Source: Dehalococcoides mccartyi
GTDB taxonomy: Bacteria > Chloroflexota > Dehalococcoidia > GIF9 > DYGU01
Assembly: GCA_020724525.1 (NCBI GenBank)
Contig: DYGU01000006.1
Span: 13,210 to 77,209 of the forward strand
Direction of reading: 5' to 3'
DNA: 64,000 nucleotides
Part shown: piece by piece, positions 1 through 64,000 of the stretch
Position numbering within the stretch: the stretch's first letter is position 1
Layout of the letters: each line of letters opens with the position of its first letter
Notes under the pieces: model-generated
Told to the model about the DNA's origin: nothing
The model's input: the letters and a program-made list of their open reading frames with translations, nothing else
The model's database searches: none
Made by a program: the position numbers and the translations under genes

Positions 1-80
1 GCATTAAGTACGTGGAAGAGAAACTTCGCCTCAAACCCGGTAAAGCAGGTAGGGCTGGTATGAAGAAATAGGCAACAGCA

Positions 81-446
81 ATGGCAAAAACAAATCTGAG
101 ATTAGCTCGGCAACGGCGGCATTTTCGAGTCAGGAAAAAAATAGTTGGCACGCCCCTGCGTCCCAGATTATCTATTTTTCGAAGTCTCCAACACATCTAT
201 GCCCAAATTATAGACGATTCAACCGGAAGTTCTCTGGTTTCAGCCAGTAATCTTTCGCCTGAGATAGTGAATAGGACTAACCAGAAAACAAAGGTAGAGA
301 AAGCCGGATTGGTCGGCAGTTTAGTTGCTCAAAAGGCATTGCGAAAGGGGATTAAGCAAGTAGTTTTTGACCGAGGTGGCTATAAATACCACGGCAGAGT
401 AAAAGCTTTGGCTGAGTCAGCACGCCAGGCTGGTTTAGAATTTTGA
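81..446 (+). CDS. rplR: 50S ribosomal protein L18
   Basis: 121 aa ORF with a basic N-terminus ([20 protein letters not shown]) typical of L18. Its position before S5/L30/L15/secY matches the conserved ribosomal operon order. Confidence 0.9.
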
Positions 447-456
447 GGTTATTTTC

Positions 457-999
457 GTGAAAGCGGTAACAAAGCCATTAGTCCAGAAAGATAAAGTTGA
501 TGCTTCTGAGTTGTCCTTTACAGAAAAGTTGGTGTCTATCGACCGGGTTGCCAAAGTGGTCAAGGGGGGCAAGCGGCTCAACTTTAGAGCTTTAGTGGTA
601 GTTGGCAATGGTGAGGGAATCGTCGGTGCTGGTATAGGCAAAGCCAGAGAAGTACCCGAGGCAGTGCGTAAGGCAGGTGTTGAGGCTCGCAAGAATCTGA
701 TTAAAGTATCCCTTGCTGGAACTACTATCCCCCATGAAGTGCTGACTAAATATGGGGCGACTAAAGTTCTGCTTAAGCCGGCAGTCCCAGGTACCGGGGT
801 TATTGCCGCCGGTGGGACTCGAGCCCTTCTTGAAGTTGCCGGGGTAAAAGACATTCTAACTAAATCTTTAAGCAGCTCAAATTCAGTTAACGTAGTGAAG
901 GCAACTTTACTTGGTTTAGCAAGCCTCAGGGATCCCAAAGAAGCTGTAACCAGGCGCAAAGCGGAACCGGAAGTTGTAGAGGTTGGGAGGAATGGGTAA
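457..999 (+). CDS. rpsE: 30S ribosomal protein S5
   Basis: Contains the [37 protein letters not shown] motif of S5. Operon context supports the call. Confidence 0.9.
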
Positions 1000-1186
1000 A
1001 CTATACATTACCTGGGTCAAAAGTGATATTGGCCATTCCAGAGACCAGCGACAGACTCTGAAGGCTTTGGGCTTCCATCGGCTTGGACAAACGATAGCCA
1101 AAGAAGACTCACCATCCATACGGGGCATGGTGACTAAGGTGAAACATTTGGTTGAAGTTGAGGCAGTTGAAAATGAAGCAAAATGA
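983..1186 (+). CDS. rpmD: 50S ribosomal protein L30
   Basis: 67 aa protein with an L30-like sequence ([27 protein letters not shown]). It overlaps the rpsE stop, which is typical. Confidence 0.85.
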
Positions 1187-1616
1187 ACTAAAACCGGCAC
1201 CTGGAGCTAAACATAAAAGGAAACGGGTTGGGCGGGGAAACAGTAGTGGACACGGAACTTATTCTGGACGGGGCTGTAAGGGGCAGAAGTCTCGCTCTGG
1301 CACTAAAGTCCGGCCTGGTTTTGAGGGTGGACAATTACCGATTATAAAACGCTTGCCTCAAAAACGGGGATTTGTGAATCCATTTAAAACTCGCTATGCC
1401 ATTATTAATGTAAGTAAGCTTAATATTTTCGCCGCTAATAGCGAAGTAACTCCTGAGAAATTATTTCAAATGGGTCTGCTCAAATCATTGAAACAGCCGG
1501 TTAAAATCCTGGGTAATGGCAACATTGCTCGTCCTCTCTTGGTTAGTGCTACCGAGTTCTCTAAGGGAGCTGAAGAAAAAATTGTGACTGCTGGCGGAAA
1601 GGTAAAAAGGATTTAA
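1173..1616 (+). CDS. rplO: 50S ribosomal protein L15
   Basis: The L15 N-terminal consensus [22 protein letters not shown] begins at the second Met of the 1152..1616 track ORF. I place the start at 1173. Confidence 0.85.
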   Translation: MKQNELKPAPGAKHKRKRVGRGNSSGHGTYSGRGCKGQKSRSGTKVRPGFEGGQLPIIKRLPQKRGFVNPFKTRYAIINVSKLNIFAANSEVTPEKLFQMGLLKSLKQPVKILGNGNIARPLLVSATEFSKGAEEKIVTAGGKVKRI

Positions 1617-1617
1617 A

Positions 1618-2934
1618 ATGCGGCAAAGGGAAGGGAGACCACGACTTCTTCAGGCGATGTTGGATGCCTTTACTCTACCTGATTTAAGGCGCAGATTTCT
1701 TATCACACTGGGTATTTTGGTAATCTTTCGCTTTGTAGCTCATGTGCCGTTACCCGGTGTTGACCTGGCTGCATTGCGAGACCTTTTTGAGCGAAATCAA
1801 CTTTTAGGTATGCTTGACCTGTTTAGCGGTGGTGCTATGAGGAATTTTGGCATTGCGGCTATGGGTGTTTTTCCTTATATAACGGCTTCTATTATCATGC
1901 AACTACTGATACCAGTTATTCCTCGCCTCCGGGCTCTTGCCCAGGAGGGAGAGGCTGGTAGACATAGGATTAACCTGATTACCCATTGGCTAACAGCACC
2001 CTTGGCAGCTCTTCAGGGCTATGCCCAAATCACCTTACTCAGGGGAGAGGGTATTATTGCTGACACCGAATTGTTACCAACCGTAGCTATGGTTCTCACC
2101 CTAACTGCCGGCACTATTTTTTGCGTCTGGCTTGGTGAACTCATCACTGAGCGTGGCATTGGTAATGGGATTTCTCTAATAATTTTTGCTGGTATTGTGG
2201 CTGGACTACCAGAAATGATCGGGCGAGGTTATCTGGCTAAAGAGAACTTTAGCGGTTTATTTGTTTTTATCATTCTGGGATTAGCCCTGGCTGTTGTTAT
2301 TGTTATATTCACTGAAGCTCACCGGCGTATTCCAGTCCAATATTCTCGAAGCGTTATGCGAGGGGGTCGGATGTATCGGCAGTCCGGGTCGACTCACATT
2401 CCATTGCGAGTAAACTCTGCTGGTATGATACCCCTCATTTTTGCTATGTCAGTAATGATTTTCCCCAGCACCATAGCCAGTTATCTGGCTCGCCCTCCCG
2501 GGCAAGACCCAAACTGGGCTAATAGAATTATGGAAATCTTTAGCCCTGAAGCTGCCCTTCCCTTAGGTCTCCTTTACTGGGGGTTATATTTTCTGTTTGT
2601 GATTGCTTTCGCCTTTTTCTATACCATGGTAATTTTCCAGCAGATGAATCTGGCACAAACTTTGCAGCGTCAAGGTGGTTTTATCCCTGGTATCCGTCCT
2701 GGGCGTCTTACGGACAATTACCTTAACCAGGTTATTACCCGGATTACCTGGGGAGGTGCTCTCTTCCTAGCAATGGTGGCAATTATGCCTTTTGTGGCTC
2801 GGGAAATTACTGATGTCGGAGCTTTAACCCTTGACAGCATCGGCTTGCTTATTGCGGTTGGTGTTGCTTTGGATACTATGAAACAAATAGAAGCTCAGCT
2901 CCTGATGCGCCGCTATGAAGGTTTCCTGAGATAG
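1618..2934 (+). CDS. secY: preprotein translocase subunit SecY
   Basis: 438 aa polytopic membrane protein with the conserved SecY plug and TM segments. Its position after rplO matches the operon. Confidence 0.9.
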   Translation: MRQREGRPRLLQAMLDAFTLPDLRRRFLITLGILVIFRFVAHVPLPGVDLAALRDLFERNQLLGMLDLFSGGAMRNFGIAAMGVFPYITASIIMQLLIPVIPRLRALAQEGEAGRHRINLITHWLTAPLAALQGYAQITLLRGEGIIADTELLPTVAMVLTLTAGTIFCVWLGELITERGIGNGISLIIFAGIVAGLPEMIGRGYLAKENFSGLFVFIILGLALAVVIVIFTEAHRRIPVQYSRSVMRGGRMYRQSGSTHIPLRVNSAGMIPLIFAMSVMIFPSTIASYLARPPGQDPNWANRIMEIFSPEAALPLGLLYWGLYFLFVIAFAFFYTMVIFQQMNLAQTLQRQGGFIPGIRPGRLTDNYLNQVITRITWGGALFLAMVAIMPFVAREITDVGALTLDSIGLLIAVGVALDTMKQIEAQLLMRRYEGFLR

Positions 2935-2940
2935 ATTTGA

Positions 2941-3630
2941 ATGTATCTGATTTTACTGGGAGCTCCTGGAGCTGGAAAGGGAACACAAGCCGAGTTCCTG
3001 TCCCGCAAATTAGGAATAGCCCATATAGCCTCAGGTAATCTCTTCCGTCAGGAAGTGGCAAAGGGAACAAGTCTCGGTCTTTTAGCCAAGTCTTATATGG
3101 AAAGAGGGGCATTGGTTCCTGACGAAGTTACTATAAAGATGATTTTGGAGCGGCTTAATTCTAAAAATTGTAGTTTAGGTTGCCTTCTTGATGGATTTCC
3201 TCGAACTTTAGCGCAGGCTCAAGCTTTGGACAAGGCACTGGCTGGTATGAGCAAAGTTGTAGACAAGGTGATATATATTAAGGTATCTGAGGAGGAACTT
3301 CTCCGGCGGATTAGTGGACGCTGGTTGTGCCGTAATTGTGAAACTCCCTATCACTCGATAACCTCTCCGCCAAAAACAACTGGCAAGTGTGATGAGTGTG
3401 GCGGTGAGCTGTATCAGCGTCCTGATGATACCGAAGACACAGTAAAGGGAAGATTAAAAGTATATTTTGCCCAAACATTGCCTCTTCTTGACTATTATCA
3501 GGCGCAAGGCAAATTGATTGAAGTAGATGGCGAGGCCGGGGTTGAAACGGTAACTGAAAATATACTAAAAGCTCTCGCTATGAACAAGCCAAACGATAAG
3601 AGAGTGTTGAGTAATTACTGCGTGTCATGA
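2941..3630 (+). CDS. adk: adenylate kinase with Zn-binding lid
   Basis: P-loop GAPGAGKGTQ at the N-terminus and a CxxC...CxxC lid motif (CRNC...CDEC). Sits after secY. Confidence 0.9.
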   Translation: MYLILLGAPGAGKGTQAEFLSRKLGIAHIASGNLFRQEVAKGTSLGLLAKSYMERGALVPDEVTIKMILERLNSKNCSLGCLLDGFPRTLAQAQALDKALAGMSKVVDKVIYIKVSEEELLRRISGRWLCRNCETPYHSITSPPKTTGKCDECGGELYQRPDDTEDTVKGRLKVYFAQTLPLLDYYQAQGKLIEVDGEAGVETVTENILKALAMNKPNDKRVLSNYCVS

Positions 3631-3656
3631 CAGAATGGGGGTTGGTAAACAGTCTC

Positions 3657-4403
3657 ATGGTAATTATTAAATCCGGGTCAGAGATTGCAGCTATGCGACA
3701 GGCGGGGAAGTTTGTAGCCTCAATTTTAGAGAAGTTAAAGGAGGAGATAAAACCGGGAATAAAAACGGCTCATCTGGAAATGGTTACTGTCCACGAATTA
3801 GAAAAAGGAGGGGTTAAGTCTTCTTTTAAGGGTTACCATGGTTTTCCAGCCCATTTGTGTGTTTCAGTAAATAACGAAGTGGTGCATGGCATTCCTGGTG
3901 ACCGCGTTTTAGAGGAGGGGGATATTGTTTCCTTGGATGTCGGGGGAATCTATAAAGGTTTTCATGCTGATGCGGCAATAACGGTAGGAGTAGGCAAGGT
4001 CAGTCCTCAAGCTGAAAAACTTATTTCTGTAACTAAAGCCGCTTTAGTAGCTGGCATTACTGCGGCTCATCCTGGTGCCCATTTGGGTGATATTTCGGCT
4101 ACTATTCAGTGCTATGTAGAGTCTAAGGGTTTTTCTGTGGTTCGGGAGTATTCGGGTCATGGTATTGGCAGGCAACTCCATGAGGAACCGCAAGTGCCGA
4201 ACTTCGGCTTTTTTGGCGAGGGTCATCTCTTGAAAGAAGGGACAACCTTAGCCCTTGAGCCTATGGTAACTGCCGGTGGCTGGCGCACCAAGCTTGCTGA
4301 TAATCAATGGACAGTTCTTACGGCGGATGACAGTCTGGCAGCCCATTTTGAACATACTATTATTATTGCTCGTAATGAGGCTGAAATTCTGACAATACTT
4401 TAA
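3657..4403 (+). CDS. map: methionine aminopeptidase type I
   Basis: Pita-bread fold with conserved metal ligands (D...D...H...E...E pattern). The start is placed at the internal Met (MVIIKSGSEIAAMR) that matches the MAP N-terminal consensus. The track ORF begins 30 nt upstream. Confidence 0.85.
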   Translation: MVIIKSGSEIAAMRQAGKFVASILEKLKEEIKPGIKTAHLEMVTVHELEKGGVKSSFKGYHGFPAHLCVSVNNEVVHGIPGDRVLEEGDIVSLDVGGIYKGFHADAAITVGVGKVSPQAEKLISVTKAALVAGITAAHPGAHLGDISATIQCYVESKGFSVVREYSGHGIGRQLHEEPQVPNFGFFGEGHLLKEGTTLALEPMVTAGGWRTKLADNQWTVLTADDSLAAHFEHTIIIARNEAEILTIL

Positions 4404-4413
4404 ATAAAGGAAT

Positions 4414-4632
4414 ATGCCTAAGAAGGAAACAATAGAGGTTGAAGGGACGGTGATTGAGTCTTTGCCTAATGCGATGTTCCGTGTGGAATTACCCAACGGG
4501 CATAAAGTGTTAGCTCATATTTCAGGGAAAATAAGAGTTCATTATATTAGAATTTTGCCCGGAGACAAAGTGCTGGTAGAACTTTCGCCCTATGACTTAA
4601 CTCGGGGACGGATTACTTATCGATTTAAATAA
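4414..4632 (+). CDS. infA: translation initiation factor IF-1
   Basis: 72 aa S1-like OB-fold protein ([41 protein letters not shown]) typical of IF-1. Confidence 0.9.
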
Positions 4633-4640
4633 GAGATTGA

Positions 4641-4700
4641 TTACTAATGCTTATCCACCATTCTGAACAAAGCGGAGAAAACCTTTTTGACAGATAAGCC
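4641..4700 (+). repeat. partial copy (5' half) of the intergenic repeat family A
   Basis: ttactaatgcttatccaccattctgaacaaagcggagaaaacc matches the ttaccaatgcttatccaccatcctg...aacaaggcagagaaaccc segment of repeat copies at 20024, 20766 and 26262 (reverse). It lies in the infA-rpmJ spacer. Confidence 0.5.
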
Positions 4701-4757
4701 AGGAGAATCTATTATCTATGGAGTTTCTAAAAATAAGTAATAGGGAAGTATTGGACA

Positions 4758-4871
4758 ATGAAAGTACGGTCTTCAGTCAAGCGTCGCTGTGAAAAGTGTA
4801 AGATTGTTCGGCGACGCAGAGTAATCAGGGTAATTTGTGAAAACCCAAAACATAAGCAGAGGCAAGGCTGA
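4758..4871 (+). CDS. rpmJ: 50S ribosomal protein L36
   Basis: Hand-translated 37 aa [40 protein letters not shown] with the zinc-ribbon CxxC...C..H of L36. It lies between infA and rpsM. It is absent from the ORF track because it is shorter than 60 aa. Confidence 0.85.
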
Positions 4872-4891
4872 TTTTATCAGCGAGGTAAGAG

Positions 4892-5281
4892 ATGGCACGC
4901 ATTGCTGGTGTTGATATACCTAAAGATAAGAAAGTTGAGGTTTCATTACAGTATCTATACGGGGTTGGACCTACCTTAAGCCGGCGGATTTTGTCTGCCG
5001 CTGGTGTTAATCCTTCAACCAAAGTAAAGGACCTCAAGGAAGGTGAAATCGCTCACATCCGTGAAATTATTGATAGACAGTATAAGGTAGAGGGGGAACT
5101 CAGGAGGGAAGTTAATCTTAATATTAAGCGACTTGTCGAAATTGGCTGTTACCGAGGTCTGAAGCATCGGCGGAATTTGCCGGTTCGAGGACAGCGAACG
5201 CGGACTAATGCCCGAACTAAGCGTGGTCCACGAAAGACAGTAGCCGGTAGAGGACAAAAGCGGGGTATGGCTAAGAAATAA
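4892..5281 (+). CDS. rpsM: 30S ribosomal protein S13
   Basis: [26 protein letters not shown] is the canonical S13 N-terminus. Confidence 0.9.
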
Positions 5282-5293
5282 AGCGAGACTGGA

Positions 5294-5683
5294 ATGCCGA
5301 GAAGGAAAACAGGAGTTAAGAAACGGGAGCGTAAGGGGGTATCTGAAGGGAAAGCTTATATTCAGTCTACTTTCAACAATACTATTGTCACCCTTACTGA
5401 CCCCAAAGGAAATGTGATTGCCTGGGCAAGTGCTGGAACTGCCGGCTTTAAAGGTTCCCGGAAGGGCACTCCTTATGCTGCTCAGTTAGCTGCTCAGGAA
5501 GCTGTGCGCCGAGCTTTAGACCATGGTTTGCGCCGGGTCGAAGTCTATGTTAAAGGTCCTGGAAGTGGGCGCGAGGCAGCTATCCGCTCTCTTCAAGCTT
5601 CAGGGCTTTCGGTTACTGCTATCCGAGACGTAACCCCTATTCCCCATGGTGGCTGCCGCCCACCCAGCCGAAGGCGGGTATAA
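5294..5683 (+). CDS. rpsK: 30S ribosomal protein S11
   Basis: 129 aa. The S11 signature [32 protein letters not shown] is present. Confidence 0.9.
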
Positions 5684-5693
5684 AGGTGAAAAG

Positions 5694-6320
5694 ATGGGAA
5701 GGTATGTAGAGCCTGTTTGCCGCTTGTGTCGTCGAGTCAGCGAAAAGCTGATGCTTAAAGGGGAGAGGTGTCTTACCCCAAAGTGCGCTCTGGAACGACG
5801 CAAAGGTTCTCCAAGGCAACGCTCTGTCAGGCAGCGGAAGATTTCCGACCGGGGGCTACAGTTGCTGGAAAAACAGAAAGCCCGCTATACCTATGGAGTC
5901 CTGGAGCGACAATTCCGCAGGTTTTTTGCCGAAGCCGAACGTCTTCCCGGCATTACTGGGGAAAATCTCATAGTCCTGTTGGAGAGACGCCTTGATAATG
6001 TTATCTATCGGCTGGGTTTTGTTACCTCCCGGTCTCAGGCAAGACAATTAGTTCGGCATGGACACTTTCTGGTGAATGGGCGCAAAACCAACATCCCCTC
6101 CTTTTTAGTGAAACCCGGGGATATTATAGAATGGCGGCAGGGTAGCCAGCAGACGGAATATTATAAAGAATTAGTCCAGGTTATTGGTGATGTTACTGTT
6201 CCCAGCTGGCTGAGTCTGGATAAGGAAAAACTCGTCGGGTATGTTATCAGCTTTCCCACCCGAGATGATATTCAGGTTAAGTTCAACGAGAAAGCTATTG
6301 TTGAATATTATTCCAGGTAA
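5694..6320 (+). CDS. rpsD: 30S ribosomal protein S4
   Basis: The start is placed at the internal [14 protein letters not shown], the S4 zinc-ribbon N-terminus. An S4 RNA-binding domain sits at the C-terminus. The track ORF starts upstream at 5646 and overlaps rpsK. Confidence 0.9.
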
Positions 6321-6335
6321 CGGGTTAACAGTTTT

Positions 6336-7355
6336 TTGATTAGTGAGAGAAAGTTCATGACTCTTTCAACTCCCGCGAAAGTAGACTGTATTGAGGCAAG
6401 TGATACCTATGGGCGCTTTGCTGTAGAGCCCCTGAAGCGGGGTGGGGGCATAACTTTGGGCAATGCTCTGCGTCGGGTACTTCTCAGTTCCCTCCCCGGT
6501 GCTGCCATAACCTGGGTCAAAATTGAGGGCATTCAGCACGAGTTCTCCACCATGCCCTATGTGAAGGAGGACACTATAGACTTTTTATTGAATGTAAAAC
6601 AGATAAGACTCCGTTCTATAACTAACCGACCCGGTAAATTGATTTTGGAAGTAGAGGGTGAAGGTGAGATCCGTGCTGCCGATATTAAGCCATCAGTAGA
6701 TTTTAAAATTGCTAACCCCGAACTTCATCTGGCAACCCTTGATTCCCCAGAGGCTAAACTCTATGTAGAGTTTAATGTGGAATTGGGCAAAGGCTATATT
6801 CCGGCTGGTTCCAGCAGCGGTTTGCCTATTGGGGCGATCCCAGTAGATGCCATTTTTAGTCCCGTATACCGGGTTAATTACTCTATAGAAGCTGTTCACC
6901 CTGGTCAGGAAGGTAGTCAAGAAAGGTTAATTCTGGAAGTTTGGACTGATGGTACTATCTTTCCCGCCGAGGCTGTTGTTAAAGCCTCTGGCATTCTTGT
7001 TGAGCAGTTATCCTTTTTTCGGGAATTGGTTAAGGCTCCAGTCCTGGAAGCAGCTGTATCCTGGCGTCAACTTTTATCTCCAGAACAATATAATATGCCT
7101 TTAGAAGAATTGAATTTATCAACTCGCACCTATAATAGTTTGAAAAGGTATGGCATTACTACCCTTGGGCAATTCTTAGAAAAGAGCCGTGATGAGCTGT
7201 TGGCTCTGCCCGGTTTTGGGGCAAAGTCTCAAGAAGAGTTAGAAAGGGTTTTGAACAACTTAGGTTTACCTTTGCCTATAGAAATAAGGGAAAAGAAAGG
7301 ACAGGCTGCCTCCACTAACATTTTGATGAGGAGGAAGATAGCAGGTGAGACATAA
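6336..7355 (+). CDS. rpoA: DNA-directed RNA polymerase alpha subunit
   Basis: 339 aa with an N-terminal dimerisation domain and a C-terminal alpha-CTD ([19 protein letters not shown]). The start could instead be the Met at 6357. Confidence 0.9.
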
Positions 7356-7698
7356 GATAGCTGGTCGTAAGTTGAGTAGACCTACTGCTCACCGCCGGGC
7401 ATTGTTTCGCAATTTGGTCACGGACCTGTTACGGTATGAGAAGGTTGTCACTACTGAGGCTAAAGCCAAGGAAGTGCACCGTTTAGCTGAAAAGATGATT
7501 ACCCTGGGTAAAGAAGGTAGTCTATCTTCCCGGCGGCAGGCTTTAACCTTCATTACTGATGAAAAGGTGGTCGCTAAAGTCTTTTCTGAGCTTGCTCAAA
7601 GGTATACCGCCCGTTCCGGGGGCTATACCAGACTGACCAAGTTAGGTCCCAGGCTTGGTGATAATGCGTCTATTGTCCAACTGGAACTGGTTGAGTAA
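7345..7698 (+). CDS. rplQ: 50S ribosomal protein L17
   Basis: 117 aa ([24 protein letters not shown]) matching the L17 consensus. Follows rpoA. Confidence 0.9.
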
Positions 7699-7744
7699 GC
7701 ATTTTGTTCCCCGCGAAATTTCCGATTTCGTTGGGTGACAAGAA

Positions 7745-8533
7745 ATGAAACTGTTTGATGATGCCAGTAAAGTTGTTGTAGTTATAGAATACAATGGTGA
7801 GCGTTACTACGGTTTCCAATGGCAAAAAAGTCTGCCTACTATTCAAGGAGAGCTGGAGGCAGCTATTATGAGATTGACTGGAGAAAGTCGCCGGGTGATA
7901 GCTACCAGCAGGACCGATGCTGGAGTGCATGCTAAAGGCCAGGTAATTAGCTTCTGGACAAAGAGTAACTTACCAGCCCAGACTTTAGTTAAAGCCCTTA
8001 ATTATTATTTGCCTCAGGATATCGTGGCTAAAGAAGCCTATAGAGTAGCTGAAAATTTCAATGTAAGACGGGATGCCATGAGCCGGGAGTATGAATACTA
8101 TATCCTGAATCGCCAAGTAAGGTCGCCCTTTGCCAGCCGGTTAGCTTATTTTGTGTCTAATCCCTTAAACTTGTCAGCTATGAATGAAGCCTGTCGATTT
8201 CTCGAAGGCGAGCACAACTTTGTCTCTTTTGCCACCTTTCTGGGTAAAATAACCAATCCAGTGCGAACAGTTTATGAGGCTAAGTTAAGAAAAAAGGGGA
8301 ACTGGGTTGCTTTTCGCATTATAGCCAACTCCTTCCTGCCCCATCAGGTGCGTAATACCGTGGGACTATTGCTTAAAGTTGGCTTAAACAGGATAGGGGT
8401 TGATGATTTCCGTCAGATACTGGATGCTAAAAGACTGGGCCTGGCAGGACCAACGGCGCCGGCTTATGGATTGTGTCTGACCAAAATCAATTATCCTAAA
8501 CCTTTGGCTGATTTTGGAAATGAAAACTTATAG
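7745..8533 (+). CDS. truA: tRNA pseudouridine(38-40) synthase
   Basis: 262 aa. The catalytic Asp motif RTDAGVHA is present. Confidence 0.85.
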
Positions 8534-8981
8534 CACTAAACCCGACGATATTAAGCGCCAGTGGCATCTAATTGATGCTTCTAGCAAGACTCTGGGCAGA
8601 CTATGTTCTCAGATAGCCAAGTTACTTATGGGGAAGCATAAACCCATATATTCCCCCCACCTTGATACCGGAGACTATGTAGTGGTTATTAATGCCGCTA
8701 AAATTAGGGTAACCGGGAAAAAAGCTAAGGAAAAAATTTACTACTCTCATTCCGGCTATCCCGGTGGTTTAAAGAGTGTTACCTTCGAAAACATGCTTCA
8801 GAAGCATCCCACACGGGTGATTGAACATGCTGTTAAAGGGATGCTCCCCCATAATCGTTTAGGTAGAGCTATGTTTAAAAAGCTTAAGATTTATGCTGGA
8901 GATAGCCATCCCCATCAAGCTCAGGTCATTGTGAGCAGGGCGAAGCAATCTCAACAAATATCGGAGCTGAAAGGTAATTAG
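8520..8981 (+). CDS. rplM: 50S ribosomal protein L13
   Basis: [28 protein letters not shown] is the typical L13 start. The start is placed at the second Met of the track ORF. Confidence 0.9.
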
Positions 8982-8983
8982 TT

Positions 8984-9379
8984 ATGGCTAATGGGACTTA
9001 CAATCGGGCAACCGGAAAACGCAAATGTGCTGTAGCCCAGGTAAGACTTCTCTCAGGCAGCGGGATAATCACAGTCAACGGCAAACCTTATGAGGAGGTC
9101 TTCCCTCGCCTGGAACACCGCCGTCTTATTCAACTCCCCCTTTTGGCTACTAATACTGTGGGGAAATTTGATGTTATGGTCAAGGTGAACGGGGGCGGGG
9201 TAAGTGGGCAAGCCGGAGCTATCTGCCATGGAATTGCTCGGTCTCTGGCTCGAATCAGCAAAGGCTTTAAGCCCCTATTGCGTCAGGAAGGACTCCTCAC
9301 CCGAGACCCCCGGGTAAAAGAACGCAAAAAATATGGCCTCAAGCGCGCTCGCAAAGCTCCTCAATACACCAAGCGCTAA
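8984..9379 (+). CDS. rpsI: 30S ribosomal protein S9
   Basis: 131 aa with the C-terminal GLKRARKAPQYTKR S9 signature. Confidence 0.9.
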   Translation: MANGTYNRATGKRKCAVAQVRLLSGSGIITVNGKPYEEVFPRLEHRRLIQLPLLATNTVGKFDVMVKVNGGGVSGQAGAICHGIARSLARISKGFKPLLRQEGLLTRDPRVKERKKYGLKRARKAPQYTKR

Positions 9380-9491
9380 AGCCAAAGGTGGTTGGTTTTA
9401 GTCTCCATTGAAAGAAACTACGGGGCGGAATTTCTAATCCGCCAAGCTTGGCAAAGGTTGAACGGTCCAATAAAGGCTGGTGGCTACTTCG

Positions 9492-10559
9492 CTACTGTGC
9501 AATAATGGAGCGCAGGCGATGTTTTAGGTAGTTAATGGCTCCAACGGGAGTGGGGTCAATTTCATAAAGAATAGACAGGTAATAGCTGACCCAATCACCT
9601 AAAAAAACTAAGCCCATCATCTGACTGAGTTCACTTTCCCCCTGGCTATCAACAATTTTGTGTTTAATATCAAATTTGGTCAGGATTTCGGCGGTGACTT
9701 CATAGCGACGGAGAATTGGTGGGGGAAAGGACGGGGAGCGAAGGAGGACTACATAGACTTGCTTGGCTACTTCTCCCGGGAAGTGATAGCCGACAATGGC
9801 GTTATGGTTTAGCTCAGGGAAAACCTCATAGAAAGCCCAGGCTTTGCTATTTTCGTTAAACTGGGTCTTCCAGCGATGGGCTACTTCTGAGAGAATACCA
9901 GCCCCATAAATAACTACCAGTTTGCCATATAATTCTGTTGCCAACTGCTTGGCCGGATTTGAAGACACGGGCTCAGTTTCCTTTAGTTTTTTCACAAGGG
10001 CTTTTAAGTCTTTAATCATTGGCTCGATGGAGGGCTCGTCTTTAAGGAAGCCCAGTTTGTGGAGAAAAACCAGAAGCGGGATGAAACTATAGCCTAAAGC
10101 AGCCCGAGGGGGTGAGGAGTAGTCTATAATGAAAACGGGTACATTATGTCTTTCGGCTAATTCTTTTAATTTACCCCCGGTGGTAATGGCTAATTTCTTA
10201 GCTTTGGTTTTCAAAGCCTGGTGGAAAGCCGACAGGGTCTCTTCAGTCATCCCAGAATAACTGGAGGCGATAATCAGGGTTCTATCATCTACGAAGGGTG
10301 GAAGGTCACAATCCCGGTGGACGAAGATAATAGGTGTACTTAAGAAATAGGTCAACCCCCGCATAAGGTCGCCACCTATGGCTGAGCCACCCACCCCAAG
10401 AATGACTATTTTGTCAATATGGACATAATCGGAGGGCAAAGGGAAAGCTTTAGCCTTCTGCCAGGCTTGATGACATTGTTCAGGCAAATGGTGAAGATGA
10501 GCCCGCATATTCGCCGGGTCAAGGCGGTTATATATGTCAGGGTTATCAAGATTAAGCAC
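9492..10559 (-). CDS. bifunctional phosphoglucose/phosphomannose isomerase (SIS-domain, archaeal-type PGI/PMI)
   Basis: 355 aa with two SIS-like segments (ILGVGGSAIGGDL ... IASSYSGMTEET). Adjacent to a PGM/PMM gene. Confidence 0.7.
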   Translation of the reverse strand: MLNLDNPDIYNRLDPANMRAHLHHLPEQCHQAWQKAKAFPLPSDYVHIDKIVILGVGGSAIGGDLMRGLTYFLSTPIIFVHRDCDLPPFVDDRTLIIASSYSGMTEETLSAFHQALKTKAKKLAITTGGKLKELAERHNVPVFIIDYSSPPRAALGYSFIPLLVFLHKLGFLKDEPSIEPMIKDLKALVKKLKETEPVSSNPAKQLATELYGKLVVIYGAGILSEVAHRWKTQFNENSKAWAFYEVFPELNHNAIVGYHFPGEVAKQVYVVLLRSPSFPPPILRRYEVTAEILTKFDIKHKIVDSQGESELSQMMGLVFLGDWVSYYLSILYEIDPTPVGAINYLKHRLRSIIAQ

Positions 10560-11980
10560 TATAAACCTAAAAATTTCTTACCGCTTTGCAGTATTTTGGC
10601 GACTTTTTCTTTAGTGCTACTTTCGGCATAAAGCCGGACTAAGGGCTCGGTGCCAGAAAAGCGAATAAGGAGCCAGGAGCCATCAGCTAACACGAAGCGG
10701 AAACCGTCAGTGGTGTCCACCTGGGTTACTTTAACACCAGCAATGTATTCGGGGGAGGTCTGGGCTCGGTCAATAATTGTTGGACGCTTATGAGAAGGCA
10801 GAGGGAAATCAAGACGGTCATAGTAATGAGGTCCGGTTTTTGCGTAAAGGTAGTCTATTAGCTGGGATGGACCTTTACCCGTTTTAACCATAAAGTCAAG
10901 AAAGTAAAGGGCAGCAAGAATGCCATCCCGCTCCGGGACATGTCCCCTAAAGGCATAGCCACCACTTTCTTCTCCACCGATGAGGGCGTTTTTCTCCAGC
11001 ATTAATGGAGCTACATAAGGAAAACCTACAGGTGTCTCATAGACGTTAACCTGGAAAAGCTCTCCTAACCGATAAAGCATGTCAGTAGAACTTACGGTTT
11101 TAATTATGGGTCCCCTCTCCCCCCGCACTTCTAAGAAATAAAGGCTGAGTAACGCAAAGACCTGGTGGGGGTTAAGGAATTCCCCCTTTTCATCAATAAT
11201 GCCAATGCGGTCGGCATCGCCATCATTAGCCAGCCCCACATTGGCTTTTTGCTCCTTGACTAAGTTAGACAGCTTAATCAGGTTTTTGGCAATAGGCTCA
11301 GGCTGGATTCCGGGAAAGAGAGGGTTACGCTCGCTATTTATTTCTGTAATTTGCATTTTGCCACCCTGAAGGAGGGCCTGAAGATAACCAGCCCCAGTCC
11401 CATACATAACATCAATAATTACCTTCAATTGGCTTCGGCGCAGAGGCGTAAGGTCAATCAGTGACTTCAAGTGCTTCATATAAGACGGAGCTGGATCCCA
11501 GTAGTCCACAAGTCCCTTTTTAACAGCAGAGGCAAGAGGCAGTTGCTCTCGTTTGCCGGTAGATATAATGCGGGCAATTTGTTTTTCTACCTGGTTGATG
11601 ATGGGATGGGGAGCACTGGTTCCGTCTAAGGACTTGAATTTAAAACCGTTCCATAAAGCTGGGTTGTGGCTGGCGGTAATGATAATAGCGCCGTCAGCTT
11701 TAGCTGCGACCACGGCATAGCTTATTACAGGTGTTGGTGTTGGCTTAGGACAAAGGTGGACTTTAATTCCATTTCCAGCGACGACCTCTGCGGCTGCCGC
11801 GGCAAATTCCTCTGAAGCAAAACGAGTATCATAGCCAATGATAAGTCCCCCTTCGGGAGTGCCAGTTTCTTTCAGATAATTAGCCACACCCTGGGCGCAG
11901 ATACGCACATTATCAAAGGTGAAGTCTTCACCAATAATTCCCCGCCAGCCATCGGTGCCAAATTTGATTTTGGTGCTCAT
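10559..11980 (-). CDS. phosphoglucomutase/phosphomannomutase family protein
   Basis: 473 aa. The active-site serine loop TASHNPALWNGFKF and the Mg-binding DGDADR motif are present. Confidence 0.8.
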   Translation of the reverse strand: MSTKIKFGTDGWRGIIGEDFTFDNVRICAQGVANYLKETGTPEGGLIIGYDTRFASEEFAAAAAEVVAGNGIKVHLCPKPTPTPVISYAVVAAKADGAIIITASHNPALWNGFKFKSLDGTSAPHPIINQVEKQIARIISTGKREQLPLASAVKKGLVDYWDPAPSYMKHLKSLIDLTPLRRSQLKVIIDVMYGTGAGYLQALLQGGKMQITEINSERNPLFPGIQPEPIAKNLIKLSNLVKEQKANVGLANDGDADRIGIIDEKGEFLNPHQVFALLSLYFLEVRGERGPIIKTVSSTDMLYRLGELFQVNVYETPVGFPYVAPLMLEKNALIGGEESGGYAFRGHVPERDGILAALYFLDFMVKTGKGPSQLIDYLYAKTGPHYYDRLDFPLPSHKRPTIIDRAQTSPEYIAGVKVTQVDTTDGFRFVLADGSWLLIRFSGTEPLVRLYAESSTKEKVAKILQSGKKFLGL

Positions 11981-11997
11981 GTTTTTGGCGTCAAGCT

Positions 11998-13212
11998 CTA
12001 GGACAATCCTGCCTCTTTTCTCAAGATTTCAGCTTTATCAGTCTTTTCCCAGGGGAGGTCGAGGTCATCTCGTCCAAAGTGTCCGTAGACAGCGGTAGGG
12101 CGGTAGATGGGGCGGCGGAGGTTAAGCATCCTGATTATAGCTTCGGGGCGGAGGTCAAAGTGCTTTTTAATCAAGTCTAAGATAATCTCGTCAGACACTT
12201 TCCCGGTGCCAAAGGTCTCAATAGATAAGGAAAGAGGATGAGCCACGCCGATAGAATAAGCCACCTGCACCTCCAAGCGGTCGGCTAAACCAGCAGCGAC
12301 CAGGTTCTTGGCAATATACCGGGTCATATAACCAGCGGAGCGGTCAACTTTGGTGGGGTCTTTTCCGGAAAAGCAGCCGCCACCATGACGACAGGCTCCT
12401 CCATAGGTATCGACAAGGATTTTGCGACCAGTAAAACCAGTGTCAGAGACAGGTCCACCAATCACGAAACGCCCAGCAGAATTGATATAATATTTAGTTT
12501 TACTATCCAGCAAATCAGAGGAAATAACGGCTTTGATTACATTTTGTATCAAGTCACGCTTAATAGTATCGTGGTCAACTTCATCATCATGCTGAGCACC
12601 TAAGACAACACAGTCTACCCGTTTTGGTCTACCGTGATTATATTCTACAGTTACCTGGGATTTGCCATCGGGTCGCAAATAGGGGAGGACTTTCTCTTTT
12701 CTGACCCGAGCCAGCTGTCGGCACAGTTTGTGGGCTAAAGAAATAGGTAATGGCATAAGTTCTGGCGTCTCGGTGCAGGCAAAGCCAATCATCATTCCCT
12801 GGTCGCCAGCACCGGTCTTATCCAAAATCTCGTCGGTAACCTCACCTCCCCTTATCTCCAGGGACTTATCCACTCCGGCGGCAATATCCGGAGATTGTCC
12901 TTTAATGGAAACAACTACCCCACAGGTACGGTATTCAAAACCATACTCAGGACGAGTGTAGCCGGCTTCTTTAATCACCTGACGGACAATATCCGGAATT
13001 TCCACATAGCAATCGGTGGTAATTTCGCCCAGAACCATGATTAGTCCCATAGCCACAGCCGTTTCACAGGCAACTCGAGCCATAGGGTCTTTGGCTAAAA
13101 TGGCATCAAGAATAGCATCTGAAATCTGGTCGCAGAGTTTATCTGGATGCCCTTCGGTAACGGATTCTGAAGTGAAAAAGTAGGAATCAGCTTGGGCAAA
13201 AGTATTCAGCAT
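11998..13212 (-). CDS. metK: S-adenosylmethionine synthetase
   Basis: 404 aa. The [18 protein letters not shown]-terminal motif and the GGGAFSGKD loop are present. Confidence 0.9.
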
Positions 13213-13266
13213 TTTTTCCTTTAATACGAACTGGAAGCCCGCCTCTAATCTTTCGGGCTAATTTTT

Positions 13267-13539
13267 TTATTTCAACTTCTCCTCAATTTTAGTTAATCTT
13301 TCACCCATCCATTTTTGCCCTTCTCTCAGTTCCTTTAATTCGTCGCCCATCCTTCTCTGTTCATCACCCATCCTTCTTTGTTCCTCTTTCAGTTCTTTTA
13401 ATTCATCGTTTATCCGTCCTTGCCCCTCTATCAATCTCCCTAAAAGAAGAGAACCTCGAATCACAAAACCGAGAAGCACCCCGAGCAAAATAGCAATAAG
13501 ATTGAGTATACCCACTATAACCCACAAAACCAGTTCCAT
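13267..13539 (-). CDS. small single-pass membrane protein with a repetitive coiled-coil tail (paralog 1 of 4)
   Basis: 90 aa with an N-terminal hydrophobic helix (LVLWVIVGILNLIAILLGVLLGFVI). It is followed by decapeptide-like repeats (DELKELKEEQRRMGDEQRRMGDELKELREGQKWMGERL). Similar architecture occurs at 25879, 35515 and 56549. Confidence 0.5.
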   Translation of the reverse strand: MELVLWVIVGILNLIAILLGVLLGFVIRGSLLLGRLIEGQGRINDELKELKEEQRRMGDEQRRMGDELKELREGQKWMGERLTKIEEKLK

Positions 13540-13731
13540 TCTTTATAATCACCTCCAAATCTGTTCGTGGGGGGAACCTAAAAGTATTTCCCTCCTTCAG
13601 GAATAATCACGCTTTTCAAATGTTAGCGTGAAATCTTCAGTCAAAAACATGTCTTTTCCTGACTTTCCTATCTTTGATTTTCCCTCCTCAGTGATTATTT
13701 TATCGCAACTATCAAAAATAATTCTTTTAAA

Positions 13732-14988
13732 CTAAGTCCCTGCCTCCCAGCTCTGGAGGTATTTTTTCTGCTCATCAGTTAAAGAATCAATAGTTATATT
13801 CATGCTCATAAGCTTAAGCCTGCCTACTTCTGTGTCAATTTCCTCCGGCACCGGGTAGACTTTTGGCTCAAGCCTTTGTTGCCTTTTAGCCAGATATTCT
13901 ATACATAGAGCCTGGTTGGCAAAGCTCATATCCATAACACTCGCCGGGTGCCCTTCGGCAACAGCTAAATTGACAACCCTGCCTTCAGCTAAGAGATAAA
14001 GGCGTCGTTCATCTTCCAAAGTGTATTCGTCAACAAAGGGTCGTATTTGCCTTTTACTCTGTGCCAATTGCTCTAAACCCGGGATGTTTATTTCCACATT
14101 AAAGTGACCGGCATTTGCCAGAATAGCCCCGTCTTTCATTTCTCTAAGATGCTGTCCATCAATAACATTGGTATTGCCAGTAGCGGTGATGAAGACATCA
14201 CCCATTTTAGCTGCTTCTAACAGGGGCATAACCTGATAGCCATCCATTATAGCTTCCAGAGCGGCTATCGAGTTAACCTCAGCTATGATTACTCGCGCTC
14301 CTAAGCCTTGAGCCCGACGAGCCACACCCTTGCCGCACCAGCCATAGCCACAGACTACCACTTTCTTCCCTGCCCAGAGGATATTGGTTGCCCGAGTAAT
14401 GCCGTCTATAGTACTCTGACCGGTACCATAACGGTTATCGAAGAACCTCTTGGTGCGTGCCTCGTTTACGGCAATAATAGGATACTTTAATTTTCCATCT
14501 CTTTCCATATTCTTAAGCCGGATAACACCGGTTGTTGTTTCTTCTGTACCACCAATAACATTAGTTACAAGTTTGGGATGCTCCTTATGGAGGGTAGTCA
14601 CCAGGTCAGCACCATCATCCATAGTCAATCGGGGGTGATGCTTGAGAGTGGCTAAAATATGCTGATAATAGGTCTTACTGTCCTCACCTTTAGTGGCATA
14701 AGTAGGTATGCCATATTCCACTAAAGCTGAGGCAACATCATCCTTGGTACTCAAGGGATTTGCTGCGCACAGAACTACTTGAGCCCCCCCTTCTTTCAAG
14801 GTTAAGACCAGATTGGCGGTTTCAGTGGTAACGTGGAGACAAGCTGAAACAGGAATTCCTTTTAATGGTTTTTCTTGGGCAAAACGCTCCCTGATTCTAT
14901 TCAGGACAGGCATTTCCTGACTTGCCCAATCTATGCGAAGTTTGCCCTGGGGTGATAAGGACGGGTCTTTGATATCATAATTTGCCAT
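13732..14988 (-). CDS. ahcY: adenosylhomocysteinase
   Basis: 418 aa. A Rossmann NAD-binding GYGWCGKG motif is present, together with SAH hydrolase substrate-domain motifs. Confidence 0.9.
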
Positions 14989-16541
14989 TATTCCACCTTC
15001 TTTAAGATTAGCCCAATGATCTTAGACAATGACTGGGCAGTATCCACTATTATATGGCTTTCTGGGGGAAATTCTACCACCCGCTCAAAGTCTTGTTTCT
15101 GTGGCTCAAAAATCTCCCAGCGTCCATCAGAAATAGTTCCCTCCTTAAGTCTCTGTTCCAGACGCTTTTTAGCTATTTCTTCATCAAGAATACATTCAAT
15201 AACTAAAAAATCAGCGCCTATTTTATCAGCTATCTTCCTGGCTTGTAATCTGTCAGTCCTTTTCTTGAAGGAAGCATCCAGAATCACCGACTGCCCTTGA
15301 GACAGAAGTTTTTCAGCTTCAGCGAGCATCGCATCGTAAGTCCGGCGAGAAAAGTCTTCAGAATAGATGCCAGTCTTGAATTCATCAAAGCGATGTTCTG
15401 TTAAAGGAATACCGGCTAATTTTTTCCGTGTAACATCTGAGGAAATGATTACCAGTCCTAATCTCTGGCTTAAAGCTTGAGCCAGAGTGGTTTTACCTGT
15501 GCCCAAAAGTCCGGTAGTTATAAAAAGAAGCGGTCTTTGCCGTGTATAATGGTAAGCCAGGCCAAAATAGCCCTGGGCGACAGCTAATATTCTCTCCTTT
15601 TCCGTAGTTAGAATATAGGGGTCGTCCAGTTTAAAACTTTCTACCTTACCCCGGACATAGGCTCGATAACATTTATAGAAATTGAGGAGCTGAGTAAGCC
15701 CTTTATCCTGGCTCAATTGAATATAAGCGGTAATGAAGTGGTAGGATAGGTCAGCCCGAGCGTAATGGTCTAAGTCCATAGCCAAAAAAGCGATTTCAGA
15801 AGCTACGTCGCAGTACCGGAAGCGGTCGTTAAACTCAATGCAGTCATAAATAAAGATGCCGTTAGTAAAGCAGATATGAGCAGCATGAAGATCACCATGG
15901 CAGTCTCTTATTCGCTTTTGCTTGATCCGTTCCAGAAACAGAGAAGCATTTTTCTCCAGAAAGTTATCAGTATAGTGCTTAATATGGTGATATTTCTGAG
16001 GAGAAATAGAAATACCGATATACTTTTCCGTTTGGGTGAAGTTCTCATCGGTATTTTTCCTGACGGTGCTAACTTCGCCGAAAGCACTGACCTCCAGATT
16101 TGTTTTAGCTTTCTTATGGAAGATGGCTAATTTTTCGGCTACTTTGGTTACCATCTCTGGTGTTACCTGGCTAGCTTGAAGCAAGACATTCATCATCCTT
16201 TCTTGAGGTAACTGGCGCATCTTTATGGCATATTCTATGGCTTTTCCTTTACCCTCAAGGCAAATTTGCCCTTTTCCCTTAACAATGGGCACTACAGATA
16301 GATAAATTTCGGGACAAAGACGCCGATTTAACTTCACTTCTTGATGGCAGAAAAATCGGCGCTTTCCCAGGGTAGTGTAGTCCAGGTATCCAAGGTTGAC
16401 CGGTTTTTTCACCTTGTATACATAATCACCAGTCAGCAGAAGAAAGGACATTTGAGTTTGTATCAGGTCTACTTTTTTGGGGGTGTGGGGATAAGCCTGG
16501 GGATTGAGCAGGGCTTTGATTAAAGTGGGTAGCTCAGCCAT
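14988..16541 (-). CDS. bifunctional aminoglycoside-phosphotransferase-like kinase / P-loop ATPase fusion protein
   Basis: 517 aa. The N-terminal ~330 aa carry an APH-type catalytic loop ([12 protein letters not shown]). The C-terminal ~170 aa carry a Walker A motif ([14 protein letters not shown]). It shares one nucleotide with ahcY, suggesting translational coupling. Confidence 0.6.
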
Positions 16542-16556
16542 TGAAAGTTGTCTTTT

Positions 16557-17081
16557 TTAAATTGGCAGTCTGGGGCGACATTGACTGCAGAAAGTAGCTT
16601 GTTTCCAGTCAGTGTCAGCTAAGCAATTAGAAAAGCGCATAACACATTTTGAGTTGGAACAGTGGCGTAGACCAAAAGTGTGTCCCAGTTCATGCACCAT
16701 TTCCTTAAGGGCTCTTTCCAAAAATAAAGCCTTATCTGGTGGCAAGCCATAGAATTCCTGGCGCAAGCGACACAAGGAAATGATAGCCACCCCGGAATTA
16801 ATATCAGCTTCGCCAAAGACAAAATTAAGTCCCGGAGCATAGAGGTCAACATCGGCTATTCCGAGGAGCTTTTCTTCCTTTTCTTTACCCAGGGCATTAA
16901 GAGAAGACAAGAGAAATGAAGACTGATATTGCTTTCGCTTCGGGTCATAAGCTCGGTCAAGGTCACCAATTCCCGGCTTCATCTCCACCGGACAGCCAAA
17001 AACCGGCGCCAGTTTCTCCTTCAACTCCTCAAGGGGGTGATTATCAATAGTGCCCACAGGTCTAAGGGTTATTTTCATCAC
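16557..17081 (-). CDS. amzA: archaemetzincin-family zinc metallopeptidase
   Basis: 174 aa. The HELGHTFGLRHC...C...C..C zinc-binding signature defines archaemetzincins. Confidence 0.75.
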   Translation of the reverse strand: MMKITLRPVGTIDNHPLEELKEKLAPVFGCPVEMKPGIGDLDRAYDPKRKQYQSSFLLSSLNALGKEKEEKLLGIADVDLYAPGLNFVFGEADINSGVAIISLCRLRQEFYGLPPDKALFLERALKEMVHELGHTFGLRHCSNSKCVMRFSNCLADTDWKQATFCSQCRPRLPI

Positions 17082-18057
17082 TTAGCCAACGTCGCCTCGC
17101 TTCTAATAGACGCAAGCTCGCTATCTCTTTGTTAGATTTTCTCGAATAGTTAGCTTTCTTGGCTACTACAGACCTTTGTTTGGCTATTTTCTCCTTTAGC
17201 CAGGTTCTCAATTTACGAGCGTCTTCTCTAACGATAAACTCGATTTTATCCCCAGCCAAGGTAATTTGGTCATAATTTAGTTTTCTTTTTATGATGTCCA
17301 TTAATTCAACATCTATCTCATAGCCATAGCTGTTTCTGCCCAATATTCGTGCCATTTTGGTAGTAGTCCCCGAACCTAAAAAGGGATCAATCACTGTCTC
17401 TCCTACAAAGGAAAAAAGCTTTATTAGGCGATAGGGTATTTCCTCAGGGAAGGCTGCTATCCCTTCTTCAATCCTGCCTGGAATAGGTAACACGTTGGTA
17501 ATATCCCAAACAGTTAAATACCATTTATTCCCCTGATATTCGCCGACATCAAGACGAGAAGATTGCTTTACGTTCATATTAAGTTGCTTCAAGTAGTTGT
17601 AGTCGAATTTGCCCTTTTGGAAGATTAAGATGCTCTCCTGGATATTATCTGGGTAAAAATACATAGGGTAGGGGTGTTGAAGAACCACGCCACTTCTACG
17701 GCTTATTCGAGTATATCCTTCGGGCTTTCGCCAGACTATCTTGTCCCGGTATCGAAACCCGGCATCGATCATTATCCTCGTTATATCAGCCACCACAGGA
17801 TACTTTTCACCATTCACCAGCATATCATCAGTAACATAAGCTGCTACCCTACCAGGAGCCAACACCCTGTGAAGTTCTTTAGCCAAGGCTTTCAGTAAAT
17901 GAAGAAAATCTGCATAATCCATGAACAGGCCTGGATAATCAAAAGGGGCGTTATAGTAAGGTGGTGAAGTCACCATCAGATGCACAGTTTCATCCTCGAT
18001 TTCTTTCATACTCCGGCTGTCCCCGAAAATTAACTTATGCCATGAATTGACCATCAT
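17062..18057 (-). CDS. DNA methyltransferase, beta-class amino-MTase (SPPY motif IV suggests N4-cytosine)
   Basis: Motif IV VTSPPY lies upstream of motif I VIDPFLGSGTT. The start is placed at MMVNSWHKLIFGDS, which has a GGGGGT Shine-Dalgarno-like sequence 4 nt upstream. The track ORF extends to 18141. Confidence 0.75.
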   Translation of the reverse strand: MMVNSWHKLIFGDSRSMKEIEDETVHLMVTSPPYYNAPFDYPGLFMDYADFLHLLKALAKELHRVLAPGRVAAYVTDDMLVNGEKYPVVADITRIMIDAGFRYRDKIVWRKPEGYTRISRRSGVVLQHPYPMYFYPDNIQESILIFQKGKFDYNYLKQLNMNVKQSSRLDVGEYQGNKWYLTVWDITNVLPIPGRIEEGIAAFPEEIPYRLIKLFSFVGETVIDPFLGSGTTTKMARILGRNSYGYEIDVELMDIIKRKLNYDQITLAGDKIEFIVREDARKLRTWLKEKIAKQRSVVAKKANYSRKSNKEIASLRLLEARRRWLSDENNP

Positions 18058-18077
18058 TTTACCCCCATTATATTTTG

Positions 18078-18425
18078 TTAGTAGGCTCTCCATGTCAAAT
18101 TCCGCTTGCAATTTTTGCTTAATATACAATAACCTGAGCAACCGATTGGACTAGCAATTTCACAGTGCTCAATCTTTTCACATGAGTCACAGCTAATACC
18201 CATAAGGTTGTCCGGGCAACAACTGAAGCCGATGCGAAACGCACCGTGGTCAACCATTATGCAATCTTTACTCAACTTGCTTACTACATCTTGAATTAGT
18301 GGTCTCATATCTACGGCACTAATAACATTCCATCCTTCACCTTTGCCTTGTTTCCGTTCGTGAATTATCTCGGGAACCATACCTGTCCTTGAAAAAATCT
18401 TTCCTACGTGCCCATCTATGGGCAT
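18078..18425 (-). CDS. hypothetical Cys-rich protein (possible C-terminal half of a disrupted restriction-enzyme-like gene)
   Basis: 115 aa with a CC...C..C...C...C..C cluster. Its reading frame stays open upstream to 18470 in frame +1 relative to ORF 18464..19027. This suggests one gene broken by a frameshift. Confidence 0.3.
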   Translation of the reverse strand: MPIDGHVGKIFSRTGMVPEIIHERKQGKGEGWNVISAVDMRPLIQDVVSKLSKDCIMVDHGAFRIGFSCCPDNLMGISCDSCEKIEHCEIASPIGCSGYCILSKNCKRNLTWRAY

Positions 18426-18463
18426 TTTAAAACTCGACTTGCTCCATTTCCCTTCAGAGACAT

Positions 18464-19027
18464 CTACACCAAGGGCTGGATGTCCACCCAGGAGATGAAT
18501 AGTCTTGCTGCCTTGTCTCGTAATACCGCTTCCAGAACTGGATTACTCTGCAATGAATTAAGCGCTTCATTGGGTGAGGCACGCTCGCCAAGCGTTGTTG
18601 AGAGTCTTTTGTTGTTTAGGAACATTTCATATATCAGAAATGCACCTACTCTCAAGACCATCCAGCCAAAGCGAGGTAAGACCCTTCCTATAGCCGGAGA
18701 TATTTTATAATCCTCTTTTAGAGGGACTAACCTGTCCATCCGACGAAGGACATTTTGTGGCTTCATGAAAAGGTCGTCACCGAAGGTTTTGTATATTTTA
18801 ACAGCAGTCAAACGAACTGAAGCAGATTTTGCTTGCTGGTCTAAAATAGCAAGTAAAAGCAAGAAACGCGTAGTCTTCTCTTTGTTGGTAGCAACCTCCT
18901 CGGGAAGTGCAGATAGAAGGGCTTTAAGTAAATCTGGTTGAAGAATTCTGCCAACTTGCTCCAATAAAGCAGTCATTAATTTAGTCTCAATCTCGGAAGC
19001 TTCAAGACCGACATGAGATTTAGCCAA
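18464..19027 (-). CDS. hypothetical protein (possible N-terminal half of a disrupted gene next to the MTase)
   Basis: 187 aa with no recognisable motif. It sits between the NTPase and the MTase. Confidence 0.3.
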   Translation of the reverse strand: MAKSHVGLEASEIETKLMTALLEQVGRILQPDLLKALLSALPEEVATNKEKTTRFLLLLAILDQQAKSASVRLTAVKIYKTFGDDLFMKPQNVLRRMDRLVPLKEDYKISPAIGRVLPRFGWMVLRVGAFLIYEMFLNNKRLSTTLGERASPNEALNSLQSNPVLEAVLRDKAARLFISWVDIQPLV

Positions 19028-19029
19028 GT

Positions 19030-19557
19030 TTATTCCTCACTTTTTTGCTCCAACCACCTCACCACCTCTTCCAGCACCTCCTCCCGGTTGGCTCTGGTCA
19101 CAATAAGCACCTTGACTTGGGGGTGGTGTTTGAGTTCATCAGCGAAGGGGTTGGGGGGAAGCATAATAGTGCCGAGGACTTTTTTGCCGCTGTTTATGGC
19201 TTCAAGAACAGCTTTTTTAAACTGGGGGCAGAAAAGCTCCATCTTGCCAATTTCGTCAATAATTATTAAGTCGTCTTCTTTAATGGCTCGGTGAAGGGCA
19301 GAAACACCAACTCGCTCCAGATTCTTAATATCGACCCCATATTTGCTGACGCGGTAAGGAGTAGGAATGTTAACGTGAGCCAGGATAGCTTCTTGTCCAT
19401 CTAAAGTGACAATCTTAAACCCTTGCCTTACCCTGCCTTGGCGAATTTCTTCAGTATAGAATCCACCAGCTTTGACTTTTAGTCTGCCAATAGTTTCTCG
19501 GATGAGGGTAGTTTTCCCTGTCCCTGGTTCACCCGTAAGCAGATAAACTTTCTTCAC
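19030..19557 (-). CDS. nucleoside-triphosphatase THEP1 family (COG1618)
   Basis: 175 aa. Walker A GEPGTGKTTL and a DEIGKMEL Walker B motif are present. Confidence 0.75.
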   Translation of the reverse strand: MKKVYLLTGEPGTGKTTLIRETIGRLKVKAGGFYTEEIRQGRVRQGFKIVTLDGQEAILAHVNIPTPYRVSKYGVDIKNLERVGVSALHRAIKEDDLIIIDEIGKMELFCPQFKKAVLEAINSGKKVLGTIMLPPNPFADELKHHPQVKVLIVTRANREEVLEEVVRWLEQKSEE

Positions 19558-19838
19558 TCACTGTCTGGTTTAGTCGAAACTTCCTTTTTTGGTCTGCCTC
19601 TCTTCTTTGGAGCTGGTGGTGCTTCAGCGGCGCTAACCCCGGCCAATGGCTTAGCGGCTGGAGCTTTGGGTTTTCTTCGGACAACTCTCTTCTTCGGAGG
19701 TGCTTCAGCAACAGCCTCTGCTACTGGTGCGGCAGTTACCGCAGCCAGGCTGGCTAAAGCCTGGGCTCGCCTTCTTTCCTTGAGCTTTCTCAAGCGCCGG
19801 CGGTGTTTTAAGGCTGCCATGCGTTTACGCTTGTTCAT
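19554..19838 (-). CDS. highly basic Ala/Lys/Pro-rich protein with AT-hook (KKRGRPKK), histone-H1-like
   Basis: MNKRKRMAALKHRRRLRKLKERRR...APPKKRVVRRKPKAPAAKPLAGV...PKKRGRPKKEV. The sequence is low complexity with a GRP AT-hook core. It overlaps the NTPase gene by 4 nt. The start is placed at an internal Met. Confidence 0.5.
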   Translation of the reverse strand: MNKRKRMAALKHRRRLRKLKERRRAQALASLAAVTAAPVAEAVAEAPPKKRVVRRKPKAPAAKPLAGVSAAEAPPAPKKRGRPKKEVSTKPDSE

Positions 19839-20023
19839 AGCTATCTTTAATAATACTACAATTTTGTGGAGACTGGCAAAGGAGCCCCAGGTCTTCAGGC
19901 AATAAATTAAGGTAGTCAAGTGGTAATAAGAAAGATTGTTTATAAACTCCAACTTTTATATCTGAAGTTCATTTTACCTAAATACAAAATAAGGCATTGC
20001 TCAACACTCTCGTAGTAATAAGA

Positions 20024-20132
20024 GGTTGTTTACCAACGCTTGTCCACCACCCTGAACAAGGCAGAGAAACCCTCACCTACCCTCTCCCTTGAAGGGAGAG
20101 GGATAAGGTGAGGGTGACAAAATAAACACTCT
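20024..20132 (+). repeat. intergenic repeat family A, full copy (~110 bp) with a central 10-bp-stem hairpin
   Basis: The left part is gttgtttaccaacgcttgtccaccaccctgaacaaggcagagaaaccc. The centre is cctctcccttGaagggagagg, a perfect 10+10 palindrome. The right part is ataaggtgagggtgacaaaataaacactctc. Related copies lie at 20766, 26262 (reverse), 34267 (reverse), 4641 and 38270. Confidence 0.7.
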
Positions 20133-20530
20133 CAATAAACCGTTTTTAGCTGTCTTTTGAGTCCTTCCTGGCATTCGCGGCGAGATAGACTGGGAGTCCA
20201 GTTGCGACAGGCTGCCGGTCGGAAAGGATAAATGGTGCGTACGGCCTTTTCCTCCTGGTATTTCAGGAAAACACAGGCGTCACCCTGGCGACGTAAGAGA
20301 TAAGTCCCTGGCTTCAGGGGATATTCCTGGATATATTTCTGGTAGAATTCAAGTACAGGCATATTTAAGGCTCGGGCTATAGTGGCAATTTCACCTTCAT
20401 CAATGGGTGGTTGCCATTTAGTGCAGCAAGTGCCGCAGCAAAGGCAGGGAATAACTTGAGGCTCAATTCCCCCACGCTGCAAATCATATTCTATTTCTTT
20501 CCAGCTTATAGTGCGTAAAATTACTTTCAT
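20132..20530 (-). CDS. YkgJ-family Fe-S/zinc-chelating protein (CxxCxxCC motif)
   Basis: CLCCGTCC...C motif. The start is placed at the internal Met MKVILRT. Confidence 0.55.
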   Translation of the reverse strand: MKVILRTISWKEIEYDLQRGGIEPQVIPCLCCGTCCTKWQPPIDEGEIATIARALNMPVLEFYQKYIQEYPLKPGTYLLRRQGDACVFLKYQEEKAVRTIYPFRPAACRNWTPSLSRRECQEGLKRQLKTVY

Positions 20531-20543
20531 GGCTTTTGAGTGG

Positions 20544-20741
20544 TTAACTTTTTCTGTAAACCTCCACAAATCTCTTTAGGGAGCGGTCATAAGTCCTTTC
20601 TATTTCCGGAGGGAATAAGCAGCCGGGTAGTTGATTATATTTCCAGTGGTAAGAGAGACAGTCGCAGCACTTTCCCTTTCGTTCACAGGGCTCGTAAGTG
20701 CAGGTGCATTTAGCCTTGTTTATTTCCAACTGGCATTCCAT
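20544..20741 (-). CDS. small cysteine-rich protein (8 Cys in 65 aa)
   Basis: MECQLEINKAKCTCTYEPCERKGKCCDCLSYHWKY. It sits immediately upstream of, and is co-oriented with, the YkgJ-like gene. Confidence 0.4.
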   Translation of the reverse strand: MECQLEINKAKCTCTYEPCERKGKCCDCLSYHWKYNQLPGCLFPPEIERTYDRSLKRFVEVYRKS

Positions 20742-20765
20742 ACTTAACCTCCTGTATGAGCGATT

Positions 20766-20906
20766 GATTACCAATGCTTATCCACCATCCTGGGGGGTCA
20801 CCCTCCCTCTGACTCCCTCCCTTGACGGGAGGGAGTATCATTCCCCCCTACCCTCTCCCTTGAAGGGAGAGGAATAAGGTGAGGATGACAAAATAAAGAC
20901 TCTCAA
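20766..20906 (+). repeat. intergenic repeat family A copy with a duplicated hairpin module
   Basis: ttaccaatgcttatccaccatcctg is followed by ctccctcccttgacgggagggag, a second hairpin. That is followed by ccctctcccttgaagggagaggaataaggtgaggatgacaaaataaagactctc. Confidence 0.7.
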
Positions 20907-21934
20907 GTTACGTACTTCTTGCGGATTTGCTCAGAAAGCTCGGATAATAGCTCCAGAGCTTGAATAGCTGCTTCTGGTGACAGGAGTCCAAGTCCGCAAG
21001 AAGGGGTGAGTAGTCCCTGCCTGATGAGTTGCCGAAAAGAAATGCCGTTCCGGGCAAAGAGTACCATAGTCTCTTCAAGGCGGTCACGGAGACTGGCTAC
21101 TGATTCTTTAGCCAGGGCTTCTTCATGATTGGGCACAATCCCCCAGGCTATAGTGCCACCTCGCTTCAGAAAGGATTTTACTTCTGCCGGGTAAAGACTG
21201 AGAGACTCTCCATAGTTATAGGCATCAAAGCTTAATATATCTGTGGTAGTGCCTAAAAGGAGCGACCAGTCAGCACCACCACAACAATGGACGCCTTTAA
21301 GTCCAGATATTCCTGAGAAGACTTCTTCCAGCAAAGTGGTTACTTGCTCATTGGTCACAGCAACAAAAGCTGACCCCAGGGAAGCTAAATAGGGCTCGTC
21401 GACAAAAATAATAGTCTCAACACCAAGCCGTCTCAAACCCTTTTCTTGCCACATGGCTTTTAATTTGAGAAATTTAGCAATGATGTCCGATAAAACATCA
21501 TCATAAAGGACTGCCCGTCGCTCCCGATCAGTAACTGATAGTCCCCAGCTAATGGGTCCGGTAATTTGTCCCTTAACCATTGTCGCTCCTGGAGGTTTTA
21601 TGGTGAGGAAGGCATGGAGTCCAGCAGCATATTCGGCACTTATGGCATACCTTTCAGCATTGTTGTCCAGGTAATCTGTGTACAATTGCTCCAGAGCCTG
21701 GTCGAAATTTGGGGAGCGGTCAACATAGATTTTGTCTTCCTCTACGACTGTACCGGGAAAGCCTTCGCTAAATTGAAGGTACATAATCTCTTTAGGCGAA
21801 CGCTTGGGTAACTGAGCCCAGTGGGGAAGAGCCGGCAAATACTTCATAATTACGGAGTATGCTTCCGCAGGGTCAATATGAGGCATGCTGCCAATACCGG
21901 TAGCTAAGCAACTAAATTCAATTCTTGCTGCCAT
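20903..21934 (-). CDS. MetE-C-terminal-domain-like methyltransferase (core methionine synthase candidate)
   Basis: 343 aa UroD/MetE-fold protein. It sits in a block with metK, ahcY, mtnP and mtnA. The functional call rests on size, fold-level similarity and context. Confidence 0.55.
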   Translation of the reverse strand: MAARIEFSCLATGIGSMPHIDPAEAYSVIMKYLPALPHWAQLPKRSPKEIMYLQFSEGFPGTVVEEDKIYVDRSPNFDQALEQLYTDYLDNNAERYAISAEYAAGLHAFLTIKPPGATMVKGQITGPISWGLSVTDRERRAVLYDDVLSDIIAKFLKLKAMWQEKGLRRLGVETIIFVDEPYLASLGSAFVAVTNEQVTTLLEEVFSGISGLKGVHCCGGADWSLLLGTTTDILSFDAYNYGESLSLYPAEVKSFLKRGGTIAWGIVPNHEEALAKESVASLRDRLEETMVLFARNGISFRQLIRQGLLTPSCGLGLLSPEAAIQALELLSELSEQIRKKYVT

Positions 21935-21940
21935 TCTCTC

Positions 21941-22804
21941 TTATTTAATATATTTCCCAATGAGCAGTGCTAAATCTTTCTTAGCTTTTTCTGGAATAAG
22001 TTTAGGAGAGGTAACAATTGCCTCCTTAAGAGCCGTAGGGCAGGGGCAATTCCGAGGCTCCCCAATTCGTCCTATAGCTCCCCTTAACACCTTTTTGGCA
22101 GCATCCGTGGATTTTTGTAAATTAGCAATAATCATGTCGACAGTCACTGGCTCATAGACATCATACCAGGCATCATAATCGGTAACACAAGCCAAAGTGG
22201 AATAGCAAATTTCAGCTTCGCGAGCCAGCTTAGCTTCAGGTAAAGATGTCATATTAATGATGTCGGCATCCCAGGAACGATGTAGACGTGATTCAGCCCT
22301 TGTCGAGAACTGAGGACCTTCCATAACTACAAGAGTTCCATTTTTGTGTACCTGAACACCGGCTTCTTTGGCTGATTCGTAAAGTATCTGGTTCAGGTCA
22401 GGGCAGAAAGGCTCGGCAAAAGCGACGTGAACCACAAGCCCACCACCGAAGAAGGTGCTGACGCGGTTACGGGTGCGGTCAATAAGCTGGTCTGGAATAA
22501 CCAAGTCTATTGGTCTGAGCTCCTCTTTAAAACTACCTACTGCTGTCACCGAGATAATTCTTTCCACCCCCAGGGATTTTAAGGCATAAATATTAGCCCG
22601 GGACGGTATCTTAGAGGGCAGAATTCTATGTCCCACACCGTGCCGGGGTACAAAGGCTACCCTCACTCCCTCCAGAGTACCAGTCAGTATAACATCGCTC
22701 GGCTCGCCAAAGGGGGTCTTTACTTTCACTTCCTTTGTCTCTGTCAGCCCTTCCATCTGGTAAAGCCCGGTGCCACCGATAATACCAATTTTAGCTTCAG
22801 CCAT
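21941..22804 (-). CDS. mtnP: 5'-methylthioadenosine phosphorylase
   Basis: 287 aa PNP/MTAP family protein (KIGIIGGTGLYQMEGL, phosphate-binding region). Adjacent to mtnA. Confidence 0.85.
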   Translation of the reverse strand: MAEAKIGIIGGTGLYQMEGLTETKEVKVKTPFGEPSDVILTGTLEGVRVAFVPRHGVGHRILPSKIPSRANIYALKSLGVERIISVTAVGSFKEELRPIDLVIPDQLIDRTRNRVSTFFGGGLVVHVAFAEPFCPDLNQILYESAKEAGVQVHKNGTLVVMEGPQFSTRAESRLHRSWDADIINMTSLPEAKLAREAEICYSTLACVTDYDAWYDVYEPVTVDMIIANLQKSTDAAKKVLRGAIGRIGEPRNCPCPTALKEAIVTSPKLIPEKAKKDLALLIGKYIK

Positions 22805-23862
22805 TAAGTTACCTCCTCAACAAGTTTTCTCAATTTGAACTCATAAGGTTCAGTCACTATTCCTTTTTCGGTGATGATAGCCGTTATGTAAAGGTGGGGG
22901 GTTATATCAAAAGCTGGATTAGCTGTTTTTACCCCCTCCGGAGCAATAGGCTTATCCTCAATGTGAGTTACTTCTTTAAAATCCCTTTCTTCAATAGGGA
23001 TTTCATCCCCAGAAGCTATAGAAAGGTCGATAGTACTGGTAGGAGCAGCAACATAGAAGGGGATGCCGTTTTCGGTAGCCAGAACCGCTAAAGTATAAGT
23101 GCCAATCTTATTAGCTACATCGCCATTAGCAGCAATACGGTCAGCTCCGAGGATAACGCAGTTTACTTTGCCTTGGCTCATTAGATAGCCGGCCGCGGAA
23201 TCAACAATTAGGGTCGCTGGAATACCCTCCTGAATAAGTTCCCAGGTAGTAAGGCGGGCTCCCTGGAGGAGAGGGCGGGTCTCGGTAGCTATGACATTAA
23301 TTTTTTTGCCTTGCTTCCAGGCAGCTTTAATTATGCCTAAAGCAGTGCCATAGCTGGCGGTGGCTAAGGAGCCGGTGTTACAATGGGTAAGAATAGTGAA
23401 ACCATTCTCCACTAATTGACTGCCAATCTGGCTCAGGGCTTCACTGGCGGTTTCTTCTTCCCGGTGAATTCTCCTGGCTTCAGCCTGGAGAGCTGTTTTT
23501 ATTAGGTCAATGTCAGTATTTCTTTGGGCTATTTGCTTCATCCTGTTTACAGCTCGGAAAAGGTTAACGGCAGTGGGTCGGGTAGCTTGGAATGTGCTCA
23601 GGATATGATTTAGTTGGCTGTGAAAGTCATCTTTGTTTTTGGTGATAATTTTTTGGGCTCCCAGGGCAATTCCATAGGCAGCGGTAACACCAATAGCTGG
23701 TGCCCCCCGAATTTTCATTTCCTTAATAGCCCGAACCACATCCTCATAGTTACCCAGTTTCAGGAAAACTACTTTTTGAGGTAGTTTGGTCTGGTCGAGG
23801 ATTATAACCTTATCCTTGACGAATTCAATGGGTTTTAGGATCACTTTGTGTTGGCTCCACAA
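22804..23862 (-). CDS. mtnA: methylthioribose-1-phosphate isomerase (eIF-2B alpha/beta/delta family)
   Basis: 352 aa. The ILTHCNTGSLATASYGTALG and VILGADRIAANGDVANKIGTY motifs of the eIF-2B family are present. Confidence 0.8.
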   Translation of the reverse strand: MWSQHKVILKPIEFVKDKVIILDQTKLPQKVVFLKLGNYEDVVRAIKEMKIRGAPAIGVTAAYGIALGAQKIITKNKDDFHSQLNHILSTFQATRPTAVNLFRAVNRMKQIAQRNTDIDLIKTALQAEARRIHREEETASEALSQIGSQLVENGFTILTHCNTGSLATASYGTALGIIKAAWKQGKKINVIATETRPLLQGARLTTWELIQEGIPATLIVDSAAGYLMSQGKVNCVILGADRIAANGDVANKIGTYTLAVLATENGIPFYVAAPTSTIDLSIASGDEIPIEERDFKEVTHIEDKPIAPEGVKTANPAFDITPHLYITAIITEKGIVTEPYEFKLRKLVEEVT

Positions 23863-23881
23863 TTAATTACCCCAAGGTTAA

Positions 23882-25699
23882 TCAATCATTTTTTGGATCT
23901 GGGTCCCCACATCGAAGATTTGGTGCGGTGATAATTAAGCTAACAATTTTATTCTCCCGAATATCTACCAGTCCTGACTCGCAGATACGGAGAAAAGGTA
24001 TTGCAGCAGTGGTTAGGATAGTTAAAGTCAGGTGAGCATCGGGAAAAGGCATACTTAAATCCCTGGCTTTTTGCTGTATTTCAGCCATTTTGTCAACGAT
24101 TGCTTCCATGGGTAAATCTGATACCCCCCCACCTATAGGTAAAGGCAATTCTGCCAGGATTTTCCCCTCGGCATATATTACTATCCCACCTTGTAACTCG
24201 AAAATCCTATTTACGGCTTGTGCCATGTCCCCCTCATTGGTGCCGACAACAATTATTCCGGGTAGATCCCAGGTAGCACTGGAGGCAAAGGCACCTTTAG
24301 TCATTTTAAACCCTTTGATAAAACCGGTAAACATCTTTCCCCGTCCATCAAATCGGTCAATAACGGCTACTTTGATGAGGTCCCGTCTAATGTCCGACTC
24401 CAGCCGACTTTGCCGGGGGACAATAGTTACTTGTTCTTCCCTGGTTACTAAGTCGGTTACTTGATTTATAACTCTTACTGTAACTGGTGTCTCCTTTTCT
24501 TGGGTAAGGATAGTGAAATCGGCTGGTTCGAGCTTTCTGAGGAGGCGAATAGTCTGTCTAAAGCTTCTGGGAAAGGCGATTTTTTGGGGAGGGACTAAGG
24601 TTTTTTGATTTTGAGCCACAATTTTGCCGTTACTGATGACTAATTCGGGACGGATAGTTTTCAGATTAGGAATAATGACTATATCAGCCAGTTTGCCGGG
24701 AGCGATCCCCCCCACAAGGGTATCCAGAGAGAAATGTTCGGCGGCATTTATAGTCACCATTTGTATAGCTATAAGGGGGTCAAAGCCGAGGTCAATGGCT
24801 TTCTGGACAATTTGGTCCATATATCCTTCCTTTAGTAGGGCTCCAGGGCTAATGCCGTCACTAACTAATATGAGACGCCTAAAATCTATGGGTTCTTTTT
24901 TTATTTTAGCGATGGTTGACAGGTCCTTACGGACAGCTCCTTCCCTGACCATAACATAAATCCCCAGCCTCAGTCTGTCTATAACTTCGTCGGCGGTTAT
25001 TGGCTCGTGACAAGATGATACCCCAGTAGCCAGGTAGGATATGAGCTTGTCGTTTCTGGCACCGGCGGTGTGTCCTTCGGCTATTTTCCCAATAGCTAAC
25101 GTCTCGACTATGAGGCTTATTACTCTTTCCTCTTTTTTCACCACCGACAGCCAATAACTTTCTCCCAAACCGACAACCCTGTCTTTTTTGAGAAATTTTC
25201 GCAAAGCCTGAGGTGATAAAGCATATTTACCTGTCTCTGGGCTGATAGTAACCGCAGGCGGCACAGTAACAAAGATTTTCACAGGTTGGTTGTCAAAAGC
25301 TTTAAGATAAGGTAGTAAGGCGGAATAGCCCAGGACGGTGACTGGTTCTATGCCTTCAGTGATTACTGTAGTAGTGCCGGTTTTCAGGGCATGTTTCACA
25401 AATTCAGCTACATTAAATAACCAGAGGATGTGAGTGTGGGCATCGATAAGACCGGGAATAATTGTTTTTCCTTGAGCCTCAATAATTTTAGTTTCTGGTC
25501 CGATAGTATGGGACACATCCTTACCTACATAGGCTATCCTTTCCCCCTTAGTAGCTATGGAGTAGCCGGGCATTATTTCTCGGGCATACACATTAACCAC
25601 ATCCCCACCCAGAACCACCATATCGGCTTTTATTTCGCCTAAAGCTGTGTCCATTAACCTTTTTATCTGCTCCGAGTTCATAGAGTAAGGTAGAGCCAT
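23882..25699 (-). CDS. ade: adenine deaminase
   Basis: 605 aa amidohydrolase. The GLIDAHTHI metal-binding motif is present and the length fits Ade. Confidence 0.8.
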   Translation of the reverse strand: MALPYSMNSEQIKRLMDTALGEIKADMVVLGGDVVNVYAREIMPGYSIATKGERIAYVGKDVSHTIGPETKIIEAQGKTIIPGLIDAHTHILWLFNVAEFVKHALKTGTTTVITEGIEPVTVLGYSALLPYLKAFDNQPVKIFVTVPPAVTISPETGKYALSPQALRKFLKKDRVVGLGESYWLSVVKKEERVISLIVETLAIGKIAEGHTAGARNDKLISYLATGVSSCHEPITADEVIDRLRLGIYVMVREGAVRKDLSTIAKIKKEPIDFRRLILVSDGISPGALLKEGYMDQIVQKAIDLGFDPLIAIQMVTINAAEHFSLDTLVGGIAPGKLADIVIIPNLKTIRPELVISNGKIVAQNQKTLVPPQKIAFPRSFRQTIRLLRKLEPADFTILTQEKETPVTVRVINQVTDLVTREEQVTIVPRQSRLESDIRRDLIKVAVIDRFDGRGKMFTGFIKGFKMTKGAFASSATWDLPGIIVVGTNEGDMAQAVNRIFELQGGIVIYAEGKILAELPLPIGGGVSDLPMEAIVDKMAEIQQKARDLSMPFPDAHLTLTILTTAAIPFLRICESGLVDIRENKIVSLIITAPNLRCGDPDPKND

Positions 25700-25769
25700 T
25701 CAAAACCTCCTCGTCTTGTAATTAAGCACGCTTACTCAACAAGATATTGTTCAGCAATTGTCCAGTTGT

Positions 25770-25850
25770 CATTGCGAGCGAAGGACACCCCACAAAAGTC
25801 GAAACCTTCCCTGCGGGTTGACGAGAGTGAATACATCAATGGAGAGAACA
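25770..25850. repeat. partial copy of intergenic repeat family B (gtcattgcgag... element)
   Basis: tgtcattgcgagcgaaggacaccccacaaaagtcgaaacc shares the gtcattgcgag and ccacaaaa modules with the 38118..38300 element. Confidence 0.45.
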
Positions 25851-25878
25851 GTGAAAAATTGGTTTAGCTACCAAAGTT

Positions 25879-26163
25879 TTAGCTCTTTTGGCTCATATTT
25901 GAAACAATCCTGGCTGTCTTTTCTGGGATTCTTTCAATCAGCTCGGCAATTTTGGCAGTCCTTTCATCCATTCTTTCAAGCAGTTTTACTACTTCCTGAT
26001 GTCTCAATTCTGCTCTTTCATCCATTTTGGCAATTCTTTCATCCAGGTGTAACATCCTTTCATCCATTTTGGCAATAGCTTGCCTCATCAATTTTCCATT
26101 ATTCCAGGCTAAATAAGCAATCACAATTGAAAGCAAGGTAATAGCAAACCCGAAGATTTCCAT
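25879..26163 (-). CDS. small single-pass membrane protein with coiled-coil repeats (paralog 2 of 4)
   Basis: 94 aa with an N-terminal TM helix (FGFAITLLSIVIAYLAW). It is followed by AKMDER-type repeats (QAIAKMDERMLHLDERIAKMDERAELRHQEVVKLLERMDERTAKIAELIERI). Confidence 0.5.
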   Translation of the reverse strand: MEIFGFAITLLSIVIAYLAWNNGKLMRQAIAKMDERMLHLDERIAKMDERAELRHQEVVKLLERMDERTAKIAELIERIPEKTARIVSNMSQKS

Positions 26164-26261
26164 TACATCCCCCTTTGTCTCTAATGTTAAATTTTTAGCT
26201 CCTATATCTTAACAATATCTTTATTTCAAGATTTGGTCAAGAGCCGAGGACATATTGAAAG

Positions 26262-26340
26262 ATTGTTTATTTTGTCACCCTTCCTCAGGAAGGGTTTCTC
26301 CGCCTTGTTCAGGATGGTGGATAAGCATTGGTAAACAACC
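26262..26340 (-). repeat. intergenic repeat family A copy (reverse orientation, variant hairpin ccttcctcaggaagg)
   Basis: ttgtttattttgtcaccc...gggtttctccgccttgttcaggatggtggataagcattggtaaacaa is the reverse complement of the 20024 copy, with a substituted palindrome. Confidence 0.65.
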
Positions 26341-26737
26341 GAGCCTTGTGGGCGAAGAATCTCTATAATTGAATTCCACGACGAAGATAGACTAATACCA
26401 CCTGAAAATTGTATTATAAATTTTGGGTCACTTGAAAACGGAGTTTTATACAGAATCAAAAGGGTTAGTTTAAAAATGTCGTCGCGAGGCTAAAGCCTCG
26501 CCCGAAGCGACCCTAAAGGGTTGCGCTACAAAAACTTGGGGGTGAAAGGCGTTTAGGGTGCTTAAAAATAAACCTGAAATCAAGATTAAACAACCCGCAG
26601 ATATTAAGGGGATTAGCTCCAACTCAGCTAACCCCCTTGGTAGGTTATTCTCCTAATATTTCAAGAAGCACCCTTTTTGCGCAGGGCTTGGCGCCGAGCT
26701 GATAACTTTGCCAGTTTCTGCTTGATAGAGTCTTCCA

Positions 26738-27343
26738 TTATTTGGTGGAACTCACCTCAGCCAGGGCATAATGAGGAGGAAGTATCCCTGTAGGACATAG
26801 AGAGAAGCACTCCCTACACCCAGTGCATTCCTTGCGGGCAATTTTGGGGAAAAACACTACCTCCCGTTGTGTTCCTCTTCCAATGAAACCAATAGCGTGC
26901 TTCTTCTTTATCTCAGCGCAGTAACGCACACATAACCCGCAAAGAATGCAGAAAGTTGGCTCCGTCTCAAACCTTGTTTTTATTTCATATCCTATTACAA
27001 ATTCCCTAATTGTTCGGACGCCAGTTATATCATACCTCATCCCGTACTCCCTTAAGGGTGCGATTCCAGGAGCACGAGCCCACATTAGCTCTAAAAGTAT
27101 CTTACGAATCTTGCTTAATCGATTAGTTTCTGTCTTTACTACAAGCCCATCTTCAGCTGGATAACAGTAAGAAGCTACTAATCGGGAGTGTTGTTCCCGA
27201 ACTATTTCCACAGTGCACAATCGGCACGCACCATAGGGAGCCAATTTTTCATGATGGCAGAGGGTAGGAATGTCAATTCCAACAGTTCGTGCTGCCTCAA
27301 GAAGAGTCATCCCTTCCTTAGCTTTGACTTTTTTTCCTGTCAA
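26738..27343 (-). CDS. 2Fe-2S plus multi-4Fe-4S ferredoxin-domain protein (NuoG/HndC N-terminal-module-like, no catalytic domain)
   Basis: 201 aa. It carries the Cys cluster C-x10-C-x2-C (2Fe-2S), a HxxxC..C His-ligated 4Fe-4S, and the CILCGLCVRYC and CTGCRECFSLCP ferredoxin motifs. It is the last gene of the NuoE/NuoF-like operon. Confidence 0.7.
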   Translation of the reverse strand: MTGKKVKAKEGMTLLEAARTVGIDIPTLCHHEKLAPYGACRLCTVEIVREQHSRLVASYCYPAEDGLVVKTETNRLSKIRKILLELMWARAPGIAPLREYGMRYDITGVRTIREFVIGYEIKTRFETEPTFCILCGLCVRYCAEIKKKHAIGFIGRGTQREVVFFPKIARKECTGCRECFSLCPTGILPPHYALAEVSSTK

Positions 27344-27369
27344 TAATTAAATTGATTGTGCTCATTTTT

Positions 27370-29290
27370 CTACCCTCGCTTTCGTATTACTTGTGTGCCT
27401 AATGGAACTGGCTCAGGTATTTTTGTACTTGGAAGCTTAACTACGGCACCAAAGCGGGGAGGACAAACTTCAAGGCAGGTACCACAGTTGGTACATTTAT
27501 TCTGGTCTATAATATGGACTAAGCTCTTACCACCATTAATAGCCTCCACTGGACAGTCCCGGAAGCAAATAAGGCAAGCCTGGCACTGGCTGGGTTCAAT
27601 ATAGTAGGCTATCAACCCTTTACAAACGCCAGCTGGACAATACTTTTCTCTTATGTGTGCTTCATACTCGTCTCTAAAGTATTTAATTGAAGTCAGCACA
27701 GGATTAGCGGCTGTAGTCCCTAAAGCGCAAAGGGAAGCGTCGGTGAGCACCTCGGCAATCTCTTCCAGTAAACCAATATCTTCTTCTTTCCCTTCTCCCC
27801 GGCGAATCCTATCTAAAACTTTGAGCATCTGGTATATTCCTTCCCGACAGGGGACACACTTACCACAAGACTCCTCGGTAAGAAAATTTAAGAAGTAACG
27901 TGCCGTATCCACCATGCAAGTGTCCTCATCCATTACTATCATCCCACCAGAACCCGTCATGGAGCCGAGTTTGGAGAGTTCATCAAAGTCAACCGGGGTA
28001 TCCAGGAATTGTTCTGGGATTACTCCACCGGAAGGTCCACCTGTTTGAACTGCTTTAAACTTTTTGCCTTCACGAATTCCGCCACCGATTTTGTAAATGA
28101 TATCTCTCAGGGTTATCCCCATCGGCACTTCTACAAGTCCGGTATTATTTACTTTGCCTACAAGTGAGAATATCTTTGTTCCTTTACTTCCCTCGGTGCC
28201 AAGGGACCTAAACCAATCAGCACCGTTGTTAATAATCAGCGGGACATTTGCCCAGGTTTCCACATTATTGAGGTTGGAAGGCTTTTCCCAAATTCCCTTG
28301 ACTTGCAGTGCGGATGTATTTTGGTCTCGGCTCGCCTACTTTTCCTTCTATCGCTGTCATGAGTGCGCTTGATTCACCAGAGACAAAGGCTCCAGCACCC
28401 CGATGAATAGTGACCTTAAAGTTAAAGCCGGAGCCGAGAATATCTTCTCCTAAAAACCCATATTCTTCAGCTTGCTTTAGGGCAATTTCTAAGTTTTCCA
28501 CAGCCAGAGGATACTCTTGCCGCACATAAACGAATCCCTGGTGCGAACCAATAGCATAAGCTCCGATGATTAAGCCCTCAAGCACACTGTGTGGGTTTTC
28601 CTCCATAAGGCCCCGATCCATATAAGCACCAGGGTCTCCTTCATCACAGTTAACAATAACATATTTAGGTTCTCCTGGAGCCTTGCGGCAGGTTTTCCAT
28701 TTCCTTCCGGCAGGGAACCCTCCGCCACCTCTACCCCTAAGGTCCGCCCTGTCCACTTCGGCTAAAACCTCCTCCGGGGTCATCTCAAAGAGGGCTTTGG
28801 TTAATGCCCGATATCCTCCAAGAGCAATGTAGTCCTCTATACTCTTCGGATTAAGTTTAGAATTATTAGCAAAAATAATCTGGGTCTGATATTTATAAAA
28901 GGGGATTTCGTGTTTATAAACTATCTTTTCGCCCGTGGTAGGGTCAATATAAAGCAGTCTGTCACTAACCTCCTCTTTAGCTGTCCTGTCCACGATTTCT
29001 GGTATATCCTCTGGTTTCACATTGCAGTAACCTGTCCCTTTGGGGGAAACTACGACTATCGGTTCTTTTTCACAAAATCCATGGCAGCCAGTGCTCCTAA
29101 AATCTATCTTTTACTCCAAGCCTTTCTTTGTGAGTTCTTCTATAAAAGCAGCGGCAACTTCCTGGCTCCCATAGGCAAGGCAACCAGTGCCACTACAGAG
29201 GGAAATGCAAAGTTTGTTCGGGTCCCTTTTTAATAAAATATCCTTTCTAAATTCTTCAAGCTCTTTTGGTGATGAAAACCGCTTAGTCAC
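27370..29290 (-). pseudogene. NuoF/HymB-like NAD(P)H-binding 51-kDa-type subunit, interrupted by an in-frame TAA and a +1 frameshift
   Basis: Hand translation from GTG 29290 gives a thioredoxin-like 2Fe-2S domain (CISLCSGTGCLAYGS ... TGCHGFCEKEP). An in-frame TAA splits it at 29111..29113. The FMN/NADH domain follows (GRGGGGFPAGRKWK). The reading frame then shifts by +1 near 28285..28300: ...[12 protein letters not shown] is in one frame and [18 protein letters not shown] in the next. It continues to the [10 protein letters not shown] and [12 protein letters not shown] Fe-S motifs. The track shows this as two ORFs, 28265..29020 and 27370..28263. Confidence 0.7.
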
Positions 29291-29767
29291 TTATTCCTCC
29301 TGACCATAGCTTTGGAGAATCTCTCCTACTTTGGAAACCGAGAGTTTGCCGTGATACTTCCTACCCACCACCATCACCGGTCCCAAAGCACAACAACCAA
29401 GACAATTGACGCTTTTCAAACTGAATTTCAGGTCCGGTGTTGTACCACCTGGAGATATGCCAAGAAATTGCTGGGCTCGTTCCAGTATATGCGGCGAACC
29501 ACGAACATGACACGCGGTACCCAAGCAGACAGTAACTTGATGGCGCCCTCGTGGTATCAGGCTAAAAGCTTTGTAGAAGGTAGCTATATGATAAATTTGG
29601 GTCAGAGGAACACTAAGCCTCTCGCTGAAGTGTATTAGAGCATCTTTAGACAACCACCGGTTTTCTCGTTGAACATGGAGGAGCACTTGAATTAGGAACG
29701 CCTTGTCAGCTCCATATTTATTTATAATTTCATCAATTTTGGTAAGCTCTAACACCATTTCCATCAC
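29291..29767 (-). CDS. NuoE/HymA-like thioredoxin-fold 2Fe-2S subunit (24-kDa-type)
   Basis: 158 aa with the CLGTACHVRG...CLGCCALGP Cys pattern of NuoE. It sits directly upstream of the nuoF-like gene. Confidence 0.85.
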   Translation of the reverse strand: MMEMVLELTKIDEIINKYGADKAFLIQVLLHVQRENRWLSKDALIHFSERLSVPLTQIYHIATFYKAFSLIPRGRHQVTVCLGTACHVRGSPHILERAQQFLGISPGGTTPDLKFSLKSVNCLGCCALGPVMVVGRKYHGKLSVSKVGEILQSYGQEE

Positions 29768-29779
29768 CTCTTTAGCTCT

Positions 29780-30766
29780 TTAAAACCCTTTCTGTCCAGT
29801 AACTCCACCACCAGCTTTGCCCCTTTTTTTGGCTAAAGCCTCATGTCTGGCAACTAACTTGGCTTGGCGTTTAGCTAACTTCACCCAAAAAGCATCTTCC
29901 ATCGTTTGACCGAATTCGCAGTTGGCACAGTGGAAAGCTCGGGAGCAGAGACGGTAAGAGATGTCACCTTTAAGAGCATAGCGGCAAAGTCTCTGGTTTC
30001 CGGGCAATGCCTTTAGCCTTTCTAAGGCAGCGGCAATTTCTGGTGACTCACCGGCAGTCTGCATCTGCTGGTCAAATTCGCAGGTAAGACAATCGTAATC
30101 CTTAGTGCATACCCGGTAAGAAACAACACCCATCTTCATCCAGACGCAGGGCTTAGCGACTTCCGTAGCCGTTACTTCAATTGCTGGTGCTGCCGCTTCT
30201 GTTTTTGCCTTCCGGATCCAGACCCTCGCCGCCAGGTTACCTGGTGCCATCTCCAGTATCCTCTCAAATTCCGCTATTGCTGCCGAATAGTCCCCCTCCT
30301 TGAAGAAGTCCTGACCTAAGGACAGGTACGTGGCAATCTCCTCTTCCAGTTTGCTCACTTCATCTTTCTTCTCCTCCATAATCACTTCTGGGGCAGCCAT
30401 TGGCTTAGCTTCAAGGACTTCCCTGATTAGTTGCTCCAGAGACTCAGGGGCAAATGGTTTAACCAGATAATCTATAGCTCCAGCTTTGGCGGCTTCTACC
30501 GCTGTTTCCACAGACGGATAAGCAGTAATAATGATTGCCTTTAAGGTTGGAATTTGCTCTTTAGCTTCCTTTAAGACCTGGATACCGTCTTTGCCAGGAA
30601 GTTTAAGGTCAAGGACGGCAACACCGCACTCCTGTTTTTTAATTATTTCCAGAGCCTGTTCTCCATCCTCAACAGCAACCACTTCCTGCCCCTCACTCGT
30701 TAGCCAGTCTCTTAATGACTCCCTGACGATGGTTTCATCTTCCACTAACAAAATGGGTTTTGTCAT
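29780..30766 (-). CDS. response regulator: REC domain + helical/TPR-like linker + tandem C-x5-C-x2-C Cys-rich output domain
   Basis: The N-terminal REC has the phospho-acceptor context (VLDLKLPGKDG). The C-terminal half contains two repeats: YRVCTKDYDCLTCEFDQQMQ and YRLCSRAFHCANCEFGQTMED. There is no HTH. It is the first gene of the operon with the nuoE/nuoF-like genes, downstream of a sigma-54-type promoter. Confidence 0.7.
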   Translation of the reverse strand: MTKPILLVEDETIVRESLRDWLTSEGQEVVAVEDGEQALEIIKKQECGVAVLDLKLPGKDGIQVLKEAKEQIPTLKAIIITAYPSVETAVEAAKAGAIDYLVKPFAPESLEQLIREVLEAKPMAAPEVIMEEKKDEVSKLEEEIATYLSLGQDFFKEGDYSAAIAEFERILEMAPGNLAARVWIRKAKTEAAAPAIEVTATEVAKPCVWMKMGVVSYRVCTKDYDCLTCEFDQQMQTAGESPEIAAALERLKALPGNQRLCRYALKGDISYRLCSRAFHCANCEFGQTMEDAFWVKLAKRQAKLVARHEALAKKRGKAGGGVTGQKGF

Positions 30767-30805
30767 TTCTATTACCTCCTCCTTTTTGTCTTCACCTTGA
30801 ATAGT

Positions 30806-30821
30806 CGCAATTTTCGTGCCA
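30806..30821 (-). promoter_or_regulatory. candidate sigma-54 (-24/-12) promoter TGGCAC-N5-TTGC
   Basis: The minus strand reads TTGGCACGAAAATTGCG. It has GG at -24, GC at -12 and an exact 5-nt spacer. The Cys-rich response regulator start codon lies ~40 nt downstream. rpoN and an NtrC-type activator are encoded immediately upstream. Confidence 0.5.
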
Positions 30822-30825
30822 AAAC

Positions 30826-30860
30826 AAGAAACTACCCTGATAACTTCAGGGTAGTTTCTT
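30826..30860 (-). terminator. perfect 15-bp inverted repeat (terminator of the NtrC-type gene and/or activator binding site)
   Basis: aagaaactaccctga-taact-tcagggtagtttctt. On the minus strand it is followed by GTTTT, which runs into the -24 element. Confidence 0.45.
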
Positions 30861-30924
30861 GTTTGTGTCGATTCGCTTTTATGGCTGATGAAGACTACAT
30901 CATAAGTATAAAGAAATTAAACAG

Positions 30925-32286
30925 TCATTTGTCTATTTTATTTACAACAAGGTCATGTGTTTTTACCTTGTTATAGAGGGTCATTCGAGTGATGCCTAAT
31001 ATTTTTGCCGCCTGGCTCAGGTTTCCTTTAGTTTGTCTAAGTACACTCAGGATGTGGCTCTTTTCCAATTCTTTGAGGCTCTTGTCACTGCTCACAGGAG
31101 CTAAAGGTAGATTTTGGTAAGCCAGGTCAGCTAAAGTTACCAGGCTATCTTTAGCTAAAATAACAGCTCTTTCAATGGCATTTTCCAATTCTCGGACATT
31201 GCCCGGCCAGTGGTATTTCAGAAGGAATTCTTTAGCTTCGGGGGCAAAGCCAGCTATTTCTTTTTGATTTTCCAGAGAGAACTTTTTTAGAAAGTGCTCC
31301 GCCAGAAGGGGAATATCTTCCCTTCTTTCTCTTAAAGGTGGTAAATCTATAGTTACCACATTCAGCCGATAATAAAGGTCTTCTCGGAATTGACCTTGCG
31401 CCACCGCTTTTTTCAAGTCTTTGTTAGTAGCTGAGATAATACGCACATTTACTTTTATAGGCTCATTGCCACCCACCCGAGTGAATTCTTTTTCCTCAGT
31501 GACTCTCAGTAAATGAACCTGGGTGTTAGGGCTTATGTCTCCTATTTCGTCGAGAAACAAAGTGCCCTTATTAGCATATTCAAACTTACCCTTTTTTTGG
31601 GCAATAGCACCAGTGAAAGAACCTTTTTCGTGCCCAAAAAGCTCACTTCCTAAAAGAGTCTCTGAAAGAGCGGCACAGCTTATGGCAACAAAAGGCTTGT
31701 CCTTGCGGGGACTCAAATTATGGACCGCTCGAGCAATAAGTTCCTTACCACTGCCGCTTTCTCCAGTAATCAAGACAGTAGCGTTGCTCTTAGCTATTAC
31801 CTTCACCATTTCAAAAATTTGTTGCATTCGATTACTTTTGGCGATGATATTTTCAAAACGATAGCGGTCTTCCAGTTTCTGGCGCAAGGAGATATTTTCC
31901 TTTATTAGCTTCTGGTGCTCCACCAATTTTTTGATGACCAATTCTACTCTCTCGGGACAGAAAGGCTTCTCAATATAGTCGTAAGCACCCTCTTTGATAG
32001 CAGCAATAGCTGTAGCTATACTGCCATAAGCGGTAATGATAATTATTGGAATATCAGGTGAGAGTTCCTTTACTCTTTTGGTTAACTCGATTCCGTCCAT
32101 CCCCGGCATTACCAAGTCAGCAATAATAATGTCTGGAGTTTCTCTTTGAGCCAGTTGTAAGGCTTCACTCCCATTAGAAGCCGTGGAGACGCTGTAGCCG
32201 ATGTCTTTCAGCCACTCCCAGAGGGACTCGCGGATACTGGCTTCGTCATCAACGATTAAAATCCTGGCTGTTTCCTTCAATGGCAA
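30925..32286 (-). CDS. sigma-54-dependent transcriptional response regulator (NtrC family: REC + AAA+ + Fis-type HTH)
   Basis: 453 aa. The REC domain has DDEASIRESL...D. The AAA+ domain has Walker A GESGSGKE, the GAFTGA-type motif GSFTGA, and an ESELFGHEKG loop. The C-terminal HTH is QAAKILGITRMTLYNKVK. Confidence 0.85.
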   Translation of the reverse strand: MPLKETARILIVDDEASIRESLWEWLKDIGYSVSTASNGSEALQLAQRETPDIIIADLVMPGMDGIELTKRVKELSPDIPIIIITAYGSIATAIAAIKEGAYDYIEKPFCPERVELVIKKLVEHQKLIKENISLRQKLEDRYRFENIIAKSNRMQQIFEMVKVIAKSNATVLITGESGSGKELIARAVHNLSPRKDKPFVAISCAALSETLLGSELFGHEKGSFTGAIAQKKGKFEYANKGTLFLDEIGDISPNTQVHLLRVTEEKEFTRVGGNEPIKVNVRIISATNKDLKKAVAQGQFREDLYYRLNVVTIDLPPLRERREDIPLLAEHFLKKFSLENQKEIAGFAPEAKEFLLKYHWPGNVRELENAIERAVILAKDSLVTLADLAYQNLPLAPVSSDKSLKELEKSHILSVLRQTKGNLSQAAKILGITRMTLYNKVKTHDLVVNKIDK

Positions 32287-34238
32287 GCCTCCAGATAAAC
32301 AGTGAAAGTGGTTCCCTTACCTACCTCGCTATCAACCTTGATTCTACCCTTGTGCCTTTGGATAATGCCATGCACTACTGCCAGCCCCAAGCCAACCCCT
32401 TTCTCCCTCTCTTTGGTAGTGAAAAAAGGAGTGAACAATCGGCGCCTATTTTCTTTAGGGATACCACAGCCAGTGTCGGCTACATCTACTTTAACCCACT
32501 CTTGCTTCTTGCCACCGACTCCCTCTTCAGATATTATCTCTGTCTGCAAGGTTAATCTCCCCCCTTGAGGCATAGCCTGGACAGCATTAAGGATGAGATT
32601 GGTAAAAACCTGACAGAGCTGGTCAAAATCAGCCGTGACCAGACAGCCCTCACCACGGAATTTCTTAACTATTTCCACATTTTGCAATTGAGCTTGATGG
32701 CTGACCAAAGACAAAGCTTGGTCAATAACTTGGTTAGCATCAACTACTTTCAATCTTGGCTCAGACTGTCGGGCAAAATCGAGCAGATTTCGAATTATTC
32801 CGGAACTGCGGCTGACTTCAGCTTCTATTTTTGATAGATAACTCAAGGCTTCTTCTTTAGGTAATCCATCACCACCTAATCTTTTAGACAGGAGTCGGGC
32901 ATAAACTAAAACCCCAGTTAAGGGATTATTTAGTTCGTGAGCAATAGCTGCGGCTAATTGTCCCAGAGAAGTTAATTTTTCCGCCTGAATAAGCTGTTCC
33001 TGAGTTGCCTTTAGGCGCTTGACGACAAAGGGCCAGCACATTTCATTCTCGGCTAAGCCGCGGTAGATAGCAATAGCTTTTTCCCGGCAGGTTTTATAGC
33101 CGCAGGCACCACAGTTGAGTTCATCCTCGGGCTTGGTCTTGTCGGTCAAACTCAAAACACCTCGGATTTCTTCTTCAGTGGGGTAGGGGAGGGAGATATA
33201 GCGATTGGTAAACCGTCGCCTTAAATTTAGATCGCCATATCTTATTAAGTCTTTTTCCGTCTGCTCTGGGTCGGTTTCTTTCAAGGTGTATTCAGTAATA
33301 ATTTGTTTTTTCTTAAAATAATTTAATTCGCTTCTAATTGACGGACCGCTGACACAACCTTCACACATAAAAAGCTCAGCGAAGTTAACTCTAATGTCCC
33401 CTTTGTCAATCTCGTGAATAATTTCCAGCACCCTTTCGGCACCTTCCCCCACTACAGCCTCTTTATCCAAAGGATCGGTGGAAACTCCGATTGCTTTACA
33501 AAATCCACCAGAAATAGCACATAATCGCCCCAAATTTGGTTTGGGACCGAAAAAGGGAGTCTCCCCTAAACTGGCCGGGTCGATAGCTTTTTGGGCAAGA
33601 AGTTCTTCAAGTTCATCAAAGGTTAAAACAGCGTCAATTACACCACCTACCTTCTCATCATCCCGCTCTGCCCTCTTGGCAACACTGGGGGCGATAAAGA
33701 CCACCTTTGTCTCAGGTGGGTAGTATTTCTTAATCAACCTACCCATAGCAATCATGGGGGGCACAATAGGCGCTAAGTTATCAATTAACTGGGGGTAATA
33801 TTTCTCAATATAATAGACTACAGCCGGACATTGAGCGCTAATAATTGGTTTTTGCTTGCTTGTCTTTATTAGTTTTCGGTATTCCTGAATAATGAGGTCA
33901 GCACCAAAGGCTCCTTCTACTACTTGGTTGAACCCCAGTTCTAAGAGAGCAGTTACCAGTTGCCTTGGGCGGATTTCGGGAAAGGCTACCGGGAAGGAAT
34001 AATCAAGGCAAGCGATAGGTGCCGGGGATTTACTCAGTAAAACCCTTGTCGCTCCGATATCGCTTTCTATTTGCTTGGCTTTCTGGCTACAGACTCGGAC
34101 ACAGTTACCACAAGCAATACACCGTTCCTTCATCACTTCAGCCAAGCCCTCTTCCACTTTAATGGCATTAGCTGGACAGCTACGGATACAAGCATAGCAA
34201 CCCTTGCAATTGTCTTTATTAGTGAAGATGACCGCCAT
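32277..34238 (-). CDS. sensor histidine kinase with N-terminal 2x[4Fe-4S] ferredoxin + degenerate [FeFe]-hydrogenase H-cluster-like domain (HydS-like sensory module)
   Basis: 653 aa. The N-terminus has CKGCYACIRSCP and CIACGNCVRVC ferredoxin motifs. A ~300 aa region follows with hydrogenase-like L1/L2/L3 remnants (SAQCPAVV, IAPSVAKRAE with Cys replaced by Ser, ELFMCEGCVSGP). HisKA (AAAIAHELNNPLT) and HATPase_c (GCGIPKENRRRLFTPFFTTK...GLGL) domains follow. It overlaps the NtrC-type gene by 10 nt. Confidence 0.8.
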   Translation of the reverse strand: MAVIFTNKDNCKGCYACIRSCPANAIKVEEGLAEVMKERCIACGNCVRVCSQKAKQIESDIGATRVLLSKSPAPIACLDYSFPVAFPEIRPRQLVTALLELGFNQVVEGAFGADLIIQEYRKLIKTSKQKPIISAQCPAVVYYIEKYYPQLIDNLAPIVPPMIAMGRLIKKYYPPETKVVFIAPSVAKRAERDDEKVGGVIDAVLTFDELEELLAQKAIDPASLGETPFFGPKPNLGRLCAISGGFCKAIGVSTDPLDKEAVVGEGAERVLEIIHEIDKGDIRVNFAELFMCEGCVSGPSIRSELNYFKKKQIITEYTLKETDPEQTEKDLIRYGDLNLRRRFTNRYISLPYPTEEEIRGVLSLTDKTKPEDELNCGACGYKTCREKAIAIYRGLAENEMCWPFVVKRLKATQEQLIQAEKLTSLGQLAAAIAHELNNPLTGVLVYARLLSKRLGGDGLPKEEALSYLSKIEAEVSRSSGIIRNLLDFARQSEPRLKVVDANQVIDQALSLVSHQAQLQNVEIVKKFRGEGCLVTADFDQLCQVFTNLILNAVQAMPQGGRLTLQTEIISEEGVGGKKQEWVKVDVADTGCGIPKENRRRLFTPFFTTKEREKGVGLGLAVVHGIIQRHKGRIKVDSEVGKGTTFTVYLEACH

Positions 34239-34266
34239 TTTCGCTAACCTTTCTAAAGTTATTAAA

Positions 34267-34340
34267 GAGAGTGTTTATTTTGTCACCCTCACCTTATTCC
34301 TCTCCCTTCAAGGGAGAGGGTAGGTGAGCGTTTCTCCACT
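34267..34340 (-). repeat. intergenic repeat family A copy (reverse orientation, truncated)
   Basis: gagagtgtttattttgtcaccctcaccttattcctctcccttcaagggagagggtaggtgagcg is the reverse complement of the hairpin core of the 20024 and 20766 copies. It lies between rpoN and the kinase gene. Confidence 0.65.
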
Positions 34341-34345
34341 TAAGA

Positions 34346-35443
34346 TTATTTATTTGTCATTGCCAAGAGTCTCCTTTGTCGTGAGGATGGGATTTTTAGC
34401 TCTTTCCTGAGACTGGCTATAGTACGTCGGGACAGATATACGCCAAATTTCCTCTCCAGACTAACCTTTATTTTCTGGTCACTAAGAGGTTTTGCCTCTT
34501 GTTCAAGAATTTGCTTGAGCAACTCCTTTCGGAACTTCTTAGGGTTTGGGAAAAAGTCTTTAAGTGCTCTTTCGCCCCAGGGAGTTTCAAGACTTTTATT
34601 AGCGATAACTCGGCTGATAGTGCTTGGGGTTAAGCCAATTTTGGATGCCAGTTCCTTTTGACTGAAAGGCAACAACGCTTTTGGGTTGCCCGATTCAAAA
34701 AATGGAGTTTGCTTTTCAACAATGTTCTGTATTACCTGGTGTAAACTATTTTTCCGGCTATTTATTAACTCTAACTTTCGTAAGAGCTGCCTTATCTCTT
34801 TGACTTCGGTATTGTTGAAAACTCCGTCGTGGAGTAACTGTTCCAGCTTCATATAATCAACAACAAATTTACCTCGGGCATAAGCTGGGGAGAAGTAAGC
34901 AACAGATAACCCCTCAGTTCCCCTTTCTATTGCGGCAACTTTGGAATAATGTTTTCCTTTGTCTGAGATAGAAGAAGGGTGGTAGAACTCGGTGGCAATG
35001 GAAAATTCGTCAATAAGACTGTTTATTTTAGACACTTCTGAAACTTCCAGCTGACACTGGTGGGCAATTTCCTCAACAGTAATCCCGGGCTCCGGGTATA
35101 AGAAATATTGTTTGAAATTGTCTATACCCAGATTTCTGATTAGACCAACCAGTTCCTCTTTATTGGCGATCAAAGATTCCACATCAACCGAGCTTGGGGC
35201 GGCGACAATTTCCTCTTTAAGTTCATAAAAACGGCGAGAAAGATTGGCTTTTGGGAATCGTTGATAGTGAATTACCTTCTCTTGTTCCCGGAGGCGCTTA
35301 AATAGTGAGCTCTTTTCTACCCCAAAAATTAAATACTGGAACTCCACTTCCGACATTTCCAGCAAATTGGCCTGCTCTATTCGGAGAAAAAGTTTGAGTT
35401 CTTGTCTTGTTTCCAGAGATTGGGTTATGTTTGGATTTACCAC
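34346..35443 (-). CDS. rpoN: RNA polymerase sigma-54 factor (short form)
   Basis: 365 aa. The C-terminal RpoN box (YLSRRTIASLRKELKIPSSRQRR) and the HTH (ASKIGLTPSTISRVIANKS) are present. The Leu/Gln-rich N-terminal region I is short. The protein is shorter than typical RpoN (450-500 aa). Confidence 0.8.
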   Translation of the reverse strand: MVNPNITQSLETRQELKLFLRIEQANLLEMSEVEFQYLIFGVEKSSLFKRLREQEKVIHYQRFPKANLSRRFYELKEEIVAAPSSVDVESLIANKEELVGLIRNLGIDNFKQYFLYPEPGITVEEIAHQCQLEVSEVSKINSLIDEFSIATEFYHPSSISDKGKHYSKVAAIERGTEGLSVAYFSPAYARGKFVVDYMKLEQLLHDGVFNNTEVKEIRQLLRKLELINSRKNSLHQVIQNIVEKQTPFFESGNPKALLPFSQKELASKIGLTPSTISRVIANKSLETPWGERALKDFFPNPKKFRKELLKQILEQEAKPLSDQKIKVSLERKFGVYLSRRTIASLRKELKIPSSRQRRLLAMTNK

Positions 35444-35514
35444 TGTAAAAATATTTTACTACTCCTGGGCGAATGGGGCAAACTGACGGGGACAGAATTT
35501 TCCCCCGGGCCTCA

Positions 35515-35817
35515 CTATCCCCTCTGCAAGGATCGAGCTATCATCTCCTGACCTTCCTGGAGCCTTGTAAATCCTTCCTTGAGGTGCCTGGCTATTGACT
35601 GTTGCCCCTCACTAATCTCTTTTAGCCCGTCCATAAGCACTTTCTGTCCTTCCCTAATCTCTCTTAGCCCGTCCATAAGCGCTCTTTGCCCGTCAACAAG
35701 CGCTTTTTGCCCGTCCATAAGCAACCTCATATTGCGTCCATTTGCTCTCCAGATATAAGCAAGGATTACACCGAGAAAAGCCAGGGCTGCTCCTATCATT
35801 CCTGTGGCTATTTCCAT
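35515..35817 (-). CDS. small single-pass membrane protein with coiled-coil repeats (paralog 3 of 4)
   Basis: 100 aa with the TM helix MIGAALAFLGVILAYIW. It carries LMDGQ-type decapeptide repeats (LLMDGQKALVDGQRALMDGLREIREGQKVLMDGLKEISEGQQ). Confidence 0.5.
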   Translation of the reverse strand: MEIATGMIGAALAFLGVILAYIWRANGRNMRLLMDGQKALVDGQRALMDGLREIREGQKVLMDGLKEISEGQQSIARHLKEGFTRLQEGQEMIARSLQRG

Positions 35818-36006
35818 TTATGGTCTCCTTCTGATTTTTTCAAACTTCTCACCTGATAATATCCCCGTTTCCGATTTTAGTCAAGGAAGAATTTGAGATT
35901 GATTATTGCTGCCTGGTCAGTGGGCTCGGTCTCGTTATAACAGCCGGGGAGAGAGAAACATCCGAGTAATCGGTTCGGCAGACCCAGGCGGAAACGATTT
36001 TTATCC

Positions 36007-36408
36007 TTAACCCTTTAAAGGACCAAGGGCTCTCACCTTTTCCGTCATTTCATTTACGACAGAGACAAAGCGGTCACCTTCTGAAGCTGACACCCAGTCC
36101 AATCTCAGTCTTTCCTCTTCAATCCCCATCTGGACTAACATTTTCTTTAGTAATGGTATACGCCGTATAGTCTTATAATTACCTTCGGTATAATGACAAT
36201 CTCCGGGGTGACAACCAAGAGCCAAAACTCCATTAGCACCCAACTAGAAAGCCTTAAGGATAAAGGTAAGCTCCACTCTGCCACTACACATTACTCTTAT
36301 TGTTCTGACATTATGGGCACACTTCATCCTGGCTGTCCCAGCCAGGTCTGCTCCCCGGTAGGAACACCAGTTACACAGGGAACCGATAATCTTAGGTTTA
36401 AAGCTCAT
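36007..36408 (-). pseudogene. MvhD-like hydrogenase/heterodisulfide-reductase-associated Fe-S subunit with an in-frame TAG
   Basis: Hand translation from ATG 36408 gives [54 protein letters not shown]. An in-frame TAG (36244..36246) follows. It then continues LGANGVLALGCHPGDCHYTEGNYKTIRR..., which is the MvhD signature. The track shows only the distal 78 aa. Confidence 0.65.
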
Positions 36409-36431
36409 ACTAATACCCCCCTATTCTAATT

Positions 36432-36790
36432 CCTAAATCTTTTCAATATATGACCTCAGGTCACCCAGATACCCCTCCATTTCGTCGAAGCTTAAAGTGC
36501 CATCGTAGTAACCTTGTATGTGAAAGACATCTCTGAGAAATAAATAATGCCATCTAAGCTCTCTGTCAGCATATTTGAAAACCAAGTATCTTCTCCCCCT
36601 ATCGCCTGAGGTAGCTGCTCTTCTTTGATTCCCTTCTTAATCAAAAGACTATGAGTAGCTTCTATGGTGGAGAACCAACTTTTGGCACAAGCATCCCTTA
36701 AAAGTGTGCCGTCATTTTTCTGTCTTGCCCTGTCAAACTCCTCAAATGCCTTTTCGTAGAGCCTTCTTGCTTCTTTCAGATGATTTTCTG
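36432..36790 (-). pseudogene. small helical (HEPN-like?) gene remnant with a frameshift and no canonical start
   Basis: The minus strand reads ...LSSENHLKEARRLYEKAFEEFDRARQKNDGTLLRDACAKSWFSTIEATHSLLIKKGIKEEQLPQAIGG. It then continues in the +1 frame (RRYLVFKYADRELRWHYLFLRDVFHIQGYYDGTLSFDEMEGYLGDLRSYIEKI). A strong AAGGAGAT Shine-Dalgarno-like sequence lies upstream but no ATG/GTG/TTG start follows. The family assignment is uncertain. Confidence 0.3.
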
Positions 36791-36793
36791 AAC

Positions 36794-37933
36794 TCAGATT
36801 ATCTCCTTAACATCTTTAATTTCAATAACATCAGCTTTATCCATAGTAAGCACGCTGTCATCAAAATTGAGGATACAGTAAGGGTAGGCTGTGGCTAAAA
36901 CTTCAGCTCCAACATCTATTGCCTGCTCTAACCTTATGTCCGAAAATCTTTCACCTTTTTTGGTTTCCTGCCAGATTCTGCCGCCACCACCACAGCAAAG
37001 GCTATTTTCTCGGCTATCCGGCATTTCCAGAAAATCCAGACCTAGAATGCTCTGTAGCAATTGCCGCGGGGTGTCGTATATATTGTTATGCCGCCCTAAG
37101 TAGCACGGGTCATGATAAGCTACCTTTTTCTTAATTTCCTTCCTAAACTTTAATCTTCCTTCTTCAAGTAGTTGCCTCAGGTACTGAGTGTAATGAAGGG
37201 TCTCAAAATTACTGCCAAGCTTAGGGTATTCATTTTTGAAGGTATGATAGCAATGGGGAAAGCTAACCACGACTGTCTTCATACCTTTTCCCCTAAAAGT
37301 AACGATGTTGCTCCTGGCTAACTTCTCAAAAAGCTCTTCATTCCCAGCTTTCCTAACGCTTTCGCCACAGCAGAGCTCTTCCGAGCCTAAAATACCAAAA
37401 TCTACCTCGGCTTTCTTAAAGATGTTAGCTAAAGAATGAGACATTCTTTTTACCTTAGGGTCATAAGCAGACACACAGCACGAAAAATATAAAAGCTCCT
37501 TATCTGGAGAAAACCTTTCTACACCCAAATCTTTCGCCCAATCGGCTCGCCTTTCGGCGGCTTCTCCCATAGGATTGCCCACAGCAGAGATATTTTCCAT
37601 AGTAAGTCTCAGTGAATCAGGCACATAACCTACCCCAAATCCTACTGGAATTCTACGCACAGCCCTCATGACATCTATTATCTCCACCCCTCGGGGACAC
37701 CGTTCAACACAAGCCCGACAGGTGACACAGAGCCACCAGATTTCGTCTTCAAAGTTAACCAGCCCTAATTATGTCTGACGCACCATCCGGCGAACAATGA
37801 AACTTCTCACCTGATTCCAGGGACAAATCCCACTACAGAGACCACATTGATAACACAGTTTAAAAGCTTCACCACCGGCTTCTTTTATGAAATCCAGAGT
37901 TTCTCGAGATGGGCTTACTGCCTGTACAGCCAT
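36794..37933 (-). pseudogene. HdrD/GlcF-like Fe-S oxidoreductase (4Fe-4S ferredoxin + two CCG domains) with an in-frame TAA
   Basis: Hand translation from ATG 37933 gives MAVQAVSPSRETLDFIKEAGGEAFKLCYQCGLCSGICPWNQVRSFIVRRMVRQT. An in-frame TAA (37769..37771) follows, then LGLVNFEDEIWWLCVTCRACVERCPRGVEIIDVMRAVRR... The 297 aa track ORF follows, carrying CCG motifs (FSCCVSAYDPKV, LCCGES, HDPCYLGRHN, LCCGGGG). Confidence 0.65.
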
Positions 37934-38117
37934 AATGTTTCTCCTTTTTTAGCCTATTATTTTTCTTCAGACAAACAAAAAAGGTAGTTATTTAGCCAAG
38001 TATTAGCGACATAACTACCGGGAAACAAAAGATAAATTTGAGCCAACATTACGCGGGTATTCTAAAACAGTTTTCAGCCTTTTGACAATGCCTTTTGTAA
38101 AAGAGTATTTATCAACC

Positions 38118-38300
38118 CCATTCTGTCATTGCGAGAGGCGTTAGCCCCGAAGCAATCCCAAGAGATTGCCGCGCTTCTTACACCCAGCCGAATCCTAGAT
38201 TCGGCTGGGAACCCGGTGTCGCCACAAAATCATAGATTTTGTGGGGTGTTCTTCGCTCGCAATGACGGGTAAGCATTAGTAAACATCTCTCTTGCAATGA
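38118..38300. repeat. intergenic repeat family B: MITE-like element with terminal inverted repeats (gtcattgcgag / ctcgcaatgac) and two internal hairpins
   Basis: gtcattgcgagaggcg...cagccgaatcCTAgattcggctg...ccacaaaatcATAgattttgtgg...ctcgcaatgac is followed by taagcattagtaaaca, a family A fragment. Partial relatives lie at 25770 and 26475. Confidence 0.6.
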
Positions 38301-38381
38301 TTTTTTAAAATGTAATCTCCTTTAATAGAGGGAGTAGGGTGAACTTTTATATGATAAAATAGCTGCTATTGATACTTATTC

Positions 38382-40121
38382 GTGGAAACTATGCTCCAAT
38401 TAGGTCAAGCAGTTGATTTAGTCATTATATTAGCCGCGGCTTTGGTGGGAGGAATGATAGCCCACCGACTGAGGCAGCCGGTAATTTTGGGTTACCTATT
38501 TGTCGGAATTGTAGTCGGTCCACACGCTCTTGGTTTGGTAAGTGATTTAGCCCTGATTGAAGTTGCCGCTACTATAGGTGTGGCTTTGCTGATGTTCACT
38601 CTGGGATTAGAGGTCTCTATTGGGCAACTAAGACAGATGGGTGGGGTGGGGTTGTATAGCGGCATAAGTCAGATTTTGGTTACCTTTATCATCGGATTAA
38701 CGGTGGGCAGGGTCTTATTCCACTGGTCTGTGTCTGAAGCTGTTTTGTTTGGTTTGATTATCTCTCTTAGCAGTACTATGGTTTGTCTCAAAATATTGAT
38801 GGAGCGAGGCGAACTTGATTCAGTTCACGGGCGGATTATGATTGCCATTCTTATCCTCCAGGATATCAGTGTAGTTCTTATGATGGTTATTGTTCCTCTT
38901 TTAGGTGGACATTGGGGGAATTTACTATTTGCTTTAGGTATAATTACCGGAAAGGTAATCCTTTTCATCGGCATAGCTATTGTTTCAGGTATCTGGGTAC
39001 TTCCGTGGCTGATGAGCAGAATCGGGGGGGTCCCGTCGCGAGAGTTGTTTTTGCTAATAGTTTTAGTTTTGTGTTTGGGGGCAGCTTTGGGCACTTACAT
39101 TTTTGGGCTCTCTGTAGTTTTTGGTGCCTTTTTGGTCGGTCTGGTTCTTCGGGAGTCAAGATTTGCCCACCAGGCTCTTGCTGAGATTACTCCTTTACGA
39201 GACGTTTTTGCCACTTTGTTTTTTGTTTCTTTGGGCATGCTTCTTAATCCGCAATTTGTGGTTAATAATTGGTTATTAGTAGTCATAACTGTGCTTACTA
39301 TAATTTTCTTAAAGATGGTGGTTGTTTCCGGCACCGTTTGGCTTTTCGGCTATAGCGGAGGGATAGCTCTTTTAGCTGGTGCCGGTCTTTTTCAAATTGG
39401 GGAATTCAGCTTTATCCTGGCACGAGCCGGAGTTGATATGCGCCTTGTTTCTGACCAATTTTATTCTTTAATTCTTGCCACTGCTATTATCACTATGTTG
39501 TTGACTCCTCTATCTGTGAGCCTGGCATCCTGGCTGTCTCCCAAATTAGCTGCGGTTGTTACGGGCAATCTACTGATGAGAAAGCCGGCGACGCCACTGC
39601 CGGCGACCGAAGCACTGGAGACAGGAAACCCAGTAATTATTGCTGGCTATGGGAGAATCGGGCAAAATATTGCCCGGGGTCTTGAGGATGTTGGCATCCC
39701 TTACACTATCATTGAAATTGACCCTGAGCTTATTTTCGAGCTCAGGTGCCAAAGGAAAGCCTGTATCTACGGGGATGCCAGCAATCTCCGTGTACTTTCC
39801 CAGGTTAATTTAACTAAAGCTCAAATACTAGTGGTAACCTTTCCTGACCCTTTAGCGGTGGTAACTACAGTCCAGAATGCTTTAAGGATTAACCCTAAGC
39901 TTAAAATCATAGCCCGAGTCCATAGAACGAGAGAAGCTAATTTGCTCCAAAATTTGGGCGTTGTGGAGTTAATAAATCTGGAGTATGAAGCCAGTTTTGA
40001 GTTCATCAGGCGAGTTTTCTCTATTTCTGGCTGGGAAGAAACTGATGTAGAAAGAACTTTGGCTGGTTTGCGCCAGGATAAGGAGATTATTGAATTTAGT
40101 CGGGATGATGAGGAGGAATAA
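38382..40121 (+). CDS. monovalent cation:proton antiporter (CPA2/Kef-type) with C-terminal RCK/TrkA-N domain
   Basis: 579 aa. It has ~12 TM helices followed by a Rossmann GYGRIGQNIARGL TrkA-N domain. Confidence 0.8.
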   Translation: METMLQLGQAVDLVIILAAALVGGMIAHRLRQPVILGYLFVGIVVGPHALGLVSDLALIEVAATIGVALLMFTLGLEVSIGQLRQMGGVGLYSGISQILVTFIIGLTVGRVLFHWSVSEAVLFGLIISLSSTMVCLKILMERGELDSVHGRIMIAILILQDISVVLMMVIVPLLGGHWGNLLFALGIITGKVILFIGIAIVSGIWVLPWLMSRIGGVPSRELFLLIVLVLCLGAALGTYIFGLSVVFGAFLVGLVLRESRFAHQALAEITPLRDVFATLFFVSLGMLLNPQFVVNNWLLVVITVLTIIFLKMVVVSGTVWLFGYSGGIALLAGAGLFQIGEFSFILARAGVDMRLVSDQFYSLILATAIITMLLTPLSVSLASWLSPKLAAVVTGNLLMRKPATPLPATEALETGNPVIIAGYGRIGQNIARGLEDVGIPYTIIEIDPELIFELRCQRKACIYGDASNLRVLSQVNLTKAQILVVTFPDPLAVVTTVQNALRINPKLKIIARVHRTREANLLQNLGVVELINLEYEASFEFIRRVFSISGWEETDVERTLAGLRQDKEIIEFSRDDEEE

Positions 40122-40242
40122 GGGGCTGTTACCAAAGGCTGGTCTGGGACGCTTTTCGTAGTTTAACCAGGGTAATCGGAAGACAGGATAAGGAATAAAC
40201 CGAAAATTATAATAATACTACCGGCTATTTTGGGCAGCAAGT

Positions 40243-40572
40243 TTATCTAACCAGAACAGAGTCGATGAGTTTCTTAAGCTCGGTCTTTGGTCTGTAACCA
40301 ACCACCTGTTTTGCAGGTTTACCATTATTAAAGATAATGAGAGTTGGTATACTCATAACACCGTAGCTTGAGGCTAAAAAGGGATTTTCATCTACATTTA
40401 CTTTAGTAAAACTGACTTTGCCCTCATACTCATCAGCTAATTCGGCGACTACGGGGGCGACAGCACGGCAGGGTCCACACCAGGGTGCCCAGAAATCTAC
40501 CAGGACTGGTTGTTTGGCTTTAAGCACCTTTTCTTGAAAATTACTCTGGTCAACAGTTGCTGGTTCAGCCAT
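40243..40572 (-). CDS. trxA: thioredoxin
   Basis: 109 aa with the WCGPC active site. Confidence 0.85.
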   Translation of the reverse strand: MAEPATVDQSNFQEKVLKAKQPVLVDFWAPWCGPCRAVAPVVAELADEYEGKVSFTKVNVDENPFLASSYGVMSIPTLIIFNNGKPAKQVVGYRPKTELKKLIDSVLVR

Positions 40573-40626
40573 TTTTCTCCTTTACCAGGCATTATTGATT
40601 AAGCAGTTATATTTTACCAAGATAGT

Positions 40627-41739
40627 CTACCCCCGGCAATGGCAGCCCTTCGCCTTATTTTTTAGTGCCAGGGGGAGTCCAGCGAAACTTATGACTGTGG
40701 CAAAGAGCATTACGGCTTTAAAGCCCATTATCTGAGAAAGGAAACCACCCAGAAAGGGACCAATGCCACTACAAAAGCTGATGGTAGAGAAAAGAAGTCC
40801 GGCGCTGGTGCCGTGCTCTTCGCCACTTCGCATCAGGAGAAGGAGACAACCCACATAGAGGCATGACCAGCCGAGGGCGAGAATAACCTGGACTGGCAGT
40901 AGCTGAAGGTAGTGAGTCGACAGGGCATAGGACAGGAAGACGACACCAGACAGCACTAAGCCTAAGGAAAACATTTTAGCTTCGTGGAATTTTTCCACAT
41001 AACGCATGGCGATAAATTGCCCGAGAAAGTTGACTGTCCACAGGAGGCTAATCCACAACTTGGTAGCGCCTATGCTGACTAAGAAAAGGGGCAGGATAAT
41101 CCAGACGGCGTTGGCGCCTAAGTGGCGCAGGAAGAAGGGTAAATAAACCTTCCAGTTCCGGATAATCACTTGTCCTGGGTGAGCCAGCATTGGTTTTCTC
41201 TCTGAGCTTGATTCTTTAAGTTGTAAGGTTAGCAAAAAAGCAACCAGACACGAAAGGGAACTGAGGGTAAACAAACTGTTATATTCTTTGATAATGGCGG
41301 CGGCAGACGCACCAGCTACCCACCCCAACGAGCCATAGGAGCTGTATTTGCCAATATTACCCTCTACTTCAAAGGCATAGGCAAGCAGGACAGCCGAAGA
41401 TATCCCGAGGCAAAACCCGGTAATGCCTCTGACTATAACTAAAGTTAGGAGATTGTAAGCTAATGTCTGGAGAAAAAAGGCAATAGAGCTTAGACCGAGC
41501 CCTATTCTTATGAACTTAACCCGCCCTTTTTTATCAGACTGCCAGCTAAAGAAAAGGGAAGAGGCAAAATATGCCATCCCGTAGCTGACACCAACGATAC
41601 CCACATCAAAGCGGGAAGCTCCCAGCTCAGTGGCGAAGAGGGGAATAAAAATAATAGAGGCTTCTATAGCTGAATTTACTAATAAAGCAATAACGCCTAA
41701 AGGTAATTGCATCAGTTTTGTCATGGAATTAGAGCGCAA
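40627..41739 (-). CDS. MFS transporter
   Basis: 370 aa with ~12 predicted TM helices and MFS-type loop motifs. Confidence 0.7.
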   Translation of the reverse strand: MRSNSMTKLMQLPLGVIALLVNSAIEASIIFIPLFATELGASRFDVGIVGVSYGMAYFASSLFFSWQSDKKGRVKFIRIGLGLSSIAFFLQTLAYNLLTLVIVRGITGFCLGISSAVLLAYAFEVEGNIGKYSSYGSLGWVAGASAAAIIKEYNSLFTLSSLSCLVAFLLTLQLKESSSERKPMLAHPGQVIIRNWKVYLPFFLRHLGANAVWIILPLFLVSIGATKLWISLLWTVNFLGQFIAMRYVEKFHEAKMFSLGLVLSGVVFLSYALSTHYLQLLPVQVILALGWSCLYVGCLLLLMRSGEEHGTSAGLLFSTISFCSGIGPFLGGFLSQIMGFKAVMLFATVISFAGLPLALKNKAKGCHCRG

Positions 41740-41770
41740 TTATAACGCCTGTACTTAGGGATTACCACTG

Positions 41771-42524
41771 TTAAATAGTTACCTTGAGTCCGAATAAGTC
41801 TACAGCATTTTTAGTAGTCTGCTGGCTAACAGAAGCTTCGTCAGCTCCCTTTATGGCAGCCACAGCGGTCAAAGTCCTCACAATATTAGCGGGCTGGGAG
41901 GAATACTTTGTCTCCCTACCACAAACAACGGGACAATCTGATTCCGGAAGTAGCCTGTTTAAGGGTACTTCTTTAATGGCTCGGCGGTGCTCCTGGTGGT
42001 ACTCTGCTGCTGGAGTAGCCGAAATAAAGTAGCCAGTGCTGAGAATGTCTTTGAGAACACTGGAGAAGCCGGTAAACCAGTGGAAAACAGCTTTTTCCAC
42101 CCTTGTCTGAGCAGTTACTTCATAGGCGTCCTGCCACGCGTAACGACTATGGATTATCACCGGTTTTTGATAAAGTTTAGCTAAGGTAAGGAGACGGTGA
42201 AAGACTTCCTTCTGGGGTTCTTTAGGGGTGGTTTTAATTACTCTTTTATCATAGTCCAGACCAATTTCACCGATAGCCACAATGTCAAAAATCTTGACTT
42301 CAATAAAGTGGAGATTAGCCTCAATTTAGGAAGGGGTGAAGACCTAAGGAAGGGTAAACAAATTCGGGATAGCTCTGGCAGATTTCCAGGGTTTTCAGAT
42401 TTGACGAGTAATCCGAGCCAACAGCAATAATAGCCACCACACCTATCTCCTTAGCTCTGTCCACAGCTGAAGACAGATTTTCCAGCTCATCCAGGTGAGT
42501 ATGAGTGTCGATAAGGCAATACAA
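41771..42524 (-). pseudogene. tatD: TatD-family metal-dependent hydrolase split by a -1 frameshift
   Basis: The N-terminal part (LYCLIDTHTHLD...LGLHPF) starts at a TTG preceded by AAAGGAAAT. It ends at a TGA. The +1 frame continues IEANLHFIEVKIFDIVAIGEIGLDY... to 41771. The break is at ~42285..42330. The track shows two ORFs, 42321..42581 and 41771..42280. Confidence 0.65.
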
Positions 42525-42614
42525 ATTATTTCCTTTAGGAACCAATGTGCCCGAAGATAGTCTGGCAGATAACGGTCTCAAGCCCCGTTTCTTTCAGAAT
42601 CTGGTGAACCATTT

Positions 42615-43157
42615 TCATCTCAGAGTAAGTGGGATGGGGGATACGGCTCCTGAATTCAGGTCGGTAATCAAGAAGGCAAACCTGAACTTTAGAGTCAAGT
42701 TCACAGATTCTTTCTGCCCCACGAACCCTTGGACAATTCTTTTTGGAATATACTCCTTGGGCAATTCAGTTTTGATTTTCATCCCCTCTCTTACTGGGGT
42801 GATACAAGCTGGTCTTACTTGGTTATCAATTTCTATAGCGCAACTCCAGCAACCACCAACTTGGCATGGAGCGAAAAAGTCCGGCTTGTTCGGAGCCTCT
42901 GAGATAGCCCACCCCGCTTCTATCAGGGCTTCTTTGACACTGATGCGTTCCGGCACCCTTATACTTTGACCATCAATCTCAATAGTCACTTCTCTATCTC
43001 TGGGCTCCTCAATCATGTCTATGGCTTGGTTAGGGCAAGCTAAGGCGCAGGCACCACAGCCAATACAGCCATTTTCTTTGCCCGAGCAAGCTACTATTTC
43101 CCGGCAAGTACCACAGTCAAGACATTTTTTTAACTTATACTCAGCTATATAAGACAC
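42615..43157 (-). CDS. ferredoxin-like protein: 2x[4Fe-4S] + plant-type [2Fe-2S] domain
   Basis: CLDCGTCREIVAC and CIGCGACALACP motifs are followed by C-x4-C-x2-C...C (APCQVGGCWSCA...ACITP). The C-terminal 35 aa look non-protein-like, so the 3' end is uncertain. Confidence 0.6.
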   Translation of the reverse strand: MSYIAEYKLKKCLDCGTCREIVACSGKENGCIGCGACALACPNQAIDMIEEPRDREVTIEIDGQSIRVPERISVKEALIEAGWAISEAPNKPDFFAPCQVGGCWSCAIEIDNQVRPACITPVREGMKIKTELPKEYIPKRIVQGFVGQKESVNLTLKFRFAFLITDLNSGAVSPIPLTLR

Positions 43158-43220
43158 AAAATTCCTCCTCCTTTAGATTACTTTACTACTATTATCGCTG
43201 TAAAATTAGAACTGAAAAGT

Positions 43221-43868
43221 ATGGAAAAGAGAAACAAAATTGAAAAGCTTGTTAGTCTCTTTCCTCTTTATTCCGAGGAATTAGGCATAGACCTAATCCA
43301 ACCCCGGGGCAGGTTTAAGTGGTTTTTGGCATCTATCCTTTTCGGGGCTCGAATTAGTGAGCAGATTGCGGCTAATACTTATGGCTGCTTTAAAAACTCA
43401 GGGTTAGATACACCAGACAAAATATTAGCTGCCGGCTGGGACAGGTTAGTGGAAATTCTTGATTCCGGGGGTTATGTCCGCTACGACTTTTCTACAGCTA
43501 CAAAGCTACTGGGGATAATGACCGATTTGAAGGCAAGATATGGCTCATTAGAAGAACTTTACCATCAATCCTCAGGCTCACCAGATTTGATAAGGCGCCT
43601 TCAGGAATTCAAGGGTGTTGGTCCAACGACAACCCAAATTTTCCTCAGGGAATTACGGGGTATCTGGGGAATAGAATGTCCAGTGTCAACTATAGCTAAA
43701 GATGTAGCCGTGAAATTAAACATAAATTTAGATGACTTTAAGGGAAGTGAACTGGCTCGAGTAGAAACAGCCCTGGTCAAGCTCAGTCTGAGATACTGCA
43801 AAAGGCAAAAGTGCCACGAGTGCGGCATGAATGAATTTTGTTTAACCAAGAAAAACAAAAACTATTAG
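43221..43868 (+). CDS. HhH-GPD superfamily DNA glycosylase (MagIII/Nth-like)
   Basis: 215 aa. It has a helix-hairpin-helix motif with a Gly/Pro-rich loop (FKGVGPTTTQIF) and a C-terminal Cys cluster (CKRQKCHECGMNEFC). Confidence 0.55.
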   Translation: MEKRNKIEKLVSLFPLYSEELGIDLIQPRGRFKWFLASILFGARISEQIAANTYGCFKNSGLDTPDKILAAGWDRLVEILDSGGYVRYDFSTATKLLGIMTDLKARYGSLEELYHQSSGSPDLIRRLQEFKGVGPTTTQIFLRELRGIWGIECPVSTIAKDVAVKLNINLDDFKGSELARVETALVKLSLRYCKRQKCHECGMNEFCLTKKNKNY

Positions 43869-44008
43869 CCGTTAGGTATTACTTAAAGCCTGTGCCGGCA
43901 TGTTACGGGATGTTTTCTCGGCACAACGATTTGACGAAGTGTGCAATTGCGGAGCTTTTCTTAAACGATGGCTAACCAGCACACTAACTTTAAGTCTTCT
44001 TTACGTAG

Positions 44009-44694
44009 CTACTCAGCAGGACTCGGGGGCCGGTGGCAGTACTTCCCACTTCCTCCTGAAATCGAAGGATGCCTCCGGGTGTGTAGTAATAGGGCATAAA
44101 CCATTCCGGGGGTGAAGCTTGGGATAATTTTAGTGCTTGAAGCACCTTTTCGTAAATAGTCTGTGGGGTGGTATCGGAAATAGTCGAGGCTGAGCCAGTT
44201 AAGGACTATGATATCGTTCTCTGTTGGGGCATGACGGTTTATCAGGAGATAAAAATAGTATGGCTTTAGCCAGAAGGGCCACACGAGACGACCAGGAGAA
44301 GGCTTCCGCTCTCGGCTCCACTCAATAGCCATGAAGACGAGATAACTATAGTCCTTTGTGAAGATGAAAAGATAATACCCGGGATGTCTGCGAGCAAAGG
44401 ATATAGCAATATGTCGACACGGATAAACAGTTAGTTCTTTTATTTGAACTAAATGGACTTGAGAAGGCGAGGGACTGAGGTAGTGGCTTATAAGCCACCA
44501 AGTCACGATTTATCTCGCCAGGCACGATAGAATTCCAAAGTCGGTAGCCTCATAGCGTACGAGGTTTGTTCTGTATCCCAGTTCGTTCTGAAAAACTGGA
44601 CAAGAGCATCCTTATCTTTGAGACCCAAGGTAATTCGAGTTAATTGCGAGCGATACGCAACCTGCTTACCCATAAATTTCTCTTCGGTGTCCAA
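44009..44694 (-). CDS. hypothetical protein, probably frameshifted (two adjacent ORFs in different frames)
   Basis: ORFs 44503..44694 and 44009..44506 abut in different frames. There is no recognisable domain. The region is Trp/Tyr-rich. Confidence 0.2.
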
Positions 44695-44933
44695 TAAGGT
44701 GAATCAGAAGAAGTTTCAGATCCTGGTTAGTAGAGTAGATGACCCGATAATCCCTGATGCGAAGCTTATAATAACCTTTAAATTCAGCAGAAAGAGGCTT
44801 TGGAGTAATGCTTTCAAAGTTTTCTAAAAGCCATTTTATTTTACCGAAGATGCGTTCCCTCACCGTTGAATCCAGCCTTGTCAGGTCGGCTTCAGCCTCG
44901 GCAAGGAACTCTACCTGGTACCCCGTCACTAGA
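44666..44933 (-). CDS. RelE/ParE-family type II toxin
   Basis: The GTG start gives MTGYQVEFLAEAEADLTRLD...YKLRIRDYRVIYSTNQDLKLLLIHLIGHRREIYG, the classic RelE/ParE C-terminus. The track ORF extends upstream in a basic, low-complexity frame. Confidence 0.7.
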
Positions 44934-45129
44934 CCAGTCCTAACCTTTTGCCGATTTCTGAAGCTGGGATGCCCCTCTCCACTCCTGAGGTCTTCCTGAG
45001 CCTTTCTTTGATTTCTTCCTTTAGCTCCATGCCCCAATCCGGATCCCCCAGAAGTTCCTCAAGCTTTTGTTCAACTATCTGGGTAATAAGGTGCTTAAGT
45101 TCTTCTACCGACATTTCTGAGACTTTCAT
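44929..45129 (-). CDS. putative antitoxin partner of RelE/ParE
   Basis: 66 aa acidic helical protein (MKVSEMSVEELKHLITQIVEQKLEELLGDPDW). It overlaps the toxin start by 5 nt. Confidence 0.5.
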   Translation of the reverse strand: MKVSEMSVEELKHLITQIVEQKLEELLGDPDWGMELKEEIKERLRKTSGVERGIPASEIGKRLGLV

Positions 45130-45149
45130 AAGATTTGCCTCCCCAAATA

Positions 45150-45347
45150 TTATACACTTTTTGCCTTAGCCAAGCGGTTCTTCACCAGCTCTACCACCGC
45201 CTGGTAGACTTGAAGTTGCTCCTCTTCGGTAAGCCCCAAAGCTTCAAAGACAACTTTATCCAGCTGCCTCCGGTCTGACAACACAATGCACAAGCAAGAA
45301 AACTGAACGAAGTAGCGGAGTGTTCGGGGTGGGGAAGATGTAGGCAT
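45150..45347 (-). pseudogene. C-terminal remnant of an N6-adenine DNA methyltransferase-like gene
   Basis: ...VVFEALGLTEEEQLQVYQAVVELVKNRLAKAKSV resembles the C-terminal helix of type IIG/type I MTases. There is no upstream catalytic domain. Confidence 0.25.
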
Positions 45348-45439
45348 AGTTTTGTCTTCAGGAATAGATTAGAGTTGAGAGGGACGTTATACTTTTTAGT
45401 GGGAAAGGTGAAGAACGTATGAATGAGGTATAATGGTTA

Positions 45440-45560
45440 ATAGATGTTTACTTTGACGGCAAATTCTGGTGCGCCCGCAGCATTGAGGTAATGTGTGATA
45501 GGGAGACATATTATGGACTTGAAACAGGTCAATTATTCTTTTCATTGCTCGGAGAAGTTG
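45440..45560 (+). pseudogene. degenerate duplicate of the hicB 5' region
   Basis: atgaatgaggtataatggttaatagatgtttactttgacggcaaattctggtgcgcccgcagcattgag parallels atgaataaggtataatggtttaaggaggttagctatgctggttaagatagaggtttactttgatggtgaattctggtgtggtcgtggcataggcgaagat at 47600 (VYFDG.FWC..G). Confidence 0.4.
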
Positions 45561-45869
45561 AAGTCTAATTTTTTTCTGGTAGCTGGTGTAATGGACAGGC
45601 TGGTCAGTCTGGAGGGGGAGAGGTGGCAAGGGGGAAAAGAAGTGGCTCGGAGTGTCCTGGGGCGTTAAGGAGGGAGTTGAATTTGAGTAAGCAGCAATTG
45701 CCGGTGGAAGAAGTCGGTTTCATTGAGGGTAAAGTGATGGAAGCTTCAGGGGAAATGGAGTTGCGGAATTATGACGAAGCGAGGGAGAGATTAGCTGAGG
45801 CTCTATCTCGTATTACTACCCTCAGTGATAGATATATGCAGACGCTGAGAGAAAATGGCTGGATTTAAC

Positions 45870-46523
45870 CTCTTGGCAATATAACCTTTAATGTCTTCAG
45901 GCTTTATCATACCCAGTTCGGTGATTCTTCCGGTTATGAGCTGGGGTGGGATTTGGTCAAAGCCGGGTTCTAATTCGGGGGATTTACCCTGGTAGCTCTG
46001 AGTATTTAGTTTAGCTGTTTCACAGAGGCAGTAGACAGGGATGGAAGCCCTTCTGGCGGCTGAGGCGAGGATATAAGTGGGGATGCCGTTAATAATAGAG
46101 CCATCACTGAGGATGCTATCGGCACCAACCAGGACTCTGGTTGTTTGAAGATATGTTTTCCTATATAGTTATCTTCGATGAGTTCAGAGCTGATAGTGTG
46201 CCGGACTAATTCTTCAGTAGTTAATTTGCCGTAGACTATGCCTTGGGAGACCTGGACTGGGCAACAATAACCTGGAATTCTTTACCTTCCTGTTTGGCTA
46301 TCTAGAGAGCCTGGCAGACGGGGGAACTGTAGCTGCAGGTCATTAGAATGTCGGATGGCTGGACAATGCTGGCACCGTGTTGAGCTACTTTCAGATGAGC
46401 TTCTGTTGATGAGTTAATAATCTCTTTGCCTTTAGTCTGGGCGAAGACTTTCAGGGAATTAAGGTCAGGCGACTCTTGGGAATAGGTGATAGCCTTGATT
46501 CTTGTGGTGATTTTGTGGTTCAT
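45870..46523 (-). pseudogene. eIF-2B alpha/beta/delta-family (MtnA/R15P-isomerase paralog) pseudogene, N-terminally truncated with an in-frame TAG and two frameshifts
   Basis: Hand translation gives ...ILMTCSYSSPVCQAL, then a TAG, then IAKQEGKEFQVIVAQSRSPKA. A frame change follows (QGIVYGKLTTEELVRHTISSELIEDNYIGKHIF). Another frame change follows (VLVGADSILSDGSIINGIPTYILASAARRASIPVYCLCETAKL...ITELGMIKPEDI). All conserved eIF-2B-family blocks are present but they fall in three frames. Confidence 0.6.
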
Positions 46524-46530
46524 AAGGTGG

Positions 46531-47526
46531 CTAAATGTGAAATTCGATAATGTCACCGTCCTGGAGGATATGGTCTCTTTTAGCTCTTTGTCCGTCAAAC
46601 TTGCCTGAGCCCCAGACAAGGGCATATTTTAATTTAGCTTTGAAATCCTTATGAATAGCCTCAGCGGCATCTTCAACAACACTGTCTTTCTTTAGAACTA
46701 TGGGCTCGGTTAAGTCTGGTTTCCCGCCGGGGGTTTTAGTATAGACGCGGATAATGTCCAAGGCTTTGTAGACCTCTCTTTTAAACTCTTCCAAGCCAGC
46801 ACCATTTTGGGCAGCAATAGGGATGAGGGGGAATTGCTTCTGATAACGCTCGGTCAGTTTCGTCCAGTTCCGGCTGGAATTGTCCAGGTCGCTTTTATTA
46901 CCTACAATTACGGCTTTTTTCCAGTATCTCACTTGAGACTCGCCATCCTCACTGCCGATAAGCCCTATGCCGAGTTTTCTTAGTTCTCGGGTGACAACTT
47001 CCACCTGAGTAATAGGCTCGAGGCTTAAGTCTATCAGAATAGCGAGAAGGTCAGCATTTCTAAGGAGGTTGGTGAGCCATAAAGGCGGTCCTCGGTCGGT
47101 GATGGGTGGGGTATCAACGAGCTGTATTTGAATATTTTCAAAGTCCATCATTCCGGGATTAGGCATCTTGGTGGTAAAGGGATAGTCAGCTATTTCTGGA
47201 GAGGCTTCGGTGACCGCTGCCAGAAGCTGGGACTTTCCCACATTTGGTAAGCCAATAATTACTATCTGCCCGGCGCCTTCCTTCTTGATATGGTGGATAC
47301 CCCGTCTGCCCGGGGCAGCCTTTTTTTCGGCTTCTTCAGAGAATTTGGCAATTTTTCGCCTGAGTTCGGCACGGAGTTTGTCGGTGCCTTTGTGTTTGGG
47401 CATGATGGCCAGCATTGCCTCTAAGGCTTCGATTTTTTCCTCAGGACTTTTGGCGATTCGGAAGCGCTTTTCGGCTTCAAAATATTGTGGTGGTAGATTT
47501 GCTGGCATAGGTAAATATTTTAGCAC
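46531..47526 (-). CDS. Obg-related GTPase of the DRG/Rbg type with C-terminal TGS domain
   Basis: 331 aa with G1 [11 protein letters not shown]3 DTPP and G4 NKSD. A C-terminal TGS-like segment is present. Confidence 0.75.
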
Positions 47527-47635
47527 AAATTTGATTTAGGATTGCCACACTGGCACGGATGTGTGAGCTGATCAGAATAGGCTACCTAAGGCTAAGAATG
47601 TATGAATAAGGTATAATGGTTTAAGGAGGTTAGCT

Positions 47636-47848
47636 ATGCTGGTTAAGATAGAGGTTTACTTTGATGGTGAATTCTGGTGTGGTCGTGGCATAGGCGAAGA
47701 TATCTTTACCCAAGGCAAAAGTTTAGATGAATTACATGAGAACATCAAAGAAGCAGTAGCTGTCCATTATGGAGAACTGGACGAGCCTATTACCATCCTT
47801 ACGCTATCTGAGGTGAAACTGACCGGTGCCAAAGCTACCTCAGGTTAG
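47636..47848 (+). CDS. hicB: HicB-family antitoxin
   Basis: 70 aa protein MLVKIEVYFDGEFWCGRGIGEDIFTQGKSLDELHENIKEAVAVHYGE with the UPF0150/HicB fold signature. Confidence 0.7.
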   Translation: MLVKIEVYFDGEFWCGRGIGEDIFTQGKSLDELHENIKEAVAVHYGELDEPITILTLSEVKLTGAKATSG

Positions 47849-48068
47849 TGGCGAAGATGTCATCAGGCTTCTTCAAACCCTGGGCTATGAGGTCGTAAGA
47901 CAACGAGGAAGCCATGTAAGGCTGCGAAAGATTACACTTCCGGGTGAGCATAACATCACTGTTCCTGTCCATAAAGTGCTGGCTAAAGGAACGTTAAGTG
48001 ATATTCTTGGTAAGGTAGCTTTGTGGAACAACATTACCAAAGAAGAGCTTATTAGGAAGCTGAGGTAA
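47826..48068 (+). CDS. hicA: HicA-family mRNA interferase toxin
   Basis: 80 aa protein with LPKVSGEDVIRLLQTLGYEVVRQRGSHVRL, the HicA/YcfA motif. It overlaps hicB. Confidence 0.75.
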   Translation: MPKLPQVSGEDVIRLLQTLGYEVVRQRGSHVRLRKITLPGEHNITVPVHKVLAKGTLSDILGKVALWNNITKEELIRKLR

Positions 48069-48169
48069 TGTGGTTGGAGGCGTATTTGGTCACACAAATA
48101 CCATAGCGCCCGAATTTGTGAACATTGACTTTCACCCTGTTATCTGGTAATTTAGCCACAAAGTAAATA

Positions 48170-48333
48170 ATGTTGTTGGGGTGCCCGAGGGTGACTGAGG
48201 GCTTAATTTGGTAGCAAGCCGGTGGGATTCCGGCGCAGTTCCGCTTGCTGTAACAGCCAGAACGCCAGCCCCGATAAACAAGACTGCCTCCGCGGAGTAA
48301 GGGGGTAGAGCTTATTTTTAAAAAGGCTCTTAA
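48170..48333 (+). promoter_or_regulatory. cobalamin (B12) riboswitch
   Basis: ggtgcccgagggtgactgagggcttaatttggtagcaagccggtgggattccggcgcagttccgcttgctgtaacagccagaacgccagcccc carries the conserved GGTGGAATTCC-like loop and GCGCAGTTCCGCTTGCTGTAA. The B12-box AGCCAGAACGCC is present. The region is nearly identical in core to the element at 57160. Confidence 0.75.
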
Positions 48334-48366
48334 ATCTCCTTGTTCCAAGGACAAGGAGATTTTTGT
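48334..48366 (+). terminator. intrinsic terminator (riboswitch expression platform)
   Basis: atctccttgt-tccaagg-acaaggagat has a 10-bp perfect stem followed by TTTTG. It lies just upstream of the btuC start. Confidence 0.55.
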
Positions 48367-48381
48367 TTAGTAATCGCCAAA

Positions 48382-49464
48382 ATGGCATTAAGCTTGTTCA
48401 AAAGTCTGATGATACCCAAAACCGCTTCGGTTTACCCCCTTAAGTGGCGAAATCGTCTCTATGCCTTAGTTGCTCTGGTATTTCTATCTGTTATCATCAT
48501 AGTCTTAGCTTCCAGTATAGGTAGCACCCAAGTTCCCTTCTCCACTGTCTGGGGCATTTTGCTTGACAGATTACCTTTGGTGAATCTAAACCCTGCCCGG
48601 GAGTCAGTTACAGAAACCATAGTGGCTGATATCCGTCTGCCCAGGGTAATTCTGGCAAGCCTTGTTGGCGCGGCTTTAGCTGTAGCTGGAGCTACCTATC
48701 AAGGATTATTTCGTAATCCTCTGGCTGACCCTTATCTTATCGGGGTAGCCCAGGGAGCCGCCCTGGGAGCTACTATCGGCTTTTTATTACCCTTGAGGGT
48801 AACCAGCTTAGAAGTTGTTCCGGTGTTTGCCTTCTGCGGCGCTCTTCTTGCCGTGGCTATTGTCTACAGCATTGCTCGGGTGGGCAAGACTTTACCCATC
48901 ACTACCCTTATTTTAGCTGGCGTGGCTCTGGGGGCTTTTTTAGCCTCCATTACTTCCTACCTGATAATCGCTTCAGGCGATAGACTACACGGCATAATCT
49001 CCTGGCTTTTGGGCAGGTTCTCTTTGAGCAACTGGGGGCAAGTAACAGCAGTAACACCTTATATTTTAATGGGTGTAGCCGTCATCTGGCTTTATGCTCG
49101 ACCTTTGAATATTATACAACTTGACGAAGAGCAAGCCCAGCAATTAGGAATAGATGTAGAAAGGGTCAAACTAATGTTACTGGTGGCAGCTACTTTGATT
49201 ACGGCTGCCGCGGTGTCTTTCTGTGGTACCATTGGCTTTGTCGGTATCATTGTGCCCCATGCCATTCGCCTCCTCTGGGGACCTGACTATCGCTTTCTAT
49301 TACCTCTATCTACCTTCGCCGGAGCTATCCTTCTGGTATTAGCCGATACCACAGCTCGAACTATCCTGGCACCGGCTGAGATTCCGGTAGGAGTGATTAC
49401 CGCTTTTTTAGGTGCTCCCTTCTTTCTCTACCTCCTGCGACAAAAGAAACGAGCTATATTTTAG
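48382..49464 (+). CDS. btuC: ABC transporter permease, FecCD/BtuC family (corrinoid/iron-siderophore type)
   Basis: 360 aa with ~9-10 TM helices. The start is moved to MALSLFKSL because the track start at 48340 lies inside the terminator hairpin. The gene sits downstream of the B12 riboswitch. Confidence 0.8.
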   Translation: MALSLFKSLMIPKTASVYPLKWRNRLYALVALVFLSVIIIVLASSIGSTQVPFSTVWGILLDRLPLVNLNPARESVTETIVADIRLPRVILASLVGAALAVAGATYQGLFRNPLADPYLIGVAQGAALGATIGFLLPLRVTSLEVVPVFAFCGALLAVAIVYSIARVGKTLPITTLILAGVALGAFLASITSYLIIASGDRLHGIISWLLGRFSLSNWGQVTAVTPYILMGVAVIWLYARPLNIIQLDEEQAQQLGIDVERVKLMLLVAATLITAAAVSFCGTIGFVGIIVPHAIRLLWGPDYRFLLPLSTFAGAILLVLADTTARTILAPAEIPVGVITAFLGAPFFLYLLRQKKRAIF

Positions 49465-49476
49465 AAAGGACTGTAG

Positions 49477-50295
49477 TTGTTTAACCTGAGATTAGACAAA
49501 ATTAGCCTTGGCTACGGCGACCGGACAGTGCTAAAAAATATTAGCTTAGAAGTTGAGCCCAGGCAGATGGTAGGTATTATTGGTCCCAACGGCTGTGGTA
49601 AGTCCACCCTGATTAAAGGGATAACCCGCTTGATATCCTGGCGCTCTGGAAACATATTTGCTGATGGTAAGAGCATTGCCAGGCTAAGCCGTAGCGATTT
49701 AGCCCGGCTTATAGCCGTAGTCCCTCAGAATGCTTTTCTGCCTGACTTATTTACCGCTTTTGAGGTAGTCTTAATGGGGCGAACGCCTCACCTCGGTTAT
49801 TTCCGCTATGAGAGCCATAAGGATATAACCATTACCAAAAGAGCTATGGAGGTTACTCAGACTATTGCCTTAGCTGAAAGAAGGATTGGTGAACTTTCTG
49901 GTGGCGAGAAACAGCGAGTCACCATTGCCCGGGCTTTAGCTCAAGAGCCAAAAGTTATTCTCCTTGATGAACCCACAGCCCATCTGGATATCAACTACCA
50001 GATAGAAATCCTTGACCTTGTTCGCAACCTATGCCAGGAGCGAGGACTGGTAACAATAATTGCTCTCCATGACCTTAATCTGGCTGCCCAATATTGTGGC
50101 CGCCTGATTCTGCTTCATAAAGGTAGGGTCTATCGTCAGGGTACCCCCCAAGAAGTAATTGATGCTCAAACCATTAAAGAGGTCTATGGAGCCCAGGTCA
50201 TGGTTTGTCCCCATCCCATTAATGAATTGCCAGCTACTTTTGTTGTGCCCGGGGGTCTGACAAGGACTAAAGAAGAAGTTAAGCCGATTGGATAA
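49477..50295 (+). CDS. btuD: ABC transporter ATP-binding protein (BtuD/FecE type)
   Basis: Walker A GPNGCGKST, signature LSGGEKQRV and Walker B ILLDEPT. Confidence 0.8.
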   Translation: MFNLRLDKISLGYGDRTVLKNISLEVEPRQMVGIIGPNGCGKSTLIKGITRLISWRSGNIFADGKSIARLSRSDLARLIAVVPQNAFLPDLFTAFEVVLMGRTPHLGYFRYESHKDITITKRAMEVTQTIALAERRIGELSGGEKQRVTIARALAQEPKVILLDEPTAHLDINYQIEILDLVRNLCQERGLVTIIALHDLNLAAQYCGRLILLHKGRVYRQGTPQEVIDAQTIKEVYGAQVMVCPHPINELPATFVVPGGLTRTKEEVKPIG

Positions 50296-51217
50296 TGCCT
50301 TAATTGTTCTTATCGCCTTGGTCATTGATATTAGCTTTGGCGAGCCACCCAACCGATGGCATCCAGTAGCCAGGCTGGGAAAGGCTATCTCATTAGAAAT
50401 GAAGCGGGCTCCGAAAGGGTCTAAAGCTCAATTAATCTATGGGATAGGCATGGTGATGATAACTTTAGTGGTCATTCTGGTACCAGTCTATTTTCTCCTT
50501 GTTTATCTGAAGCAAATGAGTTCAATAGCTTATGTTCTAATTGCGGCTATTCTGTTGAAGTTTACCTTCTCGTTTCGGGGGTTAGGACAGGCTGCACTAT
50601 ATGTCCGAAAACTATTGGCTCATGATAATCTGGAGCAAGCCCGAAGCCATTTATGCTCTTTGGTCAGTCGGGATACTACCTTTCTCAATAAGCAGCAAGT
50701 AGTATCAGCTACGGTGGAGTCAGTAGCTGAGAATACTTGTGATAGTTTTGTAGCTCCCCTTTTTTATTTCGTTTTCTTTGGCATTCCCGGAGCTGTGGCC
50801 TACCGTATAGTCAATACTTTTGATGCTATGATAGGTTATCACGGAAAATGGGAATATTTAGGGAAGTTTGCTGCTAAACTTGATGATCTCCTGAACTTTA
50901 TACCTGCTCGTTTAGCTGCCTCATATATAGTTATGTCTACCTGGGTGCAAGGTAATAACGCCTCACGAGCCTGGCGGATTATGTGGCGTGACCATGAGTT
51001 AACGGAAAGCCCTAATGCTGGTTGGACGATGGGTGCTGCTGCCGGCGCTTTGGCTGTCCAGCTGGAGAAGTTAGGATACTATCGTCTGGGTGATGACCAT
51101 AATCCCCTGACGGAGGAGACAATAGATTTCTCCCTCCATATTCTAACACTAGTGACTATTATGTGGAGCCTAACATGTTTATTAGCGGAGGTGGTACCGC
51201 TTGTCCTCGCCCCTTAA
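50288..51217 (+). CDS. cbiB: adenosylcobinamide-phosphate synthase (CbiB/CobD membrane protein)
   Basis: 309 aa integral membrane protein with the CbiB-family NRWHPVARLGK N-terminus. Confidence 0.8.
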   Translation: MDNALIVLIALVIDISFGEPPNRWHPVARLGKAISLEMKRAPKGSKAQLIYGIGMVMITLVVILVPVYFLLVYLKQMSSIAYVLIAAILLKFTFSFRGLGQAALYVRKLLAHDNLEQARSHLCSLVSRDTTFLNKQQVVSATVESVAENTCDSFVAPLFYFVFFGIPGAVAYRIVNTFDAMIGYHGKWEYLGKFAAKLDDLLNFIPARLAASYIVMSTWVQGNNASRAWRIMWRDHELTESPNAGWTMGAAAGALAVQLEKLGYYRLGDDHNPLTEETIDFSLHILTLVTIMWSLTCLLAEVVPLVLAP

Positions 51218-52310
51218 ACCAAAAATAACAGGGCTTAGGCCATGTCCTCATGGCGGCATTGACTATTTGGAGCTGGAGAGGTTAAAGATTTCTCCCGAAT
51301 CTGTAATTGATTTCAGCGTTAATTCAAATCCTTTTGGACCACCACCAGCAGTGACAAAGGCTTTAGCCGAAGTGGCTATTGACCGTTATCCTGATTCTGA
51401 GGCTATTGAACTGAGGCGAGCCTTAGCCACTAAATTAGGAGTGACTACAAACAATATCTTAGTAGGTAACGGCTCCATTGAGCTGGTCAGACTTGTGGCT
51501 CTGGCTTATCTCGAAAAAGGAGACTTAGTTCTTATTCCCCAACCTACCTTTGGCGAATATGAAGTTGCCTGCCGCCTTGCCGGTGCTCGATTGCTGAAAC
51601 CCTGGGCTGAGAGAGAGGTAAATTTTCGAATAAGGGTAGCTGGCCTTATTCACTTAATAAGACAGCATCAGCCTAAGGCTATTTTTTTAAGCAATCCCAA
51701 TAATCCTACCGGACAGTATCTCAGTAAAGAAGAGGTTGAGGAGCTGATCGACACAGCTAAAGACAGTCTGGTGGTAATAGACGAGGCTTATATAAACTTT
51801 GTGGATGATGGCTGGTGTTCTATAAATTTGATAAAGAAAGGTAATTTGCTTCTGTTACGGTCTATGACCAAGGACTATGCCCTGGCTGGGCTGCGTTTAG
51901 GTTATGTAGTAGCTGAAGAATCCATAATTTCCAGCTTGCGCCAAGTCCAATCTCCGTGGAGTGTCAATGTAGTAGCCCAGAGAGCGGGGCTTTTAGCTTT
52001 AAAGGAGGAAAGATATTTTGAGGCGTGCCGGAATGGAATCTGCGAAGCCCGGAATTTTCTGGTAACGGGGCTGACTTCCTTGGGTCTGCATCCATTACCG
52101 TCACAGTGTAATTTCTTTCTACTTGAAGTTGGTGGAGCTAAACAATTTCGGCAAGCGCTCTTGGAAAAAGGGATTCTGGTTCGTGATTGTACCTCTTTTG
52201 GTTTGCCTGAATACATTCGGTTAGCAGTGCAGACTTTGCCCCGGTGCCAGCGGCTGATTACGGTTATAAAGGAGTGTGGAATTTTATATAAATGTTGGCT
52301 AAGACATTAA
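51201..52310 (+). CDS. cobD: L-threonine-O-3-phosphate decarboxylase (class I/II aminotransferase fold, CobD/CobC type)
   Basis: 369 aa PLP-enzyme fold. The SMTKDYALAGLRLGY region provides the PLP lysine. It sits between cbiB and cobQ. Confidence 0.7.
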   Translation: MSSPLKPKITGLRPCPHGGIDYLELERLKISPESVIDFSVNSNPFGPPPAVTKALAEVAIDRYPDSEAIELRRALATKLGVTTNNILVGNGSIELVRLVALAYLEKGDLVLIPQPTFGEYEVACRLAGARLLKPWAEREVNFRIRVAGLIHLIRQHQPKAIFLSNPNNPTGQYLSKEEVEELIDTAKDSLVVIDEAYINFVDDGWCSINLIKKGNLLLLRSMTKDYALAGLRLGYVVAEESIISSLRQVQSPWSVNVVAQRAGLLALKEERYFEACRNGICEARNFLVTGLTSLGLHPLPSQCNFFLLEVGGAKQFRQALLEKGILVRDCTSFGLPEYIRLAVQTLPRCQRLITVIKECGILYKCWLRH

Positions 52311-53812
52311 TGGTCCAGGGCACGGCTTCGTTTGTGGGTAAAAGTGTTATAGTTGCCGCCTTATGTCGTATTTTTCGTCAGGATGGCTTTCGGGTTGCCC
52401 CATTTAAAGCCCAAAACATGGCTCTTAATTCTTATGTAACCAGGGAGGGTGGTGAAATCGGACGAGCCCAGGCAGTCCAGGCAGAAGCAGCCGGTATTGA
52501 GCCGACAGTGGATATGAACCCCATCCTCCTTAAACCTGAGACTGACTCCCGGTCACAGGTAGTTATTTTGGGTAAGGTAGCTAATAACCTCAAGGCTGAA
52601 GACTATTATCAATATACCCCCTACCTTCTAAAAATAGTTGAGGATTCCTTAGGCAGGTTACGGGCTAATTATGATATTGTGGTCATTGAAGGTGCCGGCA
52701 GCCCTGCCGAGATTAACTTAAAGAGACGGGAGATAGTCAATATGCGTCTTGCCCGCAGAGTCAGTGCCCCCGTTCTTCTGATAGGAGATATTGACCGAGG
52801 TGGTGTCTTTGCCTCCCTTGTGGGCACTCTCCGCTTACTCACCCCCAAGGAACGACGTTTAGTCAGGGGGCTCATTATTAATAAGTTTCGGGGCGACCCT
52901 AAATTGCTCAAACCAGGTCTAGAACTTCTGGAAAAATATACTGATAAACCGGTATTGGGAGTAATCCCTTATTTTCGCGGTATTACCATCGCCCAGGAGG
53001 ATTCCGTTTATTTAGAAGACAAAAACCAGGAATTCTTAATAAAAAAAGACGACTTGAATATAGCTATTATCCACTTGCCCCATATTTCTAATTATGATGA
53101 TTTCGACCCCCTTGAGGCTGAAGGTTGCCAAGTCAACTATATAAACAGTCCCCATCAGTTGATTAACCCGGATTTGATTATTTTACCGGGAACAAAGAGC
53201 ACTATTGCTGACCTGACTTTTCTGAAAGAGTCGGGCTTAGCCCAAGCTATTTTGGACTGTATAAAGGCGGGAACCCCAATGATAGGTATCTGTGGCGGCT
53301 ATCAAATGTTAGGAAAAAGCATCGCTGACCCTTATCATATAGGATCCCAATTGGAGGTAGCCTCCGGTTTAGGGATTCTTGAGGTCAATACTATTTTTGA
53401 CCGGAGAAAAAGAACAGTACAGGTAAAAGCTCAAGTAATTGGCGACAGTGGCTTACTCTCAGGATTGAAGGGTATGGAGGTCAGTGGCTATGAAATCTAT
53501 AAGGGGCAGACTATGTGGCAGGACTGTCCCCCAGCTTTCCAAGTTCTGGAAACACCCCAGGGAAAGGTAGACTATTTTGATGGGGCGATTGGTAACGACG
53601 GTTGGGTAATGGGTAGTTATCTTCATGGCTTATTCCATAATACTAATTTCACCCGAGGGTTATTGAATAAGTTACGACAAAGGCGGGGGCTGTCCCAAAG
53701 GACAGGAAGCTCATCCCTTAGCCGAGACGAGGAATATAATAGGTTAGCCCAAATAGTAAGACAGAATATTGATTTACCCCAAATTTACAGTATAGTTTTT
53801 GGAGGAGATTAA
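52292..53812 (+). CDS. cobQ: cobyric acid synthase
   Basis: 506 aa. The N-terminal DTB-synthetase-like P-loop domain is GTASFVGKS. The C-terminal GATase-1 domain is GICGGYQMLG...H. Confidence 0.85.
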   Translation: MLAKTLMVQGTASFVGKSVIVAALCRIFRQDGFRVAPFKAQNMALNSYVTREGGEIGRAQAVQAEAAGIEPTVDMNPILLKPETDSRSQVVILGKVANNLKAEDYYQYTPYLLKIVEDSLGRLRANYDIVVIEGAGSPAEINLKRREIVNMRLARRVSAPVLLIGDIDRGGVFASLVGTLRLLTPKERRLVRGLIINKFRGDPKLLKPGLELLEKYTDKPVLGVIPYFRGITIAQEDSVYLEDKNQEFLIKKDDLNIAIIHLPHISNYDDFDPLEAEGCQVNYINSPHQLINPDLIILPGTKSTIADLTFLKESGLAQAILDCIKAGTPMIGICGGYQMLGKSIADPYHIGSQLEVASGLGILEVNTIFDRRKRTVQVKAQVIGDSGLLSGLKGMEVSGYEIYKGQTMWQDCPPAFQVLETPQGKVDYFDGAIGNDGWVMGSYLHGLFHNTNFTRGLLNKLRQRRGLSQRTGSSSLSRDEEYNRLAQIVRQNIDLPQIYSIVFGGD

Positions 53813-54926
53813 CATGTCTGATTCTCTGGAGCGAATAATTAAGGCAATAAAGCCTCTTGATGAAGTTGCTATGGAAGCAGCCCGAAAACGCCAGGATAGC
53901 CTAACTAAGCCTCAGGGAAGTCTGGGTCGGCTGGAAGAACTATCTATCAAGACTGCTGGCATTAAAGCTGACCCTCTGCCTAAGCTCAAGCACAAGGCTA
54001 TCATTATCATGGTAGCCGACCATGGTGTGGTCGCTGAGAGCGTGAGTCTTTACCCCCAGGAGGTTACCCGACAGATGGTCCTTAATTTTCTTGAGGGTGG
54101 GGCGGGCATAAATGTTCTGGCAAGCCATGTCGGAGCTCGGGTAGTTATTGTGGATATGGGAGTAATTGGAGGTTTTCCACCACTCCCCGGGCTTGTATGT
54201 AAAATGATTGACTTTGGCACTAAAAATATGGCTAATGGACCAGCTATGTCCCGGGAACAAGCTTTAGACGCCCTTGAAGCTGGAATTAAAGTAGTTGAAG
54301 CTGAGATGGGCAAGGGACTTGATATTGTTGGTACTGGGGATATGGGCATCGGCAATACTACTGCCGCCAGTACTATTTGTGCTGCAATCACCGGGGAGCC
54401 AATAAAGAAGGTTACTGGACGGGGCACTGGCATTGGTGATAAACAGTTAGCCCATAAAATTGAAGTCATTAAGCGAGCTTTAGCCGTTAACCATCCTTCA
54501 GCCAGAGACCCCGTAGATGTTTTAGCCAAAGTTGGCGGCTTTGAAATTGGTGGTTTAGCCGGTGTCATTTTAGCCGCGGCTGCTTACCGCATTCCAGTAG
54601 TTATAGATGGCTTTATTTCCGGGGCTGCGGCTCTCATTGCTTCAGGACTATCACCCCGGGTAAAAGACTACCTCATTGCTGCCCACGTTTCGGCAGAGCC
54701 AGGACACGCCTTGCTCCTTAATTTCCTCGGCTTAAGACCTTTACTTAATCTGGAGATGCGTCTGGGGGAAGGGACTGGAGCTGCTTTAGGCATCTTCTTA
54801 GCTGAAGCCGCCACCAGGATTCTTACCGAAATGGCTACTTTTGCCGAAGCTGGTGTCTCAGAAGCCCAGCCAATTCCAGAAGATACTATCAAGAAATGGG
54901 GTCACCAAAAATCGCCGATTTTTTAG
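53799..54926 (+). CDS. cobT: nicotinate-nucleotide--dimethylbenzimidazole phosphoribosyltransferase
   Basis: 375 aa with CobT family motifs (GDMGIGNTTAASTI, GGFEIGGLAG). The start could be the Met at 53814. Confidence 0.85.
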   Translation: MEEINMSDSLERIIKAIKPLDEVAMEAARKRQDSLTKPQGSLGRLEELSIKTAGIKADPLPKLKHKAIIIMVADHGVVAESVSLYPQEVTRQMVLNFLEGGAGINVLASHVGARVVIVDMGVIGGFPPLPGLVCKMIDFGTKNMANGPAMSREQALDALEAGIKVVEAEMGKGLDIVGTGDMGIGNTTAASTICAAITGEPIKKVTGRGTGIGDKQLAHKIEVIKRALAVNHPSARDPVDVLAKVGGFEIGGLAGVILAAAAYRIPVVIDGFISGAAALIASGLSPRVKDYLIAAHVSAEPGHALLLNFLGLRPLLNLEMRLGEGTGAALGIFLAEAATRILTEMATFAEAGVSEAQPIPEDTIKKWGHQKSPIF

Positions 54927-54952
54927 GGGTAAAAGAAAGGTAGTAAGTAGTC

Positions 54953-55693
54953 TTGGGCTTTTGGGCTGCTGTCCGGTTTCTAACTATTTTCCCTACCCCA
55001 AAACGCTACAAAATAGAAGACAGGGAAATAGGTGCCTCCCTGACCTACTTTCCCCTAATAGGTTTAGGAATAGGAGCCATTCTAACAGGCTTGGACTATG
55101 GGTTAGGGTTATTGCTGCCCATGGCAGTGGTAAACGCCTTACTTATTTTAGTTCTGGCTATTGTCACCGGGGCTCTTCATCTTGACGGCTTCGTTGATAC
55201 CTGTGATGGTGTCATTAGCGGTAAAACGCCAGAAGAAAGGCTAACCATAATGAGAGACAGTCGCACTGGAGCCTTTGGAGTTATCGGAGCTTTTCTACTG
55301 CTACTGGTCAAATATGCTGCTTTAGTTTCTATCTCTGGGAAGTTAAGAATGCCTGCCCTCTTCCTTATGCCAGCTTTAGCCCGCTGGACTTTAGTTGGTG
55401 CTATTTTCTTTTTTCCTTATGCCAGAAGTTCAGGCATGGGGCTCCCTTTCAAACAAGGTGCTAGGAGAGTAAGGCTTATTCTGGCTACTGTCATAACTTT
55501 AGCTGCCTCCCTGGTTCTGCTAAAAGGGCTTGGACTGGTAATAATAATGTCTTTGGGGCTTATAATTTTGGGTATAGCCACCTACCTTCGTTCCCGGTTG
55601 GGAGGACTTACCGGCGATAGTTATGGGGCTATTAATGAAGCCTCCGAAGTAACCTTCTTAGTTTTACTAATCCTTTTTAGTCAGTGGCTATAA
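54953..55693 (+). CDS. cobS: cobalamin 5'-phosphate synthase (cobalamin synthase)
   Basis: 246 aa membrane protein with CobS motifs (LTIFP...DG.VD..DG). Confidence 0.85.
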   Translation: MGFWAAVRFLTIFPTPKRYKIEDREIGASLTYFPLIGLGIGAILTGLDYGLGLLLPMAVVNALLILVLAIVTGALHLDGFVDTCDGVISGKTPEERLTIMRDSRTGAFGVIGAFLLLLVKYAALVSISGKLRMPALFLMPALARWTLVGAIFFFPYARSSGMGLPFKQGARRVRLILATVITLAASLVLLKGLGLVIIMSLGLIILGIATYLRSRLGGLTGDSYGAINEASEVTFLVLLILFSQWL

Positions 55694-56265
55694 TGACTGA
55701 ACAGTTATTCTCTAAAAAGGTTACTTTTGTTCTCGGTGGGGCTCGCAGTGGCAAAAGTTATTTTGCCCAAAAGTTAGCCAGGAAACTGGGAAAAAAGGTG
55801 CTCTTTGTGGCTACCGCTGAGCCTCTGGATAAAGAGATGCAAGCCCGTATTGAGGAGCATAAGAAGTTGCGTCCTTCTTACTGGCGAACCCTTGAAATAG
55901 CCAGTGGCATAGCCGGGGAAATAGAGACTCAGTCTGGCGATGCCGAAGTAGTGGTTGTGGACTGCCTGACTCTGCTTGTTTCCAATATCGTGACCAAAAA
56001 CTCTGACTATAACCAGGCAGAAAAACGGGTGATAGCCGAAATTAATGAGCTCATTAACTGCCTGGACAGACTCAATGCCAGCTTTATTATTGTTTCCAAT
56101 GAAGTGGGGCTGGGCATAGTGCCCGAAAACGAGCTGGCACGCTTTTACCGCGACCTCTTAGGTAAAGTCAACCAGCTTATCAGCCAGAAAGCCGATGAAG
56201 TCTATTTCATGGTTGCCGGCATTCCACTGAAAATAAAAGGGGAGCCCTCACCAACCAAAAGTTGA
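55684..56265 (+). CDS. cobU: bifunctional adenosylcobinamide kinase / adenosylcobinamide-phosphate guanylyltransferase
   Basis: 193 aa. The P-loop GGARSGKS and the CobU family length are present. Confidence 0.85.
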   Translation: MAIMTEQLFSKKVTFVLGGARSGKSYFAQKLARKLGKKVLFVATAEPLDKEMQARIEEHKKLRPSYWRTLEIASGIAGEIETQSGDAEVVVVDCLTLLVSNIVTKNSDYNQAEKRVIAEINELINCLDRLNASFIIVSNEVGLGIVPENELARFYRDLLGKVNQLISQKADEVYFMVAGIPLKIKGEPSPTKS

Positions 56266-56289
56266 CAGTTACCTTCCTGGGCCTATAAT

Positions 56290-56441
56290 CACCCCTCTGC
56301 CTTTCGTAAATACAGTCTGTCTCTTCAATGAACCACTGCCGACCGACCTTTGTTCCTTTAATTCGACCTTTCCTGAGTAATCGCTGAAGCCATTGTTTGA
56401 CTTATCCCAAATCTTTTGGCTGCCTCTTTAGCGGTTATCAT
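56290..56441 (-). pseudogene. excisionase/HTH_17-family DNA-binding gene remnant with a 1-nt frameshift
   Basis: The minus strand reads ATG MITAKEAAKRFGISQT. The next frame continues WLQRLLRKGRIKGTKVGRQWFIEETDCIYERQRG. This is the typical excisionase motif (..VKEAA..LGVS..TIYRL...G.I...K.GR.W.I). Confidence 0.4.
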
Positions 56442-56548
56442 CTCACCCCGACCCTAATTATAACAAGACGCAAATATAAATAATCAATAGGATTTAAGAA
56501 AAAAGCCAACCTTAATCAGGTTGGCTCCAGAGCAAACCACAGTGTTAT

Positions 56549-56833
56549 TTAAGGTTGAGCTTTAAGGACTTGCCTTGTCTTTTCTGATTCTGAGACAACT
56601 AGCTGGGCCAGGTATTTTATAGCCTCAGCCATTTCTTTTCTTGCCTCACTCTGTCCTTGTTCTATTCTAATGAGTATTTCTCTTAGCTCTTTTCTTGTCT
56701 CGATATGTCCCTCTTCCATTCTGGTGAGAATTTTTCTTGTGTTTCTTCCATTTATTATGGCATAAACTGTAATGAATGCACCTAAAATGGTTGACATAGT
56801 CCCGGCTAAAGCCAATAGTTCCCAGAGACTCAT
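56549..56833 (-). CDS. small single-pass membrane protein with coiled-coil repeats (paralog 4 of 4)
   Basis: 94 aa with the TM helix LWELLALAGTMSTILGAFITVYAII. The helical repeats are TRMEEGHIETRKELREILIRIEQGQSEARKEMAEAIKYL. A bidirectional hairpin, agccaaccttaatcaggttggct, lies downstream. Confidence 0.5.
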   Translation of the reverse strand: MSLWELLALAGTMSTILGAFITVYAIINGRNTRKILTRMEEGHIETRKELREILIRIEQGQSEARKEMAEAIKYLAQLVVSESEKTRQVLKAQP

Positions 56834-57159
56834 CTCACACCTCCATTTCCGTTTCCTGCTTCTATCAACCCTTATATCTTTTTAATCTGCTACCTCCAGT
56901 TTAGGAAACTGAATAGGGGCTGTCAAGGCAGTAGCTTTAATAAATTTGTCTACGCACGTTCTCAGGCTCCTTTTGGGCTGAAGTATATTGACTTTAGTAA
57001 TACTCGGTCTTCCCATGGGTAAAAAGGGCATAGATTAAAAAGCTTAATTTGAGGTCTAGCCTTATAAGTTCCCTTAAAGTCAACGCCTGCTTCAACAGGG
57101 CTTGACTTTTTCACTGGTTCTGCTATACTAACCACAAAATAAAATAAATTGTTTAGGTT

Positions 57160-57312
57160 GAGGTGCCCGAGGGCAATCGAGGGCTTAATGGGAAAGCAAG
57201 CTGGTGGAATTCCGGCGCAGTCCCGCTTGCTGTAACAGCCAGAACGCCTGCCTCAACAACAATAACCACCTCCGCGGAGTCAGGGGGCAGGGTTTTTTAG
57301 TTAGCTTCTAAA
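57160..57312 (+). promoter_or_regulatory. cobalamin (B12) riboswitch
   Basis: ggttgaggtgcccgagggcaatcgagggcttaatgggaaagcaagctggtggaattccggcgcagtcccgcttgctgtaacagccagaacgcctgcctcaac has a closed P1 stem (ggttgagg...cctcaac). The AATGGGAA, GGTGGAATTCC and GCAGTCCCGC motifs are present. The B12 box AGCCAGAACGCCTGCC is present. Confidence 0.8.
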
Positions 57313-57346
57313 ATCCCTCTACCGCTGTGGTGGAGGGATTTTTTAA
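57313..57346 (+). terminator. intrinsic terminator (riboswitch expression platform)
   Basis: aatccctctacc-gctgt-ggtggagggatt followed by TTTTTA. It lies 24 nt before the btuF start. Confidence 0.5.
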
Positions 57347-57369
57347 TGCCAAAAAGAAGGAGATTATTA

Positions 57370-58376
57370 TGAAACAGTACCTTAGAATCTTCTTGACTCT
57401 ACTAATAACAGTGGGGCTAATATTCTCTTCAGTCATTTCCTGTGCCCCAGCCCCACCAGAAATTAAACCACCACCGCCACCCCCCATAGAAAAACCAAAG
57501 CCACCGGAACCGGAAAAACCGCTACCCCCACCTATGTTCCCGGTGACCGTCACCGATGACCTGGGCAAAAAGATAACCCTGGAGAAACCACCCCAGCGAA
57601 TAGTCTCCCTGTCTCCAAGTAATACCGAAATCCTTTTTGCCTTAGGTCTCGGGAATAAAATAGTTGGTGTTACCTCTTTCTGCAATTATCCCGATGAAGC
57701 CAGAACCAAGCCAAGGATAGGTGGTTTTCACCCTCCTGATATTGAAAGGGTGGTTGCTCAGAAACCAGATTTGATATTGGCTGCTAAAATCCATGAAAAG
57801 ACAGTCGTCCCCCCGTTAGAAAGATTAGGCTTGACCGTTTTAACTATGTCTCCCAAGACCCTTGAGGGAATACTTAAAAATATTACCCTGATAGGAGATG
57901 TCACCGGCAAAAGTCAGGAAGCGGCTGCTTTGGTGGCTAAGCTAAACGAGAGAATTAAAGTTGTTACTACCAAAACAGAAAAGCTAACCAGCGAGCAATA
58001 CCTCCGAGTCCTTTATGTTATCTGGCATGACCCAATATGGACAATGGGACGAGATAACTTCCAGAATGATTTAATTCAAAAAGCTGGTGGCAGAAATATC
58101 TTTGCCCCAGATTTCCCCGAGTGGCGCATTGTTTCCCTGGAAGAAATCCTTACCCGAAATCCTCAGATAATCATTGTCAGCGGCATGGGAGCGACACGGG
58201 GGCTTATTTTTAGCTCCATAAAGAATGAGCCAAGATTAGCCGCCACTGAAGCCCTGACTAAGGGGAAAATTTATGAAATTGAGGGCGACCTTATTGAACG
58301 GCCTGGACCAAGGATAGTAGAAGCTTTAGAACAATTAGCCGGGTTTATCCATCCGGAAATATTTGGCTCTCAATGA
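57370..58376 (+). CDS. btuF: periplasmic/surface-anchored substrate-binding lipoprotein, BtuF/FhuD-type (corrinoid-binding)
   Basis: The start is moved to MKQYLRIFLTLLITVGLIFSSVISCA, a signal peptide plus lipobox Cys. The AAGGAGA Shine-Dalgarno-like sequence lies 8 nt upstream. The signal peptide is followed by a Pro-rich linker PPEIKPPPPPPIEKPKPPEPEKPLPPP. A class III periplasmic-binding-protein fold follows. Confidence 0.8.
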
Positions 58377-61300
58377 AGCTAAAACTCTGGCAATATTGTC
58401 TCATCACCATATTTTTCTTCACCTCTATTATTATTGCCGCCAGCCCATCAGGGCACTCCCAGCTGGTGGCAGCCGATAGCCCAGCCCTCCAGTGGCTCCG
58501 CCTTAACACACCACAAAATGGTGCTCCCGGGCACTATGTTTTAATGAATAACTCTGAGGTTAGTCGTATTGCTGTCAGCAATGATAACAAGACCATTTAT
58601 GCCTTGGATAACTGGAACACACGGCTCTATAAATCTAACGATGCTGGCTATACTTGGCAAGACTTGACCACACGTCTTAATGCTGCTCCCGGGCTTCCCG
58701 GTGCCTACACTGCTTTAGTCGCATTAGCTACCCCGCCTGATGACCCCAATTTTGTGGCTGTCGCCGGGACCGCTGGCGGTATTAAAGCTGTCTCTATCTC
58801 CGCTGACGGTGGCATTAACTGGGGCTACACTGGTCCCCTCCCCACGACTGTTCTAGGCACTATCAGGTCCCTTGATGTGGCTAAAGCCATCCCTGGTGGT
58901 CTTGGCATCATTCGCAACATAGCTGTCAGCACTGCTAATGATATTGCTGGTGGCACCGTTGCCCGACTTGAGTTCGGTAGCATTGGTGGCTGGGTGGATA
59001 CCTTTGTTGCTTACCCTGGGGCTACAGCCTCCGATGTCACCGCTATAAAGTTCTCGCCCAACTTCCTCATTGACCGGACACTCTTAGCCGTCTGTCAGAC
59101 AGCTACCCGAAGTATCTTGCAAGCGGCTAACTTTGGTGCTGCTCCCATCTGGAACACTACTTACACAGGCTATCCCATTAACATTGATTATCCACCAGGC
59201 ACGGCTACCCCCAATGCTACTCAGATAATAACTTCAGATATGGCTTTGCCTTCTGATTATATAGGGACTAACCCGTCCCGGCGCCGCGTCTATATCGGTT
59301 TTAATGCTACAGGTGGTATCAGAGATGCCTTCCGTATTGATAATACCAGCGTTTTCCGCCTCAATGTTCTTGATGGTGCTAATATTGACTTGACCAGCAT
59401 TGCTTATTATGGCACCTATGATTCAGGCAAGCTTTTAGCCGGAAGAACTGATGGTATAGGTATAGAAACTCAGGTATACCGCACTTTTAACCCCCAGTCC
59501 CGCCTCCCAGACTGGAAAACCTCGGCTAAGCCACCCACTGGTCCCGGGAAAGCTTTCGTCCGCTGGGCACCAGATGGCAAGAGCGCTTTTTGCGGCACCA
59601 GCGGTGTTGGCGCTAATGATGAATCGGCTTTTTCCCGAAGCATTGATGCTGGTCTTAGCTGGAACCAGACTGGAATTATTGATACTGTCATTAACCGGAT
59701 TAATCACCTGGAACCATCGCCTAATGGCGACACCTTATTTATGACCACCATTAATGTTGGGGCAGCTAATGCCGATAGTCTATGGCGAAGTATCAATCCA
59801 ATAATGGGTAAATGGGAGCGAGTCCTGGCTCGCAGTAGCACCGGTACTGGTGACAATCCCCGGGCAAAAGTAGCACCGGATTATGCCGATACCAAGATCG
59901 TCTGGTTTATCAGCTTTGATATTTCCCTGAGTACCCAGCAATTACTCGTTTCCTATGATGGCGGTAATACCTTTGAAGCTCGGGCAAGCAATATCGTTCT
60001 AATTGACCTGGCGGTAGAAGACAAGAATACTCTTTACGGTCTTAACGCCTCTGGTGCTGTCAGCAAAAGTGTTGATGGTGGCTGGACCTGGCAGACACCA
60101 GTCATGACTGGACTTGACAATGGTTATAGTATTACTACCGCCTACACTGGTTCCACACCTGACAATGATAAAGGCAAGGTTATAGTTGGCGGCACCGGCA
60201 CTGGCAACTACGATGTTGCTTACTCTATTGATGGAGGTGCCACTTTTACCTCTATCCCCCTGCCCCTGCCAGCTCCTCGAGGCAATACCTTAGTCCTTGC
60301 CAGTTCGGGCTACAAGATGGATGGTACCATTTTAGCCATGACTGCCGATGGGATCTATGCCTGGGGAATTTATGCCGGGAAAAATGTCTGGGAACAATGG
60401 GGATTCACTTCCTGGGGAGGCTGGGATTACGGATTTAGATTTACTGGGATAGTAATCTTCCGCAATTATACTGCTTATGCTTCTACCCTTCGGACATTAC
60501 CCTGGGGCACCAATGGTGTCGGACGCTGGTTCTATCCCAACCTCCTGGCTAACCTTGACCCTGACGTTTCATTCCAGGCACAACCTCGAGGGCTTAAGCT
60601 TTCTGGTGGGCTGGAAGCTAATCAGCCGGTAGTTTTATGGGCAGCCGACACCCGTGCCTACAACCCACCTCAAGGTGGTGTCTGGTATTATGCCGATACC
60701 CTTATCTGGCTCGGTCCACCTCCCGCTGAGCCGGTAAGTCAAGCTATAATTGAATATGACCCGGTAACAGGAAGGGCTGGAGGAATTTTTCTCAAATGGC
60801 AGCCCCGCTCCTTAGCCGATGGCTATCAAATTCAAATCGCTGTAGACGAAGATTTCGCCGCTCTAATTACTGATATTGGTCGCTTTCCCTACTACTATCC
60901 CCACGACCCATTACAGCCAACTTTGCTTTTGCCGGCTGGTGGGGGCACCATCACTGACAGGAAAGGTAATTCCTGGGCAATCCCCGCCTTACCAGCGGGC
61001 AAGACTTACTACTGGCGAGTTCGAGTCCGGAGTACCATTTATGGTGATTCCCTGATGAGCCCCTGGTCCTGGCGGGAAAGCCTCGCCGTCAAGACCGGGG
61101 TGCCAGTAAGGTCTCCCTCACCCGGTTTACTTATTCTTAGCCCCAAAATCGGCGCCACTGATGTCCCTCCCACCCCTGCCTTCTCTTGGATACCTTCCCC
61201 CGGGACTACTAAATATGAGTTTGTCCTATACCGGGATGCAGCTCTAACTGATATTATAGTTAAAGCCATCATCCCCACCTCAGCCTGGCTTTACCCCGGC

Positions 61301-61540
61301 AAGCTTGAGCCGGGTAAAACTTACTTCTGGCAGGTAAGAGCCATAGAACCAGCTTTTAGTGATTGGAGTGCCATCGGCGTTTTTACCACTACCGAGGAGG
61401 CCACATCTAAAGCAACTCAACCTTTACCCACACCACAGCAACCTAAAATACCTCCCTGGATATGGCTAACTATAGTACTCTTCGGGCTAACCTGGGGCCT
61501 CGTGCTCATTTTGTTCCTCAAATCCCGCCATTGGCTATAA
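58373..61540 (+). CDS. large secreted BNR/Asp-box beta-propeller protein with FN3-like modules and a C-terminal TM anchor
   Basis: 1055 aa with an N-terminal signal peptide. At least six Asp-box repeats are present (SNDAGYTWQDL, SADGGINWGY, SIDAGLSWNQ, SYDGGNTFEA, SVDGGWTWQT, SIDGGATFTS). C-terminal GKTYYWRVRVRS and GKTYFWQVRA motifs are typical of FN3-like domains. The final helix is IWLTIVLFGLTWGLVLILFL. Its start overlaps the btuF stop by 4 nt. Confidence 0.7.
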   Translation: MKLKLWQYCLITIFFFTSIIIAASPSGHSQLVAADSPALQWLRLNTPQNGAPGHYVLMNNSEVSRIAVSNDNKTIYALDNWNTRLYKSNDAGYTWQDLTTRLNAAPGLPGAYTALVALATPPDDPNFVAVAGTAGGIKAVSISADGGINWGYTGPLPTTVLGTIRSLDVAKAIPGGLGIIRNIAVSTANDIAGGTVARLEFGSIGGWVDTFVAYPGATASDVTAIKFSPNFLIDRTLLAVCQTATRSILQAANFGAAPIWNTTYTGYPINIDYPPGTATPNATQIITSDMALPSDYIGTNPSRRRVYIGFNATGGIRDAFRIDNTSVFRLNVLDGANIDLTSIAYYGTYDSGKLLAGRTDGIGIETQVYRTFNPQSRLPDWKTSAKPPTGPGKAFVRWAPDGKSAFCGTSGVGANDESAFSRSIDAGLSWNQTGIIDTVINRINHLEPSPNGDTLFMTTINVGAANADSLWRSINPIMGKWERVLARSSTGTGDNPRAKVAPDYADTKIVWFISFDISLSTQQLLVSYDGGNTFEARASNIVLIDLAVEDKNTLYGLNASGAVSKSVDGGWTWQTPVMTGLDNGYSITTAYTGSTPDNDKGKVIVGGTGTGNYDVAYSIDGGATFTSIPLPLPAPRGNTLVLASSGYKMDGTILAMTADGIYAWGIYAGKNVWEQWGFTSWGGWDYGFRFTGIVIFRNYTAYASTLRTLPWGTNGVGRWFYPNLLANLDPDVSFQAQPRGLKLSGGLEANQPVVLWAADTRAYNPPQGGVWYYADTLIWLGPPPAEPVSQAIIEYDPVTGRAGGIFLKWQPRSLADGYQIQIAVDEDFAALITDIGRFPYYYPHDPLQPTLLLPAGGGTITDRKGNSWAIPALPAGKTYYWRVRVRSTIYGDSLMSPWSWRESLAVKTGVPVRSPSPGLLILSPKIGATDVPPTPAFSWIPSPGTTKYEFVLYRDAALTDIIVKAIIPTSAWLYPGKLEPGKTYFWQVRAIEPAFSDWSAIGVFTTTEEATSKATQPLPTPQQPKIPPWIWLTIVLFGLTWGLVLILFLKSRHWL

Positions 61541-61689
61541 GAATAGCATTATTACCGGTCTTGAGCGCTTTCTCACCGACCTGTATAAAGTCCATTCTGG
61601 TAAAGAGGCTGAACCCCGTCAGGCTATTGATGACTTTTATCTCAGTAAAAAGCATATAGACTGTGCCTCAGAACTGGAAGCTCGCTATT

Positions 61690-61800
61690 TGAAGGTGTGG
61701 CTTATAGACTGCTGAAAAAGTCCTTCGGACATTTTTCAGCAGCTTTTGATCTGCCCCAATGGGGAAAAGAGGGTTACCCGCTGAAAAACGCAGTTTTTCA
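61690..61800. terminator. two strong hairpins (bidirectional terminator region)
   Basis: ctgctgaaaaagtccttcggacatttttcagcag is followed by cttttg. ccgctgaaaaacGCAgtttttcagcgg is a perfect 12-bp stem. Confidence 0.45.
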
Positions 61801-61814
61801 GCGGTCTCCTTAAT

Positions 61815-62162
61815 TCAATACTTTGTCTCTTTATTGAGAATTTCTTCAATTTGTGGTATGAGTTCTGGCAATTCTTGTTTAACTTGCCAGATAACATCAT
61901 ATTTAATGCCAAAATAGTGGTGGATTAGTTTATCCCGTAATCCGGCAAGTTCCTTCCACGGAATTTGTGGATATTTCTTTTTTCAATTGGCAGATATGCT
62001 TTTTGTAGCCTCTCCCACAACTTCAAGGTTTCGAATCATAGCATCTTGAGTTTTTCTGTCTTGCATAAACCCCTCATAAGTTAATCCCTCAGTGTAAATA
62101 ATTATTCTCTCTATAGCCTCTTTAATGTCACCAAGGTAGTCTTTGTCTCTTCTTTTAGACAT
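61815..62162 (-). pseudogene. hepT: HepT/DUF86 HEPN-family toxin with an in-frame TGA
   Basis: Hand translation gives MSKRRDKDYLGDIKEAIERIIIYTEGLTYEGFMQDRKTQDAMIRNLEVVGEATKSISAN. A TGA follows at 61983..61985. It then reads KKKYPQIPWKELAGLRDKLIHHYFGIKYDVIWQVKQELPELIPQIEEILNKETKY. This is collinear with the intact paralog at 62627..62974. The ATGTCTAA overlap with the upstream MNT gene is typical. Confidence 0.6.
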
Positions 62163-62508
62163 AAATCAAACTCTTTTTGATATCCTCGGCAATATGCTTA
62201 TATCTTGGATTGCTAAAACTTCTTTCCAAGCACTCAAAGGTGGCAACATCCACTTTTCTGCCCAGTGATTCTTCAAGGTAATATGCCAGTTTTACAAATC
62301 CAAGACCTAAAGGTTTTTTGAGTTCTATAAGAATGTCTATATCACTTCTTCCCCTTTGTAAACCCCTGGCAAAGGAGCCGAAGATACATATTCTTTCTAC
62401 TCCATATTCATCCCTTAAATAGGGGAGCTCTTTCCTGAGAGCTTCGATAACACTTTCTTTTGTAAGTATTCTTTTCATAGCTACCATTATCCCCAACCTT
62501 AAAACCAT
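62155..62508 (-). CDS. mntA: MNT-type minimal nucleotidyltransferase antitoxin
   Basis: 117 aa. The ICIFGSFARGLQRGRSDIDILIE motif matches GS..RG....SD.D. Confidence 0.75.
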   Translation of the reverse strand: MVLRLGIMVAMKRILTKESVIEALRKELPYLRDEYGVERICIFGSFARGLQRGRSDIDILIELKKPLGLGFVKLAYYLEESLGRKVDVATFECLERSFSNPRYKHIAEDIKKSLIYV

Positions 62509-62626
62509 TATAACATGTTGAGGAACTCAAGCAATTTATCGCGGGAGTCGTAGAGCACAAGTTCGGGGAATTTCTCGGACCCCGTGATTTGGGGATATAG
62601 CTAACAGAGGAAATCAAAGGGAGGAC

Positions 62627-62974
62627 TTATTTCTCGTGCAGGTCTTCTAATACTTTTTGCATTAGTGGTTTCAGTGCCGGAATATCTTGCTTGATGGTAT
62701 CCCAAACTACCTTCAAATTGATACCAAAGTATTCGTGAATTAATTTATCTCTCATACCTGCGGCATCTTTCCAGGGTATTTGGGGATAACGATTCTTTAC
62801 CGAGCGAGATATTCTTTTGGCTGCTTCCCCAATAACTTCTAAAGCCCTTACCACCGCAAAGATAGTTTTATCATCTTTTATGAAATCGTTGTATTCCATA
62901 CCTTGTGTAAACTGTTGTATCTTTGATAGAGCGTCTATTACGTCTTCGATATAATCTAAGGACTCTCGCTTCAA
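62627..62974 (-). CDS. hepT: HepT/DUF86 HEPN-family toxin
   Basis: 115 aa. The R.KLIHEY(H) HEPN Rx4-6H-like motif is present (MRDKLIHEYFG). Confidence 0.75.
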   Translation of the reverse strand: MKRESLDYIEDVIDALSKIQQFTQGMEYNDFIKDDKTIFAVVRALEVIGEAAKRISRSVKNRYPQIPWKDAAGMRDKLIHEYFGINLKVVWDTIKQDIPALKPLMQKVLEDLHEK

Positions 62975-63351
62975 ATATTTATTACCTCGGTCAAAATGCG
63001 TTGTCCTATCCTTGGCTTTAAAGCGTCTTTCATAACTAAGTCAACTTTAATGCCTATAATTTCGCTCAGGTAATTTTCCAAATTAATAAACTTAAGAAGG
63101 CTTATTGGTTCATCAAACTCCACTAAAATATCTAAATCACTTCTCCTTTTAGGCTCACCCCTAACATAAGAACCAAATATTCCAATCTCCCTAACTTTGT
63201 ACCTCTGTCTCAATACTTCCTTAGACTCGGCTAAGATACTTTTTATTTCTTCAAGGGTCTTCATATTTCTGACCACCAAATTAAGGTTCTTCCTTAGACC
63301 CATTATAACATTCTCTTTGTGGTAGGAATATAGACAAAAAGGGAAAGGCAA
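62971..63351 (-). CDS. mntA: MNT-type minimal nucleotidyltransferase antitoxin
   Basis: 126 aa. The IGIFGSYVRGEPKRRSDLDILVEF motif is present. It overlaps the downstream hepT by 4 nt. Confidence 0.75.
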   Translation of the reverse strand: MPFPFCLYSYHKENVIMGLRKNLNLVVRNMKTLEEIKSILAESKEVLRQRYKVREIGIFGSYVRGEPKRRSDLDILVEFDEPISLLKFINLENYLSEIIGIKVDLVMKDALKPRIGQRILTEVINI

Positions 63352-63412
63352 AGCTATAATCAGTCTGTGGTTTCACTACCTCAGCCTCAAGTCCTTTTTA
63401 CTCAGGAAGAAA

Positions 63413-63916
63413 TTAAGAAAGCTGTCCAGCGGCTGGCTTTGGATTATTCGTGGCAAGCCAAGAAATGGGAACGACAGAAGCCATTTCGAGTTGGATAAGC
63501 TCTGGGTCACCTGTTACAATAGTTGCTCCTTTAAGTTTAGCCAAAGCTACAGCAAAGCAGTCCGCATAAGCTACAGACCAGTGTGCCTTAATATGGGCAG
63601 CAGCTAAGGTCTGGGCTCGGTTAGCGTCAACGATTTCAACCGGGAGTTCGTCAATGCGGGCTAAAGCTTCTTGGGCTTTTGGTAGTCCCCGCTCCCGTTC
63701 CGTTATGTATAAAACCTCCCCCAGGTTAACAATGCTCATAAACAAACGGCAGTGTCCGTGAAAAGCTTCCTCCAAGAGCTGCCTTACCCTCTCCTGCCCA
63801 GCTTCGTCACCAAAAAAGGCGAGAAGGGCATAGCTATCAAGAACAAAGCGCTCTGGCTCTAATTTATTTCCCTTTACTAAGGTCTTCTTTTCGGGACTGA
63901 AGAAGCGCCTGGACAA
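63413..63916 (-). CDS. vapC: PIN-domain (VapC-type) toxin
   Basis: The PIN N-terminal acidic motif is FVLDSYALLAFF. A D/E-containing conserved core follows. The annotated TTG start at 63916 probably over-extends into the upstream antitoxin. The true start is likely closer to 63840. Confidence 0.6.
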   Translation of the reverse strand: MSRRFFSPEKKTLVKGNKLEPERFVLDSYALLAFFGDEAGQERVRQLLEEAFHGHCRLFMSIVNLGEVLYITERERGLPKAQEALARIDELPVEIVDANRAQTLAAAHIKAHWSVAYADCFAVALAKLKGATIVTGDPELIQLEMASVVPISWLATNNPKPAAGQLS

Positions 63917-63918
63917 GA

Positions 63919-64000
63919 GAAGTATTGCCCTTCAGCATACCTGCCGCGGCATCTAAAGGGCTTTTGGAAACAGGTACAATAGCTATTACCCCACCATAAT
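63919..64000 (-). CDS. partial VapB-like antitoxin (5' end outside window)
   Basis: The minus-strand frame reads ...IAIVPVSKSPLDAAAGMLKGNTSLVQALLQSRKEDLSKGK*. It ends 2 nt before the vapC region. Confidence 0.35.

Follow-up and report, generated by a model that had tools for sequence, protein, structure and literature searches.

PspB, a membrane-stress signal transducer of about 74 aa, has a single N-terminal transmembrane (TM) helix in the N-out orientation and a cytoplasmic coiled-coil tail. FtsB, DivIC and FtsL are N-in/C-out and single copy per genome, and type I toxins are hydrophobic peptides of less than about 60 aa whose genes are overlapped by a conserved antisense RNA. FacZ, the DUF948 protein of S. 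aureus and other Firmicutes, has an N-terminal TM helix, a very short N-terminus outside and, next to the membrane on the cytoplasmic side, a coiled coil; its predicted homo-oligomers are 3-4-mers reaching about 15 nm into the cytoplasm, and it serves as a membrane-anchored adaptor that binds GpsB, and has a conservation analysis centred on Firmicutes (PMC10914604). The E. coli proteins YqjD, ElaB and YgaM (DUF883) are about 100 aa long, mostly helical and encoded by several dispersed paralogs, and their cytoplasmic domain keeps the 50S ribosomal subunit tethered at the membrane (bioRxiv 10.1101/2024.08.16.608256). We describe four mini-genes, S1 to S4, whose predicted products are most like FacZ, PspB and other small membrane tethers.

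All four lie on the minus strand of the window (the whole 64,000-nucleotide stretch analysed, from an uncultured member of the Dehalococcoidia) and encode 90-100 aa, with coordinates and lengths exactly as in the original prediction. Their parts and flanking signals are as follows.

13267..13539, minus strand, S1 mini-gene (90 aa; family HMM E 7e-17)
13459-13533, S1 uncharged TM stretch (residues 3-27)
13339-13383, S1 heptad stalk, 21-nt tandem array
25879..26163, minus strand, S2 mini-gene (94 aa; family HMM E 4e-24)
26095-26157, S2 TM (residues 3-23), followed by W-N-N-G-K
26014-26076, S2 'AKMDERx' heptads, 21-nt array
26212..26240, minus strand, sigma-70-like promoter match 5' of S2 (TTGACC-17-TATTGT; 9/12, consensus match only)
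35515..35817, minus strand, S3 mini-gene (100 aa; family HMM E 1.5e-27)
35749-35811, S3 TM (residues 3-23), followed by Y-I-W-R-A-N-G-R
35603-35723, S3 'LMDGQKA' heptads, 21/42-nt array
35856..35905, minus strand, S3 promoter region (TTGACT-17-TATTAT at 35856-35884)
56549..56833, minus strand, S4 mini-gene (94 aa; family HMM E 6e-25)
56747-56818, S4 uncharged TM stretch (residues 6-29), followed by I-N-G-R
56634-56738, S4 18-residue repeat, 54-nt array
56834..56934, minus strand, S4 promoter and 5' leader (TTGACA-17-TAAACT at 56898-56926)
56502..56528, minus strand, S4 intrinsic terminator (11-bp stem, 5 G-C pairs, T-run)

A family profile HMM was run on the six-frame ORF set of the window and scored S1 to S4 and no other ORF (E 1e-17 to 1e-27); each has a Shine-Dalgarno site (in S1, GGAGGTG 9 nt 5' of the ATG). 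Among 1.84 billion proteins, the profile retrieved 297 cluster representatives (50% identity) at E<=1e-3, nearly all of 50-160 aa and with a build in common, and 64 at E<=1e-10; a further homologue search gave 49 homologues. The family occurs in Chloroflexota, Acidobacteriota, Desulfobacterota and other MAGs, homologue-bearing genomes span 42-65% GC, and the source population carries at least 6-7 copies. The S2 and S4 proteins are identical to P0004 and P0007, respectively. Conservation of the reading frames in relatives, on which the original prediction had been staked in advance, was found in other genomes together with purifying selection (S4 against paralog P0009: dS 0.69, dN 0.062, dN/dS 0.09). 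Because of the specificity of the HMM, the homologues at 42-65% GC and the dN/dS of 0.09, S1 to S4 are more than chance ORFs; they are genuine protein-coding genes, and their products belong to an undescribed family of bitopic mini-proteins that measure about 75-120 aa. It is barely conceivable that low-complexity, tandemly repeated DNA has produced spurious ORFs here. The four ORFs do contain the interval's strongest tandem repeats, assemblies break within mini-gene ORFs, and the exact S1 and S3 sequences are absent from the large protein collection, but conservation is best outside the repeats, in the TM helix and the tip, the architecture stays constant over the 297 homologous clusters and several phyla, Shine-Dalgarno sites and promoters exist, and a gene identical to S1 (90 aa) was called in another assembly. 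This conservation pattern already refutes the spurious-ORF reading.

The neighbours are unrelated, as had been claimed (metK/ahcY, adenine deaminase, an rpoN-like gene and cobU), and no conserved neighbour gene that would suggest a partner was found in the roughly one dozen genomic contexts examined. The further claim, that each gene is monocistronic and flanked by hairpins, stands for S4 alone, the one gene with a convincing terminator, which has a z of -3.8 (0 of 200 shuffles fold as well) and is not common to the paralogs. It fails for S1 and S3, which precede the same-strand genes metK and rpoN by 54 and 71 nt, respectively, and whose downstream regions fold no better than shuffles. The suggested association with family A/B repeats turned out not to be specific: dispersed intergenic repeats flank S2 only and also occur far from any mini-gene, and the repeat near S4 is the cobalamin riboswitch of the next operon.

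The common build consists of an acidic N-terminus of 2-5 residues without Lys or Arg, one TM helix (N-terminal in 166 of 180 members), a nearly invariant Asn-(Gly/Asn)-(Arg/Lys) (N[GN][RK] in about 150), a repeat stalk and a C-terminal module drawn from a small conserved set. Both the hydrophobic N-terminal helix and the repetitive tail expected in each protein were recovered, as an uncharged stretch of 21-25 residues in S1 to S4 and, after it, an internally repetitive, E/R/K/Q-rich tail. The period of 10-11 residues given for that tail has to be replaced: self-identity peaks at lags 7/14/21 in S1 to S3 and at lag 18 in S4, TRF returned 21-nt and 54-nt arrays, respectively, and S1 to S3 have a clear 3-4 hydrophobic spacing. 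The post-TM N-G-R/K motif is common to S2, S3 and S4; S1, the most divergent of the four, is without it and ends in the C-terminal module 'LTKIEEKLK'. The C-terminal module of S2 is MDERTAKIAELIERIPEKTA and the conserved tip of S4 is EARKEMAEAIKYLAQLVVSESEKTRQ; the 'LIVSEGEKTR' tip, the best conserved of the family, is absent from S1 and S3. In the S4 type, the invariant residues lie in the tip, and by heptad assignment those outside the core would include G60, R65, E67, E70, K73 and Y74. AlphaFold2 predicted a single continuous helix for S3 (residues 2-99, pLDDT 93.5) and for S4 (residues 3-92, pLDDT 84), and Gly in many heptads together with Gln at core positions would make for a weak coiled coil.

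The repetitive, highly charged helical tail of the family (E+R+K = 35%) is also what stress protectants of the YtxH/LEA kind would offer, with an amphipathic helix that coats or stabilises the membrane or proteins and has no one specific partner. The 18-residue (7+11) repeat of S4 and the several paralogs per genome agree with this, and a repeat number that varies freely suggests that exact length is not critical. We nonetheless consider such a role unlikely, as the invariant exposed residues of the C-terminal modules and the invariant juxtamembrane motif point to specific contacts, the 3-4 spacing of S1 to S3 is that of a coiled coil and not of an 11-mer lipid-binding helix, and neither YtxH nor LEA gave a signal in Pfam.

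Lys and Arg are absent before the TM helix in 97% of 181 members (median N-flank, 2 aa) and average 3.7 in the 15 residues after it, with more after than before in 99%. Because of the positive-inside rule and this charge distribution, we infer an N-out/C-in topology, which would probably place a ~70-residue rod, about 10 nm long, in the cytoplasm. The reverse orientation (N-in/C-out) would make the proteins extracytoplasmic rods, acting as surface fibrils or spacers in which selection by phages or the environment would drive changes in repeat number. Surface proteins do typically vary in repeat number, and an exported rod would be exposed because Dehalococcoidia have a single membrane; with so strong an opposite positive-inside signal, no signal-peptide n-region, no cleavage site and no match to the FtsB/DivIC-type profile (PF04977), we find this arrangement very improbable. 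Identity with FtsB, DivIC or FtsL was rejected on the missing profile match, the opposite predicted topology and the copy number.

As originally held, the family has no assigned function, in that nothing reached threshold in any profile library searched: Pfam and NCBIfam gave no match at threshold, and PADLOC and PHROGs gave weak coiled-coil-type matches only. The sole recurring Pfam family was DUF948 (PF06103), in 16 of 178 members and always below threshold (S2, E 0.16 and 12.6 bits against a gathering score of 37.2; no match for S1, S3 or S4); at E<=0.01 it was found in 4 of 47 and 12 of 131 members (best E, 1.1e-4), and this faint similarity could be compositional. In the PDB, the family profile matched best to the sequences of alpha-helical barrels and bundles designed de novo (CC-Type2 and sc-apCC), which share 'KEIAxxx'-type heptads but are synthetic peptides, so that this compositional match shows only a coiled-coil-like stalk.

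FacZ resembles the mini-proteins in its N-terminal TM helix, short outside N-terminus and cytoplasmic coiled coil, although the topology of the mini-proteins is a prediction. It differs in its size (about 18 kDa) and its disordered, positively charged C-terminal tail, whereas the mini-proteins are shorter and helical to the last turn (AlphaFold2, S3 and S4). The mini-protein genes are multi-copy, variably present and different in repeat number. Membership of DUF948/FacZ was therefore rejected, the Pfam gathering score being missed and the disordered C-terminal extension lacking. PspB likewise combines an N-terminal N-out TM helix with a cytoplasmic coil, both predicted for the mini-proteins, but is not known as a multi-copy, repeat-variable family; it was rejected as an identity because PF06667 had no match in any Pfam scan and there are no pspA or pspC neighbours. 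YqjD, ElaB and YgaM share the condition of small, helical, membrane-anchored and dispersed paralogs, yet their C-terminal tail anchor is the mirror image of the N-terminal anchor here, and membership was rejected on the N-terminal position of the TM helix and the absence of any DUF883 match in Pfam.

The paralogs have promoter and CDS in common as one unit. Their similarity sets in immediately 5' of the -35 box, some 90-100 nt upstream, and ends with the stop codon. The S3 region is 96% identical (window 35701-35905) to a second S3-type copy, L028, in another genomic context, the S3 promoter region being the upstream limit of the common unit; P0009 matches the S4 promoter and CDS at 71% identity (window 56550-56934), and P0022 matches the S4 promoter at 94% over 64 nt. 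Such joint duplication of a dispersed, multi-copy gene would also fit self-contained membrane-perturbing cassettes (holin-, XhlA- or type-I-toxin-like) that spread as selfish or defence-related units, in which TM helices would assemble into a pore or perturb the bilayer, with gating or regulation by the cytoplasmic coil. Close relatives differ in presence, the S1 site being empty in L024 and occupied by an unrelated gene in L023 (MetK 86-89% identical); P0022 adjoins integrases and a HEPN/MNT pair, and S4 adjoins a frameshifted excisionase-type HTH; S2 and S4 carry promoter-like sites in antisense orientation; and weak XhlA, Rz-like spanin and holin profile matches were obtained. These last are far under threshold (S1: XhlA E 0.009, 16.6 bits against a cut-off of 34.7, and phrog_739 E 0.014; PHROG lysis-family matches all at E>=0.005), however, and the antisense sites are not consistent across the four genes, with none at S3. 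No antitoxin-like ORF adjoins the four window genes or most members examined, no relatives were found in IMG/VR (two pattern scans), GenBank phages or plasmids, PADLOC gave no convincing match, and most copies sit among housekeeping genes with near-consensus promoters in front. We doubt that the cassettes act on the membrane in this way. XhlA, Rz-type i-spanins and small holins are similar in having one TM helix and a coiled coil in about 90-150 aa, and a phage lysis identity was rejected on the sub-cut-off scores, the lack of a prophage or lysis-cassette context and the failure to find relatives in the viral collections. A type I toxin identity was rejected on the length of 90-100 aa (75-120 aa in the family), the conserved soluble domain at the tip and the restriction of antisense promoter-like sites to S2 and S4, although an antisense RNA is conceivable.

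From architecture and analogy, the most likely role is that of an oligomeric cytoplasmic membrane tether or adaptor, and we tentatively favour a reading of the family as undescribed bitopic proteins with an N-out anchor and an oligomeric cytoplasmic rod that spread as promoter-plus-gene units. The interfacial Asn and small-residue motifs would bring the anchors together, the rods would oligomerise as parallel coiled coils in which many core layers are polar (Gln), and the conserved tip, with its presumably solvent-exposed invariant residues, would recruit a cytosolic partner to the membrane. Each mini-protein would thus be a membrane tether or adaptor of variable length, in the manner of FacZ (DUF948) and PspB and in mirror image to YqjD/ElaB/YgaM. 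The two candidate roles put forward originally, a division or envelope scaffold and a membrane stress sensor, both fit FacZ and PspB as the closest characterised architectural analogues.

The family is new and well founded, but its architecture is of a familiar kind and introduces no new principle. Small membrane proteins are systematically under-annotated, and here a family of about 300 clusters is without a Pfam or NCBIfam model. Its annotation signature comprises an acidic 2-residue N-terminus, a TM helix, N-G/N-R/K, a heptad stalk and an 'A-x-L-I-x-x-E-x-E-K-T-R' tip, and its definition explains assembly breaks at mini-gene loci in uncultured Dehalococcoidia and Acidobacteriota. If the tether reading is true, the family offers a natural series of rods with differing lengths and swappable tips, and a probe of membrane protein organisation in bacteria without known FacZ, PspB or YqjD homologues.

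Under the tether reading, diversification would proceed by duplication of promoter-plus-gene units into intergenic sites, heptad slippage and recombination between paralogs. A more specific version, in which a new class of N-anchored tethers acts combinatorially, as hetero-oligomers of paralogs with deliberately weak Gln-layer cores and swappable tips that recruit a major cytosolic machine, is quite improbable; ribosomes could be one example, in which case the family would mirror YqjD/ElaB/YgaM in phyla without DUF883, and the set would be kept diverse by self-copying promoter-plus-gene cassettes entering intergenic sites, heptad slippage and module shuffling. The original proposal, that these tiny membrane-tethered coiled coils form a family of dispersed paralogs, holds, one profile scoring all four genes and chimeras linking the subtypes: P0019 and P0022 join an S2-type N-terminus, and P0069 and P0072 an S3-type N-terminus, to an S4-type C-terminus. 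The 'TKIEEKL' C-terminal module of S1 recurs in other members, and repeat number differs between close relatives (L031 versus L037 and L029 versus L033).

The original prediction described four short minus-strand genes, here termed S1 to S4, each beginning with a hydrophobic helix, and all four open reading frames were confirmed:

13267-13539, minus strand, S1, 90 aa
25879-26163, minus strand, S2, 94 aa
35515-35817, minus strand, S3, 100 aa
56549-56833, minus strand, S4, 94 aa

Each protein has a hydrophobic start with 21 to 25 uncharged residues, followed by an internally repetitive tail rich in E, R, K, and Q, and each gene has a good Shine-Dalgarno sequence 7 to 10 nt 5′ of its ATG. Among window ORFs of ≥40 aa, S1 to S4 were the only matches to the family HMM (E, 7e-17 to 1.5e-27). 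When a seven-sequence profile was used in a word-indexed search, 49 relatives (74 to 116 aa) were recovered, and HMMER, run exhaustively over 1.84 billion cluster representatives, returned 297 family representatives at E≤1e-3 (64 at E≤1e-10), nearly all 48 to 160 aa long. An N-terminal transmembrane (TM) helix was found in 166 of 180 short members, and N-G-R/K or N-N-R/K directly follows it in about 150 of the 180; this Asn is the sole nearly invariant column across the whole family.

A lack of frame conservation had been proposed as the sign of spurious ORFs, and the opposite was found. Contigs bearing family members span 42% to 65% GC, so conservation is at the protein level and is not a property of low-complexity DNA, and S4 and its paralog P0009 are separated by a dS of 0.69 and a dN of 0.062 (dN/dS, 0.09). 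S1 to S4 are real genes under selection, and an artefact is scarcely credible. They belong to a real, previously undescribed small-protein family. The window belongs to JGI metagenome contig Ga0246236_1000096, and its taxonomy was derived from relatives of its MetK, which shares 77 to 81% identity with proteins named Dehalococcoidia or Chloroflexi; the named best matches included no other phylum. S4-type genes are present in Acidobacteriota and Syntrophaceae MAGs, and named protein matches include Terriglobia, Acidobacteria, and one Paceibacterales MAG. A 111-aa protein of Ammoniphilus sp. YIM 78166 (L013, 4953-5288) has no TM helix, carries LEEGQHETRKAF-type repeats plus KEMAEAI, and gave a weak family match (E, 1e-5) when searched locally with the HMM; a soluble stalk relative and a chance coiled-coil match are both possible readings.

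AlphaFold2 predicted one unbroken helix for S4 (residues 3 to 92; pLDDT, 84) and for S3 (residues 2 to 99; pLDDT, 93.5), corresponding to a membrane span of roughly 3 nm plus a rod of ~10 nm. In a set of 181 members, a median of 2 residues precedes the TM helix (means for this segment, 0.06 K/R and 0.88 D/E), the 15 residues after it hold a mean of 3.7 K/R, and the tail contains 35% E+R+K and 0.6% Pro. Because K/R are scarce before the helix and frequent after it, the positive-inside rule predicts an anchor of N-out/C-in topology and a cytoplasmic rod; we regard the alternative of an extracellular fibril as very unlikely. The 10- to 11-residue period originally assigned to the tail was wrong, as self-identity peaks at lags of 7, 14, and 21 in S1 to S3 and at lag 18 in S4. 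The matching DNA arrays were the top-scoring tandem repeats within 13.2 to 57 kb of the window (Tandem Repeats Finder):

13339-13383, 21-nt tandem array in S1
26014-26076, 21-nt tandem array in S2
35603-35723, 21-nt tandem array in S3
56634-56738, 54-nt tandem array in S4

The S2 heptad is canonical (I-A-K-M-D-E-R, with I at a and M at d). The S1 and S3 heptads each place a Gln at one of their core positions, directly after a Gly or Glu (e.g., L-M-D-G-Q-K-A), from which we read a predicted coiled coil with many polar layers. In an 18-sequence alignment, invariant S4-type residues cluster in the tip (G60, R65, E67, M68, E70, A71, I72, K73, Y74, L78, T86, and R87), several of them at non-core positions by our own heptad assignment, which suggests an interface with something besides the helix's own partner strands. 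These residues also argue against the reading of the rod as a non-specific stress-protective coat, which we consider improbable. Our preferred mechanism is that the cytoplasmic rod would oligomerize as a parallel coiled coil and the tip would recruit a cytosolic partner, so that the protein would act as a membrane tether or adaptor; this proposal is tentative and falls somewhat short of an even chance.

Library scans covered the four window proteins and 178 family members. Pfam and NCBIfam gave nothing at curated thresholds, PHROGs and PADLOC gave weak coiled-coil-type matches only, and the only PDB matches to the profile were designed and generic coiled coils. DUF948, the family of Staphylococcus aureus FacZ, was the sole recurrent Pfam family, with faint, sub-threshold matches in 16 of the 178 members scanned singly (E≤0.01; best, 1.1e-4). 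In FacZ, a short outside N terminus leads into an N-terminal TM helix, and the coiled coil is cytoplasmic; the protein is predicted to form 3- to 4-mers reaching about 15 nm and acts through GpsB (PMC10914604). Architecture and predicted topology are the same in our family, but the profile threshold is not reached and the disordered basic tail of FacZ is absent. PspB likewise has the architecture in common but not the sequence or operon context. YqjD, ElaB, and YgaM are ribosome-tethering helical mini-proteins that occur as dispersed paralogs (bioRxiv 10.1101/2024.08.16.608256); being tail anchored, they are the mirror image of the N-terminal anchor described here. Score, size, and context do not fit an identity as phage lysis proteins or as type I toxins. 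IMG/VR pattern scans for the S4 and S3 types found no relatives, and plasmids and GenBank phages gave no tblastn matches; a phage or plasmid origin was rejected on these grounds.

The family is modular. Three N-terminal types were seen, together with at least three kinds of C-terminal module:

N-terminal type 1, MEIFGFAIT...W-NNGK
N-terminal type 2, MEIA-G-VGAALA-LG-ILAYIWRANGR
N-terminal type 3, MSFWE...ILGVF-T-Y--INNR
C-terminal module 1, ...EMAEAIKYLA-LIVSEGEKTRQ
C-terminal module 2, ...MDERTAKIAELIERIPEKTA
C-terminal module 3, ...QTKILEKIE-K

These are variously combined in the relatives P0019, P0022, P0069, P0072, P0076, and P0083; S1 lacks the N-G-R/K motif, yet its C terminus is of the third type. 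Repeat number varies between otherwise near-identical genes, with 21 extra residues between S4 and P0009, and with further pairs at loci L031 and L037 and at L029 and L033. Promoter-like sites were identified for three genes:

S2, TTGACC-17-TATTGT
S3, TTGACT-17-TATTAT
S4, TTGACA-17-TAAACT

S4 and P0009 are similar from window position 56934, just 5′ of the −35 box, down to the stop codon at 56550 and no further. L028, another S3-type copy, is 96% identical to window positions 35905-35701 (promoter plus 5′ coding sequence), with unrelated DNA further upstream. From these limits, the duplicated unit is the promoter, leader, and coding sequence, and family genes spread as promoter-plus-gene units. 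P0022 and S4 have a 64-nt promoter (94% identical) and the last 119 nt of coding sequence in common and differ at the N terminus. Promoter conservation is subtype specific only, and no upstream motif common to all four genes was found. This mode of spread speaks for the reading of the family as a membrane-perturbing selfish or defence cassette, a reading that is in our judgment unlikely. No terminal repeats or target duplications were found at cassette boundaries. The P0009 and P0022 contigs come from the same metagenome as the window (tetranucleotide correlations, 0.96 and 0.90), which implies at least six or seven paralogs in this population. Assemblies elsewhere break inside or beside S1, S3, P0009, and P0021, and contigs often end inside family genes; the family repeats therefore break short-read assemblies. 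In an Acidobacteriota MAG and a JGI metagenome contig (L009, 4950-5465 and 5526-5651; L036, 837-1133 and 2721-2908), family genes lie in tandem or appear twice within a single short contig.

We are highly confident in the structural and genetic description, that is, real selected genes that spread with their promoters and whose products are one long helix, membrane anchored at the N terminus, with a repeat stalk of variable length and with conservation in the juxtamembrane and tip segments. The architectural logic is familiar, and the mode of diversification is unusual and well documented.

The neighbours originally named were confirmed: ahcY and metK for S1; NuoE/F-like genes and adenine deaminase for S2; an MvhD/FlpD gene and a short sigma-54-like gene for S3; and cobS and cobU, then a BtuF-like binding protein, for S4. 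No conserved neighbour gene was found across about a dozen family loci, where neighbours comprise housekeeping enzymes, RecA, CarB, peptidase M16, a PIN protein, an MFS transporter, multihaem cytochromes, and integrases with a HEPN/MNT pair. Of the flanking hairpins predicted, that of S4 is a convincing terminator and none at S1, S2, or S3 is convincing; transcription of S1 and S3 may run on into metK and rpoN. The ahcY-metK junction (window 13213-13731, holding S1) varies among these Dehalococcoidia: the gap is 25 nt in a relative with an 86% identical MetK (L024, 2476-2500) and is filled in another (89% identical MetK; L023, 1298-2488) by an unrelated gene for a 396-aa protein with a CxxC motif, one TM helix, and no Pfam matches. 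The rpoN gene (34346-35443, minus strand) encodes only 365 aa and matches Sigma54_DBD only, with no activator-interacting or core-binding domain listed by Pfam at E≤1e-5; a short or divergent sigma-54 is one possible reading.

The association proposed between mini-genes and flanking repeats was rejected. The repeat family taken to flank S4 is a 142-nt pair (81% identical), and its two copies are cobalamin riboswitches (Rfam RF00174; 31.5 and 44 bits, in the order listed). The others are generic intergenic elements, with copies at a distance from any mini-gene as well:

48163-48287, plus strand, riboswitch 5′ of the cobalamin biosynthesis operon
57144-57269, plus strand, riboswitch 5′ of the BtuF-like binding-protein gene
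4614-4690, 20003-20073, 20741-20792, and 26285-26341, intergenic repeat family one
20064-20138, 20847-20906, and 34262-34336, intergenic repeat family two
25768-25797 and 38237-38266, intergenic repeat family three

The three dispersed families (30 to 75 nt; 77 to 97% identical; both orientations) are REP/MITE-like, one contains the palindrome CCCTCTCCCTTGAAGGGAGAGGG, and none has a specific link to the mini-genes.

Just downstream of S4, a frameshifted excisionase-type helix-turn-helix pseudogene (56230-56441, minus strand; HTH_17, E of 6e-12 after mending one frameshift) may be a mobile-element scar. A perfect sigma-70 consensus (TTGACA-16-TATAAT, 12/12; 56262-56289, plus strand) overlaps the cobU stop codon and points antisense into the pseudogene and S4, with no plus-strand ORF between it and the riboswitch promoter (57102-57129). 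The P0022 island (L016/L017, 1-5063) holds two phage-integrase genes and a HEPN/nucleotidyltransferase (MNT) toxin-antitoxin pair. The family member P0037 is followed, after 53 nt, by a retropepsin-like gene (gag-asp_proteas/Asp_protease_2, 125 aa; L021, 4299-4676; L022, 638-1015), and similar small aspartyl-protease genes lie ~5.5 kb from P0009 (L003, 7057-7501), which may be coincidence. A 51-nt direct repeat (78% identical; 45405-45455 and 47588-47638), containing GGTATAATGG and with ATG at its end, may be a promoter/leader common to two genes.

Follow-up and report, generated by a model that had tools for sequence, protein, structure and literature searches.

The structured intergenic repeats in a 64,000-nucleotide stretch of DNA (the window) from an uncultured Dehalococcoidia bacterium are MITE/REP-like mosaic repeats, which are selfish intergenic repeats of a well-known kind. 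They probably constitute a single family, specific to this lineage, of short palindromic insertions of about 50-190 bp that have no coding capacity, spread non-autonomously and serve as plasticity hot spots in the genome. The ends of these elements double as a landing site for an IS110-type insertion sequence (IS).

The repeats share their ends and differ in their cargo

Every copy listed in the preliminary description was recovered, far above chance expectation. A 33-mer from the left arm matches at 4641, 20030 and 26302 (minus strand) with at most three mismatches, and a 21-mer from the right arm matches at 20113, 20884, 26259 (minus strand) and 34267 (minus strand); the expectation from shuffled sequence is zero in both cases. 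The family B terminus GTCATTGCGAG was found at 25768, 38125 and 38256 (minus strand), and repeat finding and nhmmer recovered the identical set of copies. An apparent fragment at 38270 is genuine and is the L-end of element E7, which encloses family B. Two partial relatives of family B, reported at 25770 and 26475, are present and could be refined to a decayed E7-type element and to E10, respectively. In total there are approximately nine copies in the window (Table 1) and about ten in 81 kb of contig sequence. E6 lies just beyond the window. One full copy in addition to those of the window occupies window-equivalent positions 70812-70923. Independent assemblies (JGI, an NCBI TPA record and several Logan runs) contain this same contig, which rules out an assembly artefact. 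Contigs built from short reads break off within the elements.

The elements share an L-end, AGAGRYTGTTTACYAATG, and an R-end, ATAAACRCTCT, which together form an imperfect terminal inverted repeat (TIR) of 11-12 bp. The cargo between these ends is of three hairpin types: a polypyrimidine/polypurine hairpin of the BoxC/PIT/TM type ('family A'), a GTCATTGCGAG...CTCGCAATGAC palindrome ('family B') and a pair of small B2 hairpins. The repeats had been described as two families. They are indeed structured, bounded, multi-copy and intergenic, but E7, E8, E9 and the upstream part of L181, a second locus with A-type ends around B, show A and B to be alternative cargo in one TIR-bounded frame and not two distinct families. 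Conserved paired ends thus surround interchangeable hairpin cargo, and the paired ends, lack of coding capacity and occurrence in both orientations agree with the MITE-like anatomy proposed earlier. E10 aligns with two B2 elements on the contig outside the window. The interior of E11 is family B collapsed to the palindrome GTCATGAC, and about 29 of 31 positions in its right half are shared with E7. The adk reading frame continues for about 11 codons through E11.

Folding predictions give very stable structures for both strands, in which the ends pair, with z-scores of -4.5 to -8. E1, in which the two ends pair, reaches z = -5.7 as RNA and -4.5 as DNA, E7 reaches -6.8 as DNA, and the family B core reaches -7.2 and -8.0 on its two strands. 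Palindromes are nested within one another: the right arm of B contains two hairpins, A-type ends enclose B, and the BoxC hairpin is flanked by the left arm and the R-end.

Table 1. Repeat elements and their parts in the window (window coordinates)
Feature	Position	Strand	Description
E11	3599-3656	+	Mini copy newly found by TIR-core scan, at the adk/map junction; A-type ends
E5	4633-4683	+	Left arm only, 51 nt; directly after infA stop codon, upstream of rpmJ
Decayed R-end-like remnant	19975-20012	+	ACAAAATAAGG..CAACACTCTCG; abuts E1; TIR-like match 19995-20012
E1	20021-20132	+	Full-length family A: L-end, left arm, central hairpin, R-end; nhmmer E=5e-42
E1 central hairpin	20070-20114	.	BoxC/PIT/TM type: CCCTCACCT A CCCTCTCCCTT G AAGGGAGAGGG ATA AGGTGAGGG
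E2	20759-20903	+	Full copy with additional polyY/polyR hairpin module
Decayed E7-type element	25742-25830	+	Degenerate L-end plus the 30-nt right end of B (25768-25797), 97% over 30 nt
E3	26260-26343	-	Ends and left arm of E1; central hairpin swapped for short CCCTTCC-TGA-GGAAGGG
E10	26465-26570	+	Degenerate; B2-type cargo of two small hairpins, GAGGCTAAAGCCTC and GCGACCCTAAAGGGTTGC
E4	34266-34342	-	Right half only (hairpin and R-end); nhmmer E=4e-26
E7	38102-38290	-	A-type ends (AGAGTATTTAT.. / ..TAGTAAACATCTCT) around family B; divergent intergenic region
Family B core	38125-38266	.	142-bp palindrome; perfect 11-bp termini GTCATTGCGAG/CTCGCAATGAC; three inner AATC..GATT hairpins

The cargo hairpins belong to widespread classes

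The A hairpin is not new and is a member of the BoxC/PIT/TM class, and the B palindrome is a member of a very widespread class; more than 120 IMG/VR contigs contain the family B terminus. Over 38 nt, the central hairpin shares 92% identity with intergenic BoxC loci of E. coli such as mrcB-hrpB, with matches in 3965 of 5426 genomes. In E1, E2, E4 and E6 the hairpin blocks, CCCTCTCCC-loop-GGGAGAGGG-loop-(A/G)GGTGAGGG, are identical in order and almost identical in sequence to those of the intrastrand-triplex motif BoxC/PIT/TM_ECO (TM_ECO consensus, Holder et al. 2015, PMC4666352), which is also intergenic and without strand bias. The present motif differs in being cargo in a larger TIR-bounded element, in having an upstream CCCTCACCT block that pairs with the third block to give a 20-bp hairpin, in a third block one mismatch from the published consensus (PMC4666352), and in having a Dehalococcoidia host rather than an enterobacterium or cyanobacterium.

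The termini of family B, (C/T)GTC-AT...AT-CC(A/C), resemble the CGTC-tagged REP superfamily (Neisseria dRS3/NIME and Rickettsia RPE-4/6; PMC3733652), and the likeness extends to the inverted pairs, the lack of an associated transposase and the interleaving with other modules in mosaic intergenic regions. That superfamily is defined by a stem of 8-9 bp and a loop of 4-5 nt (Di Nocera et al. 2013, PMC3733652), whereas the family B stem is just 5 bp (ATTGC/GCAAT) with arms 12-21 nt apart, and the window copy is enclosed by A-type ends and has one arm that contains two additional nested hairpins. The same two modules, BoxC-type and B-type, are fused directly in unrelated phage contigs, where the BoxC-type block lies 0-12 nt upstream of ATG codons and is Shine-Dalgarno-like.

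Pneumococcal BOX (boxA-boxB(n)-boxC), Neisseria Correia/NEMIS and enterobacterial ERIC are bacterial MITE-like modular repeats. Like the elements described here they are short, non-coding and multi-copy, with paired conserved ends and a variable or modular interior, and they occur in both orientations and frequently within operons. The present elements have no sequence similarity to them and differ in that their cargo modules belong to pan-bacterial hairpin classes. Correia elements duplicate TA, whereas neither a cognate transposase nor a fixed target duplication is established here.

The elements have inserted within one lineage

We compared the insertion sites with those of relatives, whose proteins are 76-87% identical, and found five orthologous sites to be empty (E1, E2, E5, E8 and E11). 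The 161 nt at the E2 site correspond to a 10-nt spacer in relatives L051 and L053, the 265 nt at the E8 site correspond to a 7-nt gap in a relative, and at the E1 site the genes overlap in a relative. In relatives L179 and L180, exactly 51 nt are missing from the alignment at the E5 site, and the junction at E11 is the same but without the element. TIR cores number nine in 81 kb here and zero in 58 kb of syntenic DNA of relatives. A search of 185,579 species genomes gave a single true match outside this population, on a 1.6-kb contig that belongs to the same mine data set, and IMG/VR yielded no match to the elements. At least five more copies are found on other contigs, beside IS copies, and one of these contigs is from the same JGI sample. 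The elements have thus inserted into intergenic DNA within this Dehalococcoidia lineage.

Two copies were noted earlier to bracket a YkgJ/Cys-rich gene pair, here identified as DUF6485/CxxCxxCC; one of them, E2, lies between the stop codon of a MetE-like gene and the DUF6485 gene. Because relatives have both genes without any repeat, these copies are separate insertions and not a composite unit. E4 separates an rpoN-like ORF from a histidine kinase gene, as had been described.

As to mechanism, we propose that the elements are non-autonomous, MITE/REP-like and mobilised in trans by an enzyme that would be encoded elsewhere. They have inserted into intergenic DNA, often flush with a stop codon and in some cases inside a ribosomal-protein operon, and would persist at landing places where harm is small. 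The TIR core of an element can receive an IS110-family element, in a reaction that would be guided by a bridge RNA.

Target-site duplications give an inconsistent picture. Perfect 5-bp repeats flank E8 (CCTTG) and the E9+E6 pair (AATTC), but E2, E3, E7, E11 and the L183 copy have no duplications, so classical cut-and-paste transposition with a fixed duplication is not established. In the 81 kb read there is no transposase with matching ends. In addition, E5 is a lone left arm flush with ancestral sequence that is itself R-end-like, an arrangement that a model of whole-element transposition does not predict.

An alternative is a REP/BIME-like origin, in which the hairpin modules themselves are mobile and are copied into the loop or centre of existing palindromes, so that the elements are nested accumulations of modules. 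The agent could be an HUH/RAYT-like transposase acting on single-stranded hairpins, or a replication-linked process. Such copying would produce palindromes nested within palindromes (the right arm of B, the A-type ends and the BoxC hairpin), the other hairpin at the same position in E3, the insertion of E5 as a single module without duplication, the missing target-site duplications of most copies and the direct fusion of the same two modules in unrelated phage contigs. The CGTC/TGTC tag at the B terminus likewise resembles the CGTC REP superfamily, which has no known transposase. However, the conserved ends travel with differing cargo, as expected if it is the ends that are recognised, and the two perfect 5-bp flanking duplications also speak against module copying. 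Moreover, neither a GTAG tag nor a RAYT or IS200-like gene is present in the 81 kb, and the reconstructed target hairpin of E8 is not significantly stable (z = -0.3). We regard this origin as possible but rather unlikely.

A general role as terminators is not supported

The preliminary description placed the copies at gene ends in both orientations and suggested that they may be terminators. Both orientations do occur and several copies directly follow stop codons, but E7 and E6 lie between divergently transcribed genes. A general terminator role is not borne out: the A hairpins are not called by a consensus scan, which found 23 terminator-like sites against 22.4 expected from shuffling, and a U-rich tail on the transcribed strand is present only in E1, where the 20-bp hairpin is followed by UUUCUCUG.

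More broadly, the repeats could be cis-acting RNA elements kept for their function as terminators, 3'-end stabilisers, RNase III sites or translation signals. Although the stable folds, the positions after stop codons, the E1 tail and the Shine-Dalgarno-like blocks in phage contigs are compatible with such selection, we consider it improbable. The copies stand in both orientations relative to flanking genes, E5 and E11 are inside a ribosomal-protein operon, where termination would harm, the central hairpin is swapped in E3 and missing in E5, and the orthologous operons of relatives work without the elements. For E. coli PIT/BoxC, PMC4666352 cites earlier experiments in which no promoter or terminator activity was seen.

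An IS110-family element inserts into the element ends

At no fewer than five loci, an IS110-family element of IS1111-type layout sits in the end of a repeat element, in line with the earlier idea of an insertion hot spot. The junctions read ...AGAGGTTG/ATTACATGAAAAAGCCGACC..tnp..GGTCGGCTTTTTCAGAGATG/TTTACCAATGCTTATCC (slashes mark the IS boundaries), with at least five distinct left flanks and at least four distinct A interiors. The TIR core AGAG(N)TG/TTTA is the specific insertion site of this IS. The encoded protein has the Pfam domains DEDD_Tnp_IS110 and Transposase_20, and the IS has 13-bp subterminal inverted repeats, GAAAAAGCCGACC, and a long 3' non-coding region. It may be guided by a putative bridge RNA, for which Rfam gave no match. 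The IS and the window contig probably belong to the same genome, a placement based on co-occurrence in the same samples and about 90% identical A sequence rather than on physical linkage.

IS621 reportedly inserts into E. coli REP, and IS1111-group elements are said to combine subterminal repeats with a 3' bridge RNA. The IS described here resembles them in its transposase domains, in its subterminal repeats and 3' region, and in inserting, at the five or more loci above, at a single position and in a single orientation within a repeated palindromic element. It differs from IS621 in that the target is the TIR of a MITE-like element and not a REP stem, and from both in that its joined ends resemble the target and its bridge RNA is a prediction.

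This resemblance raises the alternative that the repeats are by-products of the IS, either deriving from it or being moved by its recombinase, with joined IS ends mimicking an element end. The inferred circle junction of the IS, CAGAGATG.ATTACATG, is closely similar to the L-end AGAGATTGATTACTAATG, and E2 and E5 carry an 'ATTAC' variant that otherwise occurs at IS left junctions. IS110-family insertions typically lack target-site duplications, as do most copies of the repeat. Yet we think this origin very unlikely, given that the elements lack the 13-bp subterminal repeats of the IS, that their recognisable ends are inverted whereas an IS110 donor is bounded by direct cores, and that a 67% identical IS in another organism lies at a TTTA site outside such an element.

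Because an IS110-family element inserts at the TIR core and elements cluster at a synteny breakpoint, the repeats are best read as hot spots of genome plasticity and not as regulatory signals. The breakpoint, seen in comparison with a related genome, falls at the cluster of repeats at 25.7-26.7 kb.

A repeat frame with interchangeable cargoes

The repeats form a lineage-specific, modular family bounded by terminal inverted repeats (TIRs), and the modules that it carries are members of two pan-bacterial hairpin classes. Multiple alignment resolves family A, the hairpin-centred repeat, into a left arm (consensus GRTTGWTTACYAAYGCTTRTCCACCAYYCTGaACAAGGYGGAGAAACC), a central hairpin (CCCTCACCT-A-CCCTCTCCCTT-G-AAGGGAGAGGG-ATA-AGGTGAGGG) and a right end (TGACAAAATAAACACTCT), and the numbered copies E1 to E11 vary in composition (see table). 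The frame is delimited by an L-end, AGAGRYTGTTTACYAATG, and an R-end, ATAAACRCTCT (reverse complement AGAGYGTTTAT), with AGAG(N)TGTTTA at both ends of E1, E2, E3, E6, E7, E8 and E9.

The preliminary description had separated family A from a second family, B, now seen as a 142-bp palindrome. That division does not hold: family-A ends also enclose elements of quite different interior. Family B (38125-38266) has an R-end on one side (AGAGTATTTATCAACC..., starting at 38102) and an L-end on the other (...GGGTAAGCATTAGTAAACATCTCT, up to 38290). What had been listed as a family A fragment at 38270 is thus the L-end of E7, an element with B as its cargo. A second, independent A-ended element with B-like cargo lies upstream of an insertion sequence (IS) copy on another contig (L181), and a 30-nt B fragment at 25768 comes after a decayed L-end. 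Together with E8 and E9, these elements represent one TIR-bounded frame with variable cargo. E1, E7, E8 and the B core fold far more stably than shuffled sequences (z of -4.5 to -8), and in the predicted folds the two ends make a closing stem. The family opens no new category; it is a known kind of repeat, well characterised here.

Positions and content of repeat copies and other features, with the state of the orthologous site in relatives (window coordinates; values beyond 64,000 are window-equivalent)
Feature	Position	Here	Relatives
E1		between the CxxCxxCC gene and its neighbour	genes overlap
E2		additional polypyrimidine/polypurine hairpin; within 161 nt between MetE-like and DUF6485 genes	10-nt spacer
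E3	26260-26343	different short hairpin where E1 has its central one	
E4		right half alone	
E5		left arm alone; exactly 51 nt between infA and rpmJ, directly after the stop codon	51 nt absent
E8	contig just beyond window	two small hairpins (B2) between L-end and R-end; within 265 nt between phosphoribosyltransferase and adenine deaminase genes	7 nt
E9	contig just beyond window	two small hairpins (B2) between L-end and R-end	
E11	3599-3656	58-nt mini version, B interior collapsed to GTCATGAC; between adk and map	E11 absent
Extra full copy	70812-70923	outside window; from profile search of the extended contig	
Small-protein paralogs	25879-26163(-), 35515-35817(-), 56549-56833(-); L055 19949-20299; L054 5078-5299		
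21-nt tandem repeat	35603-35728	heptad coding of one small-protein paralog	
257-nt inverted duplicate	35649-35905 and 68233-68489 (L055 19861-20117)	94.5% identity	
Cobalamin riboswitches	48163-48287, 57144-57269	upstream of cobalamin transport and salvage genes	
rpoN-like ORF, end	34346-34380	overlaps opposite-strand GTCATTGCCAAGAG	
Toxin-antitoxin cluster	61.9-64 kb and L055 13611-15728	two HepT/nucleotidyltransferase pairs, PIN/MazE	
113-nt direct repeat	63328-63440 and 64209-64321	93% identity, in the toxin-antitoxin region	
NMO (nitronate monooxygenase-like) gene	66753-67709 (L055 18381-19337)	split into 127-aa and 68-aa ORFs	single 319-aa ORF

Copies, host and distribution

A repeat search and a profile search gave the same copies, at the positions reported in the preliminary description. 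A left-arm 33-mer matches at 4641, 20030 and 26302(-), where shuffles expect none, a right-arm 21-mer at 20113, 20884, 26259(-) and 34267(-), and GTCATTGCGAG at 25768, 38125 and 38256(-). The elements measure 51-189 bp and contain only spurious short ORFs. The contig was extended to 81.5 kb and compared with itself, giving approximately 10 copies in 81 kb with pairwise identities of 83-97%. Because the extension holds an extra full copy and at least five others lie on other contigs, and because the ends are defined, the repeats are a bounded multi-copy family and not a chance similarity confined to the window.

The window corresponds, in reverse complement, to JGI contig Ga0246236_1000096 (109 kb), which is also represented by NCBI DYFN01000003.1 (GCA_020725225.1) and several Logan assemblies. 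Samples with this population include 3300029892, 3300029893, SRR13164376, SRR5011273, SRR5011275, SRR28264341 and SRR28264343. Its SecY is 74-76% identical to that of 'Dehalococcoidia bacterium' MAGs, and the host is therefore an uncultured member of the Dehalococcoidia. In genome and metagenome scans, the only other public DNA with the element belongs to these data sets, whose record names point to African mines. Scans with an L-arm 20-mer returned 18 genome and 28 metagenome matches, about the number expected by chance, and only the loci L010, L022 and L044 are real. A literature search for the literal strings gtcattgcgag and cattgcgagcgaag gave nothing relevant. Repeat DNA makes up about 1.5% of this stretch; it disrupts short-read assemblies, whose contigs terminate within elements, and yields spurious ORFs. 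It has also lengthened a real gene, adk, which reads through E11.

Empty sites in relatives and the mode of movement

We compared the region with GCA_042408205.1 (loci L051 and L179), in which proteins are 76-87% identical and gene order is conserved, and with two other relatives (L053 and L180). At orthologous sites the relatives are without elements, giving five empty sites (see table), and 58 kb of their sequence contains no TIR cores, BoxC-like hairpins or B termini. Synteny with the relative also led us to reject E1 plus E2 as a composite unit. In the relative, the genes for GYD and for the second adenine deaminase are neighbours; here the two are approximately 40 kb apart and mutually inverted, and the synteny break beside the deaminase gene (25700-26737) contains a decayed E7-type copy, E3 and E10. 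The elements are markers of recent insertion and of a synteny break in this deep-subsurface member of the Dehalococcoidia.

In their length (below about 300 bp), their lack of coding capacity, their TIRs and their dispersed, multi-copy occurrence with insertion polymorphism, the elements are MITE-like. Target-site duplications, for which a check had been proposed and which a MITE would have at a fixed length, are present at some copies only: E8 (CCTTG) and the tail-to-tail pair of E9 and E6 (AATTC) each lie between perfect 5-bp direct repeats, and the flanks of E1 agree at 4/5 positions, whereas E2, E3, E7, E11 and the IS-adjoining copy (L183) have none. By a rough estimate, two perfect 5-mers in about eight tests would arise by chance with a probability of about 1e-4. 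The left arm that constitutes E5 adjoins ancestral sequence with a fortuitous likeness to the right end. No transposase, and no autonomous IS with the same terminal repeats, was found in 81 kb. Given the mixed duplications, the left-arm-only E5 and the lack of a transposase in 81 kb, we commit ourselves only to a non-autonomous mobile palindromic element, which would be moved in trans. Insertion of E8 into the loop of a stable hairpin was considered and rejected, as the predicted stability of the reconstructed site does not exceed that of shuffled sequences.

The family A hairpin

The E1 hairpin matches E. coli chromosomes with 92% identity over 38 nt (E=6e-5), in 3965/5426 genomes; one instance is CCCCTCTCCCTTGAGGGAGAGGGTTAGGGTGAGGGTGA in the mrcB-hrpB spacer. 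Judged by sequence, it is BoxC, which also goes by the names PIT and, as an intrastrand-triplex motif, TM_ECO. The TM_ECO consensus is CCCTCNCCC N3-6 GGGNGAGGG N3 GGGNGAGGG, and the motif occurs in >260 genomes, is without promoter or terminator activity and is associated with local genomic instability (PMC4666352). E1 (CCCTCTCCC TTGAA GGGAGAGGG ATA AGGTGAGGG) differs from the consensus by one mismatch, in block 3, and E2 and E4 by one or two more. Nearest-neighbour folding of the E1 hairpin predicts a hairpin only, and an intrastrand triplex in its single-stranded DNA is putative. With a BoxC-type motif in this member of the Dehalococcoidia, the range of the class extends well beyond enterobacteria and cyanobacteria.

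The suggestion that the repeats serve as terminators finds no backing: a consensus scan calls none of the A hairpins, and the orientations of the adjoining genes also argue against it. A U-rich tail is seen by eye only at E1, on the minus strand; the sequence after the hairpin is UGACAAAAU at E3 and E4 and AAUGAUAC at E2. In an Rfam search of the whole window at gathering score, two cobalamin riboswitches pass and no element does, the best sub-threshold match on the elements being STnc560 (24.5 bits vs a threshold of 55). Permissive Rfam thresholds applied to three repeat regions and the IS contig gave noise only. The two riboswitches explain a direct repeat, D2 (81% over 142 nt).

The family B palindrome and the REP classes

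An exact scan found the 16-mer GTCATTGCGAGCGAAG of the B terminus in at least 120 IMG/VR contigs, and by this sequence match the terminus is not lineage-specific. Among the matches listed, the contigs often hold complete 80-89 nt palindromes of the form CGTCATTGCGAGCGAAGCGAAGCAATCCAG-loop-CTGGATTGCTTCG..CTCGCAATGACG. A BLAST search of family B against plasmids and phages gave no match; E-value limits overlook short palindromes such as B, which the exact 16-mer scan finds.

The main rival to movement of the frame in trans is a REP-like route, module by module. B starts with AT after a C/TGTC tag and ends with AT before a CC(A) tail, a format that recalls the CGTC-tagged REP superfamily (Di Nocera et al., PMC3733652). 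The window copy of B has unpaired tags of the CGTC/TGTC type (tGTCATTGCGAG left, CTCGCAATGACg right), and in complete phage-contig copies among the matches listed the base preceding GTC is C in 38/56 and T in 16/56. However, the CGTC REP stem (8-9 bp, loop of 4-5 nt) is absent from B, which keeps the AT start in a stem of only 5 bp (ATTGC/GCAAT), and the B arms lie 12-21 nt apart, often with a small variable hairpin between them, in contrast to the REP loop of 4-5 nt. The superfamily has a tail consensus of CCA and a stem starting with A-T and T-A pairs (PMC3733652); the tail is CCC in the window copy and, in 296 phage-contig units among the matches listed, CTC in 104, CCA in 88 and CCG in 45. 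Of the marks of a GTAG REP (REPtron), the GTAG tag occurs at no element end, and no Y1/IS200-like (RAYT) gene was found in 81 kb.

Both modules in phage contigs

Among the matches listed, the 1.14 Mb of contigs found by the B 16-mer contain approximately 35 BoxC-like hairpins and 361 B termini; control loci totalling 259 kb contain neither. A B half-unit is joined directly to a BoxC block in many phage contigs, with an ATG 0-12 nt further on. The contigs with the modules are structural modules of tailed phages. An assignment to Microviridae, ssDNA phages that would fit a hairpin/HUH mechanism, was rejected, as HK97-type major head proteins of tailed phages are encoded.

Several tailed-phage loci (L065, L150, L193, L196, L203, L204, L212 and others in IMG/VR) have a near-invariant cassette, TCTCCTCTCCCTTGAyGGGAGAGGATTAAGGTGAGGGTGA, between late genes, 0-12 nt ahead of start codons. 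GTCATTGCGAGCGAAGCGAAGCAATC often comes before this cassette, and its 3' block resembles a ribosome-binding site. At two other loci, L070 (2753-2830 and 12666-12790) and L080, the 28-nt B half-unit GTCATTGCGAGCGAAGCGTGGCAATCCG is repeated in tandem, with units 9-17 nt apart, a spacing too short for CRISPR.

An IS110-family element inserts at the element ends

One extra repeat copy (L010, the same locus as L183) adjoins a 339-aa IS110-family transposase (Pfam DEDD_Tnp_IS110, Transposase_20). The identical transposase is encoded in nine contigs from seven samples, including one contig from the sample of the window, and every contig that reaches a junction has the same one, with the IS always at one position of the repeat and in one orientation. 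Left flanks of the IS are variable, with at least five distinct ones ending in AGAG..TG (...AGAGGTTG or ...GAGAGTG). The IS body follows as ATTACATGAAAAAGCCGACC..gene..GGTCGGCTTTTTCAGAGATG, and the right side reads TTTACCAATGCTTATCCACC and then at least four different family-A interiors, each coming after TTTACCAATGC. One locus is seen in both states, uninterrupted in L181 (GAGAGTGTTTACCAAT) and occupied in L189 (GAGAGTG joined to ATTACATG). In another organism, a 67% identical IS ends in ...CAGAGATG joined to TTTAAATAGC.

The element ends are thus the target of an IS110-family element, with AGAGGTTGTTTACCAATG as the candidate integration target of the 339-aa recombinase and its putative 135-nt 3' RNA, and a crossover that would fall after TG or after TTAC. 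The 13-bp subterminal repeats, the short 5' and long 3' non-coding regions and the insertion after TG in the TIR core fit the IS1111 group. This group of the IS110 family targets repeated palindromes through a bridge RNA. The joined IS ends that we infer (CAGAGATG.ATTACATG) resemble the L-end of the repeat. This is a natural case in which a MITE-like end serves as landing pad for an IS110-family element, and it could help to read the target code of the putative guide RNA.

A broader reading would group BoxC-type triplex hairpins with GTCATTGCGAG-type palindromes in a single set of mobile cassettes, shared by prokaryotes at large and phages, that insert into each other, as nested palindromes, by a hairpin-directed mechanism. 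In this member of the Dehalococcoidia their carrier would be TIR-bounded, with an end that has co-evolved with an RNA-guided IS1111-type recombinase, and this enzyme, whose joined ends mimic the carrier end, might also move or rearrange carriers. We regard this reading as improbable.

The IS110-family element is approximately 1.2 kb long and is always assembled in contigs of <1.8 kb that break at its ends (L183, L181-L189). One such contig of this bacterium (DYFG01000231.1, 1.6 kb) is binned into a Nitrosotalea MAG, probably a mis-binning that the repeat DNA brought about.

Other features of the region

Five paralogs in the 81 kb encode small proteins that combine an N-terminal membrane helix with heptad repeats and belong to no Pfam family. 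One paralog is an insertion between rplB and rpsS, two genes that are 0-3 nt apart in relatives. The 257-nt inverted duplicate spans one small-protein gene and its upstream region, and one of its copies lies across the synteny break, beside the GYD gene.

The rpoN-like ORF is just 365 aa long and ends in ...RRLLAMTNK and a stop. The sequence that its last codons overlap on the opposite strand resembles a B terminus and lies beside E4, and the end of the gene may be derived from a repeat. Further along the contig, beyond a toxin-antitoxin cluster with its own direct repeat, the split NMO gene is probably a pseudogene.

Follow-up and report, generated by a model that had tools for sequence, protein, structure and literature searches.

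The 64 kb stretch of DNA analysed here (the window) carries genes interrupted by stop codons and frameshifts alongside genes that are intact throughout. The question it raises is whether the interruptions are real and, if so, what connects the genes that carry them. A first-pass annotation had listed seven disrupted genes and proposed that they reflect genuine decay, confined to accessory functions, rather than an error-prone assembly.

Distribution of the lesions

Read individually at the nucleotide level, all seven listed lesions were present in the sequence, confirming that part of the annotation base by base. Five of the lesions turn a codon into a stop by base substitution, and the four single-base indels that we inspected at the nucleotide level lie in base runs of only 2-3, not in long homopolymers. 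Intact full-length homologues were found for every repaired gene, so that there is homology to an intact family on both sides of each lesion, and the repaired models matched their Pfam profiles in one stretch (TatD 1-253/253, FlpD 1-123/123, HepT 1-120/120, HTH_17 2-42/51 and IF-2B 27-224/280).

The tatD pseudogene (41771..42581, minus strand) has one surplus base at ~42324-42326, in CCTAAATTG, and is split likewise in contigs L002 and L003. L002 also shares the lesions of an eIF-2B-family pseudogene (e2b2/ribose-1,5-bisphosphate-isomerase-like; 45869..46589, minus strand), which combines a TAG at 46302-46304 with frame changes near 46243 and 46148 and lacks ~48 N-terminal residues; its three tblastn segments lie in three different frames. 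Its homologues are ~296 aa long; in the two nearest to it, Gln occupies the TAG position. The excisionase-type HTH_17 gene (56207..56441, minus strand) has an extra A at 56396 (CAAACAA) and when repaired matches HTH_17 with E=2.9e-11. The hepT toxin pseudogene (61815..62162, minus strand) is interrupted by a TGA at 61983-61985; the nucleotidyltransferase gene paired with it (62155-62508) is intact. Contigs L027 and L028 are 100% identical to the window across both the HTH_17 gene and hepT, as is L029 across hepT.

An eighth disrupted gene (18078..19027, minus strand), missed in the first pass and lying outside the range given there, adjoins a DNA methyltransferase and encodes a protein of unknown family. 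One base lost near 18485 splits a 316-aa protein into ORFs of 187 aa and 115 aa, the former spanning only the first ~182 residues of homologues that are 279-316 aa long. After repair, the protein shows 71% identity to the 316-aa P0252 in a gapless alignment, and the split recurs in Logan assemblies L032 and L033. Also missed were the loss of hdrA, mvhG, mvhA and hycI, described below, and a fabK-like pseudogene 2.7 kb past the window, broken by three frameshifts; only the NCBI and JGI assemblies show these, and the two probably draw on common data.

Within the window the lesions do avoid core genes, as the annotation had held: none of 32 core or biosynthetic genes is disrupted, compared with 8 of 42 other genes (Fisher p=0.0085). 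About 27 kb of core coding sequence in the window is free of lesions, and the probability that 11 of 11 small lesions would miss core genes if spread uniformly over coding bases is ~0.001. The translation, SAM-cycle and cobalamin genes are uninterrupted, as claimed, and core genes in the window show full profile coverage; across the window and the 10 kb upstream of it, the core is intact, including EF-G and 18 ribosomal-protein genes. The wider formulation, that core genes are clean and accessory genes broken, holds within the window but needs two qualifications: 'accessory' is a loose label, since the tatD family is widely conserved, and the broken fabK-like fatty-acid gene means that the cleanness of core genes is not absolute.

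Altogether, 8 of 74 genes (~11%) are disrupted within 64 kb, and three of these belong to one functional module; the sequence covered is ~84 kb on one contig, so this density is a local and not a genome-wide figure. In the survey of Liu, Harrison, Kunin and Gerstein (2004, PMC522871), pseudogenes account for at least 1-5% of the gene-like sequences of prokaryotes. The landscape in that study resembles the window in that stops and frameshifts strike dispensable, mobile or horizontally acquired functions and spare essential genes; the ~11% found here sets the window apart.

The hydrogenase and electron-bifurcation genes

The nuoF-like (HndC/HydB-type) pseudogene (27370..29290, minus strand) is interrupted by a TAA at 29111-29113 and also has an extra A at 28303. 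When repaired it encodes 639 aa, with 79% identity to the intact 642-aa P0012 and end-to-end alignment with homologues of 636-645 aa. The related contig L018 has CAA (Gln) in place of the TAA, and at the frameshift site it reads ACT GCG GTC against ACT GCA A GTC in the window; the gene is split likewise in L010, assembled from SRR13164376. On one side is an intact nuoE-like thioredoxin-like [2Fe-2S] subunit (29291..29767, minus strand; Pfam 2Fe-2S_thioredx 1-144/145; 72% identity to the L018 orthologue). On the other is an intact nuoG-N-terminal-like 2Fe-2S/4Fe-4S protein (26738..27343, minus strand; Pfam Fer2_4 and Fer4_7), 67% identical over residues 8-209 to its L018 orthologue; its short length is native, because that orthologue has only 209 aa. 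In L018 the nuoE, nuoF (642 aa) and nuoG-like (209 aa) genes are intact and adjoin both an hdr/mvh cluster and the regulators that the window also has.

This arrangement resembles the NuoE/NuoF modules of HndABCD/HydABC enzymes: there is a nuoE-like gene, a NuoG-N-terminal-like Fe-S protein and a nuoF-like gene with an N-terminal thioredoxin-like 2Fe-2S domain and a C-terminal 2x[4Fe-4S] extension, some homologues of which are named HndC by JGI. It differs from them in that nuoF is inactivated in the window and that neither the window nor L018 has an adjacent H-cluster catalytic subunit. The neighbouring regulatory set (29780..35443, minus strand), comprising by Pfam domains a response regulator, a sigma-54 activator, a sensor kinase and an RpoN-like protein, is intact, and its orthologues, of equal or similar length, adjoin the nuoEFG-like genes in L018. 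Within it lies an intact [FeFe]-hydrogenase-like sensor histidine kinase (32277-34238, minus strand). Its fusion of Fe_hyd_lg_C to HisKA and HATPase_c, beside a sigma-54 activator, is like that of putative sensory [FeFe]-hydrogenase-like kinases, which we take to be group C in the HydDB scheme; here, however, the presumed regulatory set has survived while the neighbouring structural genes are dead.

Further along, an mvhD relic (36007..36408, minus strand) is divided by an in-frame TAG at 36244-36246 into parts of 54 aa and 78 aa, identically in L006, L007 and L008. It is 82% identical to the mvhD of L021, which has CAA (Gln) at the stop position. An hdrD-like relic (an HdrC/HdrB-fusion with CCG domain; 36794..37933, minus strand) has an in-frame TAA at 37769-37771 and is also split in L006; the repaired protein of 379 aa can be aligned over its whole length with intact homologues of 381-385 aa (best 82% identity), and both L019 and L021 have CAG (Gln) where the window has the stop. 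The two relics are separated by a 385-bp spacer (36409..36793, minus strand) at the place where relatives have a ~2-kb hdrA. It holds a frameshifted small ORF with weak similarity to DUF5618 (22 bits, under the cut-off of 33), and tblastn, blastn and tblastx returned no hdrA similarity from the spacer, even at E<=5.

In relatives L021, L022 and L023 the gene order is hdrD-hdrA-mvhD-mvhG, followed by mvhA in L021 and L022 and then by hycI in L021; L023 stops inside mvhG. Neither hdrA nor mvhG, mvhA or hycI has a match anywhere in the 64 kb window. In L019 and L020 (the closest hdrD relative, 82% identical) hdrA follows hdrD and is itself frameshifted, which has the look of decay caught partway. 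Set against the MvhADG-HdrABC (group 3c [NiFe]) operons of L021 and L018, the window retains an orthologous hdrD-like gene (72%; CCG domains and 4Fe-4S) and mvhD (82%; FlpD) in the same order and orientation. It lacks the gene for the HdrA flavoprotein, and those for MvhG, MvhA and the maturation protease, which are present in relatives (MvhG and MvhA in L021 and L022, the protease in L021); the MvhD and HdrB/C-like (CCG) genes that survive both have nonsense codons. The hdrD and mvhD of the window are a relic of such an operon and not working members of one. The lesions in hdrD, mvhD and nuoF mark the loss of one hydrogen/electron-bifurcation gene set, and are not mutually independent.

The fragments might instead be translated separately and still assemble, as functional split genes: a possible start codon follows several of the lesions (e.g. 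TAG TTG in mvhD), and gene callers list the fragments as separate ORFs. We regard this as very unlikely. In nuoF the TAA separates Cys32/Cys37 from Cys69/Cys73, which are the invariant cysteines of the thioredoxin-like domain at the N-terminus, and the partners of mvhD and hdrD are absent. Moreover, none of the 120 best nuoF matches is split (all are 634-661 aa), and the 120 best hdrD matches are 379-418 aa, the only short one being the window's own 291-aa fragment.

The lesions across assemblies and the origin of the stops

The lesions recur in JGI 3300029893, in QZGF01 (the BE326 BH2 metagenome) and in contigs assembled run by run from SRR13164376, SRR5011273, SRR5011275, SRR28264341 and SRR28264343; the identity to the window is 99.9-100% in every case. 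The per-run contigs are Logan assemblies, made with a pipeline different from those of NCBI and JGI, and the evidence is at the level of assemblies, not reads; the known provenance is that of SRR7867194 / QZGF01 (BE326 BH2), and the other runs may not be fully independent. At least one source dataset, BE326 BH2, is thus fracture fluid from the Beatrix mine (PMC6256629).

A mixed population, in which the consensus is null while intact alleles stay appreciably frequent (for example through frequency-dependent loss of function), is highly improbable. There are SNVs between the datasets, although few (one per 1.1-1.6 kb in QZGF01 contigs, two in L032), but none of those observed reopens a frame or abolishes a stop codon, and every assembly examined has the null allele at every lesion. 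Sequencing or assembly error in one metagenome-assembled genome is hardly credible and has largely been refuted already. The contig is indeed metagenome-assembled (GCA_020725225.1 DYFN01000003.1), and the fabK-like lesions outside the window come from assemblies of probably shared data. Against error stand the recurrence of the window's lesions in at least five runs through a different pipeline and in a separately deposited metagenome, the substitutions and short base runs noted above, and the unbroken core coding sequence. The lesions are real, and together with the deletion of partner genes they bear out the annotation's preference for genuine decay.

All four TAA/TAG stops (nuoF, mvhD, hdrD and eIF-2B) lie at Gln positions of the nearest relatives, the aligned codon being CAA in nuoF and mvhD and CAG in the hdrD relatives. 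This comparison of ancestral codons, which the annotation had proposed, resolved the direction at the four UAR stops; judged from the aligned codons, these fit a C-to-T change from CAA/CAG, and we infer C-to-T deamination as the mutational cause. The possibility raised in the annotation, that the stops arose by C-to-T changes, thus stands for four of five and fails for hepT, whose TGA did not come from CGA: relatives have Leu (TTG 10, TTA 3, CTT 1), Val, Ile or Thr there. Finding four of four UAR stops at Gln has P ~0.01 at a 4-fold transition bias and 0.056 at a 10-fold bias; it is somewhat unlikely under mild bias and to that extent counts against decay.

The same coincidence, only moderately likely by chance, is what a UAR-to-Gln reassignment predicts. 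Recoding in general, with TAA/TAG read as Gln through a suppressor tRNA or local reassignment, TGA as selenocysteine or another residue and programmed frameshifts, so that the genes remain functional, is nevertheless scarcely tenable. All three stop codons terminate ORFs of 100 aa or longer in the window (TAA 34, TAG 18, TGA 13), among them ribosomal-protein genes whose Pfam match reaches the profile end, and no core gene has an in-frame stop. Frameshifts also break nuoF and the eIF-2B paralog, and hdrA, mvhG and mvhA, the partners that hdrD and mvhD need, are deleted. The stops in the redox genes are TAA/TAG and not the selenocysteine codon TGA, and at the position of the hepT TGA relatives have Leu, Val or Ile and not Cys. 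Within the window, the part of the genome searched for suppressor tRNAs, ARAGORN found no tRNA gene, and by eye there was no slippery heptamer or long A/T run at the four frameshift sites inspected at the nucleotide level. We also rejected two specific candidates. For UAR-to-Gln reassignment, the in-frame UAR codons are confined to four genes with other signs of decay, 0/32 core genes being affected, and TAA/TAG terminate 52/65 ORFs of at least 100 aa. For selenoprotein recoding in Hdr/Mvh, the nuoF, mvhD and hdrD stops are TAA/TAG at Gln, and the one TGA, in hepT, is at Leu/Val/Ile/Thr.

Timing and meaning of the gene loss

The disrupted genes are very probably genuine pseudogenes that have become fixed in a natural population, nearly clonal, of an uncultured bacterium in the class Dehalococcoidia. 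Inactivation is recent, because the window branch shows no excess of nonsynonymous divergence (dN 0.179 vs 0.174 for hdrD and 0.199 vs 0.196 for mvhD); for hdrD, omega between the window and L019 is ~0.11.

Of an ancestral hdrD-hdrA-mvhD-mvhG-mvhA-hycI operon, four genes are gone outright and the remaining hdrD and mvhD each have a stop codon, and in the neighbouring nuoE/nuoF/nuoG-like module nuoF is dead. We infer relaxed selection and the order of events as follows. The loss of one essential subunit would have left the rest of the set neutral and free to decay. Genes no longer of use would gather nonsense changes of the C-to-T kind as well as single-base indels and deletions, with purifying selection keeping the translation, SAM-cycle and cobalamin genes intact. 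The other lesions fall in genes that can typically be dispensed with: a toxin, an HTH protein of excisionase type, a paralogous isomerase, tatD and the methyltransferase-adjacent gene.

Reductive evolution in Mycobacterium leprae and M. lepraemurium (PMC6211624, PMC5646247) is similar in its high pseudogene density, in pathways decaying together and in deletions that follow point lesions. Those species are host-restricted, whereas the organism of the window comes from fracture water, is not known to be host-associated and is represented here by one contig. The piecemeal loss of a hydrogen-metabolism set is gene decay of the ordinary bacterial kind, though its local density is unusually high; the phenomenon is known, and well documented here, and its functional clustering is the new point.

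Disrupted genes and their occurrence in separate assemblies

The lesions of the following seven genes were each read at the nucleotide level. The nuoF-like gene has an in-frame stop at 29111-29113 (GAG TAA AAG) and a surplus A at 28303 (ACT GCA A GTC). In-frame stops also interrupt mvhD (36244-36246, TTC TAG TTG), the hdrD-like gene (37769-37771, ACA TAA TTA) and hepT (61983-61985, TGA). tatD is frameshifted near 42325, in CCTAAATTG, where skipping one base restores the frame, and the excisionase-type HTH_17 gene carries a surplus A at 56396. The eIF-2B-family paralog has a TAG at 46302-46304, falls into three tblastn segments in three different frames (46589-46242, 46245-46150 and 46147-45869) and lacks ~48 N-terminal residues. 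The repaired translations gave single full-length Pfam matches, and the repaired nuoF-like and hdrD-like proteins could be aligned over their whole length with intact homologues of equal size, which number in the hundreds among the matches listed. On these grounds, all seven genes that the first-pass annotation had called disrupted were borne out. Its list lacked an eighth: one 316-aa gene, with homologues of 279-316 aa, is split into the ORFs 18464-19027 and 18078-18425; re-reading one base near 18485 gave a product that could be aligned gap-free with a 316-aa protein (71% identity). In annotation, the split ORFs of the contig should be labelled as pseudogenes. A metagenomic hepT homologue (L044) carries an in-frame stop of its own, two codons before the site mutated in the window.

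The same lesions were found in contigs from individual-run Logan assemblies and other deposits, at 99.9-100% identity to the window: the nuoF split in L010; those of mvhD and hdrD in L006, L007 and L008; that of tatD in L002 and L003; the eIF-2B paralog lesions in L002; the HTH_17 lesion in L027 and L028; the hepT lesion in L027, L028 and L029; and the split 316-aa gene in L032 and L033. Five of the lesions are substitutions, and the indels sit within 2- or 3-base runs. Recurrence in independent assemblies largely rules out sequencing error and, as judged on assembled contigs, the lesions are real; the earlier view that this is genuine decay rather than error-prone assembly was thus upheld. 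An intact allele may persist as a minority in the population.

The window is bacterial DNA. An exact-sequence look-up also placed it in the 109,154-bp contig DYFN01000003.1 (GCA_020725225.1) and in JGI Ga0246236_1000096, and the named relatives nearest to it are MAGs of Dehalococcoidia or Chloroflexota. Among the datasets carrying the lesions, the one of documented origin is BE326 BH2, a metagenome of fracture fluid sampled in the Beatrix gold mine (QZGF01/SRR7867194; PMC6256629), which holds the same sequence.

That the broken genes work as functional split genes is unlikely: the nuoF stop parts the invariant cysteines of one Fe-S domain, and among the matches listed, the nuoF and hdrD homologues of other genomes are all unsplit.

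Remains of a hydrogen and electron-bifurcation gene set

The three redox lesions belong together. Among contigs of relatives, hdrA directly follows hdrD in L021, L022 and L023 (HdrD-like proteins 72% identical) and in L019 and L020 (82%), and L021 has the complete order hdrD-hdrA-mvhD-mvhG-mvhA-hycI. The window keeps the relatives' order and orientation for hdrD and mvhD, with 385 bp of unrelated sequence in place of hdrA. This spacer (36409-36793) contains a small ORF, readable throughout only with a frameshift, whose resemblance to DUF5618 is weak and sub-threshold (22 bits; cut-off 33). Neither downstream of mvhD nor elsewhere in the 64 kb was there anything similar to mvhG, mvhA or hycI, and a permissive-threshold search around mvhD for remnants of hdrA, mvhG, mvhA and hycI returned only noise.

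In L018 (GCA_034414595.1), intact nuoE, nuoF (642 aa) and nuoG-like (209 aa) genes adjoin an hdr/mvh cluster. As in the window, they also adjoin genes for an [FeFe]-hydrogenase-like sensor kinase, a sigma-54 activator, a response regulator and an RpoN-like protein. The window's kinase gene (32277-34238; 653 aa) is intact, encodes an [FeFe]-hydrogenase large-subunit-like domain fused to HisKA and HATPase_c, and is flanked by those for the RpoN-like protein and the sigma-54 activator; in L018 the kinase gene shares the nuoEFG-like neighbourhood in a different orientation. A search of genome contigs with the kinase gave one true relative only, on a 5.9-kb contig, which was of no use for synteny. 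We considered whether truncation of a hydrogenase catalytic subunit had produced the window's 201-aa nuoG-like gene; this was ruled out since the L018 orthologue is only 209 aa, and the gene is natively short.

In the window, then, nuoF is dead, hdrD and mvhD bear stops and four partners are deleted, while nuoE, the nuoG-like gene and all regulators are intact. Given the relatives' gene order, the deleted partners and the dead nuoF, the comparison of gene content points to the wreck of one decaying hydrogen and electron-bifurcation gene set rather than to independent accidents. The hdrD closest to that of the window (82%) is in L019 and L020, where it is intact; the hdrA downstream of it (L019 2045-2290; L020 1309-1553) has a frameshift at about codon 30 and breaks off after ~70 codons, apparently a halfway stage of decay. 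Relatives and window offer a small staged series of operon loss, from L021 (intact) through L019/L020 (hdrA frameshifted) to the window (hdrA and hydrogenase genes deleted, survivors with stops). L020 has one further hdrA indel, and the L019 and L020 contigs end at the same point.

Repeats and fragments lie around these genes and elsewhere. A REP-like palindromic element of 58-70 bp (core CCTCACCTTATCCCTCTCCCTTCAAGGGAGAGGGTAGGTGAGG) occurs at 20064-20133, 20847-20904 and 34267-34336, at 97% identity; all three copies are in intergenic spacers and one is inverted. Another short inverted-repeat element (TGTCATTGCGAGCGAAG...CACAAAA) has two copies (~25760-25800 and ~38230-38280); position 38237, beside the second, is where two independent Logan contigs end. 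One family without Pfam matches comprises proteins of 90-116 aa in which short repeats such as MDGQRALMDGLREI come after a hydrophobic segment at the N-terminus. It is encoded at 13267-13539, 25879-26163, 35515-35817 and 56549-56833, and at 19949-20299 of L026, a contig of the same sequence that runs past the window end; over 257 bp, the copy outside the window shares 94.6% identity with 35649-35905. Near tatD, 42560-42720 (minus strand), at the 3' end of a Fer4/Fer2_4 ORF (42615-43157) and in another frame, reads LDSKVQVCLLDYRPEFRSRIPHPTYSEMKMVHQILKETGLETVICQT; by eye, this may be a radical-SAM activase C-terminus left by a deletion, with zero support from Pfam and NCBIfam. Between 43900 and 45900, small or unassignable ORFs surround an intact ParE-like toxin and antitoxin. 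They include a 65-aa ORF (45150-45347), by eye a candidate methyltransferase C-terminal fragment, and a candidate HicB-like remnant near 45434-45565 (plus strand), similar to the intact HicB at 47636-47848; these two and a 165-aa ORF (44009-44506) had no NCBIfam matches. A six-frame Pfam sweep of most of the larger unassigned intervals gave only L36 and the sub-threshold DUF5618.

Direction and timing of the mutations

Codon alignment pairs the nuoF TAA with CAA in L018, the mvhD TAG with CAA in L021 and the hdrD TAA with CAG in both L019 and L021; the TAG of the eIF-2B paralog faces Gln in its two closest homologues. All four TAA/TAG stops fit a first-position C-to-T change, as far as alignment with relatives can tell. 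The mvhD and hdrD stops need an extra A/G change at the third position, which would be synonymous if it came before the stop and neutral if after. The hepT TGA is of another kind. Its position in 50 relatives is Leu (TTG in 10, TTA in 3, CTT in 1), Val, Ile or Thr, so the stop did not come from CGA; TTA to TGA would be the simplest path. The first-pass annotation had left an origin by C-to-T from CAA, CAG or CGA as unclear; it now fits the Gln codons and drops out for hepT. The probability of finding all four UAR stops at Gln is ~0.01 if transitions are favoured four-fold and 0.056 if they are favoured ten-fold, which suggests a strongly C-to-T-biased spectrum in what is a tiny sample (n = 4).

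The coincidence with Gln would also fit recoding, in which UAR is read as Gln, other stops as selenocysteine and the frameshifts are programmed, leaving the genes functional. This reading fails: TAA, TAG and TGA terminate 34, 18 and 13 of the window ORFs of at least 100 aa, including ribosomal-protein genes matched to the profile end; core genes contain no in-frame stops; nuoF and the eIF-2B paralog would need frameshift repair as well; the partner genes of hdrD and mvhD are deleted; and the redox-gene stops are other than TGA, against selenocysteine.

The redox genes were inactivated recently. dS was saturated in most comparisons, so we used dN and a single omega value. For hdrD, dN was 0.179 between window and L021 and 0.174 between L019 and L021; for mvhD, it was 0.199 between window and L018 and 0.196 between L021 and L018. 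The nuoF dN (0.13) is the lowest in its neighbourhood, and omega for hdrD against L019 is ~0.11. The pseudogenes show no additional nonsynonymous divergence; for the greater part of their history they evolved under constraint. The eIF-2B paralog and a fabK-like gene past the window were probably inactivated earlier, since each has at least three lesions.

Distribution of lesions and its meaning

The window's first 9.4 kb hold the end of a ribosomal-protein (spc/alpha) cluster, by Pfam L18, S5, L30, L15, SecY, Adk, Map, IF-1 and L36, then S13, S11, S4, RpoA, L17, TruA, L13 and S9; pgi-like, pgm, metK, ahcY, mtnP, mtnA and ade follow (also Pfam). From 48.3 kb, nine btu/cob genes lie downstream of two cobalamin riboswitches (Rfam; 48163-48287 and 57144-57269, upstream of btuC and btuF), one of which scores exactly at the Rfam gathering score. 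None of 32 core/biosynthetic genes is disrupted, as against 8 of the 42 others (Fisher p=0.0085), and with 11 small lesions uniform over coding bases, the probability that none would fall within the 26.8 kb of core sequence is ~0.001. The distribution is non-random, and sparing of core genes with damage to the others is the pattern that purifying selection predicts. The earlier statement that core genes are clean stands for the window and for the 10 kb upstream, where EF-G and 18 further ribosomal-protein genes are uninterrupted. Downstream, the calls for dxs, thyX, folD and fhs have normal lengths, but a fabK-like gene for an enoyl-ACP reductase (L026 18381-19337, ~2.7-3.7 kb past the window end), which matches TIGR03151 in three stretches (E=9e-68), has three frameshifts and is a possible exception; these lesions are seen only in the NCBI and JGI assemblies.

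Prokaryotic pseudogenes concentrate in dispensable genes, at a surveyed density of 1-5% (PMC522871). The window's lesions are likewise concentrated in dispensable genes, but their density (8/74 genes) is above that range. Should a census of the whole genome bear out this density, the window would exemplify drift decay in a low-energy subsurface population, beyond its usual host-associated setting. Gene decay is already well known as a phenomenon, and the present case is a tidy, moderately interesting example; what is new here is three lesions in one dismantled hydrogenase/Hdr module, stops derived from Gln codons, and recent events. In metabolic reconstruction, matches to hdrD, mvhD and nuoE/G are no grounds for crediting this lineage with Mvh-Hdr or NuoF-dependent hydrogen/NADH bifurcation.

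A joint reading, which we consider improbable, is that a free-living deep-subsurface Dehalococcoidia clone is undergoing drift-driven genome erosion. Decay at a density usual in host-restricted bacteria (~11% of genes locally) would be removing the Mvh-Hdr hydrogenase and the NuoEFG-like module and sparing the hydrogen-sensing regulators; the TAA/TAG stops, all C-to-T at Gln, could reflect deamination-dominated mutation under very slow division; and near-identity across datasets would mean extreme population clonality or stasis.

Follow-up and report, generated by a model that had tools for sequence, protein, structure and literature searches.

The closest described counterparts of the gene considered here are HydB, the B subunit of electron-bifurcating modules of the HydABC/Bfu type, and NuoF of complex I. 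Proteins of this HydB/HndC/NuoF type are expected to be encoded by a single uninterrupted frame of ~640 aa. In HydABC operons, the flavoprotein gene is accompanied by genes for a NuoE-like and a short NuoG-N-terminal-like subunit, and a core FMN/N3 module is common to the HydB type and to NuoF of complex I. The stretch of Dehalococcoidia DNA analysed here (64 kb in all, hereafter the window) contains on its minus strand, from 29290 down to 27370, one reading frame of this type, which amounts to 639 aa once reconstructed. Its length, its domain order and its two kinds of neighbours are those of HydABC systems. In contrast to these, however, both a stop codon and a frameshift interrupt the gene, its A-type partner measures only ~208 aa and is frameshifted as well, and the window has neither a catalytic hydrogenase nor a formate dehydrogenase subunit. 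Compared with complex I NuoF, it has extra Fe-S domains at both ends and no nuoA-N genes nearby; neither the gene calls nor Pfam revealed any nuoA-D or nuoH-N gene in the 64-kb window. The gene is best read, with a probability of roughly 0.88, as a genuine HydB-type pseudogene, recently inactivated amid partner genes that appear to be decaying too, in one clonal Dehalococcoidia lineage. The features on which this reading is based, and others in the window, are listed in Table 1.

Table 1. Coordinates of the flavoprotein locus and of other features in the window, with the evidence for each assignment.
Feature	Position	Strand	Evidence
HydB/HndC/NuoF-type (Bfu B-subunit) flavoprotein pseudogene; domain order Trx-like 2Fe-2S, FMN/NADH (GRGGGGFP), SLBB, N3 4Fe-4S, C-terminal 2x[4Fe-4S]	27370..29290	-	Translations, Pfam, P0001 alignment, HydB structures
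In-frame TAA, codon 60 (nonsense)	29111..29113	-	Orthologue DNA and homologue alignment
One extra A (GCA-A-GTC), +1 frame shift	28303..28304	-	DNA compared with intact orthologue L004:10001-11929; homologue alignment
NuoE/HydC-type 2Fe-2S subunit gene, intact	29291..29767	-	Pfam 2Fe-2S_thioredx 1-144/145, E 1e-47
NuoG-N-terminal/HydA/HoxU-like Fe-S gene (fer2), frameshifted	26738..27365	-	Three-frame translation against the 209-aa L004 orthologue; Pfam Fer2_4, Fer4_Nqo3
Perfect sigma-54 -24/-12 consensus (TGGCACGAAAATTGC)	30807..30821	-	Consensus match in the intergenic gap preceding the response-regulator gene
Response regulator, intact	29780..30766	-	Pfam on JGI gene calls, NCBIfam
Sigma-54 activator, intact	30925..32286	-	Pfam on JGI gene calls, NCBIfam, L004 orthologue
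Sensory [FeFe]-hydrogenase-like domain fused to histidine kinase, intact	32277..34238	-	Pfam, NCBIfam, L004 orthologue
Sigma54_DBD-domain protein, intact	34346..35443	-	Pfam, NCBIfam, L004 orthologue
FlpD/MvhD, in-frame TAG 36244..36246	36007..36408	-	Merged translation, Pfam FlpD 1-123/123, E 1e-50
DUF5618-like gene, probable frameshift at G5 run near 36600	36433..36790	-	Weak profile match
HdrD-like Fe-S/CCG gene, in-frame TAA 37769..37771	36794..37933	-	Merged translation: Fer4_8, two CCG domains
TatD, frameshift near 42325	41771..~42524	-	Merged translation, Pfam TatD 1-253/253
IF-2B-family gene, only pieces left (46302..46625, 45887..46135)	45887..46625	-	Pfam
HepT toxin gene, in-frame TGA 61983..61985	61900..62160	-	Merged translation, Pfam HepT 1-120/120
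REP/MITE-like repeats	4614..4690, 20003..20138, 20741..20906, 26285..26341, 34262..34336, 38237..38285, 25768..25797		
Small ORFs (94-100 aa)	35515..35817, 25879..26163, 56549..56833	-	No Pfam family in public gene calls
Two cobalamin riboswitches	48163..48287, 57144..57269	+	Rfam; 81% similar over 142 nt

The identity of the flavoprotein is clear from its relatives. The reconstructed 639-aa protein gave 8000 homologue matches, of which the best 120 listed are nearly all 634-653 aa long, and the best of them (P0001, an intact protein of 642 aa) shows 78% identity across 100% of the query. Chance is thus not an issue as a source of this match, and the claim of the first-pass annotation that the locus encodes one continuous NuoF-type protein of ~640 aa is borne out. 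Pfam recognizes Complex1_51K (PF01512, E 1.8e-38) in the middle piece, where the frameshift truncates it at about position 131 of the 150 in the profile, and SLBB (PF10531), NADH_4Fe-4S (PF10589, E 6e-34) and Fer4 families, which account for the 2x[4Fe-4S] part, in the last one. In an alignment of 14 sequences, the four cysteines of the N-terminal 2Fe-2S domain (C32, C37, C69 and C73) are invariant, and the window protein retains both the GRGGGGFP motif and all invariant cluster-ligand cysteines; the conservation of motifs on either side of each lesion, already pointed out from the sequence, is therefore complete. The nearest solved structures are HydB chains (7t2r_B, entitled 'NiFe hydrogenase subunit B', E 1e-235; 8a6t_B, entitled 'Electron bifurcating hydrogenase subunit HydB'; 7q4v_B and 7p5h_B), with E values from 1e-235 to 1e-190 over residues ~5-618. 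The NuoF equivalog TIGR01959 scores 475.4 bits, which is below its cut-off of 558.65, with the core residues 142-546 aligned. Taken together, the HydB structure matches and the sub-threshold NuoF score point to the B subunit of a HydABC/Bfu-type system rather than to complex I. The expected uninterrupted frame is nevertheless lacking, since it is cut by a TAA at codon 60 and shifted by +1 after codon ~329, and the gene has thus been filed as a pseudogene of the family and not as a functional member.

Structural details of both lesions could be read from the comparison with an intact reference locus on contig DAOULY010000004.1 (L004) of a Dehalococcoidia-like MAG, GCA_034414595.1. This comparison with an orthologous locus, which had been proposed as a check, gave a plain answer: L004 carries CAA at the site of the TAA and has no extra A. 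The TAA separates C32/C37 from C69/C73, the two Cys pairs of the Trx-like 2Fe-2S domain, as first described and as now seen in both the translation and the 14-sequence alignment. Window and orthologue read GAG TAA AAG and GAG CAA AAG (Gln), respectively, so that one C-to-T change suffices. The second lesion moves the coding sequence from frame 1 to frame 2 after ...PRPKYIRTA. The first-pass annotation was right about a +1 frameshift in the FMN/NADH domain but placed it in the gggaattt run, whereas the orthologue DNA puts the extra A ~10 nt upstream, at 28303/28304. In the shift region the orthologue reads CGC ACT GCG GTC AAG GGA ATT TGG GA and the window CGC ACT GCA A GTC AAG GGA ATT TGG GA, that is, CGCACTGCG-GTCAAGGGAATTTGGGA as against CGCACTGCA-A-GTCAAGGGAATTTGGGA. 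Because GTCAAGGGAATTTGGGA is the same in both, the inserted base has to be an A at 28303 or 28304, and dropping it restores RTAVKGIW, which matches the orthologue, with V and K residues that occur in homologues. An indel inside the gggaattt run was considered and rejected: it would yield RTASQGIW, with S and Q at positions where none of 13 aligned homologues has them, and the run itself does not differ from that of the intact orthologue. The most likely site of the extra base is therefore 28303/28304. After the insertion, the original frame terminates at a TAA at 28265..28267. In the ORF listing, as in public gene calls, the gene appears as three pieces of 59, 251 and 297 aa. The GTG codons inside the gene (29020 and 28263) are not preceded by a Shine-Dalgarno sequence, in contrast to the starts of nuoE, nuoF and fer2.

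The immediate neighbours had both been described as intact. This holds for the nuoE-like gene, which is 72% identical to its L004 orthologue over its full length, but not for the ferredoxin-like gene on the other side. The latter would encode a product of ~208 aa with 2Fe-2S and 4Fe-4S clusters and without a catalytic domain, partially matching in NCBIfam the N-termini of FeFe_hydrog_A6 and HoxU. Three-frame translation against the orthologue reveals a frameshift at 27329..27338: the ATG at 27365 opens MSTINLIID, and the remainder (GKKVKAKEGMTLLEAA..., GKKVKAKEGMTLLEAARTVG...) is in a different frame, while the L004 orthologue is unbroken over the same region (MSEVNLTIDGKKVTAEEGMTLLEAA, MSEVNLTIDGKKVTAEEGMTLLEAARNVG). 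The shift region consists of a lone A at 27338, then GG, then an A7 run at 27329..27335, and such a run could in principle permit some rescue by (transcriptional) slippage. Only two perfect sigma-54 consensus matches were found in the window, one of them inside secY; the other one, ahead of the response-regulator gene, is likely the promoter of an operon comprising the response regulator, nuoE, nuoF and fer2.

The flavoprotein gene has counterparts in L004 for much of its neighbourhood. These include the nuoE-like gene, the nuoF-like gene (78%), the 209-aa Fe-S protein (67%) and FlpD (73%), as well as regulators, namely the sigma-54 activator (70%), the sensory hydrogenase-kinase (53%) and the Sigma54_DBD protein (56%). 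In contrast to the window, all shared genes are intact in L004, where the regulators are encoded by the other strand. The module adjoins there HdrA-like, HdrB/C-like, FlpD and [NiFe]-hydrogenase small-subunit genes; when these neighbours were searched for in the window by tblastn, only FlpD was found.

Lesions are not confined to the operon. In FlpD, which is 73% identical to the intact 150-aa L004 orthologue, a single alignment crosses the stop codon. In the HdrD-like gene, the TAA lies between two 4Fe-4S motifs, and Fer4_8 (3-68/68) spans it before two CCG domains follow. Of the ~65 genes in the 64 kb, at least 8 are broken or reduced to remnants, mainly redox and accessory genes; that the flavoprotein gene is only one among these had escaped the first-pass annotation. 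A dicodon coding-potential scan recovered the NuoF, HdrD-like and HepT stops and missed the FlpD one, and the list of lesions is thus a minimum. The ribosomal-protein/secY/rpoA and cobalamin salvage blocks (~25 kb) have complete domain sets and no lesions. Two further ORFs on the minus strand may be additional gene remnants: one of 180 aa (42615..43157) breaks off abruptly after a 4Fe-4S motif and a Fer2_4 domain, and one of 65 aa (45150..45347) presumably resembles the C-terminus of a restriction-modification methyltransferase.

Could the gene be intact in the organism, with both lesions introduced by sequencing or assembly? Metagenome assemblies can produce such lesions, and one indel falls in an AA dinucleotide. 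The window belongs to contig Ga0246236_1000096 of JGI 3300029893, and the 59-, 251- and 297-aa fragments occur at 100% nucleotide identity in that dataset, in the NCBI assembly GCA_020725225.1 and in Logan SRR13164376, SRR1587769 and SRR28264343; they are also present in NCBI and GEM. The exact 251-aa and 297-aa fragments are called on Logan contigs of SRR13164376 (on a contig in 6 samples), SRR1587769 and SRR28264343. When positions 25600..32400 of the window were compared by BLASTN with the Logan loci, identity was 100% with 0 gaps over 6108, 4553 and 1964 bases, the first two loci spanning all three operon lesions and the third one the two frameshifts. The TAA at 29111..29113 is identical in L005/L008 (SRR13164376) and in L006 (SRR1587769), and the extra A at 28303/28304 in L005, L006 and L007. 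Independent assemblies of different runs thus agree over 2-6.8 kb without a mismatch or a gap. One linked run, SRR7867194, has a contig with the regulator genes; according to its documentation, it consists of Illumina HiSeq data obtained from fracture fluid (BE326 BH2) at a depth of 1.34 km in the Beatrix gold mine, and it is the only one of the run and assembly accessions that could be traced in the literature to its site (Beatrix mine BE326 BH2). Moreover, the C-to-T change that creates the TAA is not a homopolymer error, and the lesions spare housekeeping genes, none being present in the ~25 kb that hold the ribosomal, secY and cobalamin genes, which argues against random error as the cause. 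As identical lesions recur in independent assemblies, sequencing error is considered to be excluded in practice, and an intact gene in the organism is extremely improbable. The 100%-identical assemblies are one clone, so the lesions are replicated technically, not evolutionarily. Minor alleles can also be masked in a metagenome consensus, and the pseudogene might coexist in the population with an intact allele dropped by the assemblers. A single allele is nevertheless common to every assembly; no intact allele above 78% identity was found among 5.8 billion protein clusters, nor was one assembled in any indexed dataset, the top match being at 78%. Such a polymorphism is accordingly very unlikely. 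Of the two outcomes envisaged at the start, recent inactivation, which was the one favoured, has thus prevailed over local error: the lesions stand at 100% nucleotide identity in independent assemblies, and the intact alleles known do not exceed 78%.

The perfect preservation of motifs flanking each lesion, together with an operon whose sigma-54 promoter and regulators look intact, could also suggest that the full-length protein is still made under regulation, by TAA readthrough and +1 ribosomal frameshifting. A programmed frameshift of the prfB type likewise changes frame by +1 within a conserved protein, but it differs from GCA-A-GTC, where neither a slippery codon nor an in-frame stop is present, where nothing resembles an SD-type stimulator, and which orthologues do not share. 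Neither lesion occurs in any intact homologue examined, and in a scan of GTDB genomes the relatives, at 70% identity or less and from many phyla, have uniformly intact homologues. At the nonsense site the next base after the TAA is an A, a context in which termination is strong, which argues against readthrough. Stop codons are used normally in the window, TAA, TAG and TGA ending 24, 16 and 9 of 49 confident genes, respectively, and the other broken genes are interrupted by all three stops and by frameshifts, as expected from random mutation. With normal stop usage, no slippery site and lesions unshared by orthologues, recoding is therefore very unlikely. Two related possibilities were rejected. 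Stop-codon reassignment does not fit, as all three codons terminate confident genes and all three occur among the in-frame stops of the window. Insertion of selenocysteine or pyrrolysine does not fit either: the nuoF stop is a TAA, Rfam detects only the two cobalamin riboswitches, and no tRNA gene was found in the 64-kb window. A last alternative is that the gene is functionally split, its 59-, 251- and 297-aa pieces being made separately and assembling into a working flavoprotein. Gene callers do predict three ORFs, and the stop of the 251-aa ORF lies 1 nt ahead of the GTG of the 297-aa ORF, which makes a coupled restart possible. Against this, the first start codon past the TAA lies beyond the second Cys pair and the 2Fe-2S site therefore cannot form, the frameshift cuts Complex1_51K at position 131/150 of the profile, and the internal GTG codons have no ribosome-binding sites. 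Split homologues are absent from the best 120 matches and from 80 related loci, where all are ~640 aa long. A working split flavoprotein is thus, like recoding, very improbable.

Other observations concern the surroundings of these genes. The intergenic repeats are short (30-75 nt), direct as well as inverted, with 87-97% identity and a REP/MITE-type look, and several of them flank the decaying redox cluster. Two of the three small ORFs combine an N-terminal hydrophobic segment with coiled-coil-like repeats (MDG/MDER), and the ORF at 35515..35817 (minus strand) holds a 21-nt tandem repeat (35603..35728). One of the cobalamin riboswitches precedes a FecCD/ABC transporter and cobalamin-salvage operon, the other one a periplasmic-binding-protein gene and a gene for a 1055-aa protein without clear family.

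Some insight into the age of the event was obtained from the conservation of the pseudogene itself. At otherwise invariant columns, the window protein deviates uniquely 9 times, and intact homologues do so 1-12 times. No gene of the cluster is better conserved than NuoF when compared with L004 (78%, against 53-73% for its neighbours); at this amino-acid identity, synonymous sites are saturated. With such a level of conservation, and with deviations within the intact range, the inactivation would therefore be recent relative to the divergence from L004. The absence of acceleration in this count fits a recent event; as a measure of constraint, it does not by itself prove loss of function. SecY is 73-76% identical to its counterparts in Dehalococcoidia/Chloroflexota, and other relatives reach 87%. 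The window is identical over kilobases to the contigs L001, L005-L008, L090 and L092, which suggests a single, very stable clone.

The following scenario can be proposed for the pseudogene. Its ancestral product would have bound FMN and NAD(P)H as the B subunit of an electron-bifurcating module of the HydABC/Bfu type, composed of NuoE-like, NuoF-like and short NuoG-N-terminal-like subunits. The CAA-to-TAA change at codon 60 and the one-base A insertion in the FMN domain would together abolish the full-length protein. As the adjacent Fe-S gene is frameshifted and, at a distance of ~7 kb, premature stops interrupt MvhD and the HdrD-like gene, the most economical reading would be that the whole pathway is under relaxed selection and decays piecemeal, while housekeeping genes stay intact. 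What is inferred in this scenario is the order of the events, the enzyme with which the module originally worked, and what caused the decay, either a need that had vanished or drift in a small population. The phenomenon is ordinary biology of a known kind, and only the density of pseudogenes is mildly unusual. A broader and more tentative possibility is that the nuoF-like pseudogene reflects gene decay which is unusually heavy and still under way in a free-living Dehalococcoidia clone of the deep subsurface.

In terms of metabolism, a working NADH-dependent bifurcating module of the HydABC/Bfu type should not be attributed to this MAG, nor should MvhD or the HdrD-like protein, despite its Pfam-bearing fragments. 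Regulators and a sigma-54 promoter that still look intact beside fresh pseudogenes provide a snapshot of pathway loss in progress, and the locus could be used for studying drift and relaxed selection in populations that grow very slowly. If heavy decay proved true genome-wide, it would offer a natural example of the drift-driven loss of an electron-bifurcating NADH/H2 module in a subsurface population that evolves extremely slowly.
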